Source of the DNA: Patescibacteria group bacterium
GTDB lineage: Bacteria; Patescibacteriota; Minisyncoccia; Phycocordibacterales; EsbW-18
Length of the DNA stretch: 64,000 nt
Reading direction: 5' to 3'
Assembly: GCA_038063815.1 (NCBI GenBank)
Contig: JBBTUJ010000002.1
Location: 70,511-134,510 of the forward strand
Position numbers and translations under genes: made by a program
The notes under the pieces: generated by a model
What the model was told of the DNA's origin: nothing
What the model saw: the letters and a program-made list of their open reading frames with translations, nothing else
Database searches by the model: none
Part shown: positions 1 through 64,000 of the stretch, one piece after another
Layout: every line of letters begins with the position of its first letter
How positions within the stretch are numbered: position 1 is the stretch's first letter

Positions 1-315
1 GCACAGAGTCCTTTTTTTGACTATGGAGCAAAATATTCAGGAGAAACACAGGAGATATGTCCCGGACGATTTTCACACGCCGAAATAGAAATGCTTCAAG
101 ATGCCGCACGCCGGGCACACCGTGCCCTCGGCGCACGACACTACTCGCGTTCTGATTTTATTGTGACACCGAGAGGAGTATACATTCTTGAAATAAATAC
201 ACTCCCGGGCCTGGCGCCAGAGTGTCTTTTACCGAAATCCCTTGCCGCGGTTGGTGCGACACTTCCTGAATTTCTCGATCACGTTATCTCGCTTGCGATA
301 GAAGAGTCCCGTTAA
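1..315 (+). CDS. ddl: D-alanine--D-alanine ligase, C-terminal fragment (gene starts upstream of the window)
   Basis: Frame 1 is open from position 1. The translation ...DFIVTPRGVYILEINTLPGL... matches the conserved C-terminus of the Ddl ATP-grasp enzyme. Confidence 0.7.
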   Translation, partial: AQSPFFDYGAKYSGETQEICPGRFSHAEIEMLQDAARRAHRALGARHYSRSDFIVTPRGVYILEINTLPGLAPECLLPKSLAAVGATLPEFLDHVISLAIEESR

Positions 316-1448
316 TCTTCATCCTCGTATTCTGTTTCGGTGTCTCTTCCGTCGTCTTGGTCTTCCTTCTCATTTTTTGAATAGGTATCTTCAGTATCTT
401 CGACAGATATCTTTGATGTAGTTAAGATGACAATCCGTGCTTCCTCGGAAATCTCAAGGGCTTGTTTGAACACTTCAAATGCGCCTTCGTAATTGTCATC
501 ATCTACTTTCTCCGCGCCGTCTTCATAGAGATCTTCTGCTCTGTGTAAACGGTTGAGAACGCTCTCTCGGACTTCTTCCGACAGATCATTCCCTTCGTCG
601 TCAAAGAGCTTAAATGTTTCTTCAAATGACGTGCGGGCTTTTTTGCTCATGCGCTGTGCGGTGTCTTCATCAATCAAAGAGGGGGAAGGAGTATCTTCTG
701 CTACGATATCGATCTGCATCATCATGGAGGGTTCTGGCGACACCTCACGCGTTCTTCCCTCGTCCATTTTTGCGCTTGCGCGTACCTCAAGATCAGCCCC
801 CGCTCGTGTTGCCAAAAGTATCGTTCCCGCTTCCTCTGATTGGTCTGTATCGGATACAAGTTGTGAAAGAATCGTTTCGTGTGCGGAGAGGCGTGCGTCA
901 AGGTCGGCGTCTTCTACAAGCGCAAGAGTGTCTCCCGTATCGTTATCTTCATCCGTATCTTCGTCACGGCGGAGATCTTCAACGTGAGCAGTAATGTGGG
1001 CGGTCAAAATCCTACCAGCTTCTTTGTCCAGGTCTCCATGTGCGGCCAGTTCCTCCGCTTCAAGGAGCCGGCGTTCGATGCGTCGGGTGTTCCATTCTCG
1101 TTTTGCTTCTGGTGTTACCGCCGCAAGAGACGCGACGTTTTCATTCACCCTCACTTTGAAAGAATAGAGAGTATCTCCGGGAAGTGTTCCTTCGGCAGCG
1201 GAAACGATACCACCCCCGAGAAGGATGACAATGAGAAGTGCAACAGGAAGAGGGCGCGTCACGAATACAAAAAGGGAAGAGACGAATGGGCTTCGAATTG
1301 GTGCAATCTCATCCGTGTGGAATGAAGGGATAGGCGTTTCGGGAAGAGCCATGTGCGTGATAAGTCGCGCGCGCAAAACACTCTTCTTTTCTGCGGAAAG
1401 AGTAATATTTTTTGATTCTTTAAAAATGTGAGAGATATCGTCTGTCAT
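312..1448 (-). CDS. putative membrane-anchored anti-sigma factor / DUF5667-like protein with a highly acidic C-terminal tail
   Basis: 378 aa ORF immediately downstream of, and co-directional with, the ECF sigma gene. It has one predicted TM helix (LPVALLIVILLGGGIV) and a D/E-rich C-terminus. Confidence 0.45.
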   Translation of the reverse strand: MTDDISHIFKESKNITLSAEKKSVLRARLITHMALPETPIPSFHTDEIAPIRSPFVSSLFVFVTRPLPVALLIVILLGGGIVSAAEGTLPGDTLYSFKVRVNENVASLAAVTPEAKREWNTRRIERRLLEAEELAAHGDLDKEAGRILTAHITAHVEDLRRDEDTDEDNDTGDTLALVEDADLDARLSAHETILSQLVSDTDQSEEAGTILLATRAGADLEVRASAKMDEGRTREVSPEPSMMMQIDIVAEDTPSPSLIDEDTAQRMSKKARTSFEETFKLFDDEGNDLSEEVRESVLNRLHRAEDLYEDGAEKVDDDNYEGAFEVFKQALEISEEARIVILTTSKISVEDTEDTYSKNEKEDQDDGRDTETEYEDED

Positions 1449-1453
1449 ATGTG

Positions 1454-1975
1454 TTACAAAAGTTCTGATGGTCCATAGAAATCTCGGAGTTTCTGCATCG
1501 CACGATGGATGCGTACTGAAACGACATTTTCTGAAACGTCGAGCGCTTCCGCAATCTCTCGTGGTGTCATACCGTCCACAAGGCGCATAATAACCGGTAC
1601 TCGGTATTCTTCATCAAGAATCGAGAGGATACGGTTGACGTCTCGTCCGATCGCCTGTTCCATCACATGTTCTCGTGCACCAAAATCACTCGGCGAAAAC
1701 CCCTCTTCAACCATCGCGTCAAGAGAAACAGATTTTTTCTTTCGCACATAATCAATGATGAGATTGTTCGTCACGCGGTATAAGAATGCGCGGATGTTTT
1801 CGATGGTGGTACCCTTTGCAACCTCATTCCATGTTTTCATAAAAGCGTCCTGAACGAGGTCTTCTGCAACATCGCGGTCGTACACGCGGAAAAAGCAGTG
1901 TCGAAACAGCGCATCAGCATACGTATCGTATGCTTCAAGGAACGCTTGTTGTTGTGTCTCCGTTTGGGATCCCAT
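1454..1975 (-). CDS. RNA polymerase sigma factor, ECF (sigma-70 regions 2 and 4)
   Basis: 173 aa. Motifs DLVQDAFMKTW (region 2) and MTPREIAEALDVSENVVSVRIHRAMQKLR (region 4 HTH). Confidence 0.8.
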   Translation of the reverse strand: MGSQTETQQQAFLEAYDTYADALFRHCFFRVYDRDVAEDLVQDAFMKTWNEVAKGTTIENIRAFLYRVTNNLIIDYVRKKKSVSLDAMVEEGFSPSDFGAREHVMEQAIGRDVNRILSILDEEYRVPVIMRLVDGMTPREIAEALDVSENVVSVRIHRAMQKLRDFYGPSELL

Positions 1976-2102
1976 ATATAAGACGAATGAACGGCTTCTC
2001 CCTTACGCCGCCTAACCTCGTGTGGAAGTGGTACTCTCCATTCTAATTGATTGTGCCCCGGGCGTGAAGGAGATCGCGCACTATGTCAGAGTCGAAGATT
2101 TG

Positions 2103-3272
2103 CTACACGTATCCAGATGTAGTGTTGTCGCTCCTATCGGGAGGAAGATTCTTCCGGAAGAATCCGATGAGTTTTTTTGGCCATGTCTTGTCCATGCACG
2201 GCCGCTCGATGAGCATATAGAATATCGTTGACACCACAAGAACAGCGGGAATGTAGATGAGTCCTTGGACGATAAGCGTTGTGATGTAACTCTCTGACGA
2301 AAAGAAAAGAATACTTTTGTTTCCGATAAATGAAATGACGACATAGTGCCAGAGATAGATCGTGTAGCACATACCGCCAATAAGCGTTATCCACCATGTA
2401 CTAAAAACACCTCGCCACACGTGATCATTGAGCGCGAGTACATACAGACAGAAAATGGCGAGAAGAAGAAGAATCTCTGTGCCGACGCCTCCGATATTGA
2501 TGTAGAAGATGATTCCAAGTAGGGCAAGACCGACAACAATACTTGCCCAGCGCGAAATCGAAAGTGAGGGTTTTTCAAGATAGATATCGGCGAGCAAAAA
2601 ACCAATGAGAAAATACTGGATATAGTCATAGAGCGTCAGAAAAGAAAACGGTTGGTAGGTGCTCTGTAGGTAGATGAGAATAATGATTGCTCCTGCGATG
2701 ACGCCTCGTCGTATATTTTTACTCAGGAAGAAAACGCACGAGAGGAGAGGGGCTAAAATATAGAACTGCACCTCTATCTCAAGAGACCATGCAACCCCGT
2801 TCACTGACGGTCCGACGGGAAGGATGTTATGCAAATAAACAAGAGAGGCGAGAAGGCTTGACCAGATTTCCTCCGCATTGTATTTCCCGATGAGGACAAG
2901 AAAGACAAAGCACAAGATCATATTGAAGATGTAGGGCGGCTCAAGACGTGTCAGTCGACGAAGGAAGTATGCTTTGATGTTGACATCTTTCATCCCCGCG
3001 ATGAACTTCTTTGCAAAAGGAAGGGCTAGGATGAATCCGCTGATGACAAAAAAGAGCTCGACGCCGCGGCTTCCGTTGCTCAAAAATATCGAGAGAAGTG
3101 GATAGTTATCAGGAGAAGTAGTGAACAAGAAAGGGTTTTTTCCTTGTATAAAGATATCAATATGGAATAAAACGACCCACGCTATCGCGAGAAAGCGTAG
3201 GCCGTCTATTTCGGGAATGAAAAGGGAAGAGGAGGTGACGCGGCGGAGTTTTTGTAGGATGACATCGCGCAT
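2103..3272 (-). CDS. acyltransferase family 3 (O-acyltransferase) integral membrane protein
   Basis: 389 aa with multiple TM segments. The N-terminal motif LRFLAIAWVVLFHI is typical of acyltransferase_3. Confidence 0.65.
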   Translation of the reverse strand: MRDVILQKLRRVTSSSLFIPEIDGLRFLAIAWVVLFHIDIFIQGKNPFLFTTSPDNYPLLSIFLSNGSRGVELFFVISGFILALPFAKKFIAGMKDVNIKAYFLRRLTRLEPPYIFNMILCFVFLVLIGKYNAEEIWSSLLASLVYLHNILPVGPSVNGVAWSLEIEVQFYILAPLLSCVFFLSKNIRRGVIAGAIIILIYLQSTYQPFSFLTLYDYIQYFLIGFLLADIYLEKPSLSISRWASIVVGLALLGIIFYINIGGVGTEILLLLAIFCLYVLALNDHVWRGVFSTWWITLIGGMCYTIYLWHYVVISFIGNKSILFFSSESYITTLIVQGLIYIPAVLVVSTIFYMLIERPCMDKTWPKKLIGFFRKNLPPDRSDNTTSGYV

Positions 3273-3314
3273 TTACAAGGGTTGCTGTTCTTTGCCGAAA
3301 AAACCAGCTTTCTG

Positions 3315-3387
3315 TGGACCCTACCGGATTCGAACCGGTGACCTCCTCATTGCAAATGAGGCGCTCTACCAACTAAGCTAAGGGCCC
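3315..3387 (-). tRNA. tRNA-Ala (anticodon TGC)
   Basis: Cloverleaf folded by hand on the minus strand: acceptor GGGCCCT/AGGGTCC with G3:U70 Ala identity pair, anticodon loop TTTGCAA, T-loop TTCGAAT. Confidence 0.85.
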
Positions 3388-3870
3388 GTGGAAAAGAGTA
3401 TACAGGTGAGAAACGCGAAAATCAAAGGCAGAATTGCTCTTCCGTGCTCGTTTGATATGCTTACCCATATGAGTCCTTCGAGAAAAATATTACTTGTTGA
3501 TGATGACCCAAGCATCACCAATCCGCTTTCTGAGCGCCTTACGGGTGCAGGATATACGGTATTTGTTGCTCACACAGGAACAGAAGGACTGACAGCAGCA
3601 CTCAAAGAACATCCGGAACTTATACTGCTTGATATCATGATGCCCGAGATGAACGGCTGGGAAATGCTTGAGGAATTGCAGAAAGATCCGTGGGGTAAGA
3701 CCGCACCTGTTATCATCCTCTCGAATATGGATGACATGGACAACGTATCGCAGGCGGTCGCGCACCAAGCGCACGAATACATCATTAAAGGAAGTTGGAC
3801 GATGGACGACATCGTTCGAAAGGTAGAAGAAAAGTTTGCATATCAAGAGGCCGCTCCTGCGGGCGACTAG
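3388..3870 (+). CDS. response regulator receiver-domain protein (CheY-like, single domain)
   Basis: KILLVDDDPS...LILLDIMMPEMNGWEML receiver motifs. The true start is probably an internal Met at 3457 or 3469, because the ORF as drawn abuts the tRNA. Confidence 0.75.
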   Translation: MEKSIQVRNAKIKGRIALPCSFDMLTHMSPSRKILLVDDDPSITNPLSERLTGAGYTVFVAHTGTEGLTAALKEHPELILLDIMMPEMNGWEMLEELQKDPWGKTAPVIILSNMDDMDNVSQAVAHQAHEYIIKGSWTMDDIVRKVEEKFAYQEAAPAGD

Positions 3871-3937
3871 CGGAGTTGGTTAGAGCGTTCGCTTCACCAC
3901 ACTAGAGCGGTCACAGGTTCGAATCCTGTGTCGCCCA
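3861..3937 (+). tRNA. aberrant tRNA-like element (possible pseudo-tRNA or att remnant)
   Basis: Perfect 7-bp acceptor stem GGGCGAC/GTCGCCC, canonical T-arm ACAGG-TTCGAAT-CCTGT and discriminator A. The D-stem is weak, and the anticodon region forms only a CGCTT/GAGCG stem with a 10-nt loop. It overlaps the stop codon of the response regulator gene. Confidence 0.35.
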
Positions 3938-3940
3938 TAA

Positions 3941-4022
3941 TTGTTGGAGTTGGAAATTAGGAGTGAGAGGTTAGTGATTAGAGTTAGTTTAGTCGTTGGT
4001 CGTAGGTTGTAGGTCGTTTGTT
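3941..4022 (+). repeat. G/T-rich low-complexity repeat (GGTCGTAGGTTGT family), copy A
   Basis: About 80 bp with essentially no C on the plus strand. Homologous to copies at 5760-5842 and 39305-39395. Confidence 0.6.
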
Positions 4023-4028
4023 ATTTCC

Positions 4029-4100
4029 GCTCTCGTCGTTCAATGGATAGGATGTCTCCCTCCGAAGGAGACGATGCAGGTTCGATTCCTGCCGAGAGCA
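4029..4100 (+). tRNA. tRNA-Arg (anticodon CCG)
   Basis: Acceptor GCTCTCG/CGAGAGC, anticodon stem TCTCC/GGAGA, loop CTCCGAA, T-arm GCAGG-TTCGATT-CCTGC. Confidence 0.85.
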
Positions 4101-4178
4101 CACGAGCGAAGCGAGTGCACCAAAACCGTGGGTTTCCAAAAAGTGAGATAGCGTAGCGTCCTGCTGAGAGCAAAATAT

Positions 4179-4445
4179 ATGCACATTAGAGTCACCGTTC
4201 GTGTAAATGCAAAGAAAGAATCGATTGTGGAAAAGAAAGAGGGAGTATTTACTATTTCGGTTCGTGTTCCCGCCGAACGAAATCTTGCCAATATTCGTGT
4301 TCGCGAGATTCTTGCATCACGTTTCGGTATACCGATCGGAAAAGTCCGTATTTTGACAGGTCACAAAAGTCCGAAGAAAATAATCTCTGTAGAGAGTTGT
4401 TTGTCTGACAAAAAAAGGTCGCAAAACGTGAATGTTCGGGTATAA
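4179..4445 (+). CDS. DUF167 (YggU/UPF0235) family protein
   Basis: 88 aa. The pattern RVTVRVNAKKESIV...ISVRVPAERNLANIRVREILASRFGIP...ILTGHKSPKKII matches the DUF167 consensus. Confidence 0.65.
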   Translation: MHIRVTVRVNAKKESIVEKKEGVFTISVRVPAERNLANIRVREILASRFGIPIGKVRILTGHKSPKKIISVESCLSDKKRSQNVNVRV

Positions 4446-4495
4446 TCCTTGCGCGGGCTTGTCCGACAAAGCCCTGTAAGATATGGGGCGACGTC

Positions 4496-4566
4496 GGGCC
4501 TATGGTCTAGTGGTATGACGCGGCATTCGCATTGCCGAAGCTCGAGTTCGATTCTCGATAGGTCCA
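4496..4566 (+). tRNA. tRNA-Ala (anticodon CGC)
   Basis: Acceptor GGGCCTA/TAGGTCC with G3:U70, anticodon stem CGGCA/TGCCG, loop TTCGCAT, T-arm TCGAG-TTCGATT-CTCGA. Confidence 0.85.
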
Positions 4567-4599
4567 CAGGCGAACTCAAATTCGCTCAAAAGAGGTTTA

Positions 4600-4670
4600 C
4601 GGGCCGTAGTATACCGGTAGTACACACGCTTCGGGTGCGTGTAGACCGAGTTCGATTCTCGGCGGCCCGA
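4600..4670 (+). tRNA. tRNA-Pro (anticodon CGG)
   Basis: Acceptor CGGGCCG/CGGCCCG (C1:G72 as in bacterial tRNA-Pro), D-stem GTAT/GTAC, anticodon stem CACGC/GCGTG, loop TTCGGGT, T-arm CCGAG-TTCGATT-CTCGG. Confidence 0.85.
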
Positions 4671-4733
4671 TAAGGTCCACAGGGCTTGAAAAGGGAGTGG
4701 AAATGGGCTAGGATGGGCTTTCACTAAATCAAT

Positions 4734-5045
4734 ATGAAAATCGCAGTAATCGAAGCAGGCGGAAAGCAATATCTCGTATCAGAAGGCACGAAAGTGACAA
4801 CTGAGAAGATTATTGGCGCATCGGTCGGAAAAGACATGTCGTTTGACAAGGTTCTTTTGACTGATGATGGATCAACACTCTCACTTGGCGCTCCTCATGT
4901 TAAGGGTGCCGTTGTCTCAGCATCGTATGACGAAGAAGGGAAGGGAAAAAAGATTCTCGTCGTTAAGTACAAAGCAAAGAGCCGATACTTGAAGCGCCGT
5001 GGACACAGACAGCCATACGGAAAGCTCACGATCAAATCACTTTAA
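4734..5045 (+). CDS. rplU: 50S ribosomal protein L21
   Basis: 103 aa. N-terminus MKIAVIEAGGKQYLV is typical of bL21. Confidence 0.9.
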   Translation: MKIAVIEAGGKQYLVSEGTKVTTEKIIGASVGKDMSFDKVLLTDDGSTLSLGAPHVKGAVVSASYDEEGKGKKILVVKYKAKSRYLKRRGHRQPYGKLTIKSL

Positions 5046-5046
5046 A

Positions 5047-5080
5047 TAAAATCTCCGGCATTGGCCGGAGATTTTATTTT
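5047..5080. terminator. rho-independent terminator between convergent rplU and recR
   Basis: Hairpin AAAATCTCCGGC-attg-GCCGGAGATTTT followed by a T-run. Confidence 0.6.
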
Positions 5081-5141
5081 CTATTCAAGGGCGTCCGCCT
5101 TTGTCCTGACGGACTTCGGCGAGACACTTATTCGCAGTTCA

Positions 5142-5750
5142 TTAGCGTCTATTTATTAATGCGTTACGGATTGTTTCGCGATCCGAGTACTCAAGTTCTG
5201 TTCCCGTTGAGAGACCGCGTCCAAGAAGTGTTAGGGTGAACTTTTGTTTATCCAAAAGAGGGGAGAGGAGTGTACGCACATGATCTGCGGTCATTTCACC
5301 TTCCGGATGTGCTCCTGTTGCAAGGATGATCTCGGTGAGCCCTCCGTTCGTATCCCGAACGCGCGAAAGCAAGTCCTCAACGCGAAGTGTTTTGGGTGTT
5401 CCATCGAGTAAAGAAACGGTACCGCCAAGAACGAAATAGCGCCCGTTGTAGACGCCGCTTTTTTCGATCGCTTCAAGATCGGCGTCTTTTTCAACGATCA
5501 TGAGTAGGTGTGCATCTCGATTCGGGCTTCCGCAGATATCGCACGCTTCAGCGTACCCGTCCGCTTCGAAGAATCGGTGACAGTGATTGCACTCAACCGT
5601 CTTATCTTTGAGTTCTTTCACCAGGCGAGCGATTTCCTCCAGGACCCCTTTTTCTTGTGTGAGTAAAAAATAGACGAATCGTTTCGCCTGTCGTGGCCCG
5701 ATACCGGGGAACTTTTGGAAATACGACGCGAGTTTTTCAATGCCTTTCAT
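5142..5750 (-). CDS. recR: recombination protein RecR
   Basis: 202 aa. HhH N-terminus (FPGIGPRQAKR), C4 zinc finger CNHC...CDIC and a Toprim region. Confidence 0.9.
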   Translation of the reverse strand: MKGIEKLASYFQKFPGIGPRQAKRFVYFLLTQEKGVLEEIARLVKELKDKTVECNHCHRFFEADGYAEACDICGSPNRDAHLLMIVEKDADLEAIEKSGVYNGRYFVLGGTVSLLDGTPKTLRVEDLLSRVRDTNGGLTEIILATGAHPEGEMTADHVRTLLSPLLDKQKFTLTLLGRGLSTGTELEYSDRETIRNALINRR

Positions 5751-5759
5751 ACTAGGAGT

Positions 5760-5842
5760 TGGCGGTTAGAAGTTTGGGGTGAGTGATTAGGGTTAGTTTA
5801 GTTGTGGGTTGTTGGTCGTAGGTTGTTGGTCGTCGGTTATTT
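5760..5842 (+). repeat. G/T-rich low-complexity repeat, copy B (reads as a CA-rich G-less 5' leader of recR on the minus strand)
   Basis: GAGTGATTAGGGTTAGTTTAGTTGTGGGTTGTTGGTCGTAGGTTGTTGGTCGTCGGTTA is homologous to 3960-4020 and 39320-39395. Confidence 0.6.
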
Positions 5843-7259
5843 AGAAAGGTGTCTCGTCGGATTTAGTTTCAGGTGCAGGTGGTTTTTCGAGTCGTTCGAA
5901 CTCTTCAACACCGTGTCGCTCGATGGAACGGAACGTCGCGCGCTTGTTATCAAAGAAAAGCTCAAGTGTTCCTGTCGGACCGTTTCGGTGTTTTGCGATG
6001 ATGATTTCGACAATATTCGATTTCTCGGACGCTTCTTTGTAGCGGTCATCGCTGTGAATGAACATGACGACGTCGGCATCTTGCTCGATGGAGCCCGAGT
6101 CACGGAGGTCGGAGAGTTGCGGACGCCCGCGGCGTTGCTCGATCGCACGTGAGAGCTGTGAGAGGGCAATAACAGGCACATCGAGTTCCCGGGCGAGTTG
6201 TTTGAGCGCGCGTGAGATCTCTGTCACTTGCTGCACCATCGAGTCGCTCTTCATTTTTGTCGAAGGAGCCATGAGTTGGAGGTAATCAACGATCAAAAGA
6301 TCAAGACCATGTTCGCTCTTCAGACGTCGTGCAACAGAGCGCATCTTCAAGATATTGTTCGCAGGTTGATCATCAATAAAGATATTTGCCTGGGAGAGAC
6401 GAGAAAGTGCTTCGCTGATGCGGTTGAATTCGTCATCGGTGCGGAGTTTTCCTGTACGCAGGTTCCAGGCATCAACTTGGGCTTCCGAGGCAAGAAGGCG
6501 GTCAACAAGCTGCTGGGAACTCATTTCAAGAGAGAAAATCCCCACCTTTTTTCCGTGGCGAAGCGCGGTGTTCCGAGCGATATCAAGCGCAAGAGATGTT
6601 TTACCCATCGAAGGCCGCGCGGCGATGATGATGAGGTCTGATTTTTGGAATCCAGCAAGACGACTATCGAGCTCAGCAAATCCTGTGGGAACACCACGGA
6701 GTTCGTCTGTTGATTTATGCAAACGGTCAAAACGTTCGAATGCTTCATCGAGAACGTGTGAGAGCGCGATGAACTTCTGATGTGTTGATGCATTCGTCAC
6801 CTCAAACACTTTCTTTTGTGCTTGGTCGAGAAGTTCGTCGAGGTCTTCTTCTTCGCTAAATCCGAGCTCATTCAAGTGCACACCAACTTCGATCAAAAGG
6901 CGCATCGTGTGTTTTCTGCGAACAATCTCCGCATAGTGCTTCACGTTCATCGAAGAGGGGACTGTCTCGACGAGAGATGCGAGGTAACTCATGCCGCCGA
7001 TACTTTCGAGTTGCTTTAACTCCTTGAGCCGAGACGAAACAGACACGAGGTCAATCGGTTCGTTCTTCTTGAAAAGATCGAACATCGCACTGAAGATCAT
7101 GCTGTGCTTCTGCGCATAGAATGATTCGATGGAAACAGTGTCAATCACTTCATGCATCGCTTCGGGACGAAGGAGAATGGAACCAAGAAGCGCTCGCTCC
7201 GCTTCGAGGTCTTGTGGTGGTGTGCGGAGGTGAGAAGTGGTCAAAGATTTTTCTGCCAT
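5841..7259 (-). CDS. dnaB: replicative DNA helicase DnaB
   Basis: 472 aa. N-terminal LEAERALLGSILL, a Walker A-like loop (ARPSMGKTSLAL) and a C-terminal RecA-like domain. Confidence 0.9.
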   Translation of the reverse strand: MAEKSLTTSHLRTPPQDLEAERALLGSILLRPEAMHEVIDTVSIESFYAQKHSMIFSAMFDLFKKNEPIDLVSVSSRLKELKQLESIGGMSYLASLVETVPSSMNVKHYAEIVRRKHTMRLLIEVGVHLNELGFSEEEDLDELLDQAQKKVFEVTNASTHQKFIALSHVLDEAFERFDRLHKSTDELRGVPTGFAELDSRLAGFQKSDLIIIAARPSMGKTSLALDIARNTALRHGKKVGIFSLEMSSQQLVDRLLASEAQVDAWNLRTGKLRTDDEFNRISEALSRLSQANIFIDDQPANNILKMRSVARRLKSEHGLDLLIVDYLQLMAPSTKMKSDSMVQQVTEISRALKQLARELDVPVIALSQLSRAIEQRRGRPQLSDLRDSGSIEQDADVVMFIHSDDRYKEASEKSNIVEIIIAKHRNGPTGTLELFFDNKRATFRSIERHGVEEFERLEKPPAPETKSDETPF

Positions 7260-7476
7260 GGTGCTCGTATGTTAGCACGCACGCACAAGGGTGGGACTTC
7301 CCAGAAGGGGAGTAGTGTGTGGTTTTAGTGGGGACAAGGGTCGCTCGCGTACAGTTTTTTGAAATGCACGGATAAAATCTGGCTCGATTTTTCCTCGTGC
7401 TCGCGCCAGCCGCGCTCGCAAGTCATTTCAAAAAAGTACGCTCGCTTTTGTGTTAAATACGAAAGAGGATCAGAAC

Positions 7477-7505
7477 TTGACGTACAAGCAGTAGTGTTAT
7501 ATTGT
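7477..7505 (+). promoter_or_regulatory. sigma70-like promoter for the small GC-rich gene
   Basis: TTGACG, a 15-17 bp spacer and TATATTGT, followed by SD AGGAGG 5 nt before the ATG at 7531. Confidence 0.4.
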
Positions 7506-7530
7506 CGATACAGACAACCCAGGAGGAACC

Positions 7531-7773
7531 ATGAAATCAGTGCGAGTCCAACCCGAACAAGGTGGTAACGTGTTGCTGGTGGACGTTGTCTGCAACTGCG
7601 GTAGCAACGGTCTCACGAATGTCGAGACGGGGGAGGCCAGCTACAAGCACAACGTTCGCCTGGGTGAGCCGGCGAAGGCCGTGGACACGGTGCTGCGGTG
7701 TAGGTGTGGGAAGTCCTACCGACTCCACCCGCAGAAATCTCACCTCCACGTCTTCGACGAATCGGCATCCTGA
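7531..7773 (+). CDS. small Cys-rich hypothetical protein (putative zinc ribbon; atypically high GC)
   Basis: 80 aa with CNCG...CRCG. Strong SD, own promoter and own terminator. GC is markedly higher than in the surrounding genes. Confidence 0.55.
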   Translation: MKSVRVQPEQGGNVLLVDVVCNCGSNGLTNVETGEASYKHNVRLGEPAKAVDTVLRCRCGKSYRLHPQKSHLHVFDESAS

Positions 7774-7805
7774 CGATTTCCGTCGATTAGGCGCGGTTGT
7801 TTCTA

Positions 7806-7855
7806 GCCGCCGAGGGCCGTGCGCTCCTCGGCGGCCTTCTCGTTTATCTTTTTTG
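7806..7855 (+). terminator. rho-independent terminator
   Basis: GCCGCCGAGG-gccgtgcgct-CCTCGGCGGC followed by a T-run. Overlaps the convergent 3' end of cysS. Confidence 0.6.
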
Positions 7856-9211
7856 AGACATTTTTTGGCCTTCTTCTGTGTCTTTTACGGCAAAACCAGC
7901 ATCTTCAATTTTTATGCGGATTTCATCTGCAAGGGCCCAGTCCTTTTTATTTCGTGCGTTCTCACGGTCTTTTAGAAGTTTTTGAACATCATCAGGAACC
8001 GTAACGTTTTCTTGTCGCGCCATATCGAGACCGAGAACGCTGTCGAAGAGGAGTGCTGTTTCTTTTTTATCCGCCGGAGAAACATTTTCGTCTCGAATCA
8101 TATCCCACAAGACGGCAAGTGCTTGTGGTGTGCCTAAGTCATCAAAAATCGCTTCATCAAATTGTTTCTTGTATTCAGGTGAGACACTTCCGCCAGTAGG
8201 AAGTCCAGAAACATTCTCACGCAATCGGAGAAGCGCGGTCTCGGCTGCCTGAAGCGCTTCCCATGTGAAATTGAGAGAACTTCTGTAGTGTGCTCCGAGA
8301 GCAAGGTACCGAAGAGCAAGGGGCTCAAGTCCTTTGTCTTGTATATCGCGAAGCGTAATTTGGTTACCCTTCGATTTCGCAATCTTTTCATCAGCAATAT
8401 TCAAGAATGCGTTGTGAAGCCAAAACCGGACGAACTGTTTTCCTGTCGCACCTTCTGATTGTGCGATTTCATTATTATGGTGAACAGGAATGTGATCGAT
8501 GCCCCCCGTGTGAATGTCAAATGTCTCACCAAGGTATTTCATGCTCATTGCGGAGCACTCGATGTGCCACCCCGGGAATCCTTTTCCCCAAGGACTCTCC
8601 CATCCAAGTTCATTGTTAAATTTCCAAAGAGCAAAATCACGCGGACTTTCTTTTTCTGTGTTTTCGGCAACACGAGCAACACTTTCGTCTACTTCTGTAA
8701 TACCGCCCAATGCGCCGTATTTGGGATACCGAGAGGTTGCGAAGTATACTCCGTCTTTTGTTACGTACGTCAGATCCTTTTCTTCGAGTCGCTTGATAAC
8801 GTCAATTTGCTCTGCAATATGCTCGCTTGCGCGGGGGAGCACGTGTGGACGTAGGATGTTGAGAGCCGCGAGGTTTTCGATAAATGCGTCAGTGTATTTG
8901 GTCGCAAGGTCATACATACCCTCACGTGTTACCGGCAATCCTTCGCGCTTCAAACCCTTCATCATTTTATCTTCGCCGGTATCTGCATCTGAGGTGAGAT
9001 GGCCAACGTCGGTGATATTCATGACCTGTGTTACATCAAAACCTGCATGTTCTAGGGCGCGTCGTAATGTATCAGCAAAGATATACGAGCGGAGGTTTCC
9101 GATGTGGACATAGTCATAGACCGTGGGGCCACAGTTATATACCCCGACTTTCTTAGGGGTAAGGGGGACGAACTCCTCTTTTTTCTTTGTGAGCGTGTTG
9201 TATAAAAACAT
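7844..9211 (-). CDS. cysS: cysteine--tRNA ligase
   Basis: 455 aa. CGPTVYDYVHIGN (HIGH), the KIAKSKGN KMSKS-type motif and Cys/His zinc ligands. Confidence 0.9.
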   Translation of the reverse strand: MFLYNTLTKKKEEFVPLTPKKVGVYNCGPTVYDYVHIGNLRSYIFADTLRRALEHAGFDVTQVMNITDVGHLTSDADTGEDKMMKGLKREGLPVTREGMYDLATKYTDAFIENLAALNILRPHVLPRASEHIAEQIDVIKRLEEKDLTYVTKDGVYFATSRYPKYGALGGITEVDESVARVAENTEKESPRDFALWKFNNELGWESPWGKGFPGWHIECSAMSMKYLGETFDIHTGGIDHIPVHHNNEIAQSEGATGKQFVRFWLHNAFLNIADEKIAKSKGNQITLRDIQDKGLEPLALRYLALGAHYRSSLNFTWEALQAAETALLRLRENVSGLPTGGSVSPEYKKQFDEAIFDDLGTPQALAVLWDMIRDENVSPADKKETALLFDSVLGLDMARQENVTVPDDVQKLLKDRENARNKKDWALADEIRIKIEDAGFAVKDTEEGQKMSQKR

Positions 9212-9219
9212 TCTTCGGA

Positions 9220-10479
9220 TTGCGTGCTTTGTTTGTATTGTACTTCATGGGATACTTGAGTGCTATGACAGGGAAAAGGGGATTCGTGCGTTCAAACATG
9301 ACCTACATCGGCGTAGGTGTTCTTATTTTTGTCGCCGGATTTTTTGCGGGACAGCAGCACATCCCAGCAAGTGACCGGGTAGATGATGTCTATAACATGG
9401 GCGCAGGGAAGCCGGAGGCGGTTGATTTTGAACCATTTTGGAAAGCGTGGAAATTGATCGATGAAAAATACATCGGAACGGAAGAGGTAACGCCGCAAGA
9501 AAAAGTGTGGGGCGCAATCGAAGGGCTCGCGGATTCTCTTGGTGATCCCTACACGGTCTTTCTGCCTCCCGAAGAAGCCGAAATGTTTGCAGAACTCATC
9601 GAAGGATCATTCGGTGGTGTCGGAATGGAAATTGGTGAGAAGGAAGGATTCCTTGTTGTGATTGCGCCATTAAAAAACACACCAGCTGAACGTGTAGGCA
9701 TCAGGGCGGGAGACATTATCGTTTCGATCGAGGAGATGCCGACGGACGATCTTTCTGTTGATGAGGCAGTTGATCTTATACGCGGAGAACCAGGGACAAC
9801 GGTTACCCTCGAGCTTCTCTCCGATGGGGCTACTGCCATCCGTGAGGTGACCGTAACTCGGGAAGAAATTGTCATTCCGACACTCAATGCCGAACTGCGT
9901 TCCGATGGCATCTTTGTCATATCACTCTACAACTTTGACGCGCAGGCAGCAGGACATTTTAAAGATGCGATGCAGGAATATGCACAAAGTGGTGCAACAA
10001 AGATGATTCTTGATGTGCGCGGGAATCCAGGAGGATTTTTGGATGCCGCGGTCTCAATCGCAAGTTACTTTGTGCCGCAAGGCGAAGTCGTTGTCCGTGA
10101 ATCAATGGATGGAAAAGGTGAGGAAAAAGTGCACCGAAGCAAGGGATACAAGGCAGGGATATTGCCTCAAAAAATGGTTGTTTTAGTCGACAAAGGATCT
10201 GCGTCAGCGGCAGAGATTCTCGCCGGAGCGCTTTCCGAACACGAAATTGCAACACTGATCGGTGAACAAACATTCGGAAAGGGATCCGTGCAGGAACTGG
10301 TTTCGGTGACACCAAATACCGCGCTTAAGATCACTGTTGCACAATGGCTGACGCCGGATGGCACATCGATCTCCAAGGCCGGACTGACACCAGACATCGT
10401 TGTTGAACAAACAATTGACGATATCGTCGCAGAAAAAGATCCGCAGATGGATGCGGCGATTGATTTTCTTTTGAAATAG
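9220..10479 (+). CDS. ctpA: carboxyl-terminal processing protease (S41 family, PDZ-containing)
   Basis: 419 aa. N-terminal TM helix, PDZ region and the S41 motif ILDVRGNPGGFLD. The true start may be a downstream Met. Confidence 0.85.
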   Translation: MRALFVLYFMGYLSAMTGKRGFVRSNMTYIGVGVLIFVAGFFAGQQHIPASDRVDDVYNMGAGKPEAVDFEPFWKAWKLIDEKYIGTEEVTPQEKVWGAIEGLADSLGDPYTVFLPPEEAEMFAELIEGSFGGVGMEIGEKEGFLVVIAPLKNTPAERVGIRAGDIIVSIEEMPTDDLSVDEAVDLIRGEPGTTVTLELLSDGATAIREVTVTREEIVIPTLNAELRSDGIFVISLYNFDAQAAGHFKDAMQEYAQSGATKMILDVRGNPGGFLDAAVSIASYFVPQGEVVVRESMDGKGEEKVHRSKGYKAGILPQKMVVLVDKGSASAAEILAGALSEHEIATLIGEQTFGKGSVQELVSVTPNTALKITVAQWLTPDGTSISKAGLTPDIVVEQTIDDIVAEKDPQMDAAIDFLLK

Positions 10480-10587
10480 GACTTGGGAGAAAAAGACGCC
10501 GAAGCGACGCGCGGGGACGGCTGGGACCGGGCGCGGCGCTTCGGCGGGTGTGCGGGGTGCTGCGGAATCTGGTCGATGTTCGGTGGT

Positions 10588-10884
10588 CTACGCGACCACC
10601 TTCCGAGGTTTCGTTGCATCTGCTTTCTCCTTCTCGATACGGATTTTCTCTCTTTCGAGGAACTCTCTCACTCCTCGACTCAAGGCATCACCGCGGAGGT
10701 TGCTAGGGAAGAGCTTGTTCCCGAAGCTAATCTCCGCAGTATCATCCTCGAATTCGCGTCCGATTGCCGTTACCAAGGGTTCTTCGGAATCGACCCGAGG
10801 TCTACCCTCGACGACCATGAGTGTTTTTCCATGGCGTCGGATGAGAGTATATTCACGCGCCGACCGAAGCTTTTTCGTGTTCAT
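10588..10884 (-). CDS. hypothetical protein (98 aa)
   Basis: Own promoter-like TTGACT...TACAAT and a strong SD GAAGGAGGTG 6 nt upstream of the ATG. A GC-rich hairpin plus T-run lies downstream (10495-10560, minus strand). No family recognised. Confidence 0.45.
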   Translation of the reverse strand: MNTKKLRSAREYTLIRRHGKTLMVVEGRPRVDSEEPLVTAIGREFEDDTAEISFGNKLFPSNLRGDALSRGVREFLEREKIRIEKEKADATKPRKVVA

Positions 10885-11017
10885 GATGTTCGATCACCTC
10901 CTTCTGTTTTTGATTTTCCCCGCACAAGGGAACTATGAACTAGTTGTATTGTATACAGGGAAAAAGAAAGTCAAGAGGTTGTCCTGGTGGGTTTGTATGG
11001 TATAGTTCTTCATTCAT

Positions 11018-11458
11018 ATGGAGATAATTCTTTTAAGAGATGTCGCAAAAATAGGGAAGCGTATGCAGATTTGTAGCGTGTCCGATGGGTACGCAATCAA
11101 TTTTCTTATTCCCAAAGGTCTTGCAAAGGCCGCGACTGCTGGCGCACGAAAAGACCTTGAAACGCAAAAAACAAAAACAGATGCAGAAGCACGGGTTGCC
11201 ACAGAGGCGCTTGCTGTTGATATCAAAAAAGTAGATGGAAAATCAGTAACCCTTCATGAAAAAGCAAATGAGCAAGGACATCTTTTTGCAACAATCCACA
11301 AAAGTGCAATCCAAGCCGCTTTGAACGAGCAACTCGGCGTGTCACTTCCGGAAGATGTGCTTGAAGACAAGGCGATTAAAGAGACCGGAACGCATCCGCT
11401 CCTTCTTCAATCAGAAAACACAAAAGGAACGCTCAACGTTGTTGTTGAAGCGGTGTAA
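11018..11458 (+). CDS. rplI: 50S ribosomal protein L9
   Basis: 146 aa. MEIILLRDVAKIGKRMQICSVSDGYAINFLIPKGLA is typical of bL9. Confidence 0.9.
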   Translation: MEIILLRDVAKIGKRMQICSVSDGYAINFLIPKGLAKAATAGARKDLETQKTKTDAEARVATEALAVDIKKVDGKSVTLHEKANEQGHLFATIHKSAIQAALNEQLGVSLPEDVLEDKAIKETGTHPLLLQSENTKGTLNVVVEAV

Positions 11459-11472
11459 AGAGTAAAGAGCGG

Positions 11473-11745
11473 TTACGAAACACTCACGATCTTCTTTCGA
11501 GATACTTGCCCGTCGTAGCGGGTCTTTCTTTTTGTTTTGAACTCAACTACTCCGTTTGCAAGTGCAAAAAGTGTGTGATCTTTTCCGATACCGACGTTTG
11601 CGCCTGCGAGAACGCGTGTGCCTCGCTGTCTAACGATGATTGCGCCTTGCTTTGCTACGTCTCCGTGCGCGATTTTAACACCCAAGAACTTTGGATTTGA
11701 GTCGCGAAGGTTTTTAGCTGTTCCACCGGCTTTTCTATGTGCCAT
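11473..11745 (-). CDS. rpmA: 50S ribosomal protein L27
   Basis: 90 aa. [24 protein letters not shown] is typical of bL27. It is not adjacent to rplU in this genome. Confidence 0.9.
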
Positions 11746-11790
11746 ACGATTTTATGATTTTTTGAACACCCGTGTGTTTCTGTAAGCCCT

Positions 11791-12213
11791 ATGAAGATAA
11801 CAGATTTTGTTGTCGAAATCAAGCGAAAAGCGGGGGAGAGCCGTCTTCTTGAAACCCTCGGGCTTGGAACCGTTTTAGTTGCCGCATCTGCTGGTTGTTT
11901 TGTCCTGGGACGCATGACAGGACTCAAATCGAGTACGCCGCCGATGAAAATCGCTTATTGCGATACGTTTATACAGAACCAACAACCTTCAACCGACAAC
12001 AAACAACCTGTTTCAGCAGATGTAGCCGGGGATAGGTCGATGGGGCAGGTAAGTGCCATGTCAGGAGGCGTTGTGGGGTCTCTTCATGGGACCAAATGGC
12101 ACTACCCCTGGTGTCCCGGTGCACAAACGATCAAAGAAGAAAATAAAGTGTGGTTTGCATCAGAAAAAGAAGCCGAAGCCGCAGGATATTCAAAAGCGGG
12201 GAATTGTAAATGA
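11791..12213 (+). CDS. hypothetical membrane-anchored protein with a C-terminal Cys/His metal-binding-like domain (WHYPWCP...WFASEKEAEAAGY...C)
   Basis: 140 aa. One TM helix, and a C-terminal motif resembling Ada-like/sunset-type zinc-binding domains. Confidence 0.45.
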   Translation: MKITDFVVEIKRKAGESRLLETLGLGTVLVAASAGCFVLGRMTGLKSSTPPMKIAYCDTFIQNQQPSTDNKQPVSADVAGDRSMGQVSAMSGGVVGSLHGTKWHYPWCPGAQTIKEENKVWFASEKEAEAAGYSKAGNCK

Positions 12214-12340
12214 GGTGGGTCTTCAGTGGTGGGGAGTGGCTGTGGTTTAATTATACTAACGTCGCACAATGTATCTTTGCGACATGTTATATAGGCATCA
12301 AAAGGGGTCCTTAAAACATGCCTAAAAGATAAAGGACAAG

Positions 12341-12628
12341 TTAATAGGACTCCATCAATGCGCTTGGACCGCCGCCGTTTTGGATATCACCTAAACCATC
12401 AAGAAAAAGTTGCCAGAGGAACTTCAAAATGTGTTCATAGACCCATGATGCGGGTCCTGCGAGGTATGTTTGCCACACGTGGACTTTGAGTTCCCATGCA
12501 TATGCGAGATTATCTTGCACATTAGGCGATGAAAGGATCTCTCGGATATTCAAACCGAAGTACCCGATAGCAATCAAGGCGATGACGATAATGAGAATGA
12601 TTTGGAGGAAACCTCTGCGCGCGTTCAT
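12341..12628 (-). CDS. hypothetical small membrane protein
   Basis: Start placed at MNARRGF. The longer ORF to 12685 would translate the repeat element. One TM helix. Confidence 0.4.
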   Translation of the reverse strand: MNARRGFLQIILIIVIALIAIGYFGLNIREILSSPNVQDNLAYAWELKVHVWQTYLAGPASWVYEHILKFLWQLFLDGLGDIQNGGGPSALMESY

Positions 12629-12636
12629 GTGCTTCA

Positions 12637-12778
12637 AGTATACCCGCACACTAACTTTTACATTATTGCTGCGGTGGATAAACAACTTTCTCTAAAAATG
12701 TAACCAAAACGTTATTTTCGAGTCAGATTTTAAAATTGAAACAAAATCGCCATGTAAAAGTTAGTGTGCGGGTATGCA
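12637..12778. repeat. inverted-repeat element, locus 1: perfect 24-bp arms ATACCCGCACACTAACTTTTACAT flanking an 88-bp spacer
   Basis: Arms at 12637-12663 and 12752-12778 are reverse complements. The same arm family occurs at 43890-44035, 45258-45364 and 62640-62688. Confidence 0.65.
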
Positions 12779-12783
12779 CGATT

Positions 12784-14112
12784 CTAAATATTTGGCAGGT
12801 ATGAAAGTGGATTAAGATACGCTTCGTACGGTGCGTACGCGATCGAGGTGTTCTTGCAGCCAATACTCCATGTGAATTTGTCGATTTTAACGGCGTCGCG
12901 GTCAAATATCGTAAAGTGTAAGTGTGGTCCCGTTGCATATCCCGTTGAACCCGCATATCCGATGATGGCACCTTTCTTAACGTAATCCCCTGCCACAACG
13001 CTTATAACGGAGAGATGGGCATATAAGGAAGAGAGTCCGTTGTCGTGGTCAACAAGGATCCATTTGCCGTATGAGTAACACCCGGGTGACTTATCCATAT
13101 CAACCGCGCCCCTGACTGTGCCTGGTGCTGTGGCGAGGACCGGCGTTCCAACAGACGCCTGAAAATCAACGCCGCGGTGTGGGTTCGGGTTTCCACTTTT
13201 GTCATATCCGTAGGCACCACCACGCGCGAAAGATGTTAGTCCGAATCCTTGGGTCAAAGAAGGATTCTCCACCGGCCATCCAAGAACAGCACTTCCCTCC
13301 TGAGGCAATTTTGACGGGTCAAGAACATAGGCAAGTTTTGATTCATATTCCTGAAGTTCGCTTTCGATTGCTGCGCGTGCCTGTTGTTTTTGAACAAGAA
13401 GTTGTTGGTACTCAGTTTCCTTGTTCTTTGTAACGGAAAGAATAGTGTCTTTTGCGCGTTTGTTTTCATCAACGACTTGTTGCTGCCCTTTAAGTTTTGA
13501 TTTAAACGCAGAGAGATTCTCATGCTCGGCCTGTTCTTTTCGTTCCTTTTCCTCAAGTTCAGATTTGTGGCCGCGCAATTCAACAAGCTGTGTCGCAATC
13601 GTTTCTTGTACGACTTCCATCTGATCGAGTTCGAGCCATAAATCCGAAAGCGACTCGTACGCGAGAACTGTTTCGATAAGCGATTGATTGTCTGCTTCCT
13701 CAAGTGTTCGAAGTGCGTTCGCAAGGATACTACTGTTTCGTTCGATTTTTACCTCCTTGTCGTCAATTGCGATACCAATTTCTTCAATACTGTATTGTGT
13801 TTGTTTGATTCTATTTTCCGTCACCTTGATATCAGAGAGAAGTTTTTGGCGCGTCAGGTTGAGTTCGCGGATTGCCGCTTCGAGTGTTCCGCGCTCCGCG
13901 CCGACTTTTGTGAGATCTCTTTCAAGCGCTTTGATACTTTCGTTGAGCGTGTTGATTTCCCGCTCTTTTTCTTCAATTTTATCTCGAAGTTCATCCGCTG
14001 TTTCAGCCCGGACTATATTCGGGATGAGCATGTATGAGAACACACACAAAAAAACAAACGCAAAAATATATTTTGAATACGACATGTGATTATGCGAGAA
14101 GCGAAATTGCAT
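12784..14112 (-). CDS. M23 family metallopeptidase with N-terminal coiled-coil (EnvC-like)
   Basis: 442 aa. Long coiled-coil, then HRGVDFQA...GYAGSTGYATGPHLHF, the M23 signature. Confidence 0.8.
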   Translation of the reverse strand: MQFRFSHNHMSYSKYIFAFVFLCVFSYMLIPNIVRAETADELRDKIEEKEREINTLNESIKALERDLTKVGAERGTLEAAIRELNLTRQKLLSDIKVTENRIKQTQYSIEEIGIAIDDKEVKIERNSSILANALRTLEEADNQSLIETVLAYESLSDLWLELDQMEVVQETIATQLVELRGHKSELEEKERKEQAEHENLSAFKSKLKGQQQVVDENKRAKDTILSVTKNKETEYQQLLVQKQQARAAIESELQEYESKLAYVLDPSKLPQEGSAVLGWPVENPSLTQGFGLTSFARGGAYGYDKSGNPNPHRGVDFQASVGTPVLATAPGTVRGAVDMDKSPGCYSYGKWILVDHDNGLSSLYAHLSVISVVAGDYVKKGAIIGYAGSTGYATGPHLHFTIFDRDAVKIDKFTWSIGCKNTSIAYAPYEAYLNPLSYLPNI

Positions 14113-15436
14113 TTCGAAGGCGTTTTAAGGTCCTTTCTTTTCCGAGCATTCCGGCGACGGTGAACGGGTCTGGGGACTTGTCCTTGCCTGTTAAAGCCAT
14201 CCTAAAAGGCCATAAAACGCTTCCCCTGCCCTTTTCTTCGGCATATGGCCATATGCTCGCTTTGATGCTTTCTGTGTTAAATTCGGCTTCAGATACTTTT
14301 TCAATATATTCTTTGACTTTCGTCAAGTGCTCTCGTGCGGCCTCGCGGGTTTCTTCTTTCCAAACAAGTTTTCCTGGGTCAACGACGGGCTCTTCCAGGA
14401 GATAACTGAATTCTCCGCTCTCCCATAATTCTGTTACATCTCCCCATGTGTGGATGCGGTCGATAATAAGAGGAAGAACTGTATCGAGCATCTTTTCATC
14501 AATATCTTTCGGAAGAAACTCAAGAAGCCCCCTCTTTTGCTTCTCTGCACCCATTTTCTTTATATATTCTTTGTTGATCCAGTTTAATTTTTGCACATTG
14601 AATACCGCTCCTCCCTTCTGCACTTTCTCAAACGAAAATTCTTGTATGAGATCATCGAGCGACAACATCTCTCGATCACCCCCCGGGTTCCATCCGAGAA
14701 GAGCAACAAAGTTTATGATCGCTTCAGGCAAGTATCCTTTTTTTCGATAGTACGCGAGCGAAACGACCTCTCCGTGTTTTCGTTTCGAGAGTTTTGATTT
14801 GTCGTCTGCCAACACCAAAGGTAAGTGCGCATATATCGGGCGTGTTCCACCAAGCGCTTCAAGAATCAAAATTTGTCGCGGAGTGTTCGAAGTATGATCT
14901 TCTCCGCGAATGACATGGGTGACACCGGAGAGCATATCGTCAACAACAACGGTCATGTGATACACGGGCTCGTCTGTGTTCCGAGCGATGATGAAGTCCT
15001 CTAGGTCTGTTGTATCAACAGAAATCTCTCCGCGGATGAGATCAGTGAACGTGATCGCCCCGTTCGGATTCTTGAAACGGACCACCTTCCCCTTCCCTGT
15101 TGTCGAATCCTCGGCTTCATATGCCTTTCCCTCTGCAATGAGACGATGAAGGTGTTCTTTGTATATTTCGGTTCGCTCTGACTGACGCGGAACGTCGGTG
15201 TTGTCAGGCGGGAGGCCAAGCCACACAAGTCCTGAATAGAGTTCTTCCTCAAATTCTTTCTTACTCCGCTCTTTATCTGTGTCTTCAAGTCGGAAAAGGA
15301 ACTCCCCCTTATTTTGTTTAGCAAAAATATAATTAAAAAGCGCCGTTCGGACACCTCCCATATGGAAAAGTCCTGTTGGCGAGGGCGGAAATCGCGTCAC
15401 AACCTTTGTCATGACATCAGTATAGCAGATTTTCAC
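14090..15436 (-). CDS. gltX: glutamate--tRNA ligase
   Basis: 448 aa. RFPPSPTGLFHMGG (HIGH) and KLSKR (KMSKS). Overlaps the downstream gene by 23 nt. Confidence 0.9.
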   Translation of the reverse strand: MKICYTDVMTKVVTRFPPSPTGLFHMGGVRTALFNYIFAKQNKGEFLFRLEDTDKERSKKEFEEELYSGLVWLGLPPDNTDVPRQSERTEIYKEHLHRLIAEGKAYEAEDSTTGKGKVVRFKNPNGAITFTDLIRGEISVDTTDLEDFIIARNTDEPVYHMTVVVDDMLSGVTHVIRGEDHTSNTPRQILILEALGGTRPIYAHLPLVLADDKSKLSKRKHGEVVSLAYYRKKGYLPEAIINFVALLGWNPGGDREMLSLDDLIQEFSFEKVQKGGAVFNVQKLNWINKEYIKKMGAEKQKRGLLEFLPKDIDEKMLDTVLPLIIDRIHTWGDVTELWESGEFSYLLEEPVVDPGKLVWKEETREAAREHLTKVKEYIEKVSEAEFNTESIKASIWPYAEEKGRGSVLWPFRMALTGKDKSPDPFTVAGMLGKERTLKRLRNAISLLA

Positions 15437-15458
15437 TGCATTTTGTCTCAGAATAGTC

Positions 15459-16613
15459 CTATTTTTCGTGCTCTAGGGCCAAATCGAGGACTTCGCGGGC
15501 GATCTTTTCAGCGGCGTCAGGGCGCGCAAATGCTTTCGCGGCCTCCTTCATTCGTTTGCGCTCCTCCGGGTCGTTCAAGAGGCGCGTGATCTCGGAAACG
15601 ATGAGATGTGGAGTGAGATTCGCTTGTTCTATGACGAGCGCGCCGCCGTGACGAGCGTACGCGAATGCGTTGCTTCTCTGATCACGGCTCACATCTTCAG
15701 GAATAGGAACGATCAAAGACGGTGTCCCCCACGTGGCAATCTCAAAAATCGCGTTTGACCCCGCTCGGGAGATGATGATATCTGCAACGCCGGCGATCAT
15801 GCGTATCGCGAGAACATTCAAGTACGCGAACGGTTTGTACCTCTCTTTGAATTCATTTCCTTCGATGACTGTTTTTGCTGACTCCTTCACGATCTCAAAG
15901 TGATCCTTTCCTGTTTGGTGGATGACATACGCGAGAGGCAAAAGTTCCGGAAGTGCTTCGATAATCGCTTCGTTAATGGTTTGTGCACCTTGCGAGCCCC
16001 CAAAGACAGCGATAATAGGAAGGCCCGCTTCGATGTCCAAGAATTCACGTGCACCGCTCTCGGCAGGTGTCAGGAGTTCTTTCCGAACGGGATTCCCTGT
16101 CAAAGCGATTGTTGCTTTTTTGTTTCTTGTGTCCGTTATTTTTTTAAATGCTTCACCTGCTTCCGGATATGAAATCGCGATACGCTTTGCAAAACGTGCC
16201 GCCCATGCATTTGCTCGTCCTGGTACGCTATCTGATTCGTGGATGATGACAGGAATGCCAAAGAGTCGTGCCGCAAAGAGAACGGGCACACTTACGTATC
16301 CTCCCTTACTGAAGATGACATCAGGAAAAATGAAAAAGAGACGAATCGTTGTCTGGAAGATTCCCCACGCCGTTTTGAATTTGTCGAAGAAATTCTTTAT
16401 CGAGCGATAATTACGTTGCTTCCCTGCCGGTGCGTATACGAATGTGATTCCTTGCTCAAAAAGCACATCCCGATCGTATTCGTTCGGAGCCATGTAGATG
16501 AGTTCGGGGTCAAGAAGATGCTCCTTTTGCGCGATCTCGCGTATCCGCTGTGCGACCGCTATTAAAGGATAAAAATGACCTCCTGAACCGCCACCTGTAA
16601 GAACAATTTTCAT
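15459..16613 (-). CDS. murG: undecaprenyldiphospho-muramoylpentapeptide beta-N-acetylglucosaminyltransferase
   Basis: 384 aa. MKIVLTGGGSGGHFYPLIAV glycine-rich N-terminus, GT-B fold. Confidence 0.9.
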   Translation of the reverse strand: MKIVLTGGGSGGHFYPLIAVAQRIREIAQKEHLLDPELIYMAPNEYDRDVLFEQGITFVYAPAGKQRNYRSIKNFFDKFKTAWGIFQTTIRLFFIFPDVIFSKGGYVSVPVLFAARLFGIPVIIHESDSVPGRANAWAARFAKRIAISYPEAGEAFKKITDTRNKKATIALTGNPVRKELLTPAESGAREFLDIEAGLPIIAVFGGSQGAQTINEAIIEALPELLPLAYVIHQTGKDHFEIVKESAKTVIEGNEFKERYKPFAYLNVLAIRMIAGVADIIISRAGSNAIFEIATWGTPSLIVPIPEDVSRDQRSNAFAYARHGGALVIEQANLTPHLIVSEITRLLNDPEERKRMKEAAKAFARPDAAEKIAREVLDLALEHEK

Positions 16614-16649
16614 ACGCTGTGTTGTGTCTTCAGTTTATCACGGAAATCT

Positions 16650-17753
16650 CTATGCGGGCGCTCCCAATCGGACGTGTTTTGAGATATTCAGAATGATGCC
16701 GGTTGCAGCAAGCGCTATCACCAGAGATGACCCTCCTTGGCTCACAAACACCAACGGGTCACCCGTCAAAGGTACGACACCGAGCATCGAGCCGATGTTC
16801 ATAAACGATTGCCCCACGATCATTGTTGCAAACCCGACTACCACAAGGCGCGCGAATGTCGTCGGTGCATGAATCCCGATTCGATATCCGCGTAATAGGA
16901 ATGCAAGAAAGAGAAGGATAAGAACGGTGCTACCGACGAAGCCCCATTCCTCCGCGAACACTGCGAAGATAGAATCACCGACTGGCTCGGGAAGAAAATT
17001 AAATTTCTGAACGCTCTGTCCAAATCCTTTTCCAAAGATTTCTCCTGAGCCGATAGCAATCAGTGACTGCTTGAGTTGGTATGACGATCCTTGTTGATCA
17101 TGTTGAGGATTGAGGAACGTCACCACACGCTCTTTGATATAGGGCACCGATGTTCCAAGAATAACGAGACCGAGTACGCCCGTTAAAACGAGTGTGCCAA
17201 TATGTTTCCATGAACCACCCGCAACGATGTACATGACGCCACCAGTTACTGCAATAACAATGACGGTTCCGTAGTCGGGTTGGAACGCGAGGATTGCCGC
17301 ACATACCACAAGAAGTGTCACAACAGGTCCTAAGCCGCATGCCCATGTCGAGACCTTTGTCTTTACCATCGAGTACCATGCGGCGAGATAGAGGACGAAT
17401 CCGAACTTCATGAATTCTGCCGGTTGAAATGACAGGGTGCCGATAGAAAGCCAGCGGCGTGCGCCTGCGTGTTCAAATCCGAACCAGGGTGTGAAGACAA
17501 GAAGTGTCGCGATGATACTCAAAAGGAAAATGAAGAACGAATACCGGTGCCAAAACGTGTATGGAATGCGTGAGGTGAAGTACAAAAGAACAAGGCCGAT
17601 GACAAGTGACACGCCCTGATTTACTGCGATCGAGGAAAAATGCCCCGTTTCGCGCGCGAGAAGCCCCAAGGATGCTGAAATAAAGATAAAAAAACCCGCG
17701 CCCGTGAGGATGAGTGTGAGAGTCAAAAATGTCTTGTCAATCCGCGCTCGCAT
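16650..17753 (-). CDS. ftsW: SEDS family cell-division/elongation protein (FtsW/RodA)
   Basis: 367 aa polytopic membrane protein in the dcw neighbourhood between mraY and murG. Confidence 0.8.
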   Translation of the reverse strand: MRARIDKTFLTLTLILTGAGFFIFISASLGLLARETGHFSSIAVNQGVSLVIGLVLLYFTSRIPYTFWHRYSFFIFLLSIIATLLVFTPWFGFEHAGARRWLSIGTLSFQPAEFMKFGFVLYLAAWYSMVKTKVSTWACGLGPVVTLLVVCAAILAFQPDYGTVIVIAVTGGVMYIVAGGSWKHIGTLVLTGVLGLVILGTSVPYIKERVVTFLNPQHDQQGSSYQLKQSLIAIGSGEIFGKGFGQSVQKFNFLPEPVGDSIFAVFAEEWGFVGSTVLILLFLAFLLRGYRIGIHAPTTFARLVVVGFATMIVGQSFMNIGSMLGVVPLTGDPLVFVSQGGSSLVIALAATGIILNISKHVRLGAPA

Positions 17754-17784
17754 TCCTCGTATGGTAGCACGTTACACTCACGCC

Positions 17785-18840
17785 CTACCCCACCAGCGCC
17801 ACAATGATGCCGAGGACGGCACAGATCGCAGAGATGACCCAATAGCGCATGACGACTTTGTATGCAGGCCAACCGATTGCTTCGAAGTGGTGGTGAATCG
17901 GTGCAACGCGGAAGATCTTCTTACCTCGGAATTTCTTTGATGCGACCTGAAGGGCGTTTGTCACGACGGTTATGAATTGAATGAATGCAAGCAAAGGAAG
18001 CAAGAGAACAGTATTTGTCATGAACGCAAGGATGGTGAGCGCAAGTGCAAGTGCGATAAATCCTGTTTCAGTCAAATAGAAACGTGCAGGCGGAATATTG
18101 AACCACAAGAATGCCAAGAGTCCTCCAACAATGACGAACGAGAACGCTGAAGCGTCGAATTGGCTTCCTACAAACGCGATGACACCGATTGCTCCAAATG
18201 TAATGGACAGTACACCTCCCGAGAGCCCGTCGAGGCCGTCGATGACACCGCTTGCAAGAATCGCAAGTAAGACCGCAAGGAAGAATGGAATGAACCAGAT
18301 GCCGATATCAACGAGACCATAGAACGGAACAAAAATCTCTGTCATCTCGAGTTTCGAGTAGAACCACCACGCGACGAATATACCGAAAAGAAGGACAGGA
18401 AGAGCGCGATACAGAAATGGCAATCCATCAGGAAAACGTCGTGACGCGCCAATCACAGTGAGATCTTCGATGAATCCGACGAGCGCACCAAAAAGGAATC
18501 CGGCAAACGGCAACCATGTTTGGCTTCGTGACAAGAAGTCGATTTCGCCGGAAGGACCACCTGAACTAAGGTACGAAACAAGCCAGAACATAGCGACCGT
18601 GAGAAAAACAGAGATGACAACAACAAGACCCCCCATGCGTGGCGTCCCTACCTCTTTTTCTTTGTGGAGTTCATTGAAAATTGGTGTTCCCGAAGTGTCG
18701 CCGAGACCTTTCGTATTCCCTGCCCTTTTCTTCCAACACTTATATTTGTAAAGAAAATGCGTGACGATAGGTGCTATCAAAATTCCCAACACAAATGAGA
18801 CAGCTGTTGGCGCGATGACTTTGATGATGTCGAGGGGCAT
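17785..18840 (-). CDS. mraY: phospho-N-acetylmuramoyl-pentapeptide transferase
   Basis: 351 aa. Glycosyltransferase family 4 motifs (IDGLDGLSGG). Position in the dcw cluster. Confidence 0.8.
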   Translation of the reverse strand: MPLDIIKVIAPTAVSFVLGILIAPIVTHFLYKYKCWKKRAGNTKGLGDTSGTPIFNELHKEKEVGTPRMGGLVVVISVFLTVAMFWLVSYLSSGGPSGEIDFLSRSQTWLPFAGFLFGALVGFIEDLTVIGASRRFPDGLPFLYRALPVLLFGIFVAWWFYSKLEMTEIFVPFYGLVDIGIWFIPFFLAVLLAILASGVIDGLDGLSGGVLSITFGAIGVIAFVGSQFDASAFSFVIVGGLLAFLWFNIPPARFYLTETGFIALALALTILAFMTNTVLLLPLLAFIQFITVVTNALQVASKKFRGKKIFRVAPIHHHFEAIGWPAYKVVMRYWVISAICAVLGIIVALVG

Positions 18841-18879
18841 ATAAATATCTTACAGCTTTTAGGTTACAGGGTATAGATA

Positions 18880-19872
18880 CTATGAGGAAGATCCGAAGTA
18901 TGCAAATACCGCATTCATGAGACGTTTTGCGTCATCGAACCTACCCTCTCGTGATGAGCCGAGGACAACGATGATGATGGGTCGGCCGATTGTCGCATCG
19001 AATGAGATAACTAGGTTGCCTCCTGCGGCATCGGTAAATCCTGTTTTTGACCCCAACGACCACGGGATCTCATTTGCGATCATATTCGTGTTCGCCACGG
19101 TGTGTTTTGTACCTTCGAGCGATACAAACGACGCCTCGTCTCTCTGTGTTGTTTCGAGGATGTCAGGCATCGTTTGCATGACTTTTTCAAAGAGACGCGC
19201 GATATCTTGTGCAGACCCTATGTTCCCCGCTTTCTCAAATCCGATGTCGAGGCCGGTTTCGTTCACAAATGTTGTGTCATGAAGACCAAGACCTTGTGCG
19301 GTTTTGTTCAGAGCTGCCGCGAATGTTGTGGAAGCATTTTGGATCTCGTATGTCTCCTTGAGTGCTGTTGCGGCATCATTCGAGGATGTGACGAGCATGA
19401 GGGAGATGAGTTCGTGGAGACCCCATTTCTCCGATGCGTGAAGACCGCTTTCTCCCGATGTTTGGAGTGCGTTGTAACTCACCGTCACGATTGTTTCTGC
19501 TGGCATCTCTTCAAACGCAGTCAGGGCTGTCATGAGTTTTGTTACTGATGCGAGAGGAAGAACCAAGGTGCTGTTTTTTGAAAAGAGAACTTTTTCTTCT
19601 TTTACATCCCACACGTACCCTGCGCGTGCCTCAAGAACGACTGATGGGAATGAAGAAACTTTTTCTGTCGTCGTGCCCATCTCGTTTGTTTCTGAAGAAG
19701 TGTTGGGGGCGGTATAGATATTTTTTGCTGCATACACGACACCGAACACGGCAAGGACACACGCAATGACCAAAAACCACTCAATGTGCAATTTGTGAGG
19801 GTGCGGAGCCGGAAGTTCGAGCGGCGGCGGCGGTGGCGTTGTGGGCGCTATGGGGAGATTCTCTGGGGGCAT
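18880..19872 (-). CDS. D-alanyl-D-alanine carboxypeptidase (S11, PBP5-like)
   Basis: SVTK (SxxK), SSND (SxN) and KTG motifs, with an N-terminal Pro-rich segment and TM helix. The start is moved to Met91 (19872), because the longer ORF to 20142 overlaps scpB by 236 bp. Confidence 0.75.
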   Translation of the reverse strand: MPPENLPIAPTTPPPPPLELPAPHPHKLHIEWFLVIACVLAVFGVVYAAKNIYTAPNTSSETNEMGTTTEKVSSFPSVVLEARAGYVWDVKEEKVLFSKNSTLVLPLASVTKLMTALTAFEEMPAETIVTVSYNALQTSGESGLHASEKWGLHELISLMLVTSSNDAATALKETYEIQNASTTFAAALNKTAQGLGLHDTTFVNETGLDIGFEKAGNIGSAQDIARLFEKVMQTMPDILETTQRDEASFVSLEGTKHTVANTNMIANEIPWSLGSKTGFTDAAGGNLVISFDATIGRPIIIVVLGSSREGRFDDAKRLMNAVFAYFGSSS

Positions 19873-19906
19873 TTCAACAGGGATTAGGTGGGATAGCGTA
19901 TAGGTT

Positions 19907-20515
19907 TTAGGTGTTAGGCATCGCGGATTCTTCTTTGGAGGTCGGACCTCCAAATTTTGGAGGTCCGACCTCCAAATCGCTGCTTGCTCCCTCTCGCGTT
20001 GCAAACGCCGCAATTGCTTCGCGTGCGGTCTCAAAATCAGGAAGTTCGTTAAGTGACGTGATTCCGAGGAAACGGAGAAGTTCGAGTGTTGGTTTGTAGA
20101 GGAAACTTCTTTGGTCGCTCGGGTTGTCAACACGCTCAACAAGCCCGCGCACTAAAAGTTGTCGGAGAGAGAACGTCGAATTGACACCGCGGATATAATC
20201 AACACGTGCTCGGGTGACAGGTCCGTAGTAGAGGATGATCGCAAGCGTTTCAAGGCCCGCTTTTCCGAGGTCTCGCTCGAGTTCCTCTTTTCGGAGAAGC
20301 GCGATCTTTTCTTCCGCCTCAGCCGCTGTTGCGAGCATGACCTCATCCGCTGTCTCCACAAGCCGAATTCCCCTTTCGGTAAGCGTTGTCTTAAGTTCGG
20401 TCAGTGCTTCCCGTGTCTTTTCTTCCGATAGAGACAAGGCCTTCGCGATATCTTTTACTCGCATCGGTTCCCCTTTATAAAAAAGCAGCGCTTCAATGTG
20501 TGCAGAAAGGTTCAT
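19907..20515 (-). CDS. scpB: segregation and condensation protein B
   Basis: 202 aa. N-terminus EALLFYKGEPMRVKDIAKAL is typical of ScpB winged helices. Confidence 0.85.
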   Translation of the reverse strand: MNLSAHIEALLFYKGEPMRVKDIAKALSLSEEKTREALTELKTTLTERGIRLVETADEVMLATAAEAEEKIALLRKEELERDLGKAGLETLAIILYYGPVTRARVDYIRGVNSTFSLRQLLVRGLVERVDNPSDQRSFLYKPTLELLRFLGITSLNELPDFETAREAIAAFATREGASSDLEVGPPKFGGPTSKEESAMPNT

Positions 20516-20529
20516 GGTGTAGGGGTTTC

Positions 20530-21417
20530 TTATTGTACCAAAAGTGCTCGGAGTGCGGGCTCAAGTCTGACCGCGTGACCAGAGCCGTATACAACAAAAA
20601 GTTTATCGTGGTTTTTCAATCCCTCGGCAATCCTTTCTAATCCATACTCATCTCTGAACCGGCTCGAATTTCTAGAAACTTGGTTGATAATTGTCTGGAC
20701 CGCCTCCTTTCGTGGATTTGGAACTACTTGGTCGCGATATTTTGTGGCGTCAAGGTCCAAATCCGCAAAAAGTTCTTGTTTCACCCGTTCTAAATCCTCC
20801 AATTTCCAACGACTATTTTTTTGAAATCGGCTGAAGTACGGCTCAAGGTACTTTTTACAACCCTCCAGAGTTTTTTCTTTTGCATAGTGTCGCTGGTATT
20901 GAGCAATGATTGAATACATGTGTTCTTTAAAAATATCCCCCCCAGAAAATCCCTTACCAAGAAGATGCTGAATTACTTCAAACTGTTTTGGTTCTGGAGA
21001 TTCAAATTCGACACCTGCATCAATAGCGAGTTTAAGTGTATACAGGTTTTCACCGTCTTTTATGGTTTCTTCGAGGGTCGTATCTTTACGTTTTTCAACA
21101 GCTAATTCTTTGTGATCATTGATTTCTTGCATTCCTTCTACATAGACGATTTCTGGCTGTAATTCTTTGAATCTCGTTTGAATCTCTTCAAACATGGGGT
21201 CCTGAGGATTATTGGTGTGGTGACTACCAAAATAAACCAACCTTTTGTTTCCACTTGTTAATTCAAAAATATAATTCTTGTCTTTTTCACCGTGATTAAA
21301 AGGGTGATCAAGATACTCTTGACCATCAAGAATCATCTTTTTGAGTGGCTCTAGGTCTACGGTATTCGGAGATGATTTTTCAACAGGATTCATGGATTTA
21401 CGAATACTTCGGGACAC
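20530..21417 (-). CDS. hypothetical protein inserted between scpB and scpA (weak TraB/GumN-like resemblance)
   Basis: 295 aa. GC is lower than in the flanking genes. C-terminal VVYGSGHAVRLEP. No confident family. Confidence 0.4.
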   Translation of the reverse strand: MSRSIRKSMNPVEKSSPNTVDLEPLKKMILDGQEYLDHPFNHGEKDKNYIFELTSGNKRLVYFGSHHTNNPQDPMFEEIQTRFKELQPEIVYVEGMQEINDHKELAVEKRKDTTLEETIKDGENLYTLKLAIDAGVEFESPEPKQFEVIQHLLGKGFSGGDIFKEHMYSIIAQYQRHYAKEKTLEGCKKYLEPYFSRFQKNSRWKLEDLERVKQELFADLDLDATKYRDQVVPNPRKEAVQTIINQVSRNSSRFRDEYGLERIAEGLKNHDKLFVVYGSGHAVRLEPALRALLVQ

Positions 21418-22147
21418 TTACCTGATCTGTCTCCATCTCGATATCAGAAAAGCGTTCGTGTTGTCGCACGGAAAGTATACCTTGCTTCACCAACTCGAGC
21501 ATTGCGAGGAAGGAGACAATCGTGTTCACTTTTTTCTCCTGCGGCGTGTGTTTTCCTTCGTGATGCGATTTTGCAAAATCACTGAAGCGCATCTTAAGAG
21601 CATTTGTGATTCGCTCCGAGAGTCGTCCCATCATTTCCTCCAAACTCATGACGGTCTCAACAACAGCGCGTTTCAAGGTCTCTGGTTTTGGAAGCGCCGC
21701 GATGATGCCTCGGACACTCTCGAGAAGCGCGTTTGTCGTTATCGTTTTATGCGGAGCGAAGACGATTTCACGTTCAACGGGTGACTTGAGAGGTGCATGA
21801 AGAGCGTTTCCCGTGAGTGCTTTCTGGAGATGTTTTGAAAGACGTTGCGCTTCTTTGTAGAGCGTCAAACGCATCTCAAGATCCCTCACATCTGCTTCCT
21901 CGTCGGACGTTAGGGCAAATTCAGGAAGGAGCGAGCGTGACTTGATAAGAACCAAAGTCGAGGCAACCAAAAGAAAGTGTGCGACGTCCTTGCTCGGGAA
22001 TTCAGAGAGGTTTTTGAGATATGCGAGATAATCGTCCGCAACAGCAGCGAGAGAAATGTCGTTGATGAGAAGTGTTCTCTTTTCGATAAGAGAGAGCAAC
22101 AAATCAAGCGGCCCTTCGAATACAGATGTCTTAACAGCAAACGACAT
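21398..22147 (-). CDS. scpA: segregation and condensation protein A
   Basis: 249 aa. N-terminus FEGPLDLLLSLIEKRTLLINDISLAAV is typical of ScpA. Confidence 0.85.
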   Translation of the reverse strand: MSFAVKTSVFEGPLDLLLSLIEKRTLLINDISLAAVADDYLAYLKNLSEFPSKDVAHFLLVASTLVLIKSRSLLPEFALTSDEEADVRDLEMRLTLYKEAQRLSKHLQKALTGNALHAPLKSPVEREIVFAPHKTITTNALLESVRGIIAALPKPETLKRAVVETVMSLEEMMGRLSERITNALKMRFSDFAKSHHEGKHTPQEKKVNTIVSFLAMLELVKQGILSVRQHERFSDIEMETDQVSVPKYS

Positions 22148-22154
22148 GGCTTTG

Positions 22155-23450
22155 TTATGGGTTGAGACGCTTCACGTCGCGCGGAAGGTACGTTGCCTCG
22201 CGAACATTCGGAAGATCTAAGAGTTTCATTATAAATCTCCCCGGTCCGATTCCTCCTCCTCCGTGTGGAGGGCAGCCGAAGCGGAAGAAGTTCAGGTAGT
22301 CAGCAAGCGGTCCCAGTTCCATTCCTTTGTCGACGGCTTGTTTCTCAAGGATCTCGGGTCGGTGTTCGCGCTGTGCAAGCGTTGTCACTTCGATACCTTT
22401 AAACAAGAGGTCGGCGCGACGAGATCGGTCGGGGTCGTCGGTAAGTCGCATGTGGTAAAACGCGCTCTTTGATTTGTGATATTCAGTAACGAACACAAAA
22501 TCGTGATCCATCTCTTTTTTCACATGTTCAGACAATATGCGCTCTTCTTCAGGCGAGAGGTCGTGTTCTTCTGGTGAAGGAGTGCCGAGTCCTGCGAGAA
22601 TCTTCTTTGCTTCAACCATCGGTATTCGTGGGAACGGCCGAGTCGGAATCTCTATGTTGAGGTTTGGAAAAGCGCTCTTAACTGCTTCGAAGCCAGATAT
22701 GATCATCTGTTCTTCAAAATCCATGATGTCGTGGTGCGATTCGATGAACGCTATCTCGAAGTCCCATCCGGTGAATTCGGTGAGGTGGCGTGTCGTGAAT
22801 GATGGTTCTGCTCGGAATACAGGTCCGACCATGAACACACGTTCAAGCCCTGACGCGATACCCATTTGTTTGTAGAACTGCGGTGATTGCGCAAGATATG
22901 CTTTTCGGTCGAAGTAATTCACTGCAAAGACCTCTGCGCCTGATTCAGACGGCGTACTCATGAATGAAGGGCTGTAGAGTTGGATGAATCCGTTCTCGGT
23001 CCAGTATTTGCGGAATCCTTTCTCGAATTCAGTCCACACTTTGAATATCATCGCTTTCTCCGGTTTTCTGAGATCAATCCAACGATAATCAAAACGTATT
23101 GGGGCTTCCGTCTCTTCCCCACCCTTCTTTGTGTTGACGGGAATCGGTAGTTCGGGCTCTGCGCGAGACAAGACCTCAATCTCTTCAAGTTGCATCTCTG
23201 CGCCCCCGGGAGCATTTGCTTCGCTTTTCATTGTCCCTGTTACTCGGACAACTGATTCTGTTGTGATTTCTTTGACTGTATCAAAATGAGGATTGTCTTT
23301 TGTGATGATGATTTGAATCGTGCCGGTGATATCGCGCAGGATTAGAAACGCGATCTTGCTTTGAACGCGGAGTGTGTCGACAAATCCTTGTACGGTGACT
23401 TTTGCACTCGATTGCGACAGTGCTTCTTGTGTGTGAACTGTTGATTTCAT
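22155..23450 (-). CDS. aspS: aspartate--tRNA ligase, type 2 (archaeal/non-discriminating-like); AsnRS not excluded
   Basis: Class IIb aaRS motifs: QSPQFYKQ, FRAEPSFTTRHLTEFTGWDFE and GCPPHGGGGIG. The start is set at MKSTVHTQ (23450), because the upstream part of the drawn ORF is the T-box terminator. The leader carries a GAC specifier candidate. Confidence 0.75.
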   Translation of the reverse strand: MKSTVHTQEALSQSSAKVTVQGFVDTLRVQSKIAFLILRDITGTIQIIITKDNPHFDTVKEITTESVVRVTGTMKSEANAPGGAEMQLEEIEVLSRAEPELPIPVNTKKGGEETEAPIRFDYRWIDLRKPEKAMIFKVWTEFEKGFRKYWTENGFIQLYSPSFMSTPSESGAEVFAVNYFDRKAYLAQSPQFYKQMGIASGLERVFMVGPVFRAEPSFTTRHLTEFTGWDFEIAFIESHHDIMDFEEQMIISGFEAVKSAFPNLNIEIPTRPFPRIPMVEAKKILAGLGTPSPEEHDLSPEEERILSEHVKKEMDHDFVFVTEYHKSKSAFYHMRLTDDPDRSRRADLLFKGIEVTTLAQREHRPEILEKQAVDKGMELGPLADYLNFFRFGCPPHGGGGIGPGRFIMKLLDLPNVREATYLPRDVKRLNP

Positions 23451-23700
23451 AATTATGTGTACGATTAAAGCCCTTACAAAAACCACCAAATGTTTAGTGA
23501 CTTTTGTAAGGGCGATCAGGGTCGCGGTGCCACCTTACTTTTCTCTTCATTGTGCTGTTACGGGCGTTCCCGGGAGATTCTACTTTCCCGCGTAACGGGA
23601 TTTCTTTCTCCAGCTCAGCCGTGTCTGCGGCGTCAGTGCTTTTGCTGTCGTGAGGATATCATATTCAGGTCAGAGCACAAGTTAATTAAACTCCGACAGG
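23451..23700 (-). promoter_or_regulatory. T-box riboswitch leader upstream of aspS
   Basis: On the minus strand the T-box core AAGGTGGCACCGCGAC (consensus AGGGUGGNACCGCG) is immediately followed by terminator hairpin CCCTTACAAAA...TTTTGTAAGGG and a T-run, 30 nt before the ATG. An upstream CACGACAGC offers a GAC-A specifier. Confidence 0.6.
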
Positions 23701-24152
23701 AACTTTTCAACAACCGTTCGTGTTCTTTCCAAAAAAGGAACCAGGGAAAGAACGTACTCTCCATCTACAGTATCGCGCCCTAGAACCTGGTCTGGGGTTT
23801 CCCCAGGCTTCATTTTTAAGCCGGCTTTTATATGGGCATTATGCACCAGCTTGTTCCTATAGGATTGTTCTAATAGTTTTAATTCTTCAGATTCAAATTT
23901 ATATGCATACCAGTCGGGATTATTTAAAACTTTAAAGTGTTTTGAAACATCATCACCACCACCCTCAACAATAGAGCCAAGACTGTCGACTATCGAAAAA
24001 AGTAAAAGTGCACCTGGATAGCCATAACAACCAGCGGCACCAACCCAATGGGGATCTTGAGACTTATCAAAATTTACACAAAATTCAGCCACTTCCATTA
24101 ATTCTTTAATGGCCTCACGTTGCATTGACTCCTTGTTGTGATGTATGGCCAT
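23682..24152 (-). CDS. hypothetical protein (156 aa), AT-rich
   Basis: ORF with no recognisable family. Co-directional in the trpS-aspS interval. Confidence 0.4.
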   Translation of the reverse strand: MAIHHNKESMQREAIKELMEVAEFCVNFDKSQDPHWVGAAGCYGYPGALLLFSIVDSLGSIVEGGGDDVSKHFKVLNNPDWYAYKFESEELKLLEQSYRNKLVHNAHIKAGLKMKPGETPDQVLGRDTVDGEYVLSLVPFLERTRTVVEKFLSEFN

Positions 24153-24158
24153 ATAGCC

Positions 24159-24407
24159 TTACCTAACTTTCATGCAGTAGGCCATTGCTTCGTCGTGTGT
24201 TTTAAACTCCTTATCAAAAATGTTAAAGCGATTTGTGCCGTTTGAGCTGAGCGAATAACTGTTGTTTCCAGCGTGGTAGTCTATTTTTTCTAGACAGGAC
24301 CGTTCTCTTTGTTTCTTTTGATATGTCAGGTAAATAGTGCTAGAAATTACTACTATTAAAACCACACCAATCAATACTCCAAAGATTATATTTCTTACGC
24401 TTTTCAT
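24159..24407 (-). CDS. hypothetical small membrane-anchored protein (82 aa)
   Basis: N-terminal TM helix (IIFGVLIGVVLIVVISSTIYL), then a soluble tail with two Cys. Confidence 0.4.
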   Translation of the reverse strand: MKSVRNIIFGVLIGVVLIVVISSTIYLTYQKKQRERSCLEKIDYHAGNNSYSLSSNGTNRFNIFDKEFKTHDEAMAYCMKVR

Positions 24408-24437
24408 TTTTTATTGATTAAAACTTTGACCCCCCTC

Positions 24438-25391
24438 CTACTGCACACTCAAAAGTCCAACCTTCTCTCGCACCTCCTTCATTTTTGTATCTGCTTTCTC
24501 GCGCATTTTGGCACCGCTCTCGGCAAGTATCGCGCGGACACCGTTCATGTCTTGTGCAAATTCAGCACGGCGCTCGCGCAAGGGTTTTATAAACGCATCA
24601 AGATCCTCGATGAGTGCTTCTTTGAGTGCTTTGTAACTGCCTTTATTTGCCTCGTAGAGTTCTTTGAGTTCGTTTTCAGGGCGGAAGAACTTGTGTATTT
24701 CGTAGACGTTCTTTGGCAAATCACCGGAAGAGTCGGTAACGATGGACATCACGGCCTTTGTGATCTCATCGCGCGACGCAAACAAGGGAATCGTGTTGCC
24801 ATAACTCTTGCTCATCTTTTGTCCGTCGGTTCCGGGAACAACAGCGGCATTCGGAAGGATATATGGTTCGGGAATTGCAAATGTATCTCCAAATGTACTG
24901 TTGAACTTTTGTGCGATATCGCGCGCGTACTCAACGTGTTGCTTCTGGTCTTGTCCCACAGGGACAATATTTGCTCCGGGAAGAAGGATATCAGCCGCCA
25001 TGAGAACGGGATAATCAAAAAGTCCTATCGTTGCCTCAATTCCCTTTGCAATTTTATCCTTGTATGACGTTGCGCGTTCCATGTAGGGAACTGTAACGAG
25101 TGTGTTGAAGATCCATGTGAGTTCTGTAACCTGCGGAACATCGGATTGGATGAAAAGGGTTGTTTTCTTCGGATCAAGTCCGACGGCGAGATAATCAAGA
25201 ACAACATCGAGTGTGTTTTGTGCGAGAACATCTTTATCCTGAACTGTCGTCATCGCGTGATAGTTCGCAACAAAGATGTACGATTCGTACTCTTCTTGCA
25301 AGTCAACGAACTGCTTCATCGCGCCAAGATAGTTCCCGACGTGGAGTGCGCCTGAAGGTTGGATGCCTGAAACAAGGATTTTCTTTGCCAT
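24438..25391 (-). CDS. trpS: tryptophan--tRNA ligase
   Basis: 317 aa. GIQPSGALHVGNYLG (HIGH) and GQKMSKSYGN (KMSKS). Confidence 0.9.
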   Translation of the reverse strand: MAKKILVSGIQPSGALHVGNYLGAMKQFVDLQEEYESYIFVANYHAMTTVQDKDVLAQNTLDVVLDYLAVGLDPKKTTLFIQSDVPQVTELTWIFNTLVTVPYMERATSYKDKIAKGIEATIGLFDYPVLMAADILLPGANIVPVGQDQKQHVEYARDIAQKFNSTFGDTFAIPEPYILPNAAVVPGTDGQKMSKSYGNTIPLFASRDEITKAVMSIVTDSSGDLPKNVYEIHKFFRPENELKELYEANKGSYKALKEALIEDLDAFIKPLRERRAEFAQDMNGVRAILAESGAKMREKADTKMKEVREKVGLLSVQ

Positions 25392-25395
25392 ATGA

Positions 25396-26706
25396 TTAAA
25401 GGTCTTTCGTTATCCGTGCGAGAAGATTTGAAATGGGAACACGTTCTTGCTTCATCGTATCTCTATCGCGAACGGTTACTGCGTCGTCGGTGAGCGTCTC
25501 AAAATCAACAGTGATGCAATACGGCGTTCCGATTTCATCTTGCCGTCGATATCTCTTTCCAATATTCCCGTTGTCATCCCACATGACCTGTGGAACAGAT
25601 AATTTCAAGTTGCCGTAGATCTCTCGTGCTTTTGCAACAAGTTCAGGTTTATTTTTGAGAAGCGGAAATACGGCCGCTTTCACGGGAGCAATGCGAGGGT
25701 TGAACTTAAGAACCGCACGGGCGTCATCCCCTTCTCCTTCTTCGTGATATGCAGAAAGAAGAATAGCGAGAAGTGTGCGTTCGACACCGAATGATGGCTC
25801 AATCACATGCGGCACGAATTTTTCTTTCGTTTCCTCATCCATGAATGATAAATCAACAGAGGAACCTTTTGCGTGTGCGGAGAGATCAAAGTCGGTCCGG
25901 TATGCGAGTCCGTAGAGCTCTTTCTGGCCGAACGGATAGATGAATTCAAAATCGATGGTGCGTTTGCTGTAGTGTGCGCGTTCCCCATCGGGGATCTCGT
26001 TCTCTTTGACGCGCGAGGTATCAATCCCAACGGCTTCAATCCATCCATGCATGAGCGTTCGCCAGTCCTCGAATGTGCTCTCCCAGTATTTCGGATTGAT
26101 AAAGTATTCAATCTCCATCTGTTCGAATTCACGAGCTCGGAAAACAAAATCGCGCGGTGCAATCTCGTTTCTGAATGCTTTTCCTATTTGCGCGAGACCA
26201 AATGGCAACTTTGGGTGGAACGAATCAACGATGTTCTTGAAGTTCACAAACATTCCTCCTGCTGTTTCAGGACGGAGATATGTGACAGACGCTTCGTCCT
26301 CGGTTGCGCCGATATGCGTCTTGAACATCATGTTGAATTGTCGGGCTGCGCCCAAAGAGCCGCCGCAATCGGGGCATTTTGTCTTATCGTCGAGGTGGTC
26401 TTCGCGGAACCGTCGTTTACATTTGGCACACTCGACCAAGGGGTCAGAAAAGCCCGCAACGTGACCGCTTGATTCCCAAACCTTTGGTTGCATCAAAATC
26501 GCGGCATCAACCCCGTAGATATCATCTCGTGAGTCAACAAATATCTTCCACCACATGTTCGTGATATTCCGCTTGAGGGCGATTCCAAGAGGACCGTAAT
26601 CCCACGTTCCTGCCATTCCGCCATAAATTTCTGAGCCGGGGTAGATGAATCCGCGGCGTTTGCAGAGCGATATGATGTCGTCCATGGATACGGATTTTTC
26701 TGTCAT
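25396..26706 (-). CDS. glyQS: glycine--tRNA ligase (alpha2 dimeric type)
   Basis: 436 aa. N-terminal LCKRRGFIYPGSEIYGG...WDYGPLG, class II motif 2 (KAFRNEIAPRDFVFRAREFEQME) and a Zn-knuckle insertion CAKCK...CPDCGG. Confidence 0.8.
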   Translation of the reverse strand: MTEKSVSMDDIISLCKRRGFIYPGSEIYGGMAGTWDYGPLGIALKRNITNMWWKIFVDSRDDIYGVDAAILMQPKVWESSGHVAGFSDPLVECAKCKRRFREDHLDDKTKCPDCGGSLGAARQFNMMFKTHIGATEDEASVTYLRPETAGGMFVNFKNIVDSFHPKLPFGLAQIGKAFRNEIAPRDFVFRAREFEQMEIEYFINPKYWESTFEDWRTLMHGWIEAVGIDTSRVKENEIPDGERAHYSKRTIDFEFIYPFGQKELYGLAYRTDFDLSAHAKGSSVDLSFMDEETKEKFVPHVIEPSFGVERTLLAILLSAYHEEGEGDDARAVLKFNPRIAPVKAAVFPLLKNKPELVAKAREIYGNLKLSVPQVMWDDNGNIGKRYRRQDEIGTPYCITVDFETLTDDAVTVRDRDTMKQERVPISNLLARITKDL

Positions 26707-27052
26707 GTAAAAACTATATCACGAGAATAGGTATATTTTTAGAATAAAAAAAGAGCGGCCGTCCCATGGAGAGACGACACGCTTGGAGAGGTCGGGAAGA
26801 CGGCATGAACCGTACTACGCCCCCGACTAAAGGAACTGCTGGAGGGAGACCACACCATTGGTCTCAGGACTCATGCTCGCCGGAACGAGCACTTTCTGGG
26901 AGGTTTGGTCTCCCGGAAAACATACGCGTGATCTTTGACAGAGCATCACACGATGGCACGTCATCCGCAAATGCGGCCTCCCCCCGACTTGCTACCCCTT
27001 ACTACCCCCGCCCGCTCTGAAACCACCCTATCACGTTTATTAAAATATGCAA

Positions 27053-28141
27053 CTACACCCCTTCTTCTTTGAGTTTTTCGATGAGGTCTTTTGCTTGTCT
27101 TGAAAGTCGTTTTGGCATGTCAACCTCAACGATGACACGGAGCGCTCCTCTTCTGCCGTCGCGACCGGGGACACCCTTTCCGCGAATTGATATCTCGTGT
27201 CCGTGCGAGATACCGGGTTCGATGGGAACGCTCACTGGTCCGTCGAGTGATTCGATCGTGTACGTTCCTCCAAGAAGCGCGTCAGAGAGTTTGATGTGAA
27301 GAAGTGTCACGAGGTCATTCCCATCTTTTTGTATCGAAGAGTGCGCTTTGACGTGGACCTTTACGTAGAGGTCTCCCGCCGTACCGTTTTGTATTGCCTC
27401 TCCAGCTCCTGTGAGACGAATCATCTCACCGTCTTCCATTCCCGGAGGAATGATAATGCGTGCCTCTCCTTCTTTGCGCGAAATCCCCGCACCCCCACAC
27501 TCACTGCATGGTTTTGAGGGGAGTGTTCCTTTTCCGTGACACGCCCCACACGTGGTTACTGTCGCGAATGTACCCAACATCGATGTTCGTGTCTCACGGA
27601 TCTTTCCTTTTCCGTTACACGTCTTGCATGTCTCTTGTGTCGAGCCGGGCTCACCTCCACTTCCTTTGCATTTCTCACAGACAGCCGCTTTTCGTACGAG
27701 AACATTTCGCGTTGTGCCAAAAATCGCTTCTTTGAAATCAATCTCAACGTCAATCGAGATATCACGGCCGCGTCGCGAACGCGCGCGACCTCCGCCACCA
27801 AACATCTCGCCGAAGATGTCCCCCAAGTCGAATTCAAATGCTCCGCCGTTCTGTGCGCCGGAGAATTGTGAGAAGTCGAAGTTAAACCCTTCAAATCCCG
27901 AGAATCCTTGTGGTCCTCCACCTCCTCCCCCTGCGAATGTTTTGCCGTATGTATCGTATTGCGCGCGTTTTGCATCATCCGAAAGGACGCCGTATGCCTC
28001 GTTTATCTCCTTGAATTTCGCCTCATCCCCTCCTTTTTTGTCAGGGTGATACTTATGCGCCAGTGTCCGGAACGCCTTCTTGATGTCGTCTTTTGTTGCG
28101 CCCTTGTTAACGCCGAGTGTTGAGTAGTAATCCTTCGCCAT
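27053..28141 (-). CDS. dnaJ: chaperone DnaJ
   Basis: 362 aa. J-domain with HPD, a G/F-rich region and four CxxCxGxG zinc-finger repeats. Confidence 0.9.
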   Translation of the reverse strand: MAKDYYSTLGVNKGATKDDIKKAFRTLAHKYHPDKKGGDEAKFKEINEAYGVLSDDAKRAQYDTYGKTFAGGGGGGPQGFSGFEGFNFDFSQFSGAQNGGAFEFDLGDIFGEMFGGGGRARSRRGRDISIDVEIDFKEAIFGTTRNVLVRKAAVCEKCKGSGGEPGSTQETCKTCNGKGKIRETRTSMLGTFATVTTCGACHGKGTLPSKPCSECGGAGISRKEGEARIIIPPGMEDGEMIRLTGAGEAIQNGTAGDLYVKVHVKAHSSIQKDGNDLVTLLHIKLSDALLGGTYTIESLDGPVSVPIEPGISHGHEISIRGKGVPGRDGRRGALRVIVEVDMPKRLSRQAKDLIEKLKEEGV

Positions 28142-28207
28142 ATTTGACTTTTGTCACTTATTATACTATTGTCCCGACAGACGCACAACCACTCAAGGAG
28201 AAAAGCC

Positions 28208-28813
28208 GTGAGCAATCTCGAAAGAGTACATGTCGCCATGTCGAGCCAAATGAGGGGTGATGACAATGAAATCACTTTCCGCGGCTTGAGCGACGAGGAA
28301 GTCGAGCGATTGCAAGGGATGTTGCAAGGACAGTGGTGGGTTTCCGGCAATCACGCCAACGGGCGTCTCCGGTTCAGCGGTGGATGGTTGCCTGCCCCCG
28401 ATCCGGTCACGGATGAGGCGATGGAACCTTTCTGGCGTCGATACGAGCCCCAACATCCGCCAACGCCCCACCAGCAGGTCATGCTGACCTCCAAGACCAG
28501 CTGGAAGCACTCCTCGCCCCACTTCTCCATCCAGAATCTCTGCGGGTACAACTACAGCCGCGAGAACTACGCCCGCAACGCGTGCCTACTGGAGACCTAC
28601 GGTTTCGTGTGTCTCCGGTCCCGCCGCGAGGAGGATGGGAAGTACTGGGAAATCTGGTTTCTTTCCGGTCTCTGGGCGGCGCGGGGTGAACTCCAGAAGA
28701 ACCTGCGGGAGCGCGACGACGTGGAGGGAGCGATCTCTTTCCTCTGCCGGACCGTCCAGTTCGGTACGCTCGATGTGGCAGTGCAACGTGCTGCCATGCC
28801 GTCTCCCGACTAG
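28208..28813 (+). CDS. GC-rich hypothetical protein (about 201 aa from GTG 28208; ATG alternative at 28229)
   Basis: SD AAGGAG lies 6 nt upstream of GTG. Longest frame in a high-GC block. Trp-rich, no TM, no recognisable family. Followed by a GC-clamp terminator. Confidence 0.5.
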   Translation: MSNLERVHVAMSSQMRGDDNEITFRGLSDEEVERLQGMLQGQWWVSGNHANGRLRFSGGWLPAPDPVTDEAMEPFWRRYEPQHPPTPHQQVMLTSKTSWKHSSPHFSIQNLCGYNYSRENYARNACLLETYGFVCLRSRREEDGKYWEIWFLSGLWAARGELQKNLRERDDVEGAISFLCRTVQFGTLDVAVQRAAMPSPD

Positions 28814-28831
28814 GGTTTTCTTCAAGGCCGT

Positions 28832-28866
28832 GGGGCCCGCGTTCGCGCGGGCTCCGTTTTTTATAT
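28832..28866 (+). terminator. rho-independent terminator
   Basis: GCCCGCG-ttcg-CGCGGGC hairpin, then TCCGTTTTTT. Confidence 0.6.
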
Positions 28867-28920
28867 CAATTTTTTCAGCAGGTTTTCAACTTTTAGCCAC
28901 ATTTTATTACCTATGAAGTA

Positions 28921-28941
28921 TTCTGGGCTTCTGCAGAAACT
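28921..28941. repeat. 21-bp direct repeat TTCTGGGCTTCTGCAGAAACT (copy 1), containing the palindrome TTCTGCAGAA
   Basis: Identical 21-mer recurs at 29246-29266. Palindromic cores also occur at 29203-29212 (TTCTGCAGAA) and, as a half-site, at 31114-31126. Confidence 0.7.
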
Positions 28942-28952
28942 CAGAATAGTTT

Positions 28953-29222
28953 ATGAAGAATACAAAAGAACTCGAAAAAATATTTAAGGCGTGTGCCAAT
29001 TATCATCGCATCGATATTTTGCTCTTACTTGAACGGCGGCCAGATATATCCGTATTTGATATTGCTGACGAAGTGAAAGGAGATTTCAGAACAGTATCAG
29101 AACATCTACGCAAACTGACACTTGGTGGTCTGATTGTTAAACGTAGAAAAGGGCTTGCGGTCGGGCATTCGATCACTGAGCGCGGTGAAAGGGTTCTTGG
29201 TTTCTGCAGAACCTTAGAGTAG
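28953..29222 (+). CDS. winged-helix (ArsR/HTH-like) transcriptional regulator
   Basis: 89 aa. YHRIDILLLLERRPDISVFDIADEV...VSEHLRKLTLGGLIVKRRKG is an HTH-plus-wing pattern. Flanked by palindromic repeats. Confidence 0.6.
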   Translation: MKNTKELEKIFKACANYHRIDILLLLERRPDISVFDIADEVKGDFRTVSEHLRKLTLGGLIVKRRKGLAVGHSITERGERVLGFCRTLE

Positions 29223-29245
29223 TTAATTTGATGAGGGTTGAGGTT

Positions 29246-29266
29246 TCTGGGCTTCTGCAGAAACTT
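29246..29266. repeat. 21-bp direct repeat TTCTGGGCTTCTGCAGAAACT (copy 2)
   Basis: Exact copy of 28921-28941, downstream of the HTH gene. Confidence 0.7.
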
Positions 29267-29360
29267 GGAATAGAGCGGAGGGTTGTTGAAATAGAAAAAG
29301 TTGTTGGAAGGAGGTTTGTTGGAGTAGAAAATTAGTAGTTGAGGTTGGAGGTCGGGTGAG

Positions 29361-29389
29361 TTGACATGTGTGTTTTACAAAGGTATAAT
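29361..29389 (+). promoter_or_regulatory. consensus sigma70 promoter (TTGACA-17-TATAAT)
   Basis: TTGACA at 29361-29366, exact 17-bp spacer, TATAAT at 29384-29389. Preceded by a GTTGTTGGA-type repeat tract and followed by SD GAGGAGG. Confidence 0.55.
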
Positions 29390-29457
29390 GCAAGAGGATA
29401 CAGAAGCGTCAGAAAACGGGATTCCACCCGCTCAAAACCATCCGAGGAGGAAAGCTT

Positions 29458-30066
29458 ATGGATGTCCAGAAAGCCGAGCAGATGCTCTGGCAGAGGGCTG
29501 ACGAGCTTTCTGCCGAACGAGATGCGCTCTCCAAGAAGAGCGACGAGCTCTTCCAGATCTGCGGACGAGTCCGCAAGGGAGAGCTCAAGGGTGCCGACCT
29601 TGTGAAGTTGGAGGGGCGTTACTGGGAAATCCAGCGACGTCTCGAGGCGATTACTGCCGAAGAGGCAGAGATTGTCCTCGATCTCGAGATGATTTCGCGA
29701 GGTGTGATTCCGGAGAAGTTCGCGGAGTCAGCCCAGTCCGCCCTCTCGAAGCGCCGTCAGGCGATTGCCTCCGAGGAGGCGCGAATGTTGCCTCGCGAGG
29801 ACGAGGACCAGTTCTGGGAGGCGTATGTTCCCGGATACCAAGGGAAGCGTCCCAAGAGCGCTCGTCATCAAGCGGCATCCAATGGGCGCTTTCTCACAAC
29901 GGGTCGTCACGCGACCCATGTGACGGGGCAACTTTTGCCAGAGATCGCCCCCGATGCTTTCTTCGAGGCGACGGCTGACACTCACGGTGGTAAGGTCCGA
30001 GGCGGTTCAAAACCCGTCAATGGGACCTACATCTCCAAGGGAGGGAAAGCAATTCGGAAGTTCTAA
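29458..30066 (+). CDS. GC-rich hypothetical protein with N-terminal coiled-coil (202 aa)
   Basis: Perfect promoter and an SD with AAGCTT directly before the ATG. Tandem GC hairpins and a T8 terminator follow. No family recognised. Confidence 0.55.
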   Translation: MDVQKAEQMLWQRADELSAERDALSKKSDELFQICGRVRKGELKGADLVKLEGRYWEIQRRLEAITAEEAEIVLDLEMISRGVIPEKFAESAQSALSKRRQAIASEEARMLPREDEDQFWEAYVPGYQGKRPKSARHQAASNGRFLTTGRHATHVTGQLLPEIAPDAFFEATADTHGGKVRGGSKPVNGTYISKGGKAIRKF

Positions 30067-30070
30067 ACAC

Positions 30071-30121
30071 GCCGCGCAACGCGCGGGCCCGCCCAGACCA
30101 TGGGGCGGGTTCGTTTTTTTT
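30071..30121 (+). terminator. rho-independent terminator (tandem GC hairpins plus T-run)
   Basis: GCCGCGC-aac-GCGCGGG and CCCGCCC-agaccat-GGGGCGGG, followed by TTCGTTTTTTTT. Confidence 0.65.
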
Positions 30122-30141
30122 ATATAGTTTTTAAGAGAAAG

Positions 30142-31002
30142 TTACGTTTTAACTCTCATCACGAAAACCTGGGCGTTCTCAAGCAACAGTCTCACTTTGT
30201 GATCATCAATGTTTAATTTTTTTGGAGATACCAAGTTATTTCTTTCTTCCATAAAACTGTGACGCTCGATGCTAAATCCTAGATCACTAAAAAAACGAAC
30301 GGCATGCTCTTCGTTGTCAAAAAGATTGTTATCTATGTTTATTCCTGTTATCTCGTTTATCTTATCTCGTAAACCGTGTGCCACAACCTCACTGTCCTGC
30401 ACCATTCTTTTTTTTGAGATATCCGGAGTGATCCAGACACCGCCGAACTTTTCGAGAATCTTATGAATGTTTTTTGCAACCACAGCCTTTTGTTCGAAAG
30501 AGAGATATCTCAATAAGCCCTCATGTATAACAGCAATAGGCTTTTTTTCATCAAAATGCTTGCACGCCAAGAGGAGTTCTTCGTAGACTAAAGCATCTGC
30601 TGGTTCAAAGTATATATTTGCAGGGAGTTCTTTTTTGAATTTCGATAGTATTTGTTTCTTCTCTTCGATTAATTTTGAAAAGTCCGTTTCCACATATGTT
30701 ACCCGGGAATCCTCTGAAAGTTCCAAACCCCGCGGAGAAAGTCCAGCGGCAATCTCGAGAATCTGCGTTATGCCACTTTCCTTCAGAAGACGGTTGGCTA
30801 GTTTGTACCTTGCCTCAAATTGGGGGCTCAGCCGAGTATCCTTTACCACTTCTGGAATCGTTTCGCCTGCCTCAATACGAATTTTTTCCATCTCGTCAAA
30901 TATTTCCTTAGAGAAAGGAATATCAGAGAATGTTCGGCAGTGTGCCACAAGCCACGCTGTCGGTATTACTTTTTCGTTCCCCACTTTCGAATGCTTTTTC
31001 AT
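30142..31002 (-). CDS. class I SAM-dependent methyltransferase, LCM/TcmP-like O-methyltransferase family
   Basis: 286 aa. QILEIAAGLSPRGLEL and YVETDF resemble the LCM family GAGLDTR and E-D-P motifs. Lies 36 bp downstream of res on the same strand. Confidence 0.5.
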   Translation of the reverse strand: MKKHSKVGNEKVIPTAWLVAHCRTFSDIPFSKEIFDEMEKIRIEAGETIPEVVKDTRLSPQFEARYKLANRLLKESGITQILEIAAGLSPRGLELSEDSRVTYVETDFSKLIEEKKQILSKFKKELPANIYFEPADALVYEELLLACKHFDEKKPIAVIHEGLLRYLSFEQKAVVAKNIHKILEKFGGVWITPDISKKRMVQDSEVVAHGLRDKINEITGINIDNNLFDNEEHAVRFFSDLGFSIERHSFMEERNNLVSPKKLNIDDHKVRLLLENAQVFVMRVKT

Positions 31003-31038
31003 TTTTTAAAAGGGCCTGACCCTATCTTTTCTAATATT

Positions 31039-33570
31039 CTATTTTTCAAGAAGGTCTTCGAGAGAGCTTCTGAAATGCTTTTGAAATAACCTACCATCGA
31101 GAAGATATTCGCAAAATTCAGAATAGTTTGAGGGACTTAAGAAATGAAAGAAGTAGTTCTGATTAACTTTTGCTTTCTTTAATTCCTCATTTAGGGTTTT
31201 AAAATGTTCCTTTGCCCAACGGTATTTGGCCTTATTTTCATCTGACTCATCACCGTCCATTTTGATTTCCACAACAACAATATTGTTGGCAAGCTTTAGA
31301 AAAAAATCCGGATTAAAGTTAGCCTGCGTCTGATGCTCACCTTTGCGCCACGAATACTCAATGCTATAAAAATTTTGATCCCTTGACTTTATCCAAGCGT
31401 CAATCTTTTCACTAACTTTTGAACTAACAATAGCTTGAACAAACTTTCTTTCGGGCTCATGTTTAGTAAAAACAATATTTATAGGTGTTTTAAAACAATA
31501 GTAGTTTATTTCCTTACTAGCCCTTTTAGGTAAACTTTCATCGTTAATAATGTCCGAAAGAAGATCATATTGTTCTTTTGAACACTCACTTTCATACTCA
31601 TCAGAATAAAAAACAGTTGCGTCATGTCTAAGGGCGCCAATAGCAATACTTTCCTGTTCTAAATTTCTCGTACTTATTTTTTTTGGCTTTTCGACTTTTC
31701 TTTTAAAAATAATTGTAGATGCTCGAGTTCTAAAAAGTGTTTGAAAGGTTCCAAAAATCTTTTTTGTATTAATTTCAGTTAAAACACCACTTTTAATGCC
31801 AACTACCTGCATAGATTTTTTCACATGCTCTCGGATCTCATTTTCGGGTGGTAAATCTTCTTTCGTATAAATTCCCTTCGGGAAACGTATTTTTGCTTCA
31901 AAGTCTCGCGTTTTGAAAGTATCGATAATTTTTGTAACAACTTCATCTATTGTATAAGTTTCTTTTTGGACAGTTGTTGTTTTACGTATTATTCCACCTT
32001 TTAAATCTTCGTACTCAGTTTCTTTTTCATCATGTTCAACCTGGCTTACCAATTTTGTGTATCCTTTCGAATAATCAAATTCCTCAGTATCTTTTTTTGC
32101 TTCCACCTCTTTTTCTTCTTTTGTAAAATCTATGTTATAAATGTCAAAATGATAATTTTCGCGACCGCCAAATATCAACGGAGCACTTACTAGACGAACC
32201 TCTACTTCTAAAATTTCATCAATAAGACCACGGATATTTCGACTCCATGCGTCATGATTAAAAACACGAACCTTTGGCTGTGGTGATTTATACGCTTCAG
32301 GCACACGCAATCCGCGACCAAGCACTTGAGCTATGAGAAGTTTTGAATTGAACGCCCGGTCTTCCCATGGCACAATTTGAAAAACATTTTTTACATCCCA
32401 GCCCTCGGTTAGCATAGAAACTGAAATAATCCATTCAACTGGGTTATTTTTTTCGTCTACACTTTTTAACTGCAAAATGTTTTTCTTGTGATCTTTGTGG
32501 GAAGTAACAATCAAAACTTTTTTCTCAACGGCGATGCGTGAGATTTTTTCGCGTTTTTGCAAAAAATCAACCAAATCTTCTCGAAGCGTTTTTGCTCTTG
32601 AAATATCTTTTGTAACAAGCATTGTAAGTGGTTTAATGAGTCCATACTTTTTTACAAATTCGTCATGGTTATCATAAATCTTTTGAAATTTCTCATTTGT
32701 ATCAATGCTTTCGTCTTTTGCCACATAATCAACAGATTTTACTACATGTTCATCAACCGCCTGTCGGATTGAGTAACGATAAATGACGTCATTAAAATAC
32801 TCATCGTCAATGTACGCTGTTCCGGTAAAGCCGAGAATATATTTGAATCCGTAATCAGAATTAAGTAAAAACGCTTTCCATTTTTTTATATCCGTATCCA
32901 GTGAAGCGTTGTAGGCATGATGGACTTCATCGTTCAAAACCAAGACACGCGCCCCGCTGCCTTTCAAGCTATCTTGTATTGATGATCCAGTACGTTCGTA
33001 AACGGCATGGATATTTTCCACCGCAATGTCACCATTTTTTATAGTGCTATTTGCGTCAATAATGCGAGGATTTTTATACACCGCATCGTTGGGTAGGGTG
33101 GTTTTAATTCGATCATCGCCAGAAAGATTTTGAAACTTCTCTTTTAATCCTGCCTCAATAGTGAGCGATGGGCAAAGTACAAGAACCCTATCAACCAATC
33201 CAAGTCCTAAAGCAATTTGCGCAATTCCGTACATTACATAACTTTTTCCTGTTCCTGTTGCCAAATCAATAACACCAGATAATTTGTGAGGTAGCTGTAA
33301 GTTCTTTTCGTATTCGCGCGTATCTTTGTATCGATCTCGTAATTCAACATTCGTTCGCCAATTTTCGCTGATCAAATCTTCAATTGAATCGTATTCGCCA
33401 GAAGCAATGTAGGTTATTGCCGTGCGGATCGCGTCTTTTTGGTACTCTCTATCTGGACAAAGCACATCAATGAAATCTATCCATTGCTTGAGTTTCAACT
33501 TCGTGGGATCAAATTTTTCTTTAACCTCTAGAACCAAATCTTGTGTTTTATAAATCTTGATGTCTGTCAT
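31039..33570 (-). CDS. res: Type III restriction enzyme, Res subunit (SF2 helicase-nuclease)
   Basis: 843 aa. Walker A LATGTGKSYVM and a DEAH-type box VLNDEVHHA. Directly downstream of mod with an ATGA start/stop overlap. Confidence 0.85.
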   Translation of the reverse strand: MTDIKIYKTQDLVLEVKEKFDPTKLKLKQWIDFIDVLCPDREYQKDAIRTAITYIASGEYDSIEDLISENWRTNVELRDRYKDTREYEKNLQLPHKLSGVIDLATGTGKSYVMYGIAQIALGLGLVDRVLVLCPSLTIEAGLKEKFQNLSGDDRIKTTLPNDAVYKNPRIIDANSTIKNGDIAVENIHAVYERTGSSIQDSLKGSGARVLVLNDEVHHAYNASLDTDIKKWKAFLLNSDYGFKYILGFTGTAYIDDEYFNDVIYRYSIRQAVDEHVVKSVDYVAKDESIDTNEKFQKIYDNHDEFVKKYGLIKPLTMLVTKDISRAKTLREDLVDFLQKREKISRIAVEKKVLIVTSHKDHKKNILQLKSVDEKNNPVEWIISVSMLTEGWDVKNVFQIVPWEDRAFNSKLLIAQVLGRGLRVPEAYKSPQPKVRVFNHDAWSRNIRGLIDEILEVEVRLVSAPLIFGGRENYHFDIYNIDFTKEEKEVEAKKDTEEFDYSKGYTKLVSQVEHDEKETEYEDLKGGIIRKTTTVQKETYTIDEVVTKIIDTFKTRDFEAKIRFPKGIYTKEDLPPENEIREHVKKSMQVVGIKSGVLTEINTKKIFGTFQTLFRTRASTIIFKRKVEKPKKISTRNLEQESIAIGALRHDATVFYSDEYESECSKEQYDLLSDIINDESLPKRASKEINYYCFKTPINIVFTKHEPERKFVQAIVSSKVSEKIDAWIKSRDQNFYSIEYSWRKGEHQTQANFNPDFFLKLANNIVVVEIKMDGDESDENKAKYRWAKEHFKTLNEELKKAKVNQNYFFHFLSPSNYSEFCEYLLDGRLFQKHFRSSLEDLLEK

Positions 33571-33572
33571 AA

Positions 33573-35537
33573 CTACTTCAAATTAAATATTTCTCGGAAT
33601 TCGTTACCGTAAACATCAACATAAATTGTCATCATATACTTTCCACATTTTTTGCTCTCAAAATCTAAAGTGATTTCTTTGCAGTTCTCAAGTTCTTTTT
33701 GAATCTGTTTCTCATTGCCTTCCTCATTATCTTTTTTACCTATCAAATCTTGTGCAAAGAAGTATTCACTCATCAAAAATTGATCCCTGTTATATTTCAA
33801 ATCAACAAGTACCATCGCCAAGCTCTCAAAGTTTTTTAACTTCTCTCCGGTCTCGTCTTGAGCGTAAGCAGATTCAAATTTCTTAATTTTGAGCACAATC
33901 TTGTTTTTTGTCAGTTTTACTTCCGATTTTACTTCCGGTTGACGCACAAAGTGAAAGCCAATAGCATCATCAAGATCATTAACCTGACCCTTACTTTGAG
34001 GTTGACGTAGTTTTTTAAACTGCACCTTATGTAACTCTTTAATAATTTGATAAGGCACTTTCAAAAAGTAATAGCGCGTGCCGTCAATTTCATGATAGTC
34101 ACTAATAAAATTAACATTGTTTGCCGGGGCAATAATATACATACGCCCATTGATTTTTGCGCCAAGATTTTTGTGTAATTCGTTTAGATATTTTTCATCA
34201 ACGCTTGCTTCTTGTACTTCCCAATACGGAAAAAGTTTTACATAAAATTCTCGACGTTTTCCGTCTAGCGATACGCCACCGATGGACTTTACTTTAGTTT
34301 CCGCTACTTCAAAAAGTCGCTTCACAAACTCTATATACTCATCTTTTTTAAGAGAAAAAACTTTTTCTAAATCATAAAGACCAGAAGTAACAATTCCAAA
34401 AGATTTAGCAACTTTTGCATAATCTTTTTTTGGATTGTCCAAGCTCTTACTCTCTTGGATTTCCAAAAGTCGTTTCTGTATTGTGTAAATTGCTAATTTG
34501 CCGATATCACACCCAATCCATCGACGGCCAAGCTTTTCGGCAACAGCAAGGGTTGTTCCACTTCCAGCAAAAACATCCATAACGATATCATCTGGACTGG
34601 AAGCTGTTAAAATAACCCGACGCAATAACTCCTCTGGTTTCTGGGTCGGATATCCAATGTATTCTCGGCTTGCTGATTTCGTCGTAGAGCTTTGACCAAT
34701 TTCCCAAACATCATCAGCTTTTTTCTCTGTAAAATCCTCGTAAATTAACTTCCCTCCCTTATCTCGTGCAGATATCAATTTCCCCAATTCCTTAGACCAA
34801 ATCCGTTTATCACGCCGAACAGTCTTATTGAGCGGGATCATCACCTTGTTTGCCGTGTAAATATCAGATTTTGAGTACCAAAAAATATTGTTGTGGTTTA
34901 CTGCGAAACCATCTACGTTTCCCTGAAAGTTGTCAGAGTAGTGCCAGATAATTTCATTTACAAAGTTATTTTCACCAAACACCTCATCCATAACAACTTT
35001 TAGATATTGTGCCTTCTTCCAATCAAGGTGAACAAAAATACTTCCATCATCCGCTAAAATTTCGCGCATCAATACCAAACGGCGGCGCAAAAATTCAACA
35101 AATTCTGCACCTTTGGCTTTGTCAGAGTACGCTTTTTGTCCCTTGTTGCCGGAAAAGTCCTGTGCTGTGGCAAAGGGTGGGTCAATATAAATTAGTTTTA
35201 CTTTACCCTTAACCTTTCCTTTGATGAGGGGGTCTTCATCTTTATAAAAAGTTTTGAGGATTTGAAGATTATCACCGAACACTAAAAGATTATGCCAATT
35301 TTTTGCAGCAAGAGGGTATTTTGTGCCGTTAAAAATTTTCTCAGTTTGAAGCGGGACAGCTTTTGCTTCCTCGTTGTCTGCCAAAATATCCTCTTTGCGT
35401 GCTTTTCCAGAATAAACAAGCTCGTACTCTTTTTGTTTGGTCGGAAAAATTGCGTACTTATATTCAGCGGGAATTTCTTTACCCGTCTTTAAGCACTCAA
35501 TTAGAAATTCTATGTCGTATTTGTTTAAATCGCTCAT
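33573..35537 (-). CDS. mod: Type III R-M N6-adenine DNA methyltransferase, Mod subunit
   Basis: 654 aa. LIYIDPPFATAQDF (motif IV DPPF) and VMDVFAGSGTTLAVA (motif I). Confidence 0.85.
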   Translation of the reverse strand: MSDLNKYDIEFLIECLKTGKEIPAEYKYAIFPTKQKEYELVYSGKARKEDILADNEEAKAVPLQTEKIFNGTKYPLAAKNWHNLLVFGDNLQILKTFYKDEDPLIKGKVKGKVKLIYIDPPFATAQDFSGNKGQKAYSDKAKGAEFVEFLRRRLVLMREILADDGSIFVHLDWKKAQYLKVVMDEVFGENNFVNEIIWHYSDNFQGNVDGFAVNHNNIFWYSKSDIYTANKVMIPLNKTVRRDKRIWSKELGKLISARDKGGKLIYEDFTEKKADDVWEIGQSSTTKSASREYIGYPTQKPEELLRRVILTASSPDDIVMDVFAGSGTTLAVAEKLGRRWIGCDIGKLAIYTIQKRLLEIQESKSLDNPKKDYAKVAKSFGIVTSGLYDLEKVFSLKKDEYIEFVKRLFEVAETKVKSIGGVSLDGKRREFYVKLFPYWEVQEASVDEKYLNELHKNLGAKINGRMYIIAPANNVNFISDYHEIDGTRYYFLKVPYQIIKELHKVQFKKLRQPQSKGQVNDLDDAIGFHFVRQPEVKSEVKLTKNKIVLKIKKFESAYAQDETGEKLKNFESLAMVLVDLKYNRDQFLMSEYFFAQDLIGKKDNEEGNEKQIQKELENCKEITLDFESKKCGKYMMTIYVDVYGNEFREIFNLK

Positions 35538-35598
35538 GATCTTCTTTAACTTTTGACTACATCATATACCAAAAACCCGGCTTTTCGCCGGGTTCTGA

Positions 35599-37506
35599 CT
35601 ATCCCTTGGGTTGCTCGGTTTCTGAGGGCTTTTGGTCACCCTCTGTCCCCTGTTGTGGGTTGTCTGTTGTTTGTTGTGGGTTACTTTGTGAGCCGTCCGA
35701 GGCCGAGCTAGACATTGCAGGACCGATTTTTTGCATTTCGGCGATGAGTTCTTCGTTTGCTTTTTTGACGGTGTCTGTGTCACCAGTGTCTTTTACTTTC
35801 TTTAATTCATCAATTTTACCTTGAACCGCGGTCTTGATATCAGCAGGAACTTTGTCACCGGCATCTGTGAGCGCTTTTTCGGCAATAGCGAGCGTGTGTT
35901 CTGCGGTGTTCCGTACATCAACGAGATCTTTCTTTTTCTGGTCTTCGTCAGCGTGTTTCTCCGCTTCGTCTTTCATCCGTTTGATGTCTGCTTCCGAGAG
36001 TGCGCTTGAGCCCTCGATGCGGATGGATTGTTCCTTGCCGGACGTCTTATCTTTTGCTTTCACTGTCAAAATACCGTTTGCATCGAGGTCGAATGTGACT
36101 TCAACCTGCGGCGCGCCTCGTGGTGCGGGTGGAATACCTTCGAGAACGAAGCGTCCGAGCGTTCTGTTGTCAGCCGCCATGGGACGCTCACCTTGCACGA
36201 CATGGATTTCAACAGATGTTTGGTTGTCGGATGCTGTTGAGAATGTTTGCGACTTACTTGCAGGGATTGTCGTGTTCTTCTCGATAAGTTTTGTTGCAAC
36301 TCCTCCCAATGTCTCAATGCCGAGCGAGAGTGGCGTCACATCAAGCAAAAGAACATCACGAACGTCTCCTTGCAAGATTCCTGCTTGAATTGCGGCACCA
36401 AGTGCAACAACTTCGTCAGGGTTGATAGAGCGATTTGGTTCTTTGCCGCCGAAGAGTTCTTTGACTGCCGCCTGGATAGCGGGCATGCGTGTCTGTCCTC
36501 CGACGAGAACAATCTCATCGATATCACTCATTGCGAACGATGAATCCTTGATGACGTCTTTTGTGATAGAAATAGCGCGGTCAATGTATTCCTTTGCAAG
36601 ACCTTCAAGAGTCGAGCGCGAGATCTTCATGACCAAGTGACGCGGTCCCGATGAGTCCGATGTGATGAATGGGAGGTTGAGTTCTGTCTCGGGAACGTTC
36701 GAGAGTTCGTGCTTTGCCTTTTCTGCCGCTTCATCGAGGCGCTGGAGAGCGAGGGGGTCCTTTGAGATATCAATGCCTGATTCTTTCCTGAATTCAGCGA
36801 GAATCCATCCGACGATTTTTTGGTCGATGTCGCGTCCACCGAGGTGGCTGTCTCCACCCGTTGCCTTCACTTCAACAACGTCTTCGGAAACCTCAAGGAC
36901 GGAGATGTCGAATGTTCCTCCTCCGAAGTCGAATACAACAATCTGCTCGTTCTTTCGCTTGTTGAATCCATATGCGAGCGCTGCCGCTGTCGGTTCGTTG
37001 ATGATACGCTTTACGTCGAGGCCTGCGATTTTGCCTGCGTCTTTCGTTGCCTTTCTCTGCGAATCATTGAAATATGCGGGAACGGTAATGACTGCTTCGG
37101 TGATTTTCTCGCCCAGTTTTGCTTCAGCATCTGCCTTGAGTTTTGAGAGAATCATCGCTGAGATCTCTTCCGGGCGGTGATCTGTGTTATTGAGTTTGAC
37201 CGCCGCACCACCATCTCCTCCCGCTACGATTTCAAATGGCACGGCCTTCTTTTCTTTTTGAACTGTTTCTTCATCAAATCGGTGTCCCATCAAGCGTTTG
37301 ATGCCGTAGATGGTGTTCTTGGGGTTGGTGACGGCCTGACGGCGTGCAATAAGCCCCACAAGGCGGTCTCCTGTCTTTGAGATAGCAACAACAGAGGGTG
37401 TTGTACGAGCGCCATCGGCATTCTCGATGATTGTGGGTTCACCTCCTTGTATTACAGCCATTGCGCTGTTTGTCGTTCCGAGGTCGATTCCAAGTACTTT
37501 GCTCAT
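35599..37506 (-). CDS. dnaK: chaperone DnaK (Hsp70)
   Basis: 635 aa. [21 protein letters not shown] and the rest of the Hsp70 signature set. Confidence 0.95.
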
Positions 37507-37557
37507 AGTTTATTAGTTTAAAAGTTTTTAAGTTTGTTCGTTCGTGAAGTAAAAATG

Positions 37558-38127
37558 CTATTCCCCTTTGAATTCTCCGACAACAACGCGGGCGGGACGT
37601 AGCAAAAGGTCCTTCATACGATACCCCTTCTGAAGAACCGCGACAATTGTGCCATCGTCATTTTTGTTTTCAACTGGTACAAGTGAGACCGATTCGTGTT
37701 CGTGCGGAGAAAAATGTTCTCCAACGGGATTCACAACTTCAACACCATTTTTCTCAAGAGTTTTTAAAAGATCAGCGTAGATGTGCATGATGCCGTCGCT
37801 CCAATTCTTCGGTGCGCTCTCCCATGCCGCCTTATCTTCAAACGCTCTCTCGAACGTATCGAGTGCAGTGATGACATCGAGGAGGACCTTTGATGCGCCT
37901 TTCGTAAGAGACCTTTCTTCATCTGCAAGAGCGTTACGCTTCAAGTTAACAAAGTCCGCTTTTGTACGTTGCCATCCTTCGAGATATTCTTGTCGGTCTT
38001 TGAGGGCGACCGCGAGTTCCTCGCGAAGTTTCTTCTCGCTCTTCCCTTTTATGCGAGCATCACCTTCGTTTTCTTCTGAAACGAAAGAAATGTCGTCTTC
38101 TGGGGGATTGTTGGGTTGTTTTGTCAT
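37558..38127 (-). CDS. grpE: nucleotide exchange factor GrpE
   Basis: 189 aa. Position upstream of dnaK, coiled-coil N-terminus, C-terminal GrpE beta domain. Confidence 0.85.
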   Translation of the reverse strand: MTKQPNNPPEDDISFVSEENEGDARIKGKSEKKLREELAVALKDRQEYLEGWQRTKADFVNLKRNALADEERSLTKGASKVLLDVITALDTFERAFEDKAAWESAPKNWSDGIMHIYADLLKTLEKNGVEVVNPVGEHFSPHEHESVSLVPVENKNDDGTIVAVLQKGYRMKDLLLRPARVVVGEFKGE

Positions 38128-38193
38128 ACTTTATAAAAGCCGAAATTCGAAACACGAAATCCGAAACAAACCAGCAGAGTTAAAACTAGCAAC

Positions 38194-38604
38194 CTAACGC
38201 TTTGCCCATTGCGGAGATTTGCGCGCCTTTTTGAGTCCAAATTTCTTTCTTTCAACGCGACGTGCATCTCGGCGGAGGAATCCTAATGGCTTCAACATCG
38301 CGCGGAGGTCCTTATCGTGGACGATGAGAGCGCGTGCAGTTCCCAAACGAACCGCTTCTGCTTGTGCGCGAACGCCACCTCCTTTCACTTGTACGGTAAC
38401 GACGGGGTGTTTTTCTCCGGCCTTCACAAGCGCTTCTTGGACGATGTGCTGGTATTCAGCGAGAGGAAAATAAACCGCGAGTGGTTTCTCGTTCACGATG
38501 AACGAGCCCTTGGTACCACCAAATGTCACACGAACACGTGCGATTGCTTCTTTTCGGCGTCCGATTCCTTCGATATAACGATGTGTAGCGTGTGCGGTAG
38601 CCAT
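38194..38604 (-). CDS. rpsI: 30S ribosomal protein S9
   Basis: 136 aa. GRRKEAIARVRV and the C-terminal ...KKFGLKKARKSPQWAKR. Confidence 0.9.
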   Translation of the reverse strand: MATAHATHRYIEGIGRRKEAIARVRVTFGGTKGSFIVNEKPLAVYFPLAEYQHIVQEALVKAGEKHPVVTVQVKGGGVRAQAEAVRLGTARALIVHDKDLRAMLKPLGFLRRDARRVERKKFGLKKARKSPQWAKR

Positions 38605-38606
38605 AC

Positions 38607-38948
38607 TTATTCTTCGATGATGAGATTTTTTAACATTTTGGGGCGGAGTTTATTGCTTGGAAGCATGCCGCGGATGGCTCTTTTGAGGAGTTCTCCGTGA
38701 CCTTTCTTTGCGATCGCATGTTCCATCGTCTCGTGCTTGAGACCTCCTGGATAGCCACTGTAGCGCACGTAGACGGTCTCTCGGGCCTTTGCGGGGTCGA
38801 TAGAGAGCTTCGATGCGTTCGTGATGGTCACCTTTCGGTCGAGCACCTTGTTGCGGGCAAAATCAGGCGCATCCTTCCCCATGAGAAGAGACGCGACCTC
38901 ACTTGCGAGGCGTCCTAACTTTTTGTCCTTTGCGTCAATGGTGATCAT
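38607..38948 (-). CDS. rplM: 50S ribosomal protein L13
   Basis: 113 aa. uL13-like core. The N-terminus may extend upstream via a non-ATG start. Confidence 0.8.
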   Translation of the reverse strand: MITIDAKDKKLGRLASEVASLLMGKDAPDFARNKVLDRKVTITNASKLSIDPAKARETVYVRYSGYPGGLKHETMEHAIAKKGHGELLKRAIRGMLPSNKLRPKMLKNLIIEE

Positions 38949-38951
38949 ATA

Positions 38952-39308
38952 TTAAACAAACTCTACTACGGCTCGCGGTGCCGCATCGCTCTTTCGTGTG
39001 CTGATTTTTGTAATACGGAGATATCCGCCGGCCCTATCTTTATATTTTGCTGCAAGAGTGTCAAGAAGTTTCTTCGCGACGCGAGGGTCCTTCGTTCCCA
39101 ACCGAGCGATGATATCACGACGCGCTGCAAGATCTCCTTTTTTCGCTTTGGTAACGAGTTTTTCAACAAGAGGACGAATCTCCTTTGCGCGCGGCAACGT
39201 AGTGATGATTTTCTCTTTGAGAATGAGAGCAGATGCAAGCGAGCGAAGGAACGCGCGCCGGATGTCTGTTTCTCTTCCAAATTTTCTGTGTACGTTGTGG
39301 TGTCGCAT
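38952..39308 (-). CDS. rplQ: 50S ribosomal protein L17
   Basis: 118 aa. MRHHNVHRKFGRETDIRRAFLRSLA is typical of bL17. Confidence 0.9.
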   Translation of the reverse strand: MRHHNVHRKFGRETDIRRAFLRSLASALILKEKIITTLPRAKEIRPLVEKLVTKAKKGDLAARRDIIARLGTKDPRVAKKLLDTLAAKYKDRAGGYLRITKISTRKSDAAPRAVVEFV

Positions 39309-39395
39309 GGTGGTGGGTCGTTTGTTGTCGGTTGTTAGGGTTGGTTTGGCTGTAGTCGTTGGTTGTAGGTCGTCGGTCGTTGGTTACTTAAGCGT
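39305..39395 (+). repeat. G/T-rich low-complexity repeat, copy C (a CA-rich G-less leader of rplQ on the minus strand)
   Basis: GGTCGTTTGTTGTCGGTTGTTAGGGTTGG...GTCGTTGGTTGTAGGTCGTCGGTCGTTGGTTA is homologous to copies A and B. Confidence 0.6.
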
Positions 39396-40361
39396 CATTC
39401 CGTAGTTCGCAAGTGCGCGACGGATTTCCTGAAGTCCCTTGTCGCCCAATCCTTCAACTTTCAAGAGGTCTTCCTCTTTCTTTCGTGCAAGGCCTCCGAC
39501 GGTGCGGATATTCGCGCTATCGAGAGCGTGTTCGGTGCGTGTTGAAAGGCCCAGTGACTCGATGCGTGTCTTCAAGAACTCTTTAACGGATTCTTCCTGC
39601 ATCTGGGGCTCTTCACCTGTTGCTTTTTCTCCATCAACACCTTCGATTGCCTCGGGCGCTTCTTCCATGACGGGCTCTTCGAATCCAACGATTGCTTTCA
39701 ATTGCTCGATCATGATGGTAATCGCGCGTTCGAGTGCCTGGCGTGGTTCGAGCGTTCCGTCTGTCTCGATTGCGATTTTCAAGCGGTTGAAGTCAGTGCG
39801 GTCGCCGACACGCATGTTCTCGACTTCGTATGTTACGCGACGAATCGGTGTAAAGACCGCATCAAGCGCGATGGCACCGATTTCAACTTTATCTTTGTGA
39901 TGCATCTCCTTCGGAACGTAGCCGAGACCCTTCTCGATTGTAAGTTCGATTGAAAGATTGATTTTTCCTGTAACCTCTGCGATGTGTGCATTGGGTGTCA
40001 GAATACGAACCTGACCAGGAACAGTGAGGTCAGCCGCCGTAACGGTCTTTGGTCCTTTTGCCGAGAGCGTCACTGTTTGTGGCTCATCCGTTACCATCTC
40101 GAAGCGAACCCGCTTCAGATTCAAGAGGAGGTTGATAACGTCTTCTTTGACGCCTTCGATGGTCGAGAATTCGTGCGAAACGCCGTCAATCTTGACCGAT
40201 GTGACCGCTGCGCCCGGAAGAGACGAGAGGATGATGCGACGGAGCGAGTTACCGAGCGTGTGTCCGTATCCCGGATACAATCCGTCGATTTGGTACATGC
40301 CTGTATTTTCTTTCTCCGATATCACTTTTGGCTGTGATGCGCCGTGAATGTTGTGTTCCAT
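39384..40361 (-). CDS. rpoA: DNA-directed RNA polymerase subunit alpha
   Basis: 325 aa, with an N-terminal dimerisation domain and C-terminal alpha-CTD. Sits in the rpsM-rpsK-rpsD-rpoA-rplQ block. Confidence 0.9.
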   Translation of the reverse strand: MEHNIHGASQPKVISEKENTGMYQIDGLYPGYGHTLGNSLRRIILSSLPGAAVTSVKIDGVSHEFSTIEGVKEDVINLLLNLKRVRFEMVTDEPQTVTLSAKGPKTVTAADLTVPGQVRILTPNAHIAEVTGKINLSIELTIEKGLGYVPKEMHHKDKVEIGAIALDAVFTPIRRVTYEVENMRVGDRTDFNRLKIAIETDGTLEPRQALERAITIMIEQLKAIVGFEEPVMEEAPEAIEGVDGEKATGEEPQMQEESVKEFLKTRIESLGLSTRTEHALDSANIRTVGGLARKKEEDLLKVEGLGDKGLQEIRRALANYGMTLK

Positions 40362-40399
40362 AACTCAATCGTGTTTACACAAGTGGATAAAAAATAAAA

Positions 40400-41017
40400 T
40401 TATCGAGAATAATATTCAACAACTCCTGAAAGATTGAAAACGCTTGGCTCGGCATCTGTCTTCGGCAAAGATTTTATCTCCCACGTGTTCGCCTTCTCGT
40501 TGTAGGAAACCCACGATGGTGCGGTGCGCATCTCTTTCTTCTCATCAGCGCTCTTCACGAACGGTTTCTTTGCGATGCTTCCTGCGCGGATTGCAATGAC
40601 ATCTCCTACAGAAACTGTGTGCGATGGTACGCGGATTTTCTTACCGTTCACTGTGATGTGGCCGTGCGAAACCATCTGGCGTGCGCCTCGGTGTGTTGGG
40701 CCGAGTCCGATGCGGTAGATGACATTGTCGAGACGCATCTCAAGACGGGCGTAGAGAAGTTCAACGGTGTTTCCTACTTTGAGAGACGATTCTTTGACGT
40801 AGCGCTTGAATTGGCGTTCAGGGATGCCGTAGTACATACGGACGCGCTGTTTATCTTTGAGTGCGAGGTTATACGCGGTGATTGTTTGCTTGTGCTTGCC
40901 CTTTGTTTGGGTCTTTTTCTTTCGTGCTTCAGCAAGAGCAAAGCGCTCGGTCTGTGTCTGGTCATATACCAGAGGACCCAAGCGGCGGCCGATTTTGAAT
41001 CGTTTTGGACGGAACAT
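40400..41017 (-). CDS. rpsD: 30S ribosomal protein S4
   Basis: 205 aa, uS4 with an S4 RNA-binding domain. Confidence 0.9.
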   Translation of the reverse strand: MFRPKRFKIGRRLGPLVYDQTQTERFALAEARKKKTQTKGKHKQTITAYNLALKDKQRVRMYYGIPERQFKRYVKESSLKVGNTVELLYARLEMRLDNVIYRIGLGPTHRGARQMVSHGHITVNGKKIRVPSHTVSVGDVIAIRAGSIAKKPFVKSADEKKEMRTAPSWVSYNEKANTWEIKSLPKTDAEPSVFNLSGVVEYYSR

Positions 41018-41026
41018 ATAAAAAGT

Positions 41027-41458
41027 TTAGACGCGACGTGCTTTTTTAGGACGGGGACCGTTAAATGGAACAGGTGTTCTGTCTTCGATGAAGGAGATTC
41101 CTGCTCCGCTTTTTGCAACAAATGATCGGATTGCTGATTCTCGTCCCGCACCAACACCTTTGACGATGATGCCGACTTCACGAATGCCGATGAGTTTTCC
41201 TTGATCTCCGACGTGTTCGCCTACTTTCGCCGCAGCAAATGGTGTTCCCTTCTTCGCTCCCTTGAAACCAAGTGCACCGCTTGAAGACCAAACGATGACA
41301 CCTCCGTCTTTGTCAGAGAGAGAAACGCGCGTGTTGTTGTAAGTTGCTTCAACGTGAAGAAGTCCTTCGTCAAGTTTTTTGCGTGCAAGACGTGCTCCCG
41401 CCTGTGCGGTTCCTTCACCTTCCTTTCCTGCTTTGAGTGCTACACGTTTTTTACCCAT
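41027..41458 (-). CDS. rpsK: 30S ribosomal protein S11
   Basis: 143 aa, uS11 core (VHVEATYNNT...SSGALGFKG). Confidence 0.9.
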   Translation of the reverse strand: MGKKRVALKAGKEGEGTAQAGARLARKKLDEGLLHVEATYNNTRVSLSDKDGGVIVWSSSGALGFKGAKKGTPFAAAKVGEHVGDQGKLIGIREVGIIVKGVGAGRESAIRSFVAKSGAGISFIEDRTPVPFNGPRPKKARRV

Positions 41459-41494
41459 ATGGTTTTAAAATCCAAAATCCAAATTCCAATGAAA

Positions 41495-41875
41495 TTATTT
41501 CAAATCTACCTTACGCTTACCAGAACCCATCGTCTTTCGTACGTTTCCACGAACGGTTCGTGAGTTCGTTTTTGTGCGCTGTCCGCGAACAGGAAGACGT
41601 TTACTGTGACGCATACCTCGATACGAGGTGATGTCCTTCAGCCGTTTGACGTTTCCCGACACCTCTCGCTTCAATTCTCCTTCGAGAACAAGGCCTTCGA
41701 GTGCTTTTCGGATAGCATTTTCTTCTGTTTCTGAGAGTTCGGGTGGCTTTTTTGCTGCATCAACACCCGCACGAGCAAGAACATAGAGGGCACGCGAACG
41801 GCCGATGCCATAGACCGCCGTCAAGGCAAGAGGCATTCGTTTCGTGTCGGGGAGTGTGATTCCTGCAATACGCAT
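41495..41875 (-). CDS. rpsM: 30S ribosomal protein S13
   Basis: 126 aa, MRIAGITLPDTKRMPLALTAVYGIGR. Confidence 0.9.
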   Translation of the reverse strand: MRIAGITLPDTKRMPLALTAVYGIGRSRALYVLARAGVDAAKKPPELSETEENAIRKALEGLVLEGELKREVSGNVKRLKDITSYRGMRHSKRLPVRGQRTKTNSRTVRGNVRKTMGSGKRKVDLK

Positions 41876-41938
41876 GAGAGATAGGTTTTATGTGTTAGCT
41901 CGCAGCTTCTAAGTCCTAGAAGCTAAAAGCCCTTTGGG

Positions 41939-42052
41939 TTAGCCCTGTCGCTGTTTGTGGCGTGGATTTGAACACACGACACGTAATCGTCCATTGCGGC
42001 GGACGATTTTGCACTTATTACAACGCTTTTCAACTGATGATTTTACCTTCAT
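41939..42052 (-). CDS. rpmJ: 50S ribosomal protein L36
   Basis: Not in the ORF track because it is under 60 aa. Hand translation of the minus strand gives [37 protein letters not shown] (37 aa), the classic bL36 sequence. Confidence 0.8.
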
Positions 42053-42154
42053 ATAACAACAAAAAACGGCGAGGCCTCAAAAGCAGCCGCGCATGCGACA
42101 GCACCATTATCCTACCACACGCCCCTTTGCCCTGCAATAGCCCCAGAGGGCATT

Positions 42155-42397
42155 TTAGAGCCGGCGGGTAATGCGGGGCTTCCCTCCGTATGAGTCGAGG
42201 AGCACTTCAACCGTGTCTCCAACGATAACGCGGATGCGGTGGAGACGCATCTTTCCTGCGAGGTATGCAATAACCGTGCCGTCTTCGCCGAGCGTCATGT
42301 CGGGCGGCGGAGTTTCAAATGAAATGCGGAAATGCGCGTTTGCGAGGGCTTCTACCACCGTGGCTCGAACGACTGTTCCTTTTGGGGTTTCGGTCAT
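42155..42397 (-). CDS. infA: translation initiation factor IF-1
   Basis: 80 aa, S1-like OB fold (GTVVRATVVEALANAHFRI...RIRVIVGDTVEV). Confidence 0.9.
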   Translation of the reverse strand: MTETPKGTVVRATVVEALANAHFRISFETPPPDMTLGEDGTVIAYLAGKMRLHRIRVIVGDTVEVLLDSYGGKPRITRRL

Positions 42398-43740
42398 GAT
42401 GCGTCTTCTGGTGATGCGACACGGACAGTGATGTCAGATGCCTCGTCGGGGAGAGAGCGTTTCCAGAACGGCTGGACAACAACATCGGCGCGCAAGATCC
42501 CGGGATATGCGGAGAAGACAGTCGGCGTGAACGAGCGGCGCTTTCCAAGAAGATCTTTGGTCAATGCTTCGGTATCAACTTTCCACACAAGTGTTGCAGG
42601 GCCAGTGATGCGCAAAGGAACAGATGTCGCCGTTTCGATATTCAGATCGTTCACGTCGGGGATTGAGACAGAAAGAGTATCTGCATCAACGAACGTCACC
42701 TCTTCTCCCGCGTAATCTGTTATCCTCGTCCGAGCAACTTCTTCGGCGATTTTATCTGTTTCGATTGCAAGCGCAGTCAAGGTTCCCTGCACTCGGATAG
42801 CAACTGTGTTCGCGGAATCTCCCTCTTTGTTCGGAAGGGGTTCGAATGCGTAGATGGCACTTTCAGGAACGAGTGTGAATCCTTCTGGCAACGTGGCCGC
42901 TGCTTTTGTAAGGAGCGCTGTTTTGAGTTCTCCCTCAAGAGCGACTTGTGCGGCCTCGGTGTCCGCAGCAGATGCTGTCTTCACGATTCCGGCGAAACCT
43001 CCTGTCATCGGTGTTTTTGAACGTCCGTAGAATGAATCGAAACGAGGGTCGTTGTTTTCTTTGAGTCCTGGAATAGTGAAATCGGAGAGCCCGATGTTGT
43101 ATTCGTCTCCGGCGGTATCCGCAAAGACATTCGTTTCAATCAAGCCAGGAACTACCTTACCGTTTGCGTCTTTATGTTTTCCAGGCACTGTGATTGATTC
43201 GGGGATACGGAAAATAAGACCATCGGTTGTTTCAAAGCGGGTATTCTTGATGAGACGTTGTACTTCCTCGTCAAAATCGTTGAACACGGCGATACGTCCT
43301 GTTGCGGCGCGCTCAACGCGTTCTTCGCCTGTTGCGGTGACTGTTTTTGTTCCTTCTTCGGAGACCGTAAGCATCTCAAAACCCACCTGACCCTCGAGAG
43401 GTGTCATAAAAGCAGTCGCCGTGTCATCAACATTGACGAGTGCAGAGCGCGGGGTGACTGTGATTGTTGCGCTCGCAAACGCGCTCCAGACAAAAAGGAG
43501 AATGATTACAAGAACAACAACGCCGATACCAATCCACAGAGCCTTGCGTGTTCTTCGTCGTCCGAACTCACGAGGTCGTGAGGGGAATGGCGGAAGGGGT
43601 GGCTCTTTTGGAATACCCGAACTCATACTTGGTTCAACAGGTCTCATCGGAGACGATGTTTCTCCTGTTAATGTTTGTGGGCGGTCAATGGCGATGTTCC
43701 GCACTGATCGACGCTCTCCTTCTTTGGTGATGTCTTGCAT
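42394..43740 (-). CDS. hypothetical membrane-anchored protein (448 aa) with Pro-rich N-terminus
   Basis: Single TM helix (ALWIGIGVVVLVIILLFVW) and a large extracytoplasmic domain. No family recognised. Confidence 0.45.
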   Translation of the reverse strand: MQDITKEGERRSVRNIAIDRPQTLTGETSSPMRPVEPSMSSGIPKEPPLPPFPSRPREFGRRRTRKALWIGIGVVVLVIILLFVWSAFASATITVTPRSALVNVDDTATAFMTPLEGQVGFEMLTVSEEGTKTVTATGEERVERAATGRIAVFNDFDEEVQRLIKNTRFETTDGLIFRIPESITVPGKHKDANGKVVPGLIETNVFADTAGDEYNIGLSDFTIPGLKENNDPRFDSFYGRSKTPMTGGFAGIVKTASAADTEAAQVALEGELKTALLTKAAATLPEGFTLVPESAIYAFEPLPNKEGDSANTVAIRVQGTLTALAIETDKIAEEVARTRITDYAGEEVTFVDADTLSVSIPDVNDLNIETATSVPLRITGPATLVWKVDTEALTKDLLGKRRSFTPTVFSAYPGILRADVVVQPFWKRSLPDEASDITVRVASPEDAS

Positions 43741-43889
43741 AGCGATGCTAGTTTGTTAATGCGTCCCGTTAGAGATTATAAAGTTTGTACGGGCATGATT
43801 CTTAATCTATATGAAATATGTGATTATCCGCGTAAGTCAGATATCTCTACGAAAACGCATTGCGTTTTCTATCTCTAACGGGATGCGAA

Positions 43890-44035
43890 TAGTATACCCT
43901 AGCACTAACTTTTGCATAGCGGCTTTTGTTGAAAACCTCAAATAGGACGCGGGTGATACTGAGTATTTAATTAAAAAAAGACCTCTTTTTATCGATCCGC
44001 AAAAACGATACAAAAGTTAGTGCGCGGGTATACTC
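43890..44035. repeat. inverted-repeat element, locus 2: arms AGTATACCCTAGCACTAACTTTTGCAT and ATACAAAAGTTAGTGCGCGGGTATACTC with an 88-bp spacer
   Basis: Arms at 43890-43919 and 44008-44035. Same family as loci 1, 3 and 4. Confidence 0.65.
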
Positions 44036-44063
44036 TTACCTTGTCTTGTAACAAATCCACAGG

Positions 44064-45251
44064 TCACTTGTTTGTCGGCTGAGGGCTCTCTTCAAGAAGC
44101 GTGGTCAAGCGAAGCAGTATGTCGTCTGATTTGACGCCGCCGGCGACGGAACAAAATGGTTTTGTCTCTTCCTCCGAGAGAACCTTGATTGTCATAGGGT
44201 CACGGAGTTTAAGCGTCTCTTTATATGCCATAAGCGTTTCGTACAGTGGCTCTCGGTATCCTTTCTCCACACGAAGGAAAAGTGCTGAAGGTGTAGTCCC
44301 GGACATAGATATTTTTTGAAGAACTTCGGTGAGCGTGTTCGCCCACTGTTCCGATGCTTTTTTAAGAGATTCCCGCACACGCTCTTTTTCTTCCCCGTGC
44401 ACCTTCGTTGTTTCTCCAGTTTCAAGTGCGTAGTTAACCTCGTGCGGAAGTGTCGCACTTCCTCGAGCGCTTTCTTCGCGGAGGAAAAGCGTTCCCTTCG
44501 GAAATGAGACCGTCAGAAGGCGGCCCTCTCTTGATGAGTGTGTTATCTCGGTCGTGCGCGATGATACATCAACAAAAAGGAAATCGGGCGAAGAAGTGTT
44601 CGTGCGTGGAAGTGTTGTGGCAACTACAAAAGGAACAGAATAGGTGCGGGGATTTTTTGTTGCAAAGAAACGCAGAACGGTTTCTTCAACTGCTCTCTTG
44701 AGTCTTGTCGGCACAGCACTTGCAAACAGAGTCATGCCAACGCGGTCTGCCTTTTTACCGTGCGGATTTGTGACCGGATACCCATTCATCGTGAATCCTG
44801 TAACAGCACTCTCGATCAGCGTCATCTGCTCATCGTGTGGCAAGATATCTTTTGCGTATGTTTCGATGAGACGTGGTATGTTCTTTTGAGATAACAGGAG
44901 CGGTGTATCGTGTTCGATTGAAACACTGCGAGCACGGGATATATACCACGGTGCGCCATAGATGATGACGAGTTTGTCAAAAAGTCCACGGGATACACGA
45001 CGCGATGCGATATGTGGAAGACCTTCTTTGTGTGTGTGTTCACACGCACGAGAAAGCGTGTTCGTAAGTGCAAGTGTTAAGCGATCAATTGACGCATCTC
45101 CTGGCGCATCAAGAGATTCTTCTATCTCGAACACAAGGGTTGGTTTCTCAGATATGGCTGAGAGAACGATACCAACACGCACAACGCCGCTTTCAAGGGC
45201 GATAAGGAGAGTGCTTTTTTCTAACTCTGTAGATCTTCCAAAAATGCTCAC
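44064..45251 (-). CDS. hypothetical protein (395 aa; GTG start), possible actin-fold/PilM-FtsA-like N-terminus
   Basis: An ORF with N-terminal LLIALESGVVRVGIV. The repeat arm lies directly upstream of the start codon. Confidence 0.35.
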   Translation of the reverse strand: MSIFGRSTELEKSTLLIALESGVVRVGIVLSAISEKPTLVFEIEESLDAPGDASIDRLTLALTNTLSRACEHTHKEGLPHIASRRVSRGLFDKLVIIYGAPWYISRARSVSIEHDTPLLLSQKNIPRLIETYAKDILPHDEQMTLIESAVTGFTMNGYPVTNPHGKKADRVGMTLFASAVPTRLKRAVEETVLRFFATKNPRTYSVPFVVATTLPRTNTSSPDFLFVDVSSRTTEITHSSREGRLLTVSFPKGTLFLREESARGSATLPHEVNYALETGETTKVHGEEKERVRESLKKASEQWANTLTEVLQKISMSGTTPSALFLRVEKGYREPLYETLMAYKETLKLRDPMTIKVLSEEETKPFCSVAGGVKSDDILLRLTTLLEESPQPTNK

Positions 45252-45257
45252 ACGAAA

Positions 45258-45364
45258 AGTTTACCCTAGCACCAACTTTTGTATAGGAGCGTTGTTGAAA
45301 AGCGATACTTAAAGTCGAATGTGACGTCGAGGAAACAGTACAAAAGTTAGTGCTGGTTGTAACA
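45258..45364. repeat. inverted-repeat element, locus 3: arms AGTTTACCCTAGCACCAACTTTTGTATAG and ACAGTACAAAAGTTAGTGCTGGTTGTAAC with a 49-bp spacer
   Basis: Same arm family. The spacer begins GTTGTTGAAAAG, as at locus 2. Confidence 0.6.
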
Positions 45365-45373
45365 CAAGGAGGT

Positions 45374-47152
45374 TTACTCAAGTATCGCTTTGATGCGCCG
45401 CACGCCCGCAGATGACGCTTCTTCTTTGACGATTTTAAATATGCCGAGTTCTTTTGTGTTTGTGACGTGAGGACCACCGCAGAACTCCTTGCTTACCGGG
45501 GTTTTTTCGTCACCGACAAAATAGATAGAAACCGTATCCGGATATTTTGCGTTGAACTCCATTTCCGCACCGATTGATTCTGCCTCTGCGCGAGGCATCT
45601 CTTTTCTGACAACGGGGAGTCCTTGTGCGATTGCGTTATTCACAAATTCTCCGATTTTTTGTTTTTCTTCATCTGTCAGTTTTGTTGGATGAGAAAAATC
45701 AAATCGCAAGCGTTCTTCGGTGATATTACTCCCCTTCTGCTTCACGTGTTCTCCGAGAACATGCTTCAGGGCGGCATTCAGAAGGTGCGTTGCCGTATGA
45801 AGGCGAACTGTTTTCTCGGATGTGTCCGCGAGCCCACCTTTGAATTTTTGTTCCGCACCCGAACGGCTTTTTTCCTGGTGTTCTTTGATCTTGTTTTTGA
45901 AGTCCTTTTCGTCAACGGTTTCCCCTTTTTCAAGGGCGAGTTCTTGTGTCATCTCAAAAGGAAATCCATACGTGGTGAAAAGGATAAATGCGTCTCGTTC
46001 CCCTTTCTCAAATTCTTTGAGTCCGCGGGCAAGAGTCGTACGAAACCGCACCTCCTCCTCTTTTTCGACGTCGCTCGTGAACAGAGTTCCGGGCGTAACA
46101 CCTATCTTGTCGGCGTGAAAGATCGCTCGGCGAAGAAGTCGACGCAAAACATATCCTTGTTCAGTATTCGAAGGTCGTACTCCGTCAGCAATAAGCATGT
46201 TTGCCGCCCGTGCGTGGTCAGCAATGATACGGAATGATTTCTGATGCAGCGGATCTTCATATTTCTTGCCTGAAAGTTTTTCGAGGCGGGCAATCGTATC
46301 AATAAATGCATCAATCTTAAAAATATCGGGGTCGTTCTGTGATGCAGAAGCCATTCGCTCTAATCCGCCTCCAAAGTCAACGTTTTTGCTCGGTAAAGGT
46401 TCAAATACCCCTTCCCCGGCTTTCTTATATGTCATGAACACATTGTTTCCAATCTCAAGATAACGCCCGCAGTCGCAGTTAGGGTGACACTCTTTGCCAA
46501 ATTTCGGATCGTGCTCTATTTCAGTGAATTCATAAAACATCTCCGAATCTGGTCCACCCGGTTCACCAATAGGCATTTTGTCTGGCGTACCTGCACGGCT
46601 CCACCAGTTTTTTTTCGAATCGTAATAAAAGATACGTCCGCCTTGCATTCCCACATCGGAACCCGCGGCTTCGCTTCCGATCTCAACAATGTTTGCCTCG
46701 ATGCCCCGTTCCTTGAAAATTGCTTTCCAAAGCTCTGCGGACTCGGTATCTCTTTCTAGGCCATTCTTTGTATCTCCGATAAAAGTAGTGACGTAAAGTT
46801 TTTTGGGGTCAATACCAACTTCATCAAACAAAAACTCAGACATCCATCGCAACTGCTCGCTCCTGAAGTAATCACCAAAACTCCAGTTTCCCAACATCTC
46901 GAAAAACGTCGTGTGTCTGTTGTCTCCCACCTCTTCAATATCTTCGGCACGGAATGATCTTTGCGAATTTACGATCCGTGTTCCCAGGGGATGCTTTTCT
47001 CCCAAAAGATATGGAATCATCGGTTGCATCCCTGAGCCGGTGAAAAGCGTTGTCGGGTCTCCCTCTGGCACGATAGGTGCAGACGGAACAACCGCGTGTC
47101 CGCGCTTTTCAAAGAAATCTAGAAATCGTTTTTTGATCTCAAAAGAATTCAT
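45374..47152 (-). CDS. alaS: alanine--tRNA ligase, truncated form (catalytic plus editing HxxxH/CxxxH, no C-Ala domain)
   Basis: 592 aa. N-terminal FLDFFEKRGHAVVPSAPIVPEGDPTTLFTGSGMQ, and C-terminal HTATHLL...CGGPH editing motifs. Confidence 0.85.
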   Translation of the reverse strand: MNSFEIKKRFLDFFEKRGHAVVPSAPIVPEGDPTTLFTGSGMQPMIPYLLGEKHPLGTRIVNSQRSFRAEDIEEVGDNRHTTFFEMLGNWSFGDYFRSEQLRWMSEFLFDEVGIDPKKLYVTTFIGDTKNGLERDTESAELWKAIFKERGIEANIVEIGSEAAGSDVGMQGGRIFYYDSKKNWWSRAGTPDKMPIGEPGGPDSEMFYEFTEIEHDPKFGKECHPNCDCGRYLEIGNNVFMTYKKAGEGVFEPLPSKNVDFGGGLERMASASQNDPDIFKIDAFIDTIARLEKLSGKKYEDPLHQKSFRIIADHARAANMLIADGVRPSNTEQGYVLRRLLRRAIFHADKIGVTPGTLFTSDVEKEEEVRFRTTLARGLKEFEKGERDAFILFTTYGFPFEMTQELALEKGETVDEKDFKNKIKEHQEKSRSGAEQKFKGGLADTSEKTVRLHTATHLLNAALKHVLGEHVKQKGSNITEERLRFDFSHPTKLTDEEKQKIGEFVNNAIAQGLPVVRKEMPRAEAESIGAEMEFNAKYPDTVSIYFVGDEKTPVSKEFCGGPHVTNTKELGIFKIVKEEASSAGVRRIKAILE

Positions 47153-47871
47153 AACTCATTATATGAAGTAATATTAGCGAGGCATTCTTCTTTGCTTACA
47201 GGTGACTCAGAAGGAGAACCAAAAAAAGATTTACCTGTTAAGTCCCACGACGAATTGATTTGGTTGCAGATTGAAATATCTTTCGTACGCTCTGCAACAA
47301 TATTTAAACATCTCGCTTTATAAACATAGCGCTGGTCATAATTCCAACCCTTATGCCAATCTCTCGCTTCTGTCGATATTTGATTGCAGGTTGAGGTATC
47401 TTGGATATTTTCCTGCCGACTTACTTTATTGTAATAACAAAAAGCCCTGTTTTGACTTCTTTCTCCATCAAATACAAGCCAACAGAGACCATTATTTTGT
47501 ACGTTTGTCGCAAGCATCCAATAGACAAACAGAAGCAGGGCGAGAGGCGCTACAATATTAAGGAATTTATCCCCAGGTCTTTGTCGAGATTCAAGCGCGC
47601 GACAGAGTAATGCAAAAAAACAAGGAATGAGAATGAATAAAATAATTCCTCCGAGGAGAGTGGGGAAATTTCCCATCCCATAGTTCACTAAATTAAGGCC
47701 AAAAACTGCTTTAAAAAAAAGGAGGGGCTCACTGATTGTGTGTGCAAACATTAGTCCGACAAATGGAATAACCATTACTATCGCGAGAAAGATATTGATC
47801 ATCAAACCAATCACCGCTCCTCGTATCCAAGGGGACTGAATGGTACCTATTTTCTTAAAGAAAGAATCCAT
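47149..47871 (-). CDS. hypothetical polytopic membrane protein with Cys-rich C-terminal domain
   Basis: 240 aa with four predicted TM helices. Overlaps the alaS start by 4 nt. Confidence 0.4.
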   Translation of the reverse strand: MDSFFKKIGTIQSPWIRGAVIGLMINIFLAIVMVIPFVGLMFAHTISEPLLFFKAVFGLNLVNYGMGNFPTLLGGIILFILIPCFFALLCRALESRQRPGDKFLNIVAPLALLLFVYWMLATNVQNNGLCWLVFDGERSQNRAFCYYNKVSRQENIQDTSTCNQISTEARDWHKGWNYDQRYVYKARCLNIVAERTKDISICNQINSSWDLTGKSFFGSPSESPVSKEECLANITSYNEL

Positions 47872-47896
47872 ATTAGAAACTATAGTGTATCAGCGT

Positions 47897-49678
47897 TTAC
47901 TTCTTTTTCGTGAGGCGTTCCAATCGCTTCACGTCTTCCTCAATATTTTTGAGACCCTCAATAAAAAAGGAAGGTTTTTCTACATCAACACCAATATCTT
48001 TGAAAATGTCTTTTGGTGTCTTGCTCTCACCGGCACGCAAGAACATGTCTATCTTTTTAAGATACGTGGGGTCTTTTTTTAGGCGCGCAAGAAGGGCTCG
48101 GCTCACCAATTCGCCGTACGCATACGTATAGACGTAAAACTGATACCGAAGGTGGGGCCAATACACGAAGAAATTCCCGTCTGCCTTTTTCATTCCTACA
48201 CTCTTTCCTAAATATTCCTGCATGTGCTTATTGTGCATTCCCCCCATCTCTTCCTTTGTGAGTGTTCCGCGTTCACGAACAGCGGTGTGCATCGCAAGCT
48301 CATACTCAAATGTCGCGATTTGTCGGAAAATGGTCGCCATGGCATCGTTCAGCCGATCATGAAGTGCAATTACCTGTTCACTGGGCGAAAGGGTCTTCCA
48401 GATTCTCTCAAAAGTGATGTTCTCAAAAAGAGTACTTGCCACCTCTGCGACCGCAGTGGAATGACCTCGATACAGTGGAGATTGTGTTTTTGAAAGCTCG
48501 GCATGTAGCGCGTGACCCATTTCGTGCGCGAGTGTCATGAGTGAATGCGTGCTGTCAATATGATTCAGAAAAACAAGGGTAGGAGATGCGATACCACTCG
48601 AACAATACGCACCGCCCCGCTTTCCTGTTTTTGGATACACATCGAGCTTTCCTTGAGCCAAAAACGAGTCGAATATTTTACCGTACGAAGGTTGAAGGTC
48701 GTAGAGCACATCACGAAAGATGTTCACGGTGTCTTTAAAAGACATTTTGCGCTTGAGAGAACCGATCTTTGCTGCTTGGTCGGCGTAGGTAAGCTGCTTG
48801 AGTCCAAGGATTTTTCTTTTTACTTCATAAAAACGGTGTGCAATCGCGTATCGTTTGCGTACCGCTTCAACCAGCCGTTCGATTTCTTTTTCTCCGTTTT
48901 GGTAGGAAAGAACTGTTGCGCTGTATGGTTTTTTATATCCGCGCAACGTGTCGGATATCTTCTTCGTCGTGTAAATTGCATTCAACTCGCTCTCTGCAAA
49001 CTCGGCCTTTGTTCCCAACGCCGCCATACATTGTATGTGGGTACGCTGTCGCTTCTTGAGCGGAAGTTCCGAGATACTGCCGAGTGCTTTTGCAAGAGGA
49101 ATCTCTTTACCTTTTTCAGTAATCGTTAGACTCGAAACCGCACGACTGACACCGTCTTTCCACATGCTTTTTGCCGGCATAACGAGAAGGTTCATCATTT
49201 GCTCTTCCTTTTCGCTCAGGTTGTGTTTTGCCCGTACAAATACCTGTTCCAAATAGTAACGATACGGCGCAAGAATAGGATTTTTGAGGAGTTTCTTTTG
49301 AAGTGTTGGTGGAATCGTTCCTAGGGCAAGTGGGAAAAAGAGTACGCGGTTTTCCTCGGACTGCATTTCAAGCAACAACTTCGTGTTGAGGGCCTTTACC
49401 TTTTTGTTGGACCCATCGAGATCAGAAAGATAATGGAGGTACTGAAGCGGTTTTAGTCCATCAGTTTTTTCTGCAAGATGCTCCCAATCAATGAGTGCCT
49501 TATGTAATGCTCGTGCGTTATGCAGATATTCGGTCTTTTTCTTATATTTATTTTCGAATGTTTGGAGAGTTTTTTTCGCTGCCGCAATATCACGAAAAAT
49601 GCGGGAATCACCTATGGACTTATAAAAGAGCCGCGACAAGTCCCATTCCGTTTTTATTTTAGGCGTCTTCGGTTTCAT
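47897..49678 (-). CDS. pepF: oligoendopeptidase F (M3 family)
   Basis: 593 aa. HEMGHALH zinc motif (HExxH) in an M3B context. Confidence 0.8.
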   Translation of the reverse strand: MKPKTPKIKTEWDLSRLFYKSIGDSRIFRDIAAAKKTLQTFENKYKKKTEYLHNARALHKALIDWEHLAEKTDGLKPLQYLHYLSDLDGSNKKVKALNTKLLLEMQSEENRVLFFPLALGTIPPTLQKKLLKNPILAPYRYYLEQVFVRAKHNLSEKEEQMMNLLVMPAKSMWKDGVSRAVSSLTITEKGKEIPLAKALGSISELPLKKRQRTHIQCMAALGTKAEFAESELNAIYTTKKISDTLRGYKKPYSATVLSYQNGEKEIERLVEAVRKRYAIAHRFYEVKRKILGLKQLTYADQAAKIGSLKRKMSFKDTVNIFRDVLYDLQPSYGKIFDSFLAQGKLDVYPKTGKRGGAYCSSGIASPTLVFLNHIDSTHSLMTLAHEMGHALHAELSKTQSPLYRGHSTAVAEVASTLFENITFERIWKTLSPSEQVIALHDRLNDAMATIFRQIATFEYELAMHTAVRERGTLTKEEMGGMHNKHMQEYLGKSVGMKKADGNFFVYWPHLRYQFYVYTYAYGELVSRALLARLKKDPTYLKKIDMFLRAGESKTPKDIFKDIGVDVEKPSFFIEGLKNIEEDVKRLERLTKKK

Positions 49679-49681
49679 ATA

Positions 49682-50908
49682 CTAGAGTGTAAACATTCCA
49701 TTCCTATAAATCACCTTTTCTTTTCCATTTGCAAGAGTTGCGGTGACTGTTCGTGGTGCAGTTGAAATAATGTCTGTATGTACCGATGATTCATTGAATC
49801 CAAGAGTGTCCCATTCTTTTGGTGTCGTCTTTTTTGCATCTCCCGTATAGGATTCTTTGTATGCGCTTCCAAGAGCAATGTGCGTGTTCCCGTTTTTTCC
49901 TCCCATGTTTTCGTCAAAAAGCGTATGCGCCATGAATTTTGTAATTCGAGAAAAGCGCTTGTCCGTCAATGAAAATTCCCCGACCTTGTCGCCGTTTGTA
50001 GCAGCTATCATTTTCTGGAGCAGTGTATGATTTGTTTTTGCTTTGCTTTTGACAACAACTCCATTTTTAAACCACAATTCCACCCCTGCTATTTTGTTGC
50101 CCAAATAGTAAAGCGGCTGATTAAATTTCATCCACCCCTCTGTTCCTCTCCAGTCAGGGCTCACAAAGATCTCAAAAGTCGGGATATTGCTCCCGCCACC
50201 CCCGAGCCACTTTCTTTTTTTACCAAGCAGGATTGTTAAATCGGTATCAGGGCCTTTGATGTGCACACTTTTGATTTTGAGTGCGGTAAGTTTGTTGCGA
50301 TATTTTTCTAACTTTTTGAAGATATTCTTCCACTGTGAGATTGGATTAGGTGTATCCAAAAAACATGCCCGTATGATTTGTTCCCAGTATGCCTTTAGGC
50401 TCAAGCCCGCTTCCCGTGCTTGTTCCTCCGTTCCGTAGAGAGCAAGTGACCATGTTAGGGTACCTTTCTCTTCTTTTTTTCGGTATAAGCTTCTGAGGGT
50501 GGTAAGTACTTGCGTGTGTGTACTGATTTTATCTGCAGGAGCACCTTTCAACCCGTTCGGATCTTCACTCAAGACGGTTAGTACGTGGTCTGTATCCTCG
50601 ACCGTGCCCTTAAAATGGTGTCGGGGAAAATATTCTAACTGGTGCTTTTGAGCCAGAAGATAAAAATCTTTTGAAAATGTATATCGCGCTTCATCTTCGG
50701 GAATGTATCGAAGAATAATGTTCCCGCCAGCACGGGTTATTGTTTTACGCAATTCGATGAGAAGCGGACGCGCAGATTCTGAGATGATAAGAAGAACCGT
50801 CTCTCCGCGACGGATTCCTTTTCCTCCGTTGAGCCCGAAATTCACCAATACATCGGCATAGCGTTCGAGGATCTTTTGCGGAGGATGATACGGGGTCTTG
50901 GATTTCAT
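49682..50908 (-). CDS. aminopeptidase, M29 family (AmpS/aminopeptidase T-like)
   Basis: 408 aa. N-terminus YADVLVNFGLNGGKGIRRGETVLLI resembles M29 family N-termini. Confidence 0.65.
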   Translation of the reverse strand: MKSKTPYHPPQKILERYADVLVNFGLNGGKGIRRGETVLLIISESARPLLIELRKTITRAGGNIILRYIPEDEARYTFSKDFYLLAQKHQLEYFPRHHFKGTVEDTDHVLTVLSEDPNGLKGAPADKISTHTQVLTTLRSLYRKKEEKGTLTWSLALYGTEEQAREAGLSLKAYWEQIIRACFLDTPNPISQWKNIFKKLEKYRNKLTALKIKSVHIKGPDTDLTILLGKKRKWLGGGGSNIPTFEIFVSPDWRGTEGWMKFNQPLYYLGNKIAGVELWFKNGVVVKSKAKTNHTLLQKMIAATNGDKVGEFSLTDKRFSRITKFMAHTLFDENMGGKNGNTHIALGSAYKESYTGDAKKTTPKEWDTLGFNESSVHTDIISTAPRTVTATLANGKEKVIYRNGMFTL

Positions 50909-52185
50909 ATACGTGCGATTTTTTTCAATTGTTTTGTAGCATCACGAGGTCCGATATATGCGATATTGAGTTTTTTGTTCGCAAACACGTCTCGAGCAAT
51001 CGCTTGCACCATCTTCGGAGTCACTTTTTTGATCTCTACAATGATTTCTTCGGGGGTCTTCAGCGGCTGGTGGAGGATCTCGTCAGAATACCAAGTCGCC
51101 ATATCATCAGATGATTCAAGTCCCATAACGATACGCCCAATGAGGATCTCTTTTGCTTTCGCAAGTTCTTCTGGAGAAACAAGGTTCTTTCGGATTGTTC
51201 GTATCTCACCCATAATTGCCTCGATGACTTCCGAAAGCCGTTTTGTGTCGACGCCCGAGGAAATCTTAAACACTCCGGTATCGGTCATACTCTCGCTTCC
51301 CGCGCGAACGTAGTAGCACACTCCCATTTCTTCACGAAGAAGATGGAACAAACGCGAACTCATTCCCTGTCCTAAAACGCTTGCAAGTACTCGTGTCGAG
51401 GCCTCCCGCTCGTCGCCCAACTTGTACCCCCGAAACCCGACAATAAAGTGGGTTTGGTCCGTTTTTTTGTGTTTATGTATAATCTTCGGTCTTTTTTGCG
51501 CTTCTTTTGTATGTGGACGTTGTGCACGAGATCCTTTTGAAACAGAGGTGAAAGCGGCAGTAACTTTTTTAAATATATCTTTTTGAGAGATACCACCGGC
51601 AACAATAACCGCCGTTTTGGCTCCCGTATAGTGCGTATTTCGATACGTCACAAAATCCGCACGGCTGAATCGAAGGATATTTTCTTTTGGTCCCCCGATG
51701 GAACGTCCCGCTGCCTGATTACCGTAAAGCACTTCATCCAAGAGTTCATGGACCCTTCGTTGTGGCAAATCCTCGTACATATTTATCTCTTGGATAATGA
51801 CGCCACGTTCTTTTTCAAGTTCTTTTTCGGGAAGGAGGGGGTCTTGATAGAGGTCGGCAACAATAGCGAGAACATGATCGAAGTGTTTTGTTCGGGCTTT
51901 TGCCCAATATCCTGTTTGTTCTTCACCGGTGAAGGCGTTGTTTTCTGCGCCGAGTGCGTCGAACTCATGAGATATTATTTTTGATGACGGTCGTTTGTGC
52001 GTTCCTTTGAAGCACATATGCTCAAGAAAGTGGGAGATACCGTTCTCTTTTTTATTCTCATATCGAGATCCTGCCTCAACAAGGACCATGACCGTTACTG
52101 TCGGATTCCCTAACATGGGAACCGCAACGACACGAATACCGTTTTTGAGGACTTTTCGGATTGGTTTTGGAAAACGTGTTTTCAT
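50905..52185 (-). CDS. M16 family zinc peptidase (pitrilysin/insulinase-like)
   Basis: 426 aa. Inverted zinc motif HFLEHMCFKG (HxxEH). Confidence 0.8.
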   Translation of the reverse strand: MKTRFPKPIRKVLKNGIRVVAVPMLGNPTVTVMVLVEAGSRYENKKENGISHFLEHMCFKGTHKRPSSKIISHEFDALGAENNAFTGEEQTGYWAKARTKHFDHVLAIVADLYQDPLLPEKELEKERGVIIQEINMYEDLPQRRVHELLDEVLYGNQAAGRSIGGPKENILRFSRADFVTYRNTHYTGAKTAVIVAGGISQKDIFKKVTAAFTSVSKGSRAQRPHTKEAQKRPKIIHKHKKTDQTHFIVGFRGYKLGDEREASTRVLASVLGQGMSSRLFHLLREEMGVCYYVRAGSESMTDTGVFKISSGVDTKRLSEVIEAIMGEIRTIRKNLVSPEELAKAKEILIGRIVMGLESSDDMATWYSDEILHQPLKTPEEIIVEIKKVTPKMVQAIARDVFANKKLNIAYIGPRDATKQLKKIARI

Positions 52186-52790
52186 GATGCAAGAACTTGT
52201 TCGATTACTTTAAAGTCGGCTTCAAGCGCTGGGAACATCGAATTGTTATAGAGTGCCGTCGCAGGGTGGTAGACCGGAATGATCGTTACTTCTCCATATG
52301 AGGTCGTGGCAGTATATATTTTTCCATGTGCTTTTCCAATGGGTTCGAGCAGTGCGGAGAGATTAAATCGATTGAGAATGTATGCCATTGAAAAACGTCC
52401 GAGTGTCGCGAGTACCTTTGGTTGTATGATTTCGATTTGTCGGTCAAGGAACGGTCCGTACGCTTCGATTTCTTCAGGAAGAGGGTCCCTGTTCTCGGGC
52501 GGGCGATCCTTAACGATGTTGGTGACATACACATCCTCTCGTTTGAGATTGATTGAAGTAAGGAGTTTATCAAGAACCTTTCCTGCGGCGCCACAAAACG
52601 GTCTCCCCTTCTCTGCCTCGTTTTTTCCTGGCGCTTCTCCGATGAACATCACTTTTGCATCATGACTTCCCTCTCCAAGAACAGAAAAGTAGTTATTTGC
52701 TTTTCGGTATGCATACAAGGGCGAAGTGGTGAGATTTACCACGGCATCACGAACCTCGCGCAATTGGTCAGTTTTTGTTGTTTCAGTCAT
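52182..52790 (-). CDS. uracil-DNA glycosylase, family 4
   Basis: Motifs GEAPGKNEAEKGRPFCGAAGKVL and HPA. The start is moved to MTETTK to avoid a 74-nt overlap with pcm. Confidence 0.8.
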   Translation of the reverse strand: MTETTKTDQLREVRDAVVNLTTSPLYAYRKANNYFSVLGEGSHDAKVMFIGEAPGKNEAEKGRPFCGAAGKVLDKLLTSINLKREDVYVTNIVKDRPPENRDPLPEEIEAYGPFLDRQIEIIQPKVLATLGRFSMAYILNRFNLSALLEPIGKAHGKIYTATTSYGEVTIIPVYHPATALYNNSMFPALEADFKVIEQVLAS

Positions 52791-53412
52791 TATCGTTTGA
52801 TACGAGAGGTACGAATGAAAACCCAGGAAATTCTTTCGTGCCGATTCTTCCTTCAAGATCCTTATGAAGTACGAGGATACTTTCTTGGACCGGTATCACA
52901 AGCGTCCCACCAGCCGAGAGTTGCTTCACTAACTCGTCTGGAATCTCTTCCGCAGCAGCAGATACAAGAATCTTATCAAATGGTGCATGTTCGGGTAATC
53001 CGAGTGTGTCTTCTGCTTGAAATATCTCTGCGTTCTCTTTTCTATATTTTGCGAGGTTCTCACGTCCGTATTCAACGAGTAGGAGCTCTCGCTCGACTCC
53101 GAATACTTCTCCATTTTCTCCGACCATCTCTGAGAGAAGTGCCGTTGTCCATCCTGAGCCCGACCCCACATCGAGCACCTTATCGCCCTCTTTCACAGCA
53201 AGCTTCTCGAGCATGAATGCCACCGTTGTCGGTTGAGAAATAGTTTGTCCGGCAGCGATTGGAAGTGGGTAGTCCTCGTATGCTTCGCTTTCATAGTCAG
53301 CCGGGACAAAGTCCTTTCTGTCCACCTCCCGAAACGCTCTTTCTATAAGAGGGTCTTGTACCACACCAACATTTCTTTTGAGATGTTCTAACAACTCTTC
53401 TTTTGTATTCAT
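52783..53412 (-). CDS. pcm: protein-L-isoaspartate O-methyltransferase
   Basis: VLDVGSGSGWTTALL (motif I) and GGTLVIPV. Start placed at MNTKEELLEHL. Confidence 0.8.
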   Translation of the reverse strand: MNTKEELLEHLKRNVGVVQDPLIERAFREVDRKDFVPADYESEAYEDYPLPIAAGQTISQPTTVAFMLEKLAVKEGDKVLDVGSGSGWTTALLSEMVGENGEVFGVERELLLVEYGRENLAKYRKENAEIFQAEDTLGLPEHAPFDKILVSAAAEEIPDELVKQLSAGGTLVIPVQESILVLHKDLEGRIGTKEFPGFSFVPLVSNDND

Positions 53413-53413
53413 A

Positions 53414-54088
53414 TTATTTTGCTTTTGGCCATTTTGTTGCAGCCCTAGGATATATCTTTGAGATAGGGTGATTCGTACAGTCATGTGGTCGTGCGGTACA
53501 GATCTGACGTCCGTATTCAATTAAACGATACGTGAACGGAAACCATTCTTCTTTGGGAAGGAGTTCCATAAGATCTTTTTCTATCTTTACGGGATCTGTG
53601 TGTGTCGTGAGATCGAATTTCTGTGCAAATCGTTTGACGTGGGTATCAACGGCAATTCCTTCGACAATCCCGTATGCATTTCCGAGGACCACGTTTGCTG
53701 TTTTTCGAGCAACTCCAGGAATGGTTAAGATTTCTTTCATGGTTCGCGGAATCTTTCCACCGAATTCTTCTTTGATTTTCTTTGCTGCCCCGAGAACGTT
53801 TTTTGCTTTGTTATTGAAGAAACCTGTCTGACGAATGTCTTGTGCAAATTCCTTGATATCTGCATTCACGTAATCGTCAAGCGTTCTGTATTTCTTAAAG
53901 AGCGTTTTGGTGACCCGATTCACCATCGTGTCGGTACACTGCGCGGAGAGGATGACTGACACCAAAAGTTCCCACGAGTTTTTATACTTGAGCGCGATCG
54001 AAGCATCAGGAAAAAGACGTTTCAAGACGCTCTGTATTTTTTGTGCTCGTTTCTTTCGCTCAGGAAGTGTTACATCTTTTCCTTTCAT
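53414..54088 (-). CDS. nth: endonuclease III
   Basis: 224 aa. HhH-GPD (LTIPGVARKTANVVL), catalytic Lys/Asp and a C-terminal 4Fe-4S Cys cluster. Confidence 0.9.
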   Translation of the reverse strand: MKGKDVTLPERKKRAQKIQSVLKRLFPDASIALKYKNSWELLVSVILSAQCTDTMVNRVTKTLFKKYRTLDDYVNADIKEFAQDIRQTGFFNNKAKNVLGAAKKIKEEFGGKIPRTMKEILTIPGVARKTANVVLGNAYGIVEGIAVDTHVKRFAQKFDLTTHTDPVKIEKDLMELLPKEEWFPFTYRLIEYGRQICTARPHDCTNHPISKIYPRAATKWPKAK

Positions 54089-54094
54089 TTTTTA

Positions 54095-54811
54095 CTACTC
54101 ACTCCGCATGCATTCTTCAAATGCCTCCGCCTCTTCCACATACAGGGTCGCTCGTTTGTTTATTTCTTCGACAAAAAGAGAAACGAGGGTCGAAAGCGTT
54201 TTGAGAAGCGGTTGGATAGCAGACGCGGTCGGATGACGGCTCGCGCGCTTGTAGAGAGACAGTGCTTCTTCTGCACGTTTTGCATACACCGTATCTGAAG
54301 TGAGCCTTCTCCCTATTGTGTCGGATGGTTTCGTGCAAATTTTCTGAGGATGTCCGAATACTTGTACGACCATCCATACATATTCTCCGGCAAATATCCC
54401 ATCGCCAACGGCGACACCGATGTCGCTGAATTTTGAGTTAAGAATGTTTGCTCGATGCCCACCACTCTCCATCCACGCATCAACAACTGCTTGGTCACTC
54501 TCATAGATTCCCCTTGCTAGATTTTCGCCAATAATGCCATACGCGTATCCGTCTTTTTTTGCATGGGCTCCAATCTTCGTACCCTCTGGTGTTATATGGT
54601 CGAAATATTGTCGCGCGAACATGTCCGCAAGTTTTTCTTCGGCAACTTGGGTTAGGGTCAGATCGACTTTGAGCGCCGAAACGTCTTCCCTTTCTCTCTC
54701 CTCATTTGATATCTCTATGATTGCGTCTTCAGAGAGTCCTACCGCAAAAGCACTTCCGGCGAAAGAAGCAAAAACACAGAGAGCTAGTGCTATTTTAAAG
54801 AAAGTGTTCAT
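54095..54811 (-). CDS. CAP/SCP/PR1-like secreted protein (YkwD-like)
   Basis: 238 aa. Signal peptide, CAP domain (HITPEG...GENLARGIYESDQAVVDAWMESGGHRANIL). Confidence 0.7.
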   Translation of the reverse strand: MNTFFKIALALCVFASFAGSAFAVGLSEDAIIEISNEEREREDVSALKVDLTLTQVAEEKLADMFARQYFDHITPEGTKIGAHAKKDGYAYGIIGENLARGIYESDQAVVDAWMESGGHRANILNSKFSDIGVAVGDGIFAGEYVWMVVQVFGHPQKICTKPSDTIGRRLTSDTVYAKRAEEALSLYKRASRHPTASAIQPLLKTLSTLVSLFVEEINKRATLYVEEAEAFEECMRSE

Positions 54812-55464
54812 ATGACGGGAGTTGTAAGTGCAACGTGCTCGAGAATCATCTTTAACGATACAGCGGGGTCGGTTGTGTACTTTGTGATTTTCTGCAGAGA
54901 TTCGAGTAAAGGACGGTTGCTCGAGAGATTCTCTCTTTTTTCATGTAAAAGCGCAATGAGGCCAGAGAGAAGCGTATATGCTCCATGCGTATTCTTCTCT
55001 TTTACTAATGGTTCAATCAAGGAGAGGCGTTTTTCGAGGGATGCATGAAGAAATGTTCCCGCGTCGACAGAACTTTCCGAGAGCGTTTCAAATGAAAACG
55101 TATCAGAGAGGCGCGACTGGAGTGTTGGCAAGAGAGTGCTGGCGTGAGGAGTTATGAGAAAGATGTGCGTACGTTCTGTGGGCTCCTCGAGAACTTTGAG
55201 GAGTGCGTTCTGTGCCTCTCGCGTCATCGTATTGAAAGAGACAAAAATGAGTTGTTCGGTGTCGGGGAGCGTTTTTCGCGTCTGATATTCAGACATTTGT
55301 CGCGCCTCATCGATACCAAACACTTCTGCGGCTTCTTCCCAGGTGTCTGGGTGGTTCTCAACGTCAATCCCGTACTCCTTTTTTAAGCACCCTTTAAGAA
55401 GTGGAAGCACCGTCTTCCCTTCCCCTCGTACCAAAAATGCGTGATGTGATAATCGCATGATCAC
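54808..55464 (-). CDS. holB: DNA polymerase III delta' subunit (short form)
   Basis: 218 aa. SHAFLVRG, AQNALLKVLEEP and LPTLQSR motifs. Confidence 0.7.
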   Translation of the reverse strand: MIMRLSHHAFLVRGEGKTVLPLLKGCLKKEYGIDVENHPDTWEEAAEVFGIDEARQMSEYQTRKTLPDTEQLIFVSFNTMTREAQNALLKVLEEPTERTHIFLITPHASTLLPTLQSRLSDTFSFETLSESSVDAGTFLHASLEKRLSLIEPLVKEKNTHGAYTLLSGLIALLHEKRENLSSNRPLLESLQKITKYTTDPAVSLKMILEHVALTTPVI

Positions 55465-55473
55465 AAAAATAAA

Positions 55474-56484
55474 CTATCTCTTCGCAACAATTGATTTTTT
55501 GTACGTGTCCAAGTGTTCAAGGGCGATACCGGTTCCCTTTGCAACACAAAAGAGTGCCTCGTCAGCAAGACGTGCTTTCACGCCCGTTGCACGGAACATG
55601 AGTTCAGGAAAATTGCGCAACTGCGACATGCCACCCGTCATGGTGACACCTTTTTCAATGATATCCGCCGCAAGTTCGGGGGGCGTTTCTTGGAATACAT
55701 CCTTGATGGCACGAATCATTTCCCGAAGCTCTCTCCGGATTGCCTTCACAATCTCATTCGTTCGTATCTCCATTTCACGCGGTAGCCCTGTCACAACATC
55801 TCGTCCTTTAATCGACATAGCGAGTTCTTGTTCGACAGGTACCGCAGAACCAATCTTTATCTTGATGTCTTCTGCCGTCTTATCACCAATAGAAAGGTTG
55901 TATGTCTTTTTTACGTAATCGATAATCGCTTGGTCAACCTTGTTCCCTGCGACCTTGACCGATGTGCACGTGACAATGCCACCGAGTGAAATTACCGCAA
56001 CGTCAGTGGTTCCTCCACCGATATCAACGATCATGTGACCTTCCGGATCTTGAATAGGAATTCCCGCGCCGATTGCTGCCAAAATAGGTTCTTTAATGAC
56101 GAATGCTTGTTTTGCACCTGCCTTGATTGCCGCTTCAACGACAGCGCGTCTTTCTGTTGATGTCACTCCCGCAGGAACAGAGATTAAGACATCTGGCTTC
56201 CAGATATTCCAACGCCCAAGTGTCTTATCAATAAAGTAGCGCAACATCGCTTCTGTGACGCGGTAGTCAGCAATAACACCATCCTTCATCGGACGATACG
56301 CGCGGATATTGTCAGGCGTTTTGCCAATCATCTTCTTTGCTTCAAGCCCAACAGCAAGGATCCTGTTGTCGTCTTCTGATACAGCAACAACGGAGGGTTC
56401 ATTAAGAACAATCCCCTTTCCCGGCACAAAGACAAGCACGTTTGCGGTGCCGAGATCAATCCCTAATTTTTTAGAAAACATCAT
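55474..56484 (-). CDS. mreB: rod shape-determining protein MreB
   Basis: 336 aa. LGIDLGTANVLVFV and actin-fold motifs. Confidence 0.9.
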   Translation of the reverse strand: MMFSKKLGIDLGTANVLVFVPGKGIVLNEPSVVAVSEDDNRILAVGLEAKKMIGKTPDNIRAYRPMKDGVIADYRVTEAMLRYFIDKTLGRWNIWKPDVLISVPAGVTSTERRAVVEAAIKAGAKQAFVIKEPILAAIGAGIPIQDPEGHMIVDIGGGTTDVAVISLGGIVTCTSVKVAGNKVDQAIIDYVKKTYNLSIGDKTAEDIKIKIGSAVPVEQELAMSIKGRDVVTGLPREMEIRTNEIVKAIRRELREMIRAIKDVFQETPPELAADIIEKGVTMTGGMSQLRNFPELMFRATGVKARLADEALFCVAKGTGIALEHLDTYKKSIVAKR

Positions 56485-56497
56485 GTGAACGTGTAGT

Positions 56498-57814
56498 TTA
56501 GAGCGTAATGCGTTCTATCGCAACGCCGACACCGCGAAGTTTTTCTTCCACTCGTTCATATCCGCGATCGATGTAGTGAATATCGTGGATGTACGATGTT
56601 CCTTTTCCGACGATAGCGGCAATGATATAGGCAAGACCGGCGCGTAAGTCCGGCGTATAGAGCTCCCGTCCAAGAAGTTTTGACGGTCCACGGACAATCG
56701 ATTTGTGCGGGTGTGCGATGTCAACGACCGCGCCCATTTGAGCAAGGTCATGTAAGTATGAGAGGCGGCCTTCAAATATCATCTCCTCGATGACGCTCTC
56801 CCCTGTTGCTTGTGTTGCAAAGATTCCAAAAGGTGCTTGGAGGTCTGTCGGAAATCCCGGATATTCGTGTGTGCGGAGCGTTAAGGGTTTGTACTCTTTG
56901 TTTGGTCGAGTGTTGCCGTGTATCTCTATGGATGTTGTGTGGACCAAAAAGGAAACGCCGGCTTCGCGTAACATCTCAAGAGGAAGTTCGAGATGTTCAG
57001 GCGTGCAATCAGTTATGGTGAGTGTTTCTGCACACAGTGCTCCAAGGACCACATAACTCCCCGCTTCGATCCGATCCGAAATCGCGTGATGTGAATTTCC
57101 GTTTTGCACAAGAAGTTTTCCATCACGCCCTTCTACAATCAAGGTTGGTGTGCCAATACCTTCGATTTTCGCGCCACATGATTTCAGAAAAAGAGCGAGA
57201 TCCGTTACCTCAGGTTCGAGCGCAACATTCACAAGAGTCGTCGTTCCTTTTGCAAGGGTTGCCGCCATGAGAAGCGTCTGTGTTCCAGTGACGCTCTGTA
57301 CTCGAAATACGATACGCGCTCCACGAAGACCTCCCTCCGGGGCGGTTATGTGGAACGACGCTGCATCCTTGCTCATTTCAACCTTTGCCCCCATCTTCTC
57401 AAATCCGCTCAAGAATATATCGATTGGTCTCTTGCCGATAAGACATCCTCCCGGAGGCGGAAACGTGACAACACCCTCACGCGACAAGAGCGGACCAATC
57501 AACATGACTGACGCACGAAATTTCCGCGCGAGAGCGGCGTCAAGGTTTGTGCCCATCTTTTTTGGAGGTGTGATCGTTATGTTGCCACCTTTTTGTTCTG
57601 TTACGGCGCCGACACTCTCAAGAAGCAGGCGCAGAGCGCGGATATCACTTATTTCAGGGATATTTGAAAAAGAAACAGGGCCTTCAAACAAAAGAGAGGA
57701 CGTGAGCAATCCCAGTGATTCATTCTTTGATCCTGAAATGGAGATCGTTCCCTTGAGCGCTTTCTCTCCCCCCCGTCCTTCGATTTTGAATGCTTCTTTT
57801 TTCTCCATATACAC
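56498..57814 (-). CDS. murA: UDP-N-acetylglucosamine 1-carboxyvinyltransferase
   Basis: 438 aa. EPSP synthase-like fold (ISISGSKNESLGLL) with a catalytic Cys region. Confidence 0.9.
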   Translation of the reverse strand: MYMEKKEAFKIEGRGGEKALKGTISISGSKNESLGLLTSSLLFEGPVSFSNIPEISDIRALRLLLESVGAVTEQKGGNITITPPKKMGTNLDAALARKFRASVMLIGPLLSREGVVTFPPPGGCLIGKRPIDIFLSGFEKMGAKVEMSKDAASFHITAPEGGLRGARIVFRVQSVTGTQTLLMAATLAKGTTTLVNVALEPEVTDLALFLKSCGAKIEGIGTPTLIVEGRDGKLLVQNGNSHHAISDRIEAGSYVVLGALCAETLTITDCTPEHLELPLEMLREAGVSFLVHTTSIEIHGNTRPNKEYKPLTLRTHEYPGFPTDLQAPFGIFATQATGESVIEEMIFEGRLSYLHDLAQMGAVVDIAHPHKSIVRGPSKLLGRELYTPDLRAGLAYIIAAIVGKGTSYIHDIHYIDRGYERVEEKLRGVGVAIERITL

Positions 57815-57867
57815 AAAAGTATAACTCTTTTGGAAGCACGGGGCACGGATAGCAAAATCTGAAAGTT

Positions 57868-59856
57868 TTGAATTTTGGATTTAGCATTTTGCGCTTCGAA
57901 CTTGAATTAGCAATGGGTTATACTGTGCTCATGTGGCTTCTCTCCGTTCTCCCTATCACGCGTGGTATCGCTCCCGACGCTCTCTCATACTACTCAAAAG
58001 AACAGGTGCCTCGTGGAGCACTGGTCACCGTTTCGGTGAGACGTCGCAAGGTGCCCGCGCTCGTACTTGACGCACAAGATGCTCGACACGCAAAAACAGA
58101 AATAAAAAGGTCATCGTTCGCTCTTAAAAAGATCGATGGGGTTTTGTCACCACAATTTATTTCACCCCTTCTCCTTCGAGTCGCAGATCGCTTGGCAGAA
58201 TACTATGTCTCATCCGTTGGTGCTGTTCTCTCTGATCTTATTCCACCATCTCTTTTTAAAGGAAAACAAATACCTCTTACTCCACACCTTCATCACAAAA
58301 AAAGAGACGCCACGGGGGCGGGATTTCCTGTTCCAAAAGTACTCCAACTTCCCTATCAAGAGCGTGTGCTTCGGTATAAAAGCATCATCAGAGAAGCGTT
58401 CGCCCACAATATTTCGGTTGTTGTTGTGACTCCGACTCGTATCGAGGCAGAAGATCTTGCGGAGGAACTTTCCCGCGGCATCGAGGAACGAGTGTTCACC
58501 CTCACCTCTTTGACTTCCGTAGGACAATTTAAGAAACAGTGGAAAAAGGCGGAGGAGTCACGCGAGCCAATCATGTGCATCGGTACGGGAAACATCCTCA
58601 CTCTCACACGACCCGACATCGGTATTTATATCGTTGAACATGAGTCATCCCCCCACTATAAGTCGATGCACCGACCATTCCTTGATGTACGACAGGTTTC
58701 AAAAATGTTCGGGGAAGAAGGGGGGCGCGATGTCGTCTGGGGAGATGATTTTTTGCGCGTACCAACCCTCATAGAACACAAGGACCATCTTGCCGAAGGC
58801 ATTGTTCGTTCACATGTTCGCACGGAGCCCTCGGCTGATATAAAGATCATTGATATGCGGAGACGTGACACCGATACGACGCTCCTTCCAATCATCTCCG
58901 AAGAAGGGCTCGCTCTCCTCACCGACGCCCACCTTCGCGGTGATCGTTCCTTCGTCTACACGGTCCGGAAAGGATTTGCACCTTTTACGTTATGCCGTGA
59001 CTGCGGAGAAGTCCTTTCATGTGAAAGATGCGATGCCCCGATGGTTCTCTATCTTTCGCACACCAACAAAGGAAGAGAGGACCGCGAAAGACGGATATTT
59101 GCCTGCAACAGATGTGGCGCAGTTCGTGACGCAAAAACTCTGTGTGGTACGTGTGGAAGTTGGCGGCTTGAGATGTACGGCGTCGGCGCAGAGAGAGTCG
59201 TTGAAACGCTTGCAGAGCATATCCCGAAGGAAAATATATTTCTTTTGACCGCAGAGAATGCCTCCACTGAGAAAAAAGCAAAAGATGTTATCTCAAGATG
59301 GAAAAATACACATGGAAGTATTCTTGTGGGAACCGCCGCAGCGCTCTCGTACCTTCGTCGCGAGATCATTGCCGAAAGCGTTATCGCATCTCTTGAAACA
59401 TTGACGGCACTTCCTGATATCGGAATGAACGAAAGGATATTTCGTCTCGTATCCTATTTAAAAAGCATCACAGCAAAGAGACTTCTCGTGCAGACACGAA
59501 ATCCCGATCTTCCGCCCCTTCTTAATGCGAAGGAGGGAGACGGGCAGGCGCTCTTCCGACTTGAAAGCGCCGAGAGAGAGCGTTTTTCATATCCCCCATT
59601 CTCTCAATTCATCAAAGTGACGCATGTGGGAGAGAAGGGGCGCGTCCTTAAAGATCTTCAGGCACTCAAAGACGCGCTTCCGGTTGGAACCGCATCGCTG
59701 TATCCTGCATTTATATCCCGCGTGAAGAAGAATTTCATCGCACATTTGCTCATCTCTCTCCCACCAGAGACATGGCCGCATCCAAAATTGGCAATGCTTT
59801 TAAAATCCCTTTCGCCCGCATACACGGTTAATGTGGATCCGGAAAGCATCCTGTAG
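57868..59856 (+). CDS. priA: primosomal protein N' (replication restart helicase PriA)
   Basis: 662 aa. SF2 helicase core plus a Cys-rich zinc-binding insert (CRDCGEVLSCERCDAPMV...CNRCG...CGTCGS). Start possibly at 57913. Confidence 0.85.
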   Translation: MNFGFSILRFELELAMGYTVLMWLLSVLPITRGIAPDALSYYSKEQVPRGALVTVSVRRRKVPALVLDAQDARHAKTEIKRSSFALKKIDGVLSPQFISPLLLRVADRLAEYYVSSVGAVLSDLIPPSLFKGKQIPLTPHLHHKKRDATGAGFPVPKVLQLPYQERVLRYKSIIREAFAHNISVVVVTPTRIEAEDLAEELSRGIEERVFTLTSLTSVGQFKKQWKKAEESREPIMCIGTGNILTLTRPDIGIYIVEHESSPHYKSMHRPFLDVRQVSKMFGEEGGRDVVWGDDFLRVPTLIEHKDHLAEGIVRSHVRTEPSADIKIIDMRRRDTDTTLLPIISEEGLALLTDAHLRGDRSFVYTVRKGFAPFTLCRDCGEVLSCERCDAPMVLYLSHTNKGREDRERRIFACNRCGAVRDAKTLCGTCGSWRLEMYGVGAERVVETLAEHIPKENIFLLTAENASTEKKAKDVISRWKNTHGSILVGTAAALSYLRREIIAESVIASLETLTALPDIGMNERIFRLVSYLKSITAKRLLVQTRNPDLPPLLNAKEGDGQALFRLESAERERFSYPPFSQFIKVTHVGEKGRVLKDLQALKDALPVGTASLYPAFISRVKKNFIAHLLISLPPETWPHPKLAMLLKSLSPAYTVNVDPESIL

Positions 59857-59906
59857 CAAACGGGCGGCCTTTCTCGTTCATATAAAATCGCGTACACTAG
59901 TTTCAA

Positions 59907-61208
59907 ATGGCAAAACTTTCTACAGAAGCATACAAGGGCGTTCGGGACTTTTATCCCGAGGACGAAGCAGTGCAGAAATATATTTTTAACACATGGCGGT
60001 CTGTTGTCGAGAAATACGGATACCAAGAATATAACGCATCTATCCTTGAACCTGCAGAACTCTATTCAGCAAAGACAAATGAAGAGCATGTGAATGAGCA
60101 GACATATACGTTCACTGATCGCGGAGATCGCCAAGTGACGCTTCGCCCTGAGATGACTCCAACAGTCGCTCGTATGGTTGCCGCAAGGCGCCGCGAACTC
60201 TCGTTCCCTCTTCGTTGGTATTCGATTCCCAATGTGTTCCGCTATGAGCGTCCGCAGAGAGGCCGTCTCCGTGAACACTGGCAATTGAATGCCGACATCT
60301 TTGGTGTCTCGGACGTCATGGCAGAAGCCGAAGTAATCACTCTCTCGTACCGCATTCTTGAAGCATTTGGTGCAACTGCAAAAGATTTTCAAATCCGGAT
60401 TGGCGCACGGGAGATGTATCACACTCTTTTAACTGACCACCTCTCTCTCTCGGACGAAGAACGTCGCGATGTTCTCCGAACGATAGATAAGAAAGCAAAG
60501 ATAAGCGATGCAGATTTTACAAAAGAACTTGAGACAGTTTTAGGAAAAGACACCTCCTTTGTTCGTGAAATTCTTTCTATCGGAACGATCTCCGACCTTG
60601 AAGAGAAATTAAAACAAAGAAATATAGAGGCGCCCTGGACAGCGAATATACGCATACTTATCGAAACGCTCGCGCGAATCGGCATTACGAACGTTCTTTT
60701 TGATCCGTCGTTAGTGCGAGGATTCGACTACTATACCGGAACGATTTTTGAAGTCTTTGATACTCATCCAGAAAACACCCGGTCTCTCTTCGGTGGCGGA
60801 CGATATGACAAACTCCTTGAGATGTTCGGGGGCGAAAGCATCCCCGCTGTCGGATTCGGAATGGGAGACGTGACAATGAGGGATTTTCTCGCTGTCCGCA
60901 ATCTTCTTCCGAAGATATCGCATCCTGCGCGAGTATATATTTGCCCTGTTGATGCATCACACCGCGATGATGCGATTATATTTGCGGAGACGCTCCGTCA
61001 CGAAGGGGTTGCAGTTGCCGTCCACCTGACGAATAAAAAGATTGGAGACCAGATAAAGATTGCTGAGAAACAAGGTATTCCGTATCTCATTTGCATTGGT
61101 GTCGAGGAGATCACCGGAGGAAGATTCATCGTCAAACATCTTCCAACAAGCACGGAAACAACGCTCCCCGAGAACGCTGTTGCCGCATTTGTCCTTAAAG
61201 ATTTGTAA
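59907..61208 (+). CDS. hisS: histidine--tRNA ligase
   Basis: 433 aa. Class IIa motifs, GGGRYD and a C-terminal anticodon-binding domain. Confidence 0.85.
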   Translation: MAKLSTEAYKGVRDFYPEDEAVQKYIFNTWRSVVEKYGYQEYNASILEPAELYSAKTNEEHVNEQTYTFTDRGDRQVTLRPEMTPTVARMVAARRRELSFPLRWYSIPNVFRYERPQRGRLREHWQLNADIFGVSDVMAEAEVITLSYRILEAFGATAKDFQIRIGAREMYHTLLTDHLSLSDEERRDVLRTIDKKAKISDADFTKELETVLGKDTSFVREILSIGTISDLEEKLKQRNIEAPWTANIRILIETLARIGITNVLFDPSLVRGFDYYTGTIFEVFDTHPENTRSLFGGGRYDKLLEMFGGESIPAVGFGMGDVTMRDFLAVRNLLPKISHPARVYICPVDASHRDDAIIFAETLRHEGVAVAVHLTNKKIGDQIKIAEKQGIPYLICIGVEEITGGRFIVKHLPTSTETTLPENAVAAFVLKDL

Positions 61209-61225
61209 GATCTAGCACATACGGG

Positions 61226-61801
61226 ATGAGAACCATCGTTTTTGATATTGAAACAAAAAATATCTTCCAGGATGTGGGGGCACACGACCCCGTACTTCTT
61301 GATATTGCCGTTGTCGCACTCCACGACTCAGAAACCGACACCTATAGTTCATACATCGAGAGCGAGTTTCCCAAAATGTGGCCGATATTCGAGAAGGCCG
61401 ATCTCTTAGTTGGATACAATTCCGATCACTTTGATATTCCTCTTTTGAATAAGTACTACCCCGGAGATCTGACTCAGATAAAAAGCGTCGATATTATGGT
61501 TGCCATTAAGAACGCGCTGGGGCGACGTCTAGGGCTTGGAAACGTTGCGGGGGCGACGCTTGGTCTCAAAAAATCAGCCGATGGCATGCAAGCATATTAT
61601 TGGTGGAAGGAAGGAAAGGTTCAGGAAATACGTGACTACTGTGTCCAGGACGTCAAGGTCACCAAAAATCTCTACGAATATATTTTAAAGAATAAAAAAA
61701 TCATGTATCGGGATGGCCCGAACATGCTTCCCCTCTCACTCGACATTACTGACTGGGAAAAAGAAAGCAACCACTCTCTCACCCACTCTTTTGGGTTTTA
61801 A
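61226..61801 (+). CDS. 3'-5' exonuclease, DEDD (DnaQ-like) family
   Basis: 191 aa. Exo I (VFDIET) and exo II-like (YNSDHFDIPLL) motifs. Confidence 0.5.
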   Translation: MRTIVFDIETKNIFQDVGAHDPVLLDIAVVALHDSETDTYSSYIESEFPKMWPIFEKADLLVGYNSDHFDIPLLNKYYPGDLTQIKSVDIMVAIKNALGRRLGLGNVAGATLGLKKSADGMQAYYWWKEGKVQEIRDYCVQDVKVTKNLYEYILKNKKIMYRDGPNMLPLSLDITDWEKESNHSLTHSFGF

Positions 61802-61831
61802 AAACACGAAGATTCGTGTTGCGGGAAGATT

Positions 61832-62629
61832 TTACAAAAAGAGGAGAATAAGAGCCGCCGCAATGATGCGGTAGACAATGAAAACGGTGAGTGTCCGTGT
61901 TTTCAAAAATGTTATCAGAAAATGAATCGCGATAAGACCGGATACAAATGCTGCGATTGCAGCGCTACCGAATACAAAGATACTCGTCGTATCATTTCCC
62001 GCATTTTGGAAGAGATCGAAGAGCGAAAGCGCACCAGCTCCTAACAAGACCGGGAATGAGAGAACGAATGCAAAGCGGGTTGCTTCTTCACGGGACAATC
62101 CTTGGAATAATCCCCCTGAGATCGTCGCCCCTGAACGCGATATGCCCGGAATAAGTGCAATCGCTTGGAAAAGTCCGACCTTAAACCCTAAACTCCCAGA
62201 AATCTCACGCGGAAGCGCCCGACGTGTTCTTTCCGCAGCAATCATAATGATGCTTCCTGCAATAAGACCTCCCGCAACGATAAGAGAATTCCGTGCAGTT
62301 GTTTCGAGATATGAGCGAAACAAAAAACCAAACAGGAGTGCCGGAAGAGTTCCCACACACACCGCATAGAGAAACGCCCTGTCCTTTGGAAGGATTTCTT
62401 TTCCCTGTATCCATGCCAAAGCAGTTACAAAAAGCCGCCAGATATCATTCCTAAAATAGAGCAGGACCGCGGCCAACGTGGCAAGATGGAGCGCAGCATC
62501 AAATGCAAGTCCCCCTTCCCCGATTGAAAAAATCTCCCGCACAAGAACAAGATGTCCCGTTGAAGAAATGGGCAGAAACTCGGTTAGGCCCTGAATAAGT
62601 CCCAGAAGAATTCCCTCGATGGTTGTCAT
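61832..62629 (-). CDS. uppP: undecaprenyl-diphosphatase
   Basis: 265 aa polytopic membrane protein. GISRSGATI BacA signature. Confidence 0.85.
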   Translation of the reverse strand: MTTIEGILLGLIQGLTEFLPISSTGHLVLVREIFSIGEGGLAFDAALHLATLAAVLLYFRNDIWRLFVTALAWIQGKEILPKDRAFLYAVCVGTLPALLFGFLFRSYLETTARNSLIVAGGLIAGSIIMIAAERTRRALPREISGSLGFKVGLFQAIALIPGISRSGATISGGLFQGLSREEATRFAFVLSFPVLLGAGALSLFDLFQNAGNDTTSIFVFGSAAIAAFVSGLIAIHFLITFLKTRTLTVFIVYRIIAAALILLFL

Positions 62630-62639
62630 AACGCTCTAT

Positions 62640-62688
62640 GGTATACCCCAGCACCAACTTTTCAAAAAGTGAGTGCTGGGGTATACTC
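62640..62688. repeat. inverted-repeat element, locus 4: adjacent arms forming a near-perfect ~22-bp hairpin (GGTATACCCCAGCACCAACTTTT / AAAAGTGAGTGCTGGGGTATACTC)
   Basis: Same arm family as loci 1-3 but with almost no spacer. Sits in the divergent uppP / dsbA-like intergenic region. Confidence 0.65.
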
Positions 62689-62730
62689 TACGAGGTATTA
62701 CTAAAAATAACTCGTACGCATTAAAACATT

Positions 62731-63411
62731 ATGGACGGAGAAAACAAATGGTTAATCCCTGTCGCGATTATAGTCGCAGGACTTTTGGTCGCCGGAGCTC
62801 TTTTTTATAAAGGAAAGGTAGTGCCCCCAACAGATCCCAATCAACCAACCGAAGAAATCGTTGTTGCGCCCATTTCAGCATCCGACCACGTTCTCGGAAG
62901 TCCGAACGCACCTATCACGATTATTGAATTCTCAGACATCGATTGCCCATTCTGTCAGACATTTCACGCGACGATGGAGCAGATTACAAATGAGTACGGA
63001 AAAACAGGCCAGGTCGCATGGGTCTACCGGCACTTCCCCCTTGACCAGCTTCATCCGAATGCACGCACAAAAGCAGAGAGCACGGAGTGTGTTGCATCTT
63101 TGGGAGGAAACGATGCGTTCTGGACATACCTCAAAATCTTGTTTGAACGAACAGACGAAACACTCACAGACCTGCCCGCGATCGCCGCTTCTGTCGGCGT
63201 TGACCAGACAGCATTCAACACATGTGTCACAGAGAAGCGCTTTGCCGCACGAGTTGTAGCAGATAGTGACGCAGCGATGGCTGCGGGAGGCCGTGGAACA
63301 CCGTACAGCATTATCCTGACAGCTGACGGAGACGAATTTCCCGTGAATGGTGCACAGCCATACGAAGTCGTAAAACAGGTGATTGATACAATCCTCGCAA
63401 GCCAGGAGTAA
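62731..63411 (+). CDS. DsbA-like thiol:disulfide oxidoreductase (thioredoxin fold)
   Basis: 226 aa. N-terminal TM anchor and CPFC active site. Confidence 0.7.
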   Translation: MDGENKWLIPVAIIVAGLLVAGALFYKGKVVPPTDPNQPTEEIVVAPISASDHVLGSPNAPITIIEFSDIDCPFCQTFHATMEQITNEYGKTGQVAWVYRHFPLDQLHPNARTKAESTECVASLGGNDAFWTYLKILFERTDETLTDLPAIAASVGVDQTAFNTCVTEKRFAARVVADSDAAMAAGGRGTPYSIILTADGDEFPVNGAQPYEVVKQVIDTILASQE

Positions 63412-63414
63412 TCT

Positions 63415-64000
63415 CTAGAATCTTTTTGAAGAACGCTTCGCTTTCGGGCGAGGCGTTTTTCTATTGTCGACAAGTCCCCAGCGATAGATTTCAAGTGAGT
63501 TTTTCCCCTCGAACATATCTGATGGGTTGGGCAAAAATCTTTTACGTGTGCGGATATCCTCGGTCGCATCAGCAAGAAGCCGGTGAAAGAGCGCGAATTC
63601 TTCCTCGTGTTTCTGAAAATCGATGACATGTCGGCGAAGCTGCGACCTCCCATCTTTGTTTTTTCTTTTTTTGCATTCAAAAACGATAAATCGCTTCACC
63701 GGCCTTTTGAATTCAGCAAGCACCGTGTAGTAGTTAAAAAGTGCTTGAACCATAAAAAGAGGGTTGTCGATCTCGAATGCGCCAAATGAATCAACAAATT
63801 TATGGTCGACAATATCGACTCCCCGCACATCACTGCGTGACACGACCACCAGATCTGATATTGCTTTGACAGGGACAGCAATGTTAGGAATGTGCGCAAG
63901 CGCCTTCACTTCAACACCAAGTACCTTGTGCCGTGGCGGTTTCGCAAGATAAAAAGAAATCGCTTGGAGGTATTCCACTTCCATGAGACGACGTTTCTGT
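63415..64000 (-). CDS. hypothetical protein, C-terminal part (gene starts beyond the window end); possible PD-(D/E)xK nuclease fold
   Basis: The ORF is open to the window edge. D...FECKK resembles a D-ExK arrangement. Weak. Confidence 0.3.
   Translation of the reverse strand, partial: QKRRLMEVEYLQAISFYLAKPPRHKVLGVEVKALAHIPNIAVPVKAISDLVVVSRSDVRGVDIVDHKFVDSFGAFEIDNPLFMVQALFNYYTVLAEFKRPVKRFIVFECKKRKNKDGRSQLRRHVIDFQKHEEEFALFHRLLADATEDIRTRKRFLPNPSDMFEGKNSLEIYRWGLVDNRKTPRPKAKRSSKRF

Follow-up and report, generated by a model that had tools for sequence, protein, structure and literature searches.

A small gene of an uncharacterised, predicted metal-binding family that looks imported as a self-contained expression unit between cysS and dnaB of a groundwater Patescibacteria genome

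The window, i.e., the whole stretch of 64,000 nucleotides analysed here (positions 70,511 to 134,510 of contig JBBTUJ010000002.1), comes from a groundwater Patescibacteria genome and carries on its minus strand the genes for the replicative helicase, dnaB (positions 5841–7259; Pfam DnaB and DnaB_C), and cysteinyl-tRNA synthetase, cysS (positions 7844–9211; Pfam tRNA-synt_1e and CysS_C). In relatives, the best of which has 65% DnaB identity, cysS lies directly upstream of dnaB, and the pair was found adjacent in about two dozen of them. In most relatives the spacer between the two genes is short and contains nothing further; of 22 spacers measured, about 15 span 39–200 bp, as against 584 bp here. 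Within this conserved junction, and antisense to both flanking genes, lies ORF80 (positions 7531–7773, plus strand), which encodes an 80 amino acid protein with a CNCG motif at residues 21–24 and a CRCG motif at residues 57–60. A three-way-junction hairpin, probably formed by RNA of the minus strand, occupies positions 7348–7440. The wider surroundings consist of dnaB, cysS, recR, and a protease gene. A search for target-site duplications, or for repeats bounding the ORF80 cassette, yielded only short repeats, at the level expected by chance. The sequence-only reading that preceded this analysis had described a stand-alone, Cys-rich gene of 80 codons on the plus strand, and this description was borne out: the frame and both Cys pairs are present, the protein has homologues elsewhere, and the gene has its own Shine-Dalgarno (SD) sequence and its own terminator.

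By comparative sequence analysis, ORF80 is a genuine protein-coding gene. A word-indexed protein search retrieved only ORF80 itself, and its homologues emerged from an exhaustive HMMER search; the latter gave 94, mostly of 71–83 amino acids, 35 of them at E ≤ 1e-10. They are 33–61% identical, aligned in frame and mostly over the full length. Because the 94 homologues match full length in that frame, coding is assigned to the plus strand, which also answers the question, raised by the sequence-only reading, of whether coding potential might be better on the opposite strand. The GC contents of the three codon positions (GC1/GC2/GC3 = 0.62/0.42/0.73) follow a coding-like pattern. The reading frame might instead have arisen by chance in non-coding DNA of high GC content, such as that of a structured RNA on either strand, an idea to which overlapping open frames of 137 amino acids (plus strand) and of 70 and 51 amino acids (minus strand), together with a weak match to the SAH riboswitch at positions 7782–7835 (minus strand), lend something. 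It is effectively refuted by the homologues with their invariant Cys and His columns, by the coding-like composition, and by the confident structural model described below; moreover, the riboswitch match scored 26.9 bits, where the gathering score is 37, and is nothing but the terminator hairpin of ORF80. Over positions 7200–7900, Rfam 15 gave no match at E ≤ 10 except on that terminator.

The ORF80 family comprises mostly beta-stranded proteins of about 75 amino acids, and its named members come from Patescibacteria. In the 37-sequence family alignment, residues C21, C23, C57, C59, and H71 are invariant, and R5, G24, H40, Q68, and H73 are nearly so, giving the signature MKSVRIEP..(strand)-CxCG...FKH...(strand)-CxCGKxYxxxPQxxHxHV. 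The AlphaFold2 model of ORF80 reached a pLDDT of 94.5 with the family alignment, up from 54 with the sequence alone; it has six strands and no long helix, and the strands at residues 14–20 and 53–56 end just before the CxC motifs. The N- and C-terminal halves of the protein can be aligned with one another around CxCG (hhalign E 4e-5). Apart from the short or non-significant similarities considered below, the family had no match in Pfam, NCBIfam, or the sequences of the PDB, and the family is uncharacterised. A Foldseek comparison of the model with the PDB and BFVD found no significant match to a zinc ribbon or to any other fold, and none of the Pfam zinc-ribbon models was significant against the family (best E 0.004–0.07, each in one or two members).

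The Cys pairs had been called zinc-ribbon-like from the sequence, and the invariance of both CxCG pairs across the family is consistent with such a site. In common with Cys4 zinc ribbons, ORF80 has four invariant Cys residues in two short knuckles that follow predicted beta-strands, and it is small, mostly beta-stranded, and internally repeated between its halves; unlike them, it has knuckles of the CxC(G) rather than the CxxC type, and it has additional conserved residues, H40, Q68, and the H71-x-H73 pair. We infer a Cys4 zinc-ribbon-like binding module, in which the four Cys residues would hold one structural zinc, and H40, H71, H73, and Q68 may constitute another conserved surface or metal site. 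A classical C2H2 zinc finger has the spacing C-x2-4-C-x12-H-x3-5-H on a beta-beta-alpha fold. This assignment was considered and rejected: the spacing in ORF80 is C-x-C-x11-H-x-H, residues 62–76 contain strands but no helix, and the PDB C2H2 matches had E values of 0.02–0.46.

ORF80 also resembles ribosomal protein bL31 in its length, its MK.. start, and its strand-CxCG-strand motif. NCBIfam model NF000612 matches 15 of the 37 family members (best E 1.7e-6), Pfam Ribosomal_L31 matches four, and a bL31 chain in the PDB was found at E 0.099; with SD sequences kept in hosts that are otherwise poor in them, it might be asked whether ORF80 is a divergent bL31 paralogue, possibly with SD-dependent autoregulation in a genome devoid of SD. 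We consider this very improbable. When ten members were scanned singly, only two gave L31 matches, each of which covered about 20 residues and one knuckle at 13–16 bits against a cut-off of 70, and the matched knuckle was the first in one member and the second in the other; ORF80 itself gave no L31 match. Furthermore, the second half of ORF80 is different, the CxxCHPFYTG part being missing, the protein is not strongly basic, and the family is sporadic and lies in non-ribosomal contexts.

A search with the family profile of about 1.7 Mb of other loci, many being from Patescibacteria, found no further member, and the family is therefore judged to be sporadic. Gene contexts vary, no partner gene is conserved across the eight family loci, and most copies are monocistronic. 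The ORF80 domain also occurs at the N terminus of larger proteins whose C-terminal domains differ, which suggests that it works as a small binding module. Such fusions are few; among them are two with an RNA polymerase alpha-CTD-like helix-hairpin-helix (one identified by a Pfam hit, the other recognised by eye) and one with a NADAR domain. They offer a tentative, and in our estimate rather doubtful, hint of a nucleic-acid or transcription-linked partner for the domain. By residue count ORF80 is only mildly basic, and nucleic-acid binding is therefore not favoured. The NADAR fusion, together with the small size and sporadic, accessory nature of the gene and the presence of a type III restriction-modification island elsewhere in the window, might point to a toxin, an antitoxin, or a component of anti-phage defence, but we give that reading little credence: the eight loci share no conserved partner gene, most copies stand as single-gene transcription units, PADLOC had no match to the family, and the PHROGs matches were confined to two families without annotation and to 4 of the 37 members.

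As judged from consensus matches and folding, ORF80 is a self-contained expression unit with a predicted promoter, SD sequence, and intrinsic terminator. The SD sequence, AGGAGG, lies at positions 7521–7526 (plus strand), 4 nt ahead of the ATG, in an unstructured leader (−3.4 kcal/mol, z +1.3), whereas 57 of the 59 other long ORFs in the window have none. A GGAGG-type SD precedes the gene at all eight family loci, even where neighbouring genes lack one. The terminator spans positions 7806–7857 (plus strand) and consists of a GC-rich hairpin (7806–7835) and then a U-rich tract; its stem, 7806–7815 with 7826–7835, has 10 perfect pairs (11 by the terminator scan, nine of them G-C), and the sequence 3' of it is CTTCTCGTTTATCTTTTTT. 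The U-rich tract overlaps the final codons of cysS on the opposite strand, and no U-tract follows the hairpin on the minus strand. All eight family loci likewise have a hairpin and T-run downstream. The strong SD and the 10-bp GC hairpin terminator proposed from the sequence alone were thus both recovered, and so was the promoter proposed there, as a sigma-70-type promoter-like site at positions 7477–7505 (plus strand), with TTGACG at 7477–7482, a 17-nt spacer, and TATTGT at 7500–7505, and an alternative extended −10 element, TGtTATATT, lies at 7495–7503; taken alone, however, the pattern is not above chance, one being found in the scan where 0.7 would be expected. Among the seven homologue loci, four (L207, L211, L212, and L217) have TTGACA, a spacer of 16–19 nt, and TAnnnT, 56–96 nt 5' of the ATG, and overall five of the eight family loci have a promoter-like site of their own.

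The composition of ORF80 sets it apart from its neighbours. Its GC content is 0.588 and its GC3 is 0.728, compared with an overall GC content of 0.469 for the window and a GC3 of 0.473 ± 0.075 (maximum 0.729) for the 59 long ORFs, so that ORF80 lies at z = +3.4; the flanking dnaB and cysS genes have GC3 values of 0.533 and 0.434, respectively. The sequence-only reading had stated that the gene is far GC-richer than those around it, and had proposed codon usage as the test of its distinctness from the core genes; both the values above and the codon log-likelihood ratio, at +14.7 nats toward the codon table of the 28–30 kb cassette, a value reached by none of 171 core 80-codon chunks, agree with it. 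The same reading had suggested that ORF80 may belong to one acquired set with that cassette. The two GC-rich genes there, at 28.2–28.8 and 29.5–30.1 kb, are indeed like ORF80 in composition and in their layout of promoter, SD, and terminator, and the one at 28.2 kb is preceded by the same TTGAC-17-TATTGT. However, the three genes share no homology with one another, and the two do not co-occur near ORF80 homologues; joint arrival, or descent from one donor, is at most a conjecture.

It might be supposed that ORF80 is a native, long-resident gene in which selection for very high expression has produced the high GC3 and the SD. The strong promoter-like site and SD, the open ribosome-binding site, and the terminator would all fit this, the SD is a trait of the family in every host, and the GC content of family genes is host-like in most other hosts; from this last observation it follows that the family is not intrinsically GC-rich. 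Against it, in the highly expressed genes of the host (S9, L13, S4, S11, S13, RpoA, and DnaK) GC3 is not elevated and an SD is missing, the ribosomal-protein, rpoA, dnaK, and grpE genes having GC3 values of 0.35–0.62 and no SD; the cysS–dnaB spacer of most relatives is without any such gene; and two further orphan genes in the window share the odd composition. Long residence is thus unlikely, although it retains some weight. ORF80 instead looks imported between the two housekeeping genes, a reading that we base on composition and comparative context, and it may have been acquired horizontally, as a ready-to-express module, from a GC-richer donor that uses SD sequences. No donor was found, and searches of phage (IMG/VR and GenBank phages) and plasmid collections revealed no relatives of ORF80. 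In lambdoid phages, a "moron" is a promoter–gene–terminator unit of deviant composition that sits between genes adjacent in relatives. ORF80 is similar in having its own predicted promoter and terminator, in lying between genes that are neighbours in relatives, and in differing in composition from its flanks; it is dissimilar in lying within a chromosome, between housekeeping genes and antisense to them, rather than in a phage or prophage, and in having no relatives in the phage collections.

The hairpin at positions 7348–7440 is a separate matter. The sequence-only reading had noted an inverted repeat, TTTTTTGAAATG / CATTTCAAAAAA, which is real but lies at positions 7355–7366 / 7424–7435 rather than at 7345–7356 / 7425–7436, and had taken it as flanking the upstream region of an insulated gene. 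The repeat neither bounds nor insulates the cassette: it belongs to the stem of a conserved hairpin, an element in its own right that is absent beside ORF80 homologues elsewhere. The stem extends to CGTAC / GTACG with a 2-nt bulge, and the outer stem as a whole pairs 7348–7366 with 7424–7440. It encloses, probably on the minus strand, hairpin A (7370–7394), with a C-UGCU-G loop, and hairpin B (7396–7422), GCUCGCGCCAGYCGCGCUCGC, whose internal loop, as read on the probable RNA strand, is a tandem GA/GA. The covariance model matches the element at 81 bits (E 6e-20) as the sole copy in the window, and its 25-nt core pattern likewise occurs once in the window and never in 100 shuffles.

Copies of this hairpin were found at over 50 Patescibacteria-like loci, and the genes around them are many and unrelated. 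They are about 95–190 nt long, intergenic, in either orientation, and mostly beside the 3' ends of genes. Conservation lies in the centre, a three-way junction that caps a long helix, whereas the stems differ in sequence from locus to locus and covary strongly through compensatory changes; the arms of different copies are wholly different, even within one contig (L009, which has two copies, L145, and L148). Hairpin copies were also seen to break assemblies. The asymmetry of wobble pairs points to the minus strand, suggesting selection at the RNA level, and the element is probably an RNA read from that strand. Rfam 15 had no match at E ≤ 1 in nine other hairpin-bearing loci, the hairpin core sequence was not found in the literature, and a keyword search for structured RNAs or repeats of Patescibacteria or CPR found nothing relevant. 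The family has no database description, and the hairpin is more novel than ORF80 itself. A function as an intrinsic terminator was rejected, there being no consistent T-run on either strand in the flanks of about 49 copies. Like REP/REPIN, ERIC, and MITE repeats, the hairpin is multi-copy, intergenic, mostly near gene 3' ends, and found in either orientation; in those elements, however, the arms or terminal repeats are conserved, whereas here it is the centre that is conserved, with stems that are locus-specific and covary, and a search of 1.8 Mb of genome fragments gave no associated Y1/RAYT transposase. The one Y1_Tnp gene seen in these, in relative L012, is unlinked to hairpin copies, L012 itself having none, and a REP/RAYT system thus found no support in these fragments. 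We consider it possible, though somewhat short of an even chance, that the hairpin is a copy of an undescribed, widespread class of Patescibacteria structured RNA with a conserved function. Its role may be, for example, that of a protein-recognised mRNA 3' end, a processing or stability element, or a small RNA derived from a 3' UTR.

The proximity of ORF80 and the hairpin invites the idea that they are a single mobile unit, in which the hairpin would be the recombination or integration site through which the cassette entered. The distance between them, 36–90 nt, could be read in this way, as could two relatives in which the cysS–dnaB spacer is occupied: that of L009 contains a hairpin copy and an unrelated 84 amino acid antisense ORF, and that of L012 contains the Y1 (IS200-like) transposase gene. 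However, none of the seven other ORF80-family loci has the hairpin (best covariance-model score 17 bits), no family member occurs at any of about 50 hairpin loci, the hairpins lie beside many unrelated genes, and no second Y1 transposase is present in the 1.8 Mb of loci. A joint mobile unit is accordingly improbable, and the broader suggestion that such hairpins mark integration spots for ready-to-express orphan genes like ORF80 is an unsupported extension.

The reading that we prefer is that ORF80 is a real gene of a sporadic family, a self-contained expression unit acquired horizontally, whose product may be a zinc-containing binding module; we put its probability at roughly 0.78. Patescibacteria have tiny genomes with many unannotated small genes, and ORF80 assigns one of these to a well-folded, conserved, predicted metal-binding family, which becomes a defined target for structural and biochemical work. 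With its generic expression signals, including a strong SD in a host whose genes, those for ribosomal proteins included, have none, ORF80 would offer a clean natural case for the expression of imported genes and, possibly, for a special translation of the rare genes that are led by an SD. The hairpin family, for its part, might prove to be a new conserved non-coding element in a phylum for which very few are known.

ORF80, an 80-amino-acid ORF at positions 7531–7773 of the plus strand, lies within the 584-bp gap between dnaB (5841–7259) and cysS (7844–9211), both on the minus strand and both confirmed by Pfam, and it is thus antisense to both of its neighbors. Its two cysteine pairs, CNCG (residues 21–24) and CRCG (residues 57–60), a Shine-Dalgarno (SD) sequence AGGAGG at 7521–7526, 4 nt ahead of the ATG, a promoter-like site found by consensus scan (TTGACG at 7477–7482, 17 nt, TATTGT at 7500–7505), and a GC-rich terminator hairpin at 7806–7835 followed by a U-rich tract are all present as the sequence-only reading had described them. 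The inverted repeat it reported upstream also exists, but its arms are at 7355–7366 and 7424–7435, the left one having been misplaced by 10 nt. Folding predicts an unstructured leader around the ribosome-binding site (−3.4 kcal/mol, z +1.3). The U-tract of the terminator overlaps the final codons of cysS; the 7806–7835 hairpin lacks a U-tract when read on the minus strand, and read-through from cysS would therefore run antisense to ORF80. A 14-nt pair that is 93% complementary, GGTGGGACTTCCCA (7290–7303, upstream of dnaB) and TGGGAAGTCCTACC (7707–7720, within ORF80), is probably due to chance.

ORF80 is a real protein-coding gene. A word-indexed protein search returned nothing beyond the ORF80 protein itself; when 1.84 billion cluster representatives were scanned exhaustively with HMMER, 94 homologues passed E ≤ 1e-3 and 35 passed E ≤ 1e-10. 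Most homologues are 71–83 amino acids long and align end to end with ORF80 at 33–61% identity. In an alignment of 37 sequences, C21, C23, C57, C59, and H71 are invariant, and M1, R5, G24, H40, Q68, and H73 are at least 90% conserved. The AlphaFold2 pLDDT was 54 from the single sequence and 94.5 (pTM 0.82) with the family alignment; the model has six strands, one directly before each CxC motif. The N- and C-terminal halves align with one another around CxCG (hhalign E 4e-5, probability 70%). A chance ORF, or coding on the opposite strand, is ruled out by the homologues, the invariant residues, the confident model, and the half-to-half alignment: the product is a conserved, well-folded small protein with an invariant Cys and His pattern.

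Judged by its sequence, ORF80 is a new member of a zinc-ribbon-like family that none of the databases searched describes. ORF80 had no match in Pfam or NCBIfam, family members gave merely scattered sub-threshold zinc-finger noise against Pfam, and PADLOC gave no match; the best E-value of the family profile against PDB sequences was 0.019, and Foldseek of the model against PDB and BFVD found nothing below E 0.2. Two unannotated PHROGs families were matched by 4 of 37 members, and the few named members are each a "hypothetical protein" of Patescibacteria group bacterium or Candidatus Lloydbacteria. An NCBIfam L31 model matches 15 of 37 members. When ten were scanned individually, two matched over ~20 residues of "strand-CxCG" at 13–16 bits against a cut-off of 70, through the first knuckle in one member and the second in the other; membership of L31 was rejected because such short, far-below-cut-off matches are motif resemblance. 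The family domain is N-terminal in nearly all longer members, most of whose C-terminal parts are unassigned to known domains. Among these family proteins, P0042 has an RNA polymerase alpha-CTD at its C-terminal end (Pfam E 2.6e-7), P0079 a C-terminal part that by eye is alpha-CTD-like, and P0056 a NADAR domain (E 6.7e-33), while P0002 is a tandem double of the family domain. Each ORF80 protein would bind one structural Cys4 zinc, and a further site or surface may be formed by H40, H71, H73, and Q68. From the fusions to alpha-CTD and NADAR and the role as an N-terminal module, we speculate, tentatively, that the domain is a binding adaptor for a nucleic-acid or transcription-linked partner, although we consider this rather unlikely.

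ORF80 is probably an imported, self-contained unit. Three independent signals separate it from its host: composition and codon usage, its SD, and its position in a gene junction. Its GC content is 0.588 and its GC3 0.728, compared with a GC3 of 0.473 ± 0.075 for 59 long ORFs in the window. As the sequence-only reading had anticipated, its codon usage differs from that of the core genes; the log-likelihood ratio is +14.7 nats in favor of a table from the two GC-rich genes at 28–30 kb over the core table, and none of 171 core 80-codon chunks exceeded +3.0. Expression-linked codon bias is an unlikely explanation because GC3 is 0.35–0.62 in the host genes for which high expression would be expected. 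No SD-like sequence lies 3–18 nt from the start in 57 of the 59 long ORFs, including those for S9, L13, S4, S11, S13, RpoA, DnaK, and GrpE (examples on the minus strand start at 7259, 9211, 38604, 38948, and 41017), whereas ORF80 has AGGAGG. Strong SDs in the window are found only on GC-rich orphan genes.

The predicted expression signals are conserved across homologues. A GGAGG-type SD and a hairpin with a T-run occur at all eight family loci, and five have their own TTGAC-N16–19-TAnnnT promoter; in the other three the gene follows another by 11–46 nt. At loci L211 and L217 the family gene has an SD and none of seven neighbors does; a strong SD is thus retained in other SD-poor hosts too. The family gene has the GC content of its host in most hosts, and the high GC of ORF80 therefore probably reflects its donor rather than the family. 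No conserved neighbor gene was found across the eight loci. The family profile detects one copy in the window and no further member in ~1.7 Mb of other fetched loci, making the gene accessory and sporadic. By analogy, ORF80 appears to be carried as a moron-like unit: it has the anatomy of a phage moron, an autonomous promoter–gene–terminator unit, but its site is chromosomal, and no relative was found in phage and plasmid collections. Such a ready-made unit would have arrived horizontally, be transcribed from ~7510 to ~7850, and be translated efficiently from its SD.

The cysS–dnaB junction is a recurrent insertion spot. The same DNA, at 99.9–100% identity, is present on two short contigs of Hainich groundwater metagenomes. 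The closest DnaB proteins in species-representative genomes are 57–65% identical, nearly all being labelled Patescibacteria, Paceibacteria, or Parcubacteria, and in about two dozen of these relatives cysS immediately precedes a co-oriented dnaB. Most relatives have a short, empty spacer (39–200 bp in ~15 of 22 measured), and about one-third have unrelated inserts of 270–1500 bp in it; the junction is thus conserved yet repeatedly invaded. An IS200-like Y1 (HUH) transposase gene occupies the spacer of one relative (L012, 5175–5867, minus strand), and unrelated inserts are also seen in L005, L006, L027, L047, and L064.

The sequence-only reading placed ORF80 in the same class as the genes at 28–30 kb, which holds for composition and layout; overall, its observation was confirmed with the coordinate correction and its interpretation partly supported. 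The gene at ~28209–28813 (region 28140–28860; GC 0.59, GC3 0.73) has the consensus promoter TTGACT-17-TATTGT and SD AAGGAG, and that at 29458–30066 (region 29360–30110; GC 0.59, GC3 0.67) has the consensus promoter TTGACA-17-TATAAT and SD GAGGAGG; both have a GC hairpin and T-run, and cross-trained codon tables group ORF80 with them. Neither is homologous to ORF80 or found near its homologues, and a common origin is unproven. Distant relatives of ~210 amino acids exist for the product of 29458–30066, which NCBI lists as [quoted passage not shown]. Between the two genes, a low-GC ArsR/HTH_24 regulator gene (28953–29222; region 28918–29274) has a copy of the direct repeat TTCTGGGCTTCTGCAGAAAC on either side, each with the palindrome TTCTGCAGAA; the palindrome recurs a third time near 29203, and these sites are probably the regulator's operators. 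A low-GC island (0.33–0.41) at 30142–35537 was probably acquired as well; its genes encode an LCM-like methyltransferase, a type III restriction Res-like helicase, and an N6/N4 DNA methylase. Elsewhere, ARAGORN called a tRNA-like gene at 3861–3937 "tRNA-???" with anticodon "tc", no normal anticodon being readable; its Rfam tRNA score is just 37.7 bits.

The inverted repeat upstream of ORF80 is the stem of a hairpin element (7348–7440) with a ~55-nt center, CACGGATA..TTCCTCGT GCTCGCGCCAGCCGCGCTCGC AAG. This center recurs in the cysS–dnaB spacer of the relative L009, in the opposite orientation and on a wholly different 33-bp stem. A metagenome scan with a 21-nt core gave at least ~54 true copies among the matches listed, on contigs of 36–57% GC; the other listed matches are chance occurrences in high-GC coding DNA. 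All copies share a long outer helix and a three-way junction cap with two hairpins, A and B. In a gapless alignment of 44 sequences, 88.8% of pairing cells were paired, compared with 68.6% after shuffling and 33–51% with slid partners; 26 of 36 pairs had changes on both sides, and none of 500 shuffles reached the observed covariation. Six of ten pairs covary in hairpin A, as do pairs 48–74 and 50–72 in hairpin B. With a covariance model, a single copy was detected in the window (81 bits). In independent loci the model picked up more divergent copies: two in L003, one in L039, one in L048, and a further one in L009; in these the architecture is preserved, and hairpin B shows compensatory changes. 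Copies on one contig can have unrelated stems (L009; L145 and L148), identifying the center as the conserved part, unlike REP elements and MITEs, which show the reverse pattern. Some copies (L107 9870–10039, L154 6793–6931, L160 1845–1990, L109 5671–5837, L116, and L181) have an extra GC-rich hairpin, e.g., CCTGCCTGCC..GGCAGGCAGG, between hairpins A and B, after B, or inside A, and the scaffold thus tolerates modular insertions. Others are at or near contig ends (L097, L118, L160, and L197), as would be the case if the repeat interrupts metagenome assembly; per-genome copy numbers are therefore likely underestimated.

Comparison of family loci with hairpin loci revealed no link between the element and the ORF80 family in either direction. 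Rfam 15 had no match to the element, nor did the literature searched to its core sequence. Copies occur in both orientations and nearly always adjoin the 3' end of a gene, with ~12 convergent, ~15 tandem, and 2 divergent settings tallied; no U-tract was found after them. Transition-type stem mismatches on the aligned strand were 44 A:C-type versus 11 G:T-type (40 versus 11 with duplicates collapsed, binomial p 6e-5). This excess points to the complementary strand as the one where G·U wobbles are allowed, in favor of an RNA transcribed from it; for the window copy that would be the minus strand, on which cysS and dnaB also lie. Our best guess at the function is a 3'-end, stability, or processing element recognized by a protein. 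The interest of ORF80, as a zinc-ribbon-like family member in a moron-like unit, is moderate; greater novelty lies in the hairpin family, which merits a separate follow-up.

Follow-up and report, generated by a model that had tools for sequence, protein, structure and literature searches.

The window analysed here is a stretch of 64,000 nucleotides from the genome of a Patescibacteria group bacterium. It contains eight copies (arms) of one short motif, lying as inverted pairs at four loci, and all four inverted repeats described in an earlier note on this DNA are present. A search with GTATACCCNNNCACYAACTTTT, allowing up to 3 mismatches, found the motif 7 times in the window, compared with an expectation of 0.01 from shuffled sequences, while the eighth arm (45339-45364) is degenerate and visible through its inner half only. 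The arms, their spacers and the neighbouring genes are the following.

12341..12628, - strand: gene downstream of locus 1, 95-aa predicted membrane protein, no Pfam match
12637..12663, - strand: locus 1 proximal arm, reading ATGTAAAAGTTAGTGTGCGGGTATACT on this strand
12664..12751: locus 1 spacer, 88 nt, unconserved and without strong structure of its own
12752..12778, + strand: locus 1 distal arm, tail TATGCA (12773-12778), putative -10 spoiled
42394..43740, - strand: gene downstream of locus 2, 448-aa membrane-anchored protein, no Pfam match
43890..43917, - strand: locus 2 proximal arm, putative -10 TATACT (complement of 43891-43896)
43918..44007: locus 2 spacer, 90 nt, with TTGTTGAAAA at 43926-43935 plus A/T tracts
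44008..44035, + strand: locus 2 distal arm, TATACT intact (44029-44034)
44064..45251, - strand: gene downstream of locus 3, between loci 3 and 2, 395 aa, no Pfam match
45258..45283, - strand: locus 3 proximal arm, putative -10 TAAACT (complement of 45258-45263)
45284..45338: locus 3 spacer, 55 nt, with GTTGTTGAAAA at 45291-45301
45339..45364, + strand: locus 3 distal arm, degenerate, with a GGTTGTAACA tail
61832..62629, - strand: undecaprenyl-diphosphatase BacA/UppP gene, at the locus 4 left arm (putative promoter)
62640..62662, - strand: locus 4 left arm of a tight palindrome, putative effective -10 TACCAT (complement of 62638-62643)
62665..62688, + strand: locus 4 right arm, putative -10 TATACT at 62682-62687
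62731..63411, + strand: DsbA-like thioredoxin gene, at the locus 4 right arm (putative promoter)

An inverted-repeat search aligned the locus 1 arms (12640-12663 and 12752-12775) over 24 nt with 100% complementarity at a distance of 88 nt, in agreement with the perfect 24/24 reverse complement noted earlier. It gave 30 nt at 87% for locus 2 (90 nt apart), 16 nt at 94% for locus 3 (55 nt apart) and 22 nt at 91% for locus 4 (2 nt apart). At locus 1, the TATACT of the proximal arm (complement of 12637-12642) is followed by 8 nt and then by an ATG (12628-12626), and the TAAACT of locus 3 by 6 nt and the GTG start (45251-45249) of a 395-aa actin-fold-like protein, so that the reported closeness of proximal arms to start codons holds at both. 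The left arm of locus 4 presents TACCAT, 8 nt and the ATG (62629-62627) of the BacA/UppP gene, and in the right arm 43 nt separate TATACT from the start codon (ATG) of the DsbA-like thioredoxin gene. The proximal arm of locus 2 stands 150 nt upstream of its gene (start at 43740) and thus would yield a structured leader. The distal arm of locus 1 faces the stop codon of an M23 peptidase gene (12784-14112, - strand), that of locus 2 points into the 395-aa gene from its 3' side, in antisense direction, and that of locus 3 abuts the stop codon of alaS (45374-47152, - strand).

All copies had been described as intergenic, which is correct if the 95-aa gene begins at the ATG 12626-12628; the mechanical ORF 12341-12685, which begins at an upstream TTG instead, overlaps the proximal arm of locus 1. 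A spacer motif had been assigned to the long-spacer loci 1 and 2, but the GTTGTTGAAAA-type motif is found in loci 2 and 3; at locus 3 it reads TTTTCAACAAC on the gene strand, about 13-23 nt upstream of the arm, and is kept in the related genome L082. Elsewhere in the window, the dnaK and dnaJ genes have no motif upstream, and the sole sigma factor encoded there is of ECF type (1454-1975), its own upstream region being without the motif.

The consensus of the arm is AAAGTTRGTG-NNN-GGGTATAC(T), with a putative promoter module of about 21 bp. The arm is not private to the source genome: an exact-pattern scan of a genome collection found it in 81 stretches from about 44 species-level assemblies, and metagenomes gave additional matches, so the copies elsewhere that the earlier note had envisaged do occur. 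The carriers are nearly all Parcubacteria/Patescibacteria (CPR, uncultured) MAGs, and the arm is common to many Parcubacteria genomes with its letters almost unchanged; one arm sequence persists in several candidate phyla of the Parcubacteria group. The GGGTAT of the arm is invariant, and the mismatch spectrum of sites is almost all-or-none (0 mismatches in 107, 1 in 31, 2 in 11). A single arm has no internal dyad except GTATAC. Arms are nearly always found in inverted pairs, with AAAGTT heads inward and TATAC tails outward, and head-to-head gaps fall into classes of 3-12, 14-72 and 84-107 nt. Gaps of 4 nt (25 units), 5 nt (19), 6 nt (15), 7 nt (6) and 8-12 nt (10) were counted, and the commonest form of the element is a bare palindrome of about 48 bp with no core. 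The inter-arm gap contains no conserved sequence and no conserved -35 hexamer. At the gathering threshold, Rfam returned tRNAs only in the window and 20 further loci, with no family match for the element, and the literature searched yielded no published description of it.

The earlier note had put forward as its lead idea that the outer end of the arm could act as a -10 box for leaderless transcripts, and the comparative statistics of two independent collections strongly support it. With gene starts set by a crude ORF rule, 49 of 140 arms in the genome set are followed, 7-13 nt past GTATAC, by a start codon (46 ATG) that opens a long ORF, the distance peaking at 7-8 nt. In the metagenome scan, a second and independent data set whose counts are lower bounds covering the matches listed, at least 41 of the 163 arms listed have an ATG 8-13 nt past position 20 (3.4 expected). 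Over the two sets, the second again being the metagenome matches listed, 25-35% of arms have an ATG with a long ORF 6-8 nt after TATACT. Furthermore, motif-free genes of the same loci (n=616) show a peak of TANNNT 6 nt before the ATG (74 vs a background of ~15), and the outer-end hexamers of the window (TATACT, TAAACT and TACCAT) fit TANNNT. Since the arm tail has the same spacing as the TANNNT of motif-free leaderless genes in these genomes, it is very probably the -10 box for leaderless mRNAs, with the transcription start placed by geometry.

Base composition points in the same direction. Productive arms of an unbiased set terminate in CT in 34, GT in 8 and TT in 1 of 62 cases, with T at position 22 in 69%, and 76% of productive arms have C at position 21, vs ~34% at the matching -8 of motif-free -10 boxes. 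Motif-free promoters have an extended -10 (TRTGn), lack AAAGTTGGTG and the G-run, and are also without a clear -35. Upstream of the arm's putative -10 we found just weak TTnnnn or nnTACA matches, and no GTTT of the SigB/SigF-type -35 (GTTT-N12-17-GGGTAT) is conserved upstream of GGGTAT. A consensus promoter scan called sigma-70-like promoters on both strands at locus 4 and none at loci 1-3. A plain promoter leaves unexplained about 16 extra, nearly invariant bases of the arm, 31 units in which both arms are kept perfect, and the covariation of a sequence-free 5-bp stem extension.

Usually one arm per pair is in apparent use; its partner, which is without the -7 T, is the more prone to decay. 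A T occupies position 22 in only 36% of non-productive arms, and paired arms are identical there at a frequency of 0.15 vs 0.41 expected. In 37 of the units with a single intact arm the damage is on the non-productive side, and in 12 it is on the productive side. This threefold bias towards intact productive arms indicates selection linked to the gene downstream. Of 68 intact productive arms, 17 (25%) stand without a partner. Upstream genes often end with their own GC hairpin and T-run directly against the idle arm. The downstream genes cover a broad range of functions, in which UvrD and LigA recur to some extent: UvrD is preceded by the motif, with similar 5-nt gaps, in 4-5 genomes (45-65% amino-acid identity), and the motif is likewise found repeatedly upstream of LigA, M23 peptidase, MurC and pilins. 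The S24 (UmuD-like) peptidase is also among the gene families repeatedly linked to the element, and some arms precede tRNA genes, for instance by 37 nt in L078. Within one genome, near-identical upstream sequences front unrelated genes.

The element also behaves like a dispersed, mobile-like repeat. In the one orthologous comparison available, with L082, locus 3 is conserved and locus 2 is absent, GGGGGTATATACT standing in its place. In the JAYVBM genome, the spacers of 5-6 copies are 67-79% identical vs a background of 0.57 (maximum 0.63); homology between the spacers of the window copies was not demonstrable (identity 0.61-0.66). Elements form a tandem array with GTATAC junctions in common, and the tail-to-tail junction is always GGGTATACCC, with GTATAC regenerated each time. 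Moreover, changes on one side of the stem are compensated on the other, in a way that is symmetric at the DNA level and shows no strand bias of G-U vs A-C mismatches (14 vs 17 in tight forms, 10 vs 8 in long forms), and a 5-bp stem extension without conserved sequence keeps its complementarity by covariation. The MITE-like family suggested earlier is thus borne out in part, as regards dispersal, internal homology in one genome, orthologous gain and loss, and tandem arrays, but neither a clear target-site duplication nor an autonomous partner element was found. Direct repeats of 2-8 nt outside positions 20-22 were not above chance, a duplication of the palindromic TA or TATA being indistinguishable from the inverted repeat itself. 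In 1.2 Mb of loci, a limited sample, no arm pair encloses a transposase, and the genes flanked by elements are housekeeping genes.

Of the known systems, the Correia element (CREE) of Neisseria comes nearest to this repeat. Like CREE/NEMIS, the present element is a small non-autonomous palindrome with terminal inverted repeats of about 26 bp beginning with TATA (PMC2649163), and it shares with CREE discrete length classes, promoter-making ends, presence/absence variation and the lack of a known transposase. CREE occurs in lengths of 153-157, 104-108 and 69-73 bp; its ends make sigma-70 promoters whose -10 is completed by the flank or lies within the first 6 bases, it is found before DNA-repair genes such as uvrB, and its presence differs between related genomes with no transposase known (PMC2649163). 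The present element does not belong to that family, its arm TATACCCNNNCACYAACTTT being unrelated to the CREE TATAG[CT]GGATTAA... (PMC2649163). CREE does not occur outside one genus, but the present element is found in several candidate phyla within the Parcubacteria group. Unlike CREE, it is locked to leaderless start codons with single-nucleotide precision, it most often takes the form of the coreless palindrome of about 48 bp, and a TA duplication is not demonstrable.

The element resembles REP/BIME/REPIN sequences in being an extragenic palindromic repeat found as single units, as spaced inverted pairs and as alternating tandem clusters, and in keeping its complementarity at the DNA level. 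The REP unit is a short imperfect hairpin with a GTAG head, in which the DNA hairpin structure matters, and REP families are long-lived, accompanied by an enzyme that is passed on vertically. Assignment to REP/REPIN-RAYT was rejected, given the single arm without internal dyad except GTATAC and the absence of a RAYT-like gene from a limited protein sample; REPs, unlike the present element, are not tied to start codons. As in the leaderless promoters of Actinobacteria and Deinococcus-Thermus, TANNNT stands here 6-8 nt before the start with no Shine-Dalgarno sequence, but those ordinary leaderless promoters have no further conserved sequence, whereas the present class adds about 16 near-invariant bases and a mirrored partner. 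The near-identical upstream sequences before unrelated genes of one genome recall 'mobile promoters'; to our knowledge, the described cases are all genome- or species-specific, unlike the present sequence, which is common to a deep clade. Two further assignments were rejected: a CIRCE/HrcA operator (TTAGCACTC-N9-GAGTGCTAA), to which some arms have a partial TAGCACT likeness with other spacing, and an intrinsic (Rho-independent) terminator, as a T-run follows 10 of 203 arms only and none was called at the loci of the window.

Terminal inverted repeats, discrete length classes, internal sequence common to copies, gain and loss at an orthologous site, tandem arrays whose junctions always restore GTATAC, and DNA-level compensatory stem changes without strand bias would all suit a purely selfish MITE- or REP-like element with no role in transcription. 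Such an element would insert into pre-existing -10 boxes (TATA/GTATAC), possibly moving through a DNA hairpin, and target choice would account for the closeness to start codons. We consider this unlikely, since the productive arm is intact more often than the idle one (37 vs 12), C at position 21 is far commoner in productive arms than in motif-free -10 boxes, copies are kept before orthologous genes at deep divergence, and the arm sequence persists across several candidate phyla with no transposase found in the loci sampled. The preferential decay of idle arms and the quarter of intact productive arms that are partnerless also weigh against reading the palindrome as an operator bound by a conserved global regulator, dimeric or tetrameric, with the site lying over the promoter from about -52 to -9, with the copies as its regulon and the long-spacer forms bound through a DNA loop. 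Half-site spacing varies (4, 5, 6 and 7 nt are common, and 30-107 nt occur too), a sequence-reading protein needs no complementarity in a stem extension of unconserved sequence, the near all-or-none matches differ from the graded spectrum usual for regulons, and the functions downstream are broad with no candidate regulator found. The operator idea can call upon dyad symmetry, very high conservation over many genomes, overlap with the -10 region, the recurrent gene families (notably UvrD, LigA, S24 and M23 peptidases), the retention of both arms before uvrD between genomes 45-65% identical, and A-tract-rich spacers of about 100 bp that could favour looping; we nevertheless judge it quite improbable, and the palindromic regulator site is the least favoured of the earlier note's three ideas.

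It is more doubtful still that the element works as an RNA hairpin in read-through transcripts, that is, as a terminator, a 3'-end stabiliser or an RNase III site separating cistrons. Its stems combine length with stability (z-scores -5 to -8), those of at least 22 bp being long enough for RNase III, which cuts Correia elements (PMC2649163), and loci 1-3 begin 6-28 nt past the stop codon of a co-directional gene. T-runs are however scarce after the arms, upstream genes often terminate before the element by their own terminator, mismatches have no strand bias, the palindrome of locus 4 would stay untranscribed between its divergent genes, and Rfam gave no match.

The explanation that we favour, and consider reasonably probable, is that the arm is a self-contained promoter module for leaderless or very-short-leader mRNAs and that the palindrome is a small non-autonomous repeat. 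The outer end of the arm, TATAC + T, would be the -10 hexamer 6-8 nt upstream of the start codon, and the clade-specific, near-invariant block AAAGTTRGTG-NNN-GGG would span about -28 to -13 and presumably be read by a conserved factor or by RNA polymerase itself. Two such modules would face away from each other in a DNA palindrome, their heads being 3-12, ~30-70 or ~85-107 nt apart. One side would normally be in use, while the idle side, often abutting the T-run of the upstream gene's terminator, would lose its -7 T and decay faster. The whole palindrome may multiply, form tandem arrays, and come and go in a Correia-like manner, some copies being retained before one same gene over deep divergence.

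More tentatively, a conserved host protein that reads the arm and the hairpin or cruciform could both copy the palindrome and make a promoter of it, a possibility to which we give limited credence; no candidate for a trans-acting factor was found among the sequences examined. The kinds of protein that would qualify are a domesticated HUH/Y1-type or other transposase, a dedicated sigma factor or an activator. If true, a considerable fraction of the leaderless genes in a whole tiny-genome CPR lineage would be driven by one standard, self-propagating promoter cassette. The lineage would in effect have a system for distributing promoters genome-wide, and supercoiling might affect it via cruciform extrusion.

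The four inverted-repeat loci that the earlier note had described in the window, which belongs to a MAG of the Patescibacteria group (locus tag AAB460), are all present. Each is composed of two arms, modules of about 21 bp running from an AAAGTT head to a TATAC tail, and directly downstream of each locus lies the start of a minus-strand gene.

Inverted repeats in the window and their downstream genes (all on the minus strand)
Locus 1: 24/24 perfect, arms 88 nt apart; 95-aa membrane protein
Locus 2: 30 nt, 87%, arms 90 nt apart; 448-aa protein
Locus 3: 16 nt, 94%, arms 55 nt apart; 395-aa protein
Locus 4: 22 nt, 91%, arms 2 nt apart; BacA/UppP

Read outward, every window arm has the form ..AAAAGTTRGTG-NNN-GGGTATAC(T), with the heads turned inward and the tails toward the genes. 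Locus 4 is additionally upstream of a plus-strand DsbA-like gene, while loci 1-3 start 6-28 nt past the stop codon of a co-directional upstream gene (M23 peptidase, the 395-aa gene, alaS). The arm consensus, allowing up to 3 mismatches, matches the window 7 times for 0.01 expected, and an eighth, decayed arm is found at 45339-45364; this excess and the copies in other genomes and metagenomes rule out chance or artefact as the source of the motif.

When 185,579 species, each represented by one genome, were scanned for exact matches to AAAGTTRGTGNNNGGGTATAC, 81 stretches were found in about 44 assemblies, labelled Taylor-, Kaiser-, Nomura- or Lloydbacteria, Paceibacterota, Parcubacteria or Patescibacteria; several of the motif-bearing groups are separate candidate phyla within the Parcubacteria group, according to NCBI. 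Outside these groups, the scan gave 3-4 single-arm chance matches in other bacteria. A second scan, of metagenomes and with positions 21-22 of the arm left free, gave at least 116 stretches. The search for further copies proposed in the earlier note was thus successful, and a recent MITE private to the host genome is excluded, since the same arm occurs in about 44 others. A viral collection contained 18 matches, every one a single arm and about half within one conserved coding stretch (EWMKVGAWVYDHFD); no partner arm (up to 4 mismatches, at pair spacing) was found beside any of the 18. A phage origin or use was rejected, the viral matches being single or coding, without partners and compatible with chance. 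No description of the motif was found in the literature searched, by motif string and by the topic of CPR promoters and palindromes.

Nearly all arms occur in head-to-head pairs, and apparent single arms mostly have a degraded partner. The heads are separated by 3-12 nt in 76 units (tight form; 4 nt in 25, 5 nt in 19, 6 nt in 15 and 7 nt in 6), by 14-72 nt in 10 units and by 84-107 nt in 19 units (long form). Neighbours placed tail to tail always overlap by exactly GTATAC, yielding GGGTATACCC, and three long elements are joined in this way into a tandem array at L057 3531-3930, L-numbers designating loci from other genomes or metagenomes. The arrays at L057 3531-3930 and L080 3809-3962 contain 2-3 long-form elements with a period of 128-133 bp, two units being near-identical duplicates. 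A 3447-bp contig labelled Nitrospira sp. (L040) is probably a mis-binned Parcubacteria contig, as it has a long-form pair whose arms start 124 nt apart. Some long forms have an upstream 'CAnnAAC', which the partner arm mimics in tight forms; as an element common to all it was rejected, single arms being inconsistent.

The tails are placed where a promoter element would be expected for leaderless genes. In the genome set, a start codon opening a long ORF lies 7-13 nt after GTATAC in 49 of 140 arms, 46 of these 49 codons being ATG and the distance peaking at 7-8 nt. In the independent metagenome set, a long-ORF ATG follows position 20 by 8-13 nt in 41 of 163 arms among the matches listed, compared with 3.4 expected from random positions. 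Among 616 motif-free genes at the same loci, TANNNT boxes peak 6 nt before ATG (74 versus a background of about 15) and, in others of these genes, Shine-Dalgarno-like motifs peak at 5-10 nt; many other window genes have a TANNNT box 6-8 nt before ATG and no Shine-Dalgarno. Since the start-codon distances match the TANNNT position of motif-free genes, the arm tail is very probably a normal -10 box at the normal place for leaderless genes. The earlier note's idea of a -10 box for leaderless transcripts is therefore supported by start-codon geometry in two sets and by the motif-free genes.

The 140 motif-free leaderless promoters read TRTGnTAtA(A/C)T, with no AAAGTTGGTG-like sequence or G-run. 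Across the Parcubacteria loci (L001-L198) and the window, this pattern stands 6-8 nt before ATG in about a quarter of the genes whose upstream gap is 45 nt or more, and has no clear -35. Beyond the -10, the arm has a further 16 or so almost invariant bases, from about -28 to about -13. A consensus promoter scan gave TTTTCA-17-TATACT on one strand of locus 4 and TTGAAA-16-TACCAT on the other, and no recognisable -35 at loci 1-3. Of the arms with no ATG close by, some are located before tRNA genes.

The two arms of a pair are not equivalent. Most pairs contain exactly one productive arm, i.e. one whose tail is shortly followed by a start codon opening a long ORF, the other arm being idle. With positions 21-22 unconstrained and among the matches listed, 34 of 62 productive arms end in CT, 8 in GT and 1 in TT, and only 36% of non-productive arms have T at position 22, the -7 base that closes the -10 hexamer. 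The two arms of a pair share the base at position 22 in 15% of cases, versus 41% expected. The idle arm frequently adjoins the T-run of the upstream gene's ordinary hairpin terminator. In units with a single intact arm, decay has struck the idle arm in 37 and the productive arm in 12; of 68 intact productive arms, 17 lack a partner. Thus an arm can exist on its own, and selection tracks the downstream gene.

The palindrome is itself maintained. Partner arms agree at positions 7, 11, 12 and 13 in fractions of 0.89, 0.97, 0.82 and 0.90, compared with 0.56, 0.68, 0.65 and 0.51 in partner-shuffled controls. In long and intermediate forms, the stem extends exactly 5 bp inward from AAAGTT, the sixth column being unpaired. 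The sequence of this extension is not conserved and its complementarity is: each column holds 3-4 Watson-Crick pair types and is unpaired in only 1-4 of 20 sequences, and the covariation score is 0.310 versus 0.145 when shuffled (reached by none of 500 shuffles) and 0.03-0.09 when the partner is slid. In same-genome copies with homologous spacers, the extension differs with both sides changed together. Such an inverted repeat might act as an RNA hairpin, but the mismatches reveal no strand bias of G-U over A-C (14 versus 17 in tight forms, 10 versus 8 in long forms), and a T-run follows only 10 of 203 arms. With no Rfam match either, RNA-level selection was rejected, as was a terminator role for want of a U-tract. 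These observations speak against selection on an RNA hairpin or terminator and for a DNA palindrome kept via a cruciform, a single-strand hairpin, or copying of one arm from the other.

Gain and loss could be followed in one orthologous comparison, as a search with the 395-aa protein found one homologue only and no close relatives in metagenomes. This locus (L082), the only close relative obtained, has conserved synteny and a 395-aa protein that is 69% identical. Of the intergenic regions that the earlier note had proposed to compare, locus 3 is kept in L082, with the proximal arm, TAAACT-N6-GTG and TTTTCAACAAC almost unchanged and a diverged spacer, whereas the locus 2 site has no element, only GGGGGTATATACT 30 nt before ATG. 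In JAYVBM, another motif-bearing genome, 5-6 long copies, found in both orientations, share 67-79% identity in their spacers (background mean 0.57, maximum 0.63); no relatedness could be demonstrated among the window's own spacers. Direct repeats outside the element do not exceed chance, the sole candidate target-site duplication is a palindromic TA/TATA, and no arm pair was seen to enclose a transposase in 1.2 Mb of loci. The earlier note's MITE-like family is partly supported, by dispersed copies, spacer homology and gain/loss; no clear target-site duplication was found, nor a transposase in the loci scanned. Genes flanked by elements are ordinary (pilin, EF-Ts, PBP, glycosyltransferase, T4SS coupling protein). 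Five metagenome loci with arms 1029 bp apart (L093, L106, L122, L163, L190) were excluded as an autonomous element: they are one 99%-identical coding sequence from another organism, containing by chance a perfect arm and a 3-mismatch arm.

Several further features were observed near the elements. The whole block of about 265 bp with the leader of the 448-aa gene (43741-43890, minus strand), downstream of the locus 2 arm, is absent at the orthologous L082 site. This leader carries an inverted copy of ATCTCTAACGGGAYGC (43869-43888 versus about 43755-43775, pairing over 17-19 nt possible); it also has a small hairpin, GAAAACGCAATGCGTTTTC, and, about 30 nt ahead of the ATG, a second TATAAT box. 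A perfect 12-bp inverted repeat, 45299-45310 / 45380-45391 (AAAGCGATACTT / AAGTATCGCTTT), links the last alaS codons to the locus 3 spacer; as its halves lie on either side of the distal arm and TTTT comes next on the gene strand, this repeat possibly serves as the alaS terminator. In L082, 6 bp of the repeat are retained, one pair having changed from G-C to A-T on both sides. The stretch 20143-20165 (CAACTTTTAGTGCGCGGGC), within or beside a murein-synthesis gene cluster where gene starts are uncertain, has the 12-mer TTAGTGCGCGGG in common with the distal arm of locus 2 and may be a collapsed or decayed copy.

Other features of the window
1454-1975, minus strand: ECF-type sigma factor, 173 aa
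30142-31002: LCM-type methyltransferase, in the low-GC island
31039-33570: Res of a Type III restriction-modification pair, in the low-GC island
33573-35537: Mod of the same pair

The arm motif is absent upstream of the ECF-type sigma gene. After this gene (312-1975 region, minus strand) comes one for a 378-aa protein that matches no Pfam family and may be the corresponding anti-sigma factor. The island at 30000-36000 (GC 0.37-0.40 versus about 0.48 elsewhere) was probably acquired horizontally. In the tRNA cluster, a tRNA-like gene at 3861-3937 scores only 37.7 bits with Rfam, and its anticodon could not be assigned by ARAGORN ('tc'), suggesting an unusual anticodon loop or a small insertion.

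The genes downstream of arms are functionally diverse.

Genes downstream of arms
DNA maintenance: UvrD/PcrA (5-6 cases), LigA (2), S24 peptidase
Cell envelope and division: MurC, MurJ, MreB, UppP, PBP, VanY, M23 peptidases, pilins
Translation, secretion, transport and metabolism: L31, IF-3, SecD, CorA, Prs, PyrB, Zwf
Other: many small membrane proteins

The association between motif and gene is partly conserved across genomes: the motif precedes UvrD in 4-5 genomes (missing in 1-2), M23 in 3-4 and LigA in 2, and is variable before MreB, L31 and IF-3. The UvrD palindromes have 5-nt gaps of similar sequence (GTCCC, GTTCC, GATGC, GTTTC), suggesting that they were inherited from a common ancestor. 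RecA, UvrA and similar genes, sought for an SOS-type regulon, were not located in the retrieved loci.

The palindromic regulator site proposed in the earlier note, i.e. an operator bound by a dimer, is disfavoured, as half-site spacing is variable, some arms stand alone and the covarying stem extension is sequence-free. A purely selfish element merely targeting -10 boxes would account for the position of the tails, but the preferential preservation of the productive arm, the C at position 21 and the long-term retention before orthologous genes speak against it. The best-supported reading of these sequence patterns is that the element is a putative promoter module for leaderless genes, existing and spreading as a palindromic repeat.

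Among known systems, CIRCE, integron attC, LexA-type and MraZ-type boxes, the ECF-type -35 'AAC' with a 16-17 nt spacer and T7/SP6-like promoters were discarded, since the arms differ from them in spacing or sequence. The closest analogue is the Correia element of Neisseria, whose ends begin with TATA and complete -10 boxes, and which has three length classes, occurs before repair genes, differs between strains and has no known transposase (PMC2649163). The Parcubacteria element differs in sequence and host range and is not of the same family; moreover, it is coupled at single-nucleotide precision to leaderless start codons and is conserved across candidate phyla. REP/REPIN-RAYT is a second analogue; its defining unit hairpin and enzyme were not found in the arms and the limited sample of proteins scanned.

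CPR bacteria, including Parcubacteria, are uncultured and have very few recognisable regulators, and to our knowledge almost nothing is known of how their transcription is organised. The element is a highly specific cis-signal, searchable in any metagenome; it probably marks the starts of transcription units and predicts leaderless start codons, which makes it useful in gene calling, and the arm (about 35 bits) could serve as bait to fish out its putative binding protein. Few repeats that bear a putative promoter are, like this one, conserved in sequence across several candidate phyla and not within one species or genus, so that the way in which selfish spread and regulatory co-option interact becomes directly testable.

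Follow-up and report, generated by a model that had tools for sequence, protein, structure and literature searches.

In an ultra-small CPR bacterium from groundwater, 7.4 kb of foreign genes lie between dnaK and dnaJ, and the question raised by this locus is how they came there and whether they arrived together or separately. In the window, by which we mean the whole 64,000-nucleotide stretch of DNA analysed, the interval 28142-35598 (7457 bp) extends exactly from the dnaJ start to the dnaK stop. On the minus strand rpoA-rplQ-rplM-rpsI-grpE-dnaK are followed by mod, res and a methyltransferase gene and, beyond a plus-strand trio (orfA, arsR and orfC) situated between the methyltransferase and dnaJ, by dnaJ-glyQS. 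The host genes on the upstream flank are grpE (37558-38127, minus strand) and dnaK (35599..37506, minus strand; 635 aa, NCBIfam PRK00290 925 bits, Pfam HSP70, GC 0.50). Those on the downstream flank are dnaJ (27053..28141, minus strand; 362 aa, Pfam DnaJ, DnaJ_CXXCXGXG and DnaJ_C, GC 0.52), glyQS (25396-26706, minus strand) and a gene for a TrpS-sized class Ib aminoacyl-tRNA synthetase (24438-25391, minus strand). Domain scans bore out the gene identities and order given in the initial annotation (grpE-dnaK, mod-res-methyltransferase, plus-strand cassette, dnaJ-glyQS). An Rfam scan of 24-40 kb gave no matches and no CIRCE heat-shock operator was detected within the window.

The dnaK-dnaJ junction in this genome and its relatives

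The grpE-dnaK unit ends in an intrinsic terminator (35567..35596, minus strand) that begins 3 nt past the dnaK stop codon and comprises a G+C-rich stem of 10 bp and a run of U, with an RNA fold of -17.7 kcal/mol (z = -4.3); in the relative L003 a terminator is found at the equivalent place after dnaK. At the other edge, a putative dnaJ promoter, TTGTGC-17-TATAAT (28160..28188, minus strand), can be read from the sequence, L003 having a TATAAT box in the equivalent position before dnaJ, and a candidate orfA promoter (28144-28172, plus strand), likewise recognised by its sequence, lies back to back with it. Since the insert is placed between an intact dnaK terminator and an intact dnaJ promoter, two transcription units are separated and none is cut. 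The initial description of an island that splits the chaperone operon is therefore right about its position between dnaK and dnaJ but overstated as regards the operon, given the strong terminator after dnaK and the separate promoter of dnaJ, both here and in L003. Chaperone expression would be unharmed by the insert.

Amongst 36 related Patescibacteria genomes holding both genes, dnaK and dnaJ are adjacent in 31, with a gap of 24-550 bp, and this favours insertion; the closest relatives, L003 and L005 (79-82 % DnaK identity), belong to this short-gap group. No homologues of any of the six inserted genes were found at any of the 44 loci compared, and orfA, arsR and orfC are absent within 10 kb of dnaK in every relative. 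An empty site in a near-identical genome was not found, the nearest relatives having only ~80 % DnaK identity. Five other relatives carry 2-3.4 kb of other cargo, of native GC, at the same junction; this cargo is unrelated to the present island and, except in L004/L006, mutually unrelated, and the site can thus be regarded as permissive in the clade.

Windowed GC and tetranucleotide deviation, as well as GC3, flag the interval as foreign. The mod-res pair is a strong outlier, with a GC of 36-37 % against ~47-52 % in the host and a GC3 of 0.30-0.35 against ~0.50 in the flanking host genes. Its tetranucleotide distance is 0.035-0.043 (window median 0.0187, MAD 0.0018), and the distance remains at ~2x the window median throughout 30-35.5 kb. 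The genes orfA (GC 0.60) and orfC (0.59) are outliers in the opposite direction, with a GC3 of 0.67-0.75, the highest value for a measured host gene being 0.62 (rplM). The plus-strand cassette had been described as GC-rich, which is true of these two genes but not of arsR (0.42), and the main anomaly is the AT-rich mod-res pair. By GC3, the island falls into three composition classes (0.30-0.42, 0.37 and 0.67-0.75). The closest homologues of orfA likewise have a GC 7-10 points above that of their own hosts, so high GC is no proof of recent transfer and may be a property of the gene.

The GC steps at ~30.1 kb and ~35.5 kb are sharp, as would be seen if contigs of different organisms had been joined by metagenome misassembly. 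This is very improbable, as each step falls on a gene boundary, the terminator and the promoter on the flanks are intact, and the same junctions recur in ENA and Logan assemblies that were made separately from different runs (ERZ1292619, ERR3858121 and ERR3858120). Exact DnaK and exact DnaJ proteins are encoded in five contigs each; the short assembly L002 covers dnaK-mod-res and L136 covers mod to dnaJ, independently and with identical gene order. Each of the five assemblies that encode an identical DnaK or DnaJ has the island, and no island-free population variant was found among the contigs encoding these proteins. The island junctions are not an assembly artefact. It is equally hard to credit that the arrangement is ancestral and that repeated deletions in relatives produced the dnaK-dnaJ adjacency. 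Something does lie between the two genes in 6 of ~37 relatives, but, apart from L004/L006, what lies there is related neither to the island nor from one relative to another, the 31 genomes with adjacent genes are spread across the clade, and the island has a strongly atypical composition; this explanation is close to refuted already. The relatives, the composition and the R-M identity of the cargo together support the original view of a horizontally acquired defence/accessory island, as a patchwork rather than one element.

Genes of the island

The gene mod (33573..35537, minus strand) encodes a 654-aa Type III beta-class N6-adenine DNA methyltransferase (Pfam N6_N4_Mtase 1.5e-49, 169 bits; PADLOC MTase_III; GC 0.37, GC3 0.35). 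Motif IV DPPF (IYIDPPFAT, at approximately residue 117) is followed by a variable target-recognition region and by motif I FAGSG (VFAGSGTT, at approximately residue 320); on comparison with 81 loci, the variable stretch was located at 34590-34950. Sequence matches in the PDB include the H. pylori Mod (6k0w) and the EcoP15I Mod (4zcf). The gene res (31039..33570, minus strand) encodes an 843-aa Type III restriction subunit (Pfam ResIII 1.3e-18, 67.8 bits with a cut-off of 22.5, and SWI2_SNF2; PADLOC REase_III; GC 0.36, GC3 0.30) with the SF2 helicase motifs GTGKS and DEVHH. Near its C-terminus a PD...EIK nuclease-like motif (NPDFF...VVVEIK) was recognised by eye, outside all matches to domain models and solved structures; a sequence search of Res itself against solved structures gave no match. 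The two genes lie on the same strand with a gap of 2 nt (mod end 33573, res start 33570), in an order shared by 72 related loci and a Mucilaginibacter plasmid. Domain content, motifs and gene order agree with the Type III restriction-modification (R-M) system named in the initial annotation, and by these features mod-res is judged to be a complete Type III cassette.

The cassette resembles EcoP15I, EcoP1I and the Type III systems of the H. pylori Mod in its almost spacer-free mod-res order, in a beta-class N6A Mod with a central variable target-recognition region, and in the SF2 helicase of Res; the putative PD-(D/E)XK-like motif near the Res C-terminus, identified by eye, would be a further likeness. 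The sequences are nevertheless distant from the characterised enzymes, the EcoP15I Mod match spanning only ~80 residues. Many Type III mod genes are phase-variable through simple-sequence repeats, whereas no repeats suggesting phase variation were found in the present mod. In Type III enzymes generally, ATP-dependent cleavage requires two inversely oriented unmethylated sites, and hemimethylation is performed by Mod. We infer from the sequence that the present system would be active: its Mod would add a methyl group to one strand of a short, asymmetric recognition sequence, and the Mod-Res complex would use ATP and cut unmethylated incoming DNA.

Related cassettes, with a Res identity of 55-84 %, were found in 81 metagenome contigs with a flank GC of 0.22-0.55. 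A Mod of 91 % identity is encoded in L055. The DNA similarity among them stops at the ORF ends (35530-31040 in the window), and the cassette is mostly more AT-rich than its own flanks. Its neighbours in these contigs include RadC at 20 loci and large serine recombinases at 9, and inverted repeats bracket the cassette in L077 and a few other loci. Full-length relatives are also found on plasmids of Bacteroidota, Actinomycetota and Bacillota, with an adjoining recombinase in Mucilaginibacter. Such sequence comparisons show that the mod-res cassette is widely disseminated.

Next to res lies a gene for a 286-aa class I SAM-dependent methyltransferase of the LCM family (30142..31002, minus strand; PF04072 5.9e-13, 49.6 bits with a gathering threshold of 22.3; GC 0.41); its TIGR00027 score is below the cut-off (48.1 against 93.55). 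Its homologues among CPR bacteria and DPANN archaea number 530 (best 68 %), and in other genomes the gene stands alone, for example inside a pentose-phosphate gene cluster. Its candidacy as a third R-M component was rejected, as it is absent beside res in 81 of 81 related loci and solitary elsewhere. The methyltransferase listed after mod-res in the initial annotation is thus present but of a non-DNA type and outside the R-M system; on this comparative evidence it is read as a separate accessory gene and not as a DNA methyltransferase.

The gene arsR (28953..29222, plus strand; GC 0.42) encodes an 89-aa ArsR-like winged-helix repressor, which is recognised by Pfam HTH_24 (25.9 bits, cut-off 21.9) and HTH_5 (23.1, cut-off 22) and scores 49.6 bits with NCBIfam HTH_metalloreg, under the cut-off of 55. 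No metal-binding CXC motif was found in the 89-aa sequence, and a search for arsR in viral contigs and phage records returned nothing useful. A repeat and palindrome search revealed a putative operator, O1 (28916..28954), directly upstream of the arsR ATG, a palindrome of ~28 bp of the form ATTC-N5-TTCTGCAGAA-N5-GAAT; further putative copies are O2 (29189-29227), which overlaps the arsR 3' end, and O3 (29240-29278). The operator core occurs in exactly 3 copies in the 64 kb, all at the arsR locus, and the right half-site TTGGAATAGA is seen again at 29286 and 29319, toward the orfC promoter. In another contig, L099, a 40 %-identical arsR is flanked by the same palindrome, and that arsR module is next to the same R-M family and between copies of a duplicated tRNA-Pro 3' end. 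The three 28-bp palindromes that surround arsR are probable binding sites of its product, which would thus probably control itself and perhaps orfC. In its small winged-helix form and in palindromic operators that surround its own gene and are conserved in a homologous module, it is similar to the autoregulated ArsR/SmtB repressors. It differs from them in lacking the canonical metal-binding cysteines, in scoring under the NCBIfam subfamily cut-off, and in an operator copy placed over the gene 3' end, both here and in L099.

The remaining two genes are orphans. The gene orfA (28208..28813, plus strand; 201 aa) starts from a GTG preceded by AAGGAG, contains two ferredoxin-like alpha/beta domains and is followed by an intrinsic terminator (28830..28866, plus strand; 12-pair stem, 9 G-C pairs, T run). 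Its family is small and uncharacterised, and its members are found mostly on Patescibacteria-labelled contigs, many of which carry them as single chromosomal genes. The gene orfC (29458..30066, plus strand; 202 aa, GC 0.59, GC3 0.67) belongs to an orphan family, of which a word search found 8 homologues and a profile search 113 representatives. A coiled-coil hairpin at the N-terminus is combined with a basic motif conserved at the C-terminus, TTGR...ATADTHGGKVRGGSK; the AF2 model is confident at residues 1-80 only, the conserved C-terminal region being poorly modelled. No match to orfC was found in Pfam, PHROG or PADLOC, nor in viral contigs, and PADLOC gave no defence match for orfA, orfC or the methyltransferase. 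A predicted sigma-70 promoter (29361..29389, plus strand) 69 nt upstream of orfC matches the consensus TTGACA-17-TATAAT at 12/12 positions, the only perfect site in 26.6-38.3 kb, and an intrinsic terminator follows orfC (30083..30124, plus strand; 12-pair stem, 9 G-C pairs, T run). Paralogy of orfA and orfC was considered and rejected (BLASTP E = 0.04 over 25 residues; profiles without cross-hits), and the two occur together in no other genome context.

Mode of entry

The integrase remnants or att duplications at 28142 and 35598 for which the initial annotation suggested a search were not found. Neither the ORFs of 40 aa or more in 28.0-31.1 kb nor the six scanned genes include an integrase or recombinase, and the longest direct repeat shared by the boundaries is 7 nt, matched or exceeded in 180 of 500 shuffles. 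No tRNA target lies within 23 kb, the nearest tRNA gene being at 4.6 kb of the window. A 25-nt similarity between the mod leader and the dnaJ -10/leader region (score 18, reached by 3 % of shuffles) is too weak for the claim that a target or a promoter was duplicated.

The methyltransferase, orfA, orfC and arsR are each seen elsewhere without the others, and from this distribution the island is judged to be a patchwork of at least 4 or 5 modules and not one element. Taken together, the set of genes present, their absence from relatives and their composition, the spread of the cassette, the intact flanking signals and the conserved operator are in our opinion best explained, with good probability, by a horizontally acquired mosaic that settled in the short stretch separating the dnaK terminator from the dnaJ promoter in a Paceibacteria-like genome. 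The five modules would be mod-res, the PF04072 methyltransferase, orfC, the 0.5-kb arsR module and orfA. They may have arrived in several steps, and entry would have been by illegitimate or homology-independent recombination at a permissive terminator/promoter boundary.

Entry of all six genes in one event, through an integrative element built elsewhere that later lost its integrase and att sites, would agree with their contiguity and their absence from every relative, with the serine recombinases or duplicated tRNA end that adjoin related R-M cassettes in other contigs, and with the arsR module beside the same R-M family in L099. We consider it improbable, because the island has three distinct GC3 classes, no other island gene accompanies mod-res at the 81 loci save arsR once, orfA and orfC never co-occur elsewhere, and the intergenic spaces of 36-235 bp are too short to hide recombinase remnants. 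Recent foreign origin might instead be confined to the AT-rich mod-res pair, with or without the methyltransferase, orfA, arsR and orfC being older lineage-specific genes relocated by rearrangement. The single chromosomal genes of the orfA family, the high GC that recurs in its closest homologues and the native-GC cargo at the junction in five relatives would fit such a relocation. It is unlikely all the same, considering that the three genes are missing within 10 kb of dnaK in relatives, that a GC3 of 0.67-0.75 is far from every measured host gene, including rplM, and that the arsR module of L099 lies between duplicated tRNA 3' end copies. A mosaic assembled at the junction is accordingly preferred.

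Relation to known mobile islands and to CPR defence

R-M units of all types have been reported as insertions between conserved genes, frequently in association with integrases, with inverted or direct repeats on their flanks, or at tRNA genes (Furuta, Abe and Kobayashi 2010, PMC2853133). Relatives of the present cassette show such forms, as seen in the inverted repeats of L077, the recombinase on the Mucilaginibacter plasmid and the tRNA-Pro end duplication nearby in L099, whereas the copy in the window is without repeats, a long target duplication or a recombinase. With defence/accessory hotspots between core genes the island shares foreign cargo, including a defence system, between housekeeping genes, and a cargo that varies by relative; it differs in being small, with one recognisable defence system and no hotspot-associated integrase. 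Compared with an integrase-mediated genomic island, it has the atypical composition and the absence from relatives but not the integrase or the att/tRNA features.

The locus is an ordinary horizontally acquired gene patchwork and no new biological system. A bolder reading would make the stretch from the dnaK terminator to the dnaJ promoter a clade-wide, integrase-free cargo hotspot in Paceibacteria-like CPR. It would also see a new module, defence-linked or toxin-like, that travels along with Type III R-M cassettes and is made up of orfA with its two ferredoxin/Cas2-like domains, the arsR module and its conserved operator, and orfC with its coiled coil, basic TTGR...ATADTHGGKV tail and perfect promoter. 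We find this doubtful.

CPR bacteria, or Patescibacteria, have tiny genomes in which CRISPR-Cas is rare. The alternative defences found in CPR lineages are mostly restriction-modification and abortive infection (Burstein et al. 2016, PMC4742961). No current view is challenged by the present locus, and its value is descriptive, the list of neighbours of defence genes being extended by the orfA and orfC families, both small and orphan, and by a conserved ArsR operator. The dnaK-dnaJ junction is tolerant of varied cargo in related genomes. The locus provides a clean, bounded example of how a CPR genome gains an R-M cassette, here an AT-rich mod-res pair of wide distribution that came to lie after a terminator and before a promoter, within an otherwise strongly conserved string of ribosomal-protein and chaperone genes.

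The dnaK-dnaJ junction and its boundaries

The gene order, established by an ORF listing and Pfam/NCBIfam scans, agrees with that of the initial annotation. On the minus strand rpoA, rplQ, rplM and rpsI lie ahead of grpE (37558-38127) and dnaK (35599-37506), followed on the same strand by mod (33573-35537), res (31039-33570) and a PF04072 methyltransferase (30142-31002); orfC (29458-30066), arsR (28953-29222) and orfA (28208-28813) form a plus-strand cassette, beyond which dnaJ (27053-28141), glyQS (25396-26706) and a TrpS-sized class Ib aminoacyl-tRNA synthetase return to the minus strand. The island, originally placed at 28142-35598, measures exactly 7457 bp from dnaJ start to dnaK stop. The window is matched by an 84-kb ENA contig (ERZ1292619; Hainich aquifer, well H41, 0.1-um filter fraction), and its proteins carry the NCBI label "Patescibacteria group bacterium". 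Chimeric junctions are very unlikely, because they recur in two short independent assemblies, L002 (dnaK-mod-res) and L136 (mod through dnaJ).

A DnaK scan over one genome per GTDB species gave 44 loci, nearly all from Patescibacteria, in which homologues of 15 window proteins were sought. The string rpoA-rplQ-rplM-rpsI-grpE-dnaK-dnaJ is widely conserved among them, and dnaK and dnaJ are separated by 24-550 bp in 31 of the 36 loci having both, including the closest relatives, L003 (163-bp gap) and L005, at 79-82% DnaK identity. Homologues of mod, res, the methyltransferase, orfA, arsR and orfC were found in none of the 44. Adjacency is the ancestral state, and the 7.4-kb cargo is lineage-specific and the largest found at this junction. 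The nearest relatives available for comparison share only ~80% DnaK identity, and contigs encoding identical DnaK or DnaJ included no empty-site variant. In five other relatives 2.0-3.4 kb of other genes, of roughly native GC and unrelated to the window island, separate dnaK and dnaJ (L006:8052-10046; L007:11911-15024; L015:11791-15230; L022:11869-14915; L032:6721-8856), and L004 shares its cargo with L006; the junction is evidently permissive and recurrently occupied. Examples of such cargo are a gene pair of 360 and 103 aa, tyrS accompanied by rhodanese and hydrolase genes, secreted proteins and a GIY-YIG protein. In L031, a 72-aa HicB-like ORF lies inside the 550-bp spacer.

Starting 3 nt past the dnaK stop, a G+C-rich hairpin of 10 bp and its U run form a terminator (-17.7 kcal/mol, z = -4.3), and the mod ATG follows 34 nt beyond it. 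At the other end dnaJ keeps its promoter, TTGTGC-17-TATAAT (28160-28188), and the orfA ribosome-binding site begins just 7 nt past it. The 163-bp spacer of L003 has the same layout, terminator then promoter. The foreign DNA (~28189-35571) thus separates two transcription units, and the earlier view that it splits an operon does not hold. Neither integrase remnants nor att duplications, both proposed as possible traces of insertion, were found at the island, nor was a tRNA or a significant boundary repeat; a 25-nt resemblance between the mod and dnaJ leaders is marginal, its score being reached by 3% of shuffles.

Two features outside the island were also observed. The dnaJ-glyQS spacer (26707-27052, minus strand; 346 nt, 52% GC) ends in a terminator-like hairpin (26758-26778), and its fold is somewhat more stable than those of shuffles (z = -2.9). 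Rfam gave no match and the fetched loci showed nothing similar; the spacer could be a leader or small RNA. At 3861-3937 (plus strand), within a tRNA-Ala, tRNA-Arg and tRNA-Pro cluster at 3.3-4.7 kb, ARAGORN reports a tRNA-like gene with an indefinite, two-base anticodon call ('tc').

Composition of the island

Windowed GC and tetranucleotide deviation mark the island as atypical, most strongly over 30-35.5 kb, where tetranucleotide usage lies at a distance of 0.035-0.043 from the window mean against a median of 0.0187 (MAD 0.0018); the plus-strand cassette is second highest (0.027). The window mean GC is 46.9%, with dnaK, dnaJ, grpE and glyQS at 0.47-0.52 (GC3 0.46-0.52). Values are 0.37 for mod (GC3 0.35), 0.36 for res (0.30), 0.41 for the methyltransferase (0.42), 0.42 for arsR (0.37), 0.60 for orfA (0.75) and 0.59 for orfC (0.67), so that the island juxtaposes three or more classes of composition. 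Gene by gene, the description of the cassette as GC-rich is therefore correct for orfA and orfC but fails for arsR, and the main anomaly is the AT-rich R-M block. Elsewhere, GC dips to ~40% at 20500-21500 and 47000-48000 are far milder, and tetranucleotide distance is not raised there.

The modules and their relatives

In Mod, motif IV (DPPF) precedes motif I (FAGSG) across a central region, as in beta-class Type III Mods, and the sequence matches the H. pylori (6k0w) and EcoP15I (4zcf) Mods and PADLOC MTase_III models. Res, encoded 2 nt away, has a ResIII helicase domain with GTGKS and DEVHH motifs, PADLOC REase_III matches and a C-terminal NPDFF...VEIK motif, with no sequence match to solved structures. 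Motifs, Pfam, PADLOC and the Mod structure-sequence matches bear out the Type III R-M system of the initial annotation.

A Res scan returned 80 metagenome loci and one viral-contig locus, with identities of 55-84% for Res and 45-91% for Mod. Their DNA similarity to the window covers the two ORFs alone (35530 to ~31040), interrupted at 34590-34950, the site of a differing Mod target-recognition region; cassette GC is 0.26-0.46 versus 0.22-0.55 in the flanks. A RadC-like gene lies directly 5' of mod in 20 of the 81, large serine recombinases are present in nine, several loci have an additional gene separating mod and res, and L077 has ~350-bp inverted repeats around its R-M unit. Plasmid-borne full-length relatives (37-49% identity) occur in Mucilaginibacter (recombinase-mod-res), Curtobacterium and Limosilactobacillus. 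The recombinases, inverted repeats and plasmid location are what Furuta et al. 2010 (PMC2853133) describe as "mobile forms" for R-M systems; the window copy is without any of these accessories.

The repeats of L077 lie at 154-495 and 7270-7602; RadC-mod-X-res cassettes in L071, L066 and L067 are likewise enclosed, and across this set, L077 included, the arms are ~350 bp at 91-99% identity. Arms of L071 and L066, 100% identical and at contig ends, may be assembly hairpins; those of L077, diverged and mostly contig-internal (one pair touches a contig end), are probably real.

The PF04072 gene was rejected as a third component of this system, since none of the 81 related loci has it next to res and it is solitary elsewhere. 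CPR bacteria and DPANN archaea supply 530 homologues, the closest of them solitary in unrelated contexts (e.g. inside a pentose-phosphate gene cluster). It is a separate accessory gene and does not encode a DNA methyltransferase.

The arsR product is a minimal ArsR-like winged-helix protein in which no metal-binding motif was found. A ~28-bp palindrome, ATTC-N5-TTCTGCAGAA-N5-GAAT, lies just 5' of its ATG, with further copies across the arsR 3' end and 51 bp beyond; all three occurrences of the 10-bp core in 64 kb are at this locus. Because a 40%-identical arsR in contig L099 keeps the palindrome at the same two positions, it is a well-supported candidate ArsR operator. The right half-site recurs twice toward the orfC promoter, from which we infer that ArsR may also act on orfC. 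The G/T-rich spacer from the last operator to that promoter holds two imperfect direct copies of a 22-nt element, GGAGG(G/T)TTGTTG(A/G)A(A/G)TAGAAAA, at 33-bp spacing (29277-29331). The L099 module (0.5 kb, within 630-1221) has tRNA-Pro (630-701) on one side and, on the other, 22 bp of that tRNA's 3' end repeated exactly (1200-1221), directly followed by RadC-mod-res of the same R-M family; the repeat looks like an att duplication left by an integrated element that is either tiny or decayed.

The orfA family comprises ~200-aa proteins (83 matches, the organism-named members all Patescibacteria) occurring as single genes in diverse chromosomal contexts, and orfA has no match in Pfam, PHROG or PADLOC. 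With its closest homologues (L053, L137, L140) it lies 7-13 GC points above host contigs (+7 to +10 for these three), with GC3 up to 0.78; in distant members GC follows the host. As high GC recurs in the three closest homologues, GC by itself is weak evidence of recent orfA transfer. The orfC family is small (113 representatives among 1.8 billion proteins). The orfC protein combines a coiled-coil hairpin at the N-terminus with a basic motif at the C-terminus, TTGR...ATADTHGGKV, that is invariant; the orfC promoter, TTGACA-17-TATAAT, is the sole perfect one in the region. The two genes orfA and orfC are unrelated, and they do not occur together elsewhere.

Origin and significance

Absence from relatives and atypical composition make the horizontally acquired island real, essentially as first interpreted. 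The most economical reading is stepwise accretion of modules at a permissive terminator/promoter boundary, brought in by recombination of which no signature remains. Because the genes fall into three classes of composition and each module also occurs separately elsewhere, such accretion is more likely than the arrival of one composite element whose machinery was lost afterwards. R-M activity, ArsR binding and effects on dnaJ are all predictions from sequence.

The locus shows a familiar phenomenon, in which a mobile Type III R-M cassette and a mixed set of accessory genes have settled between conserved ones; the lineage is known to depend on R-M for defence (PMC4742961). Some potential for novelty lies only in the orphan genes orfA and orfC and in the arsR module.
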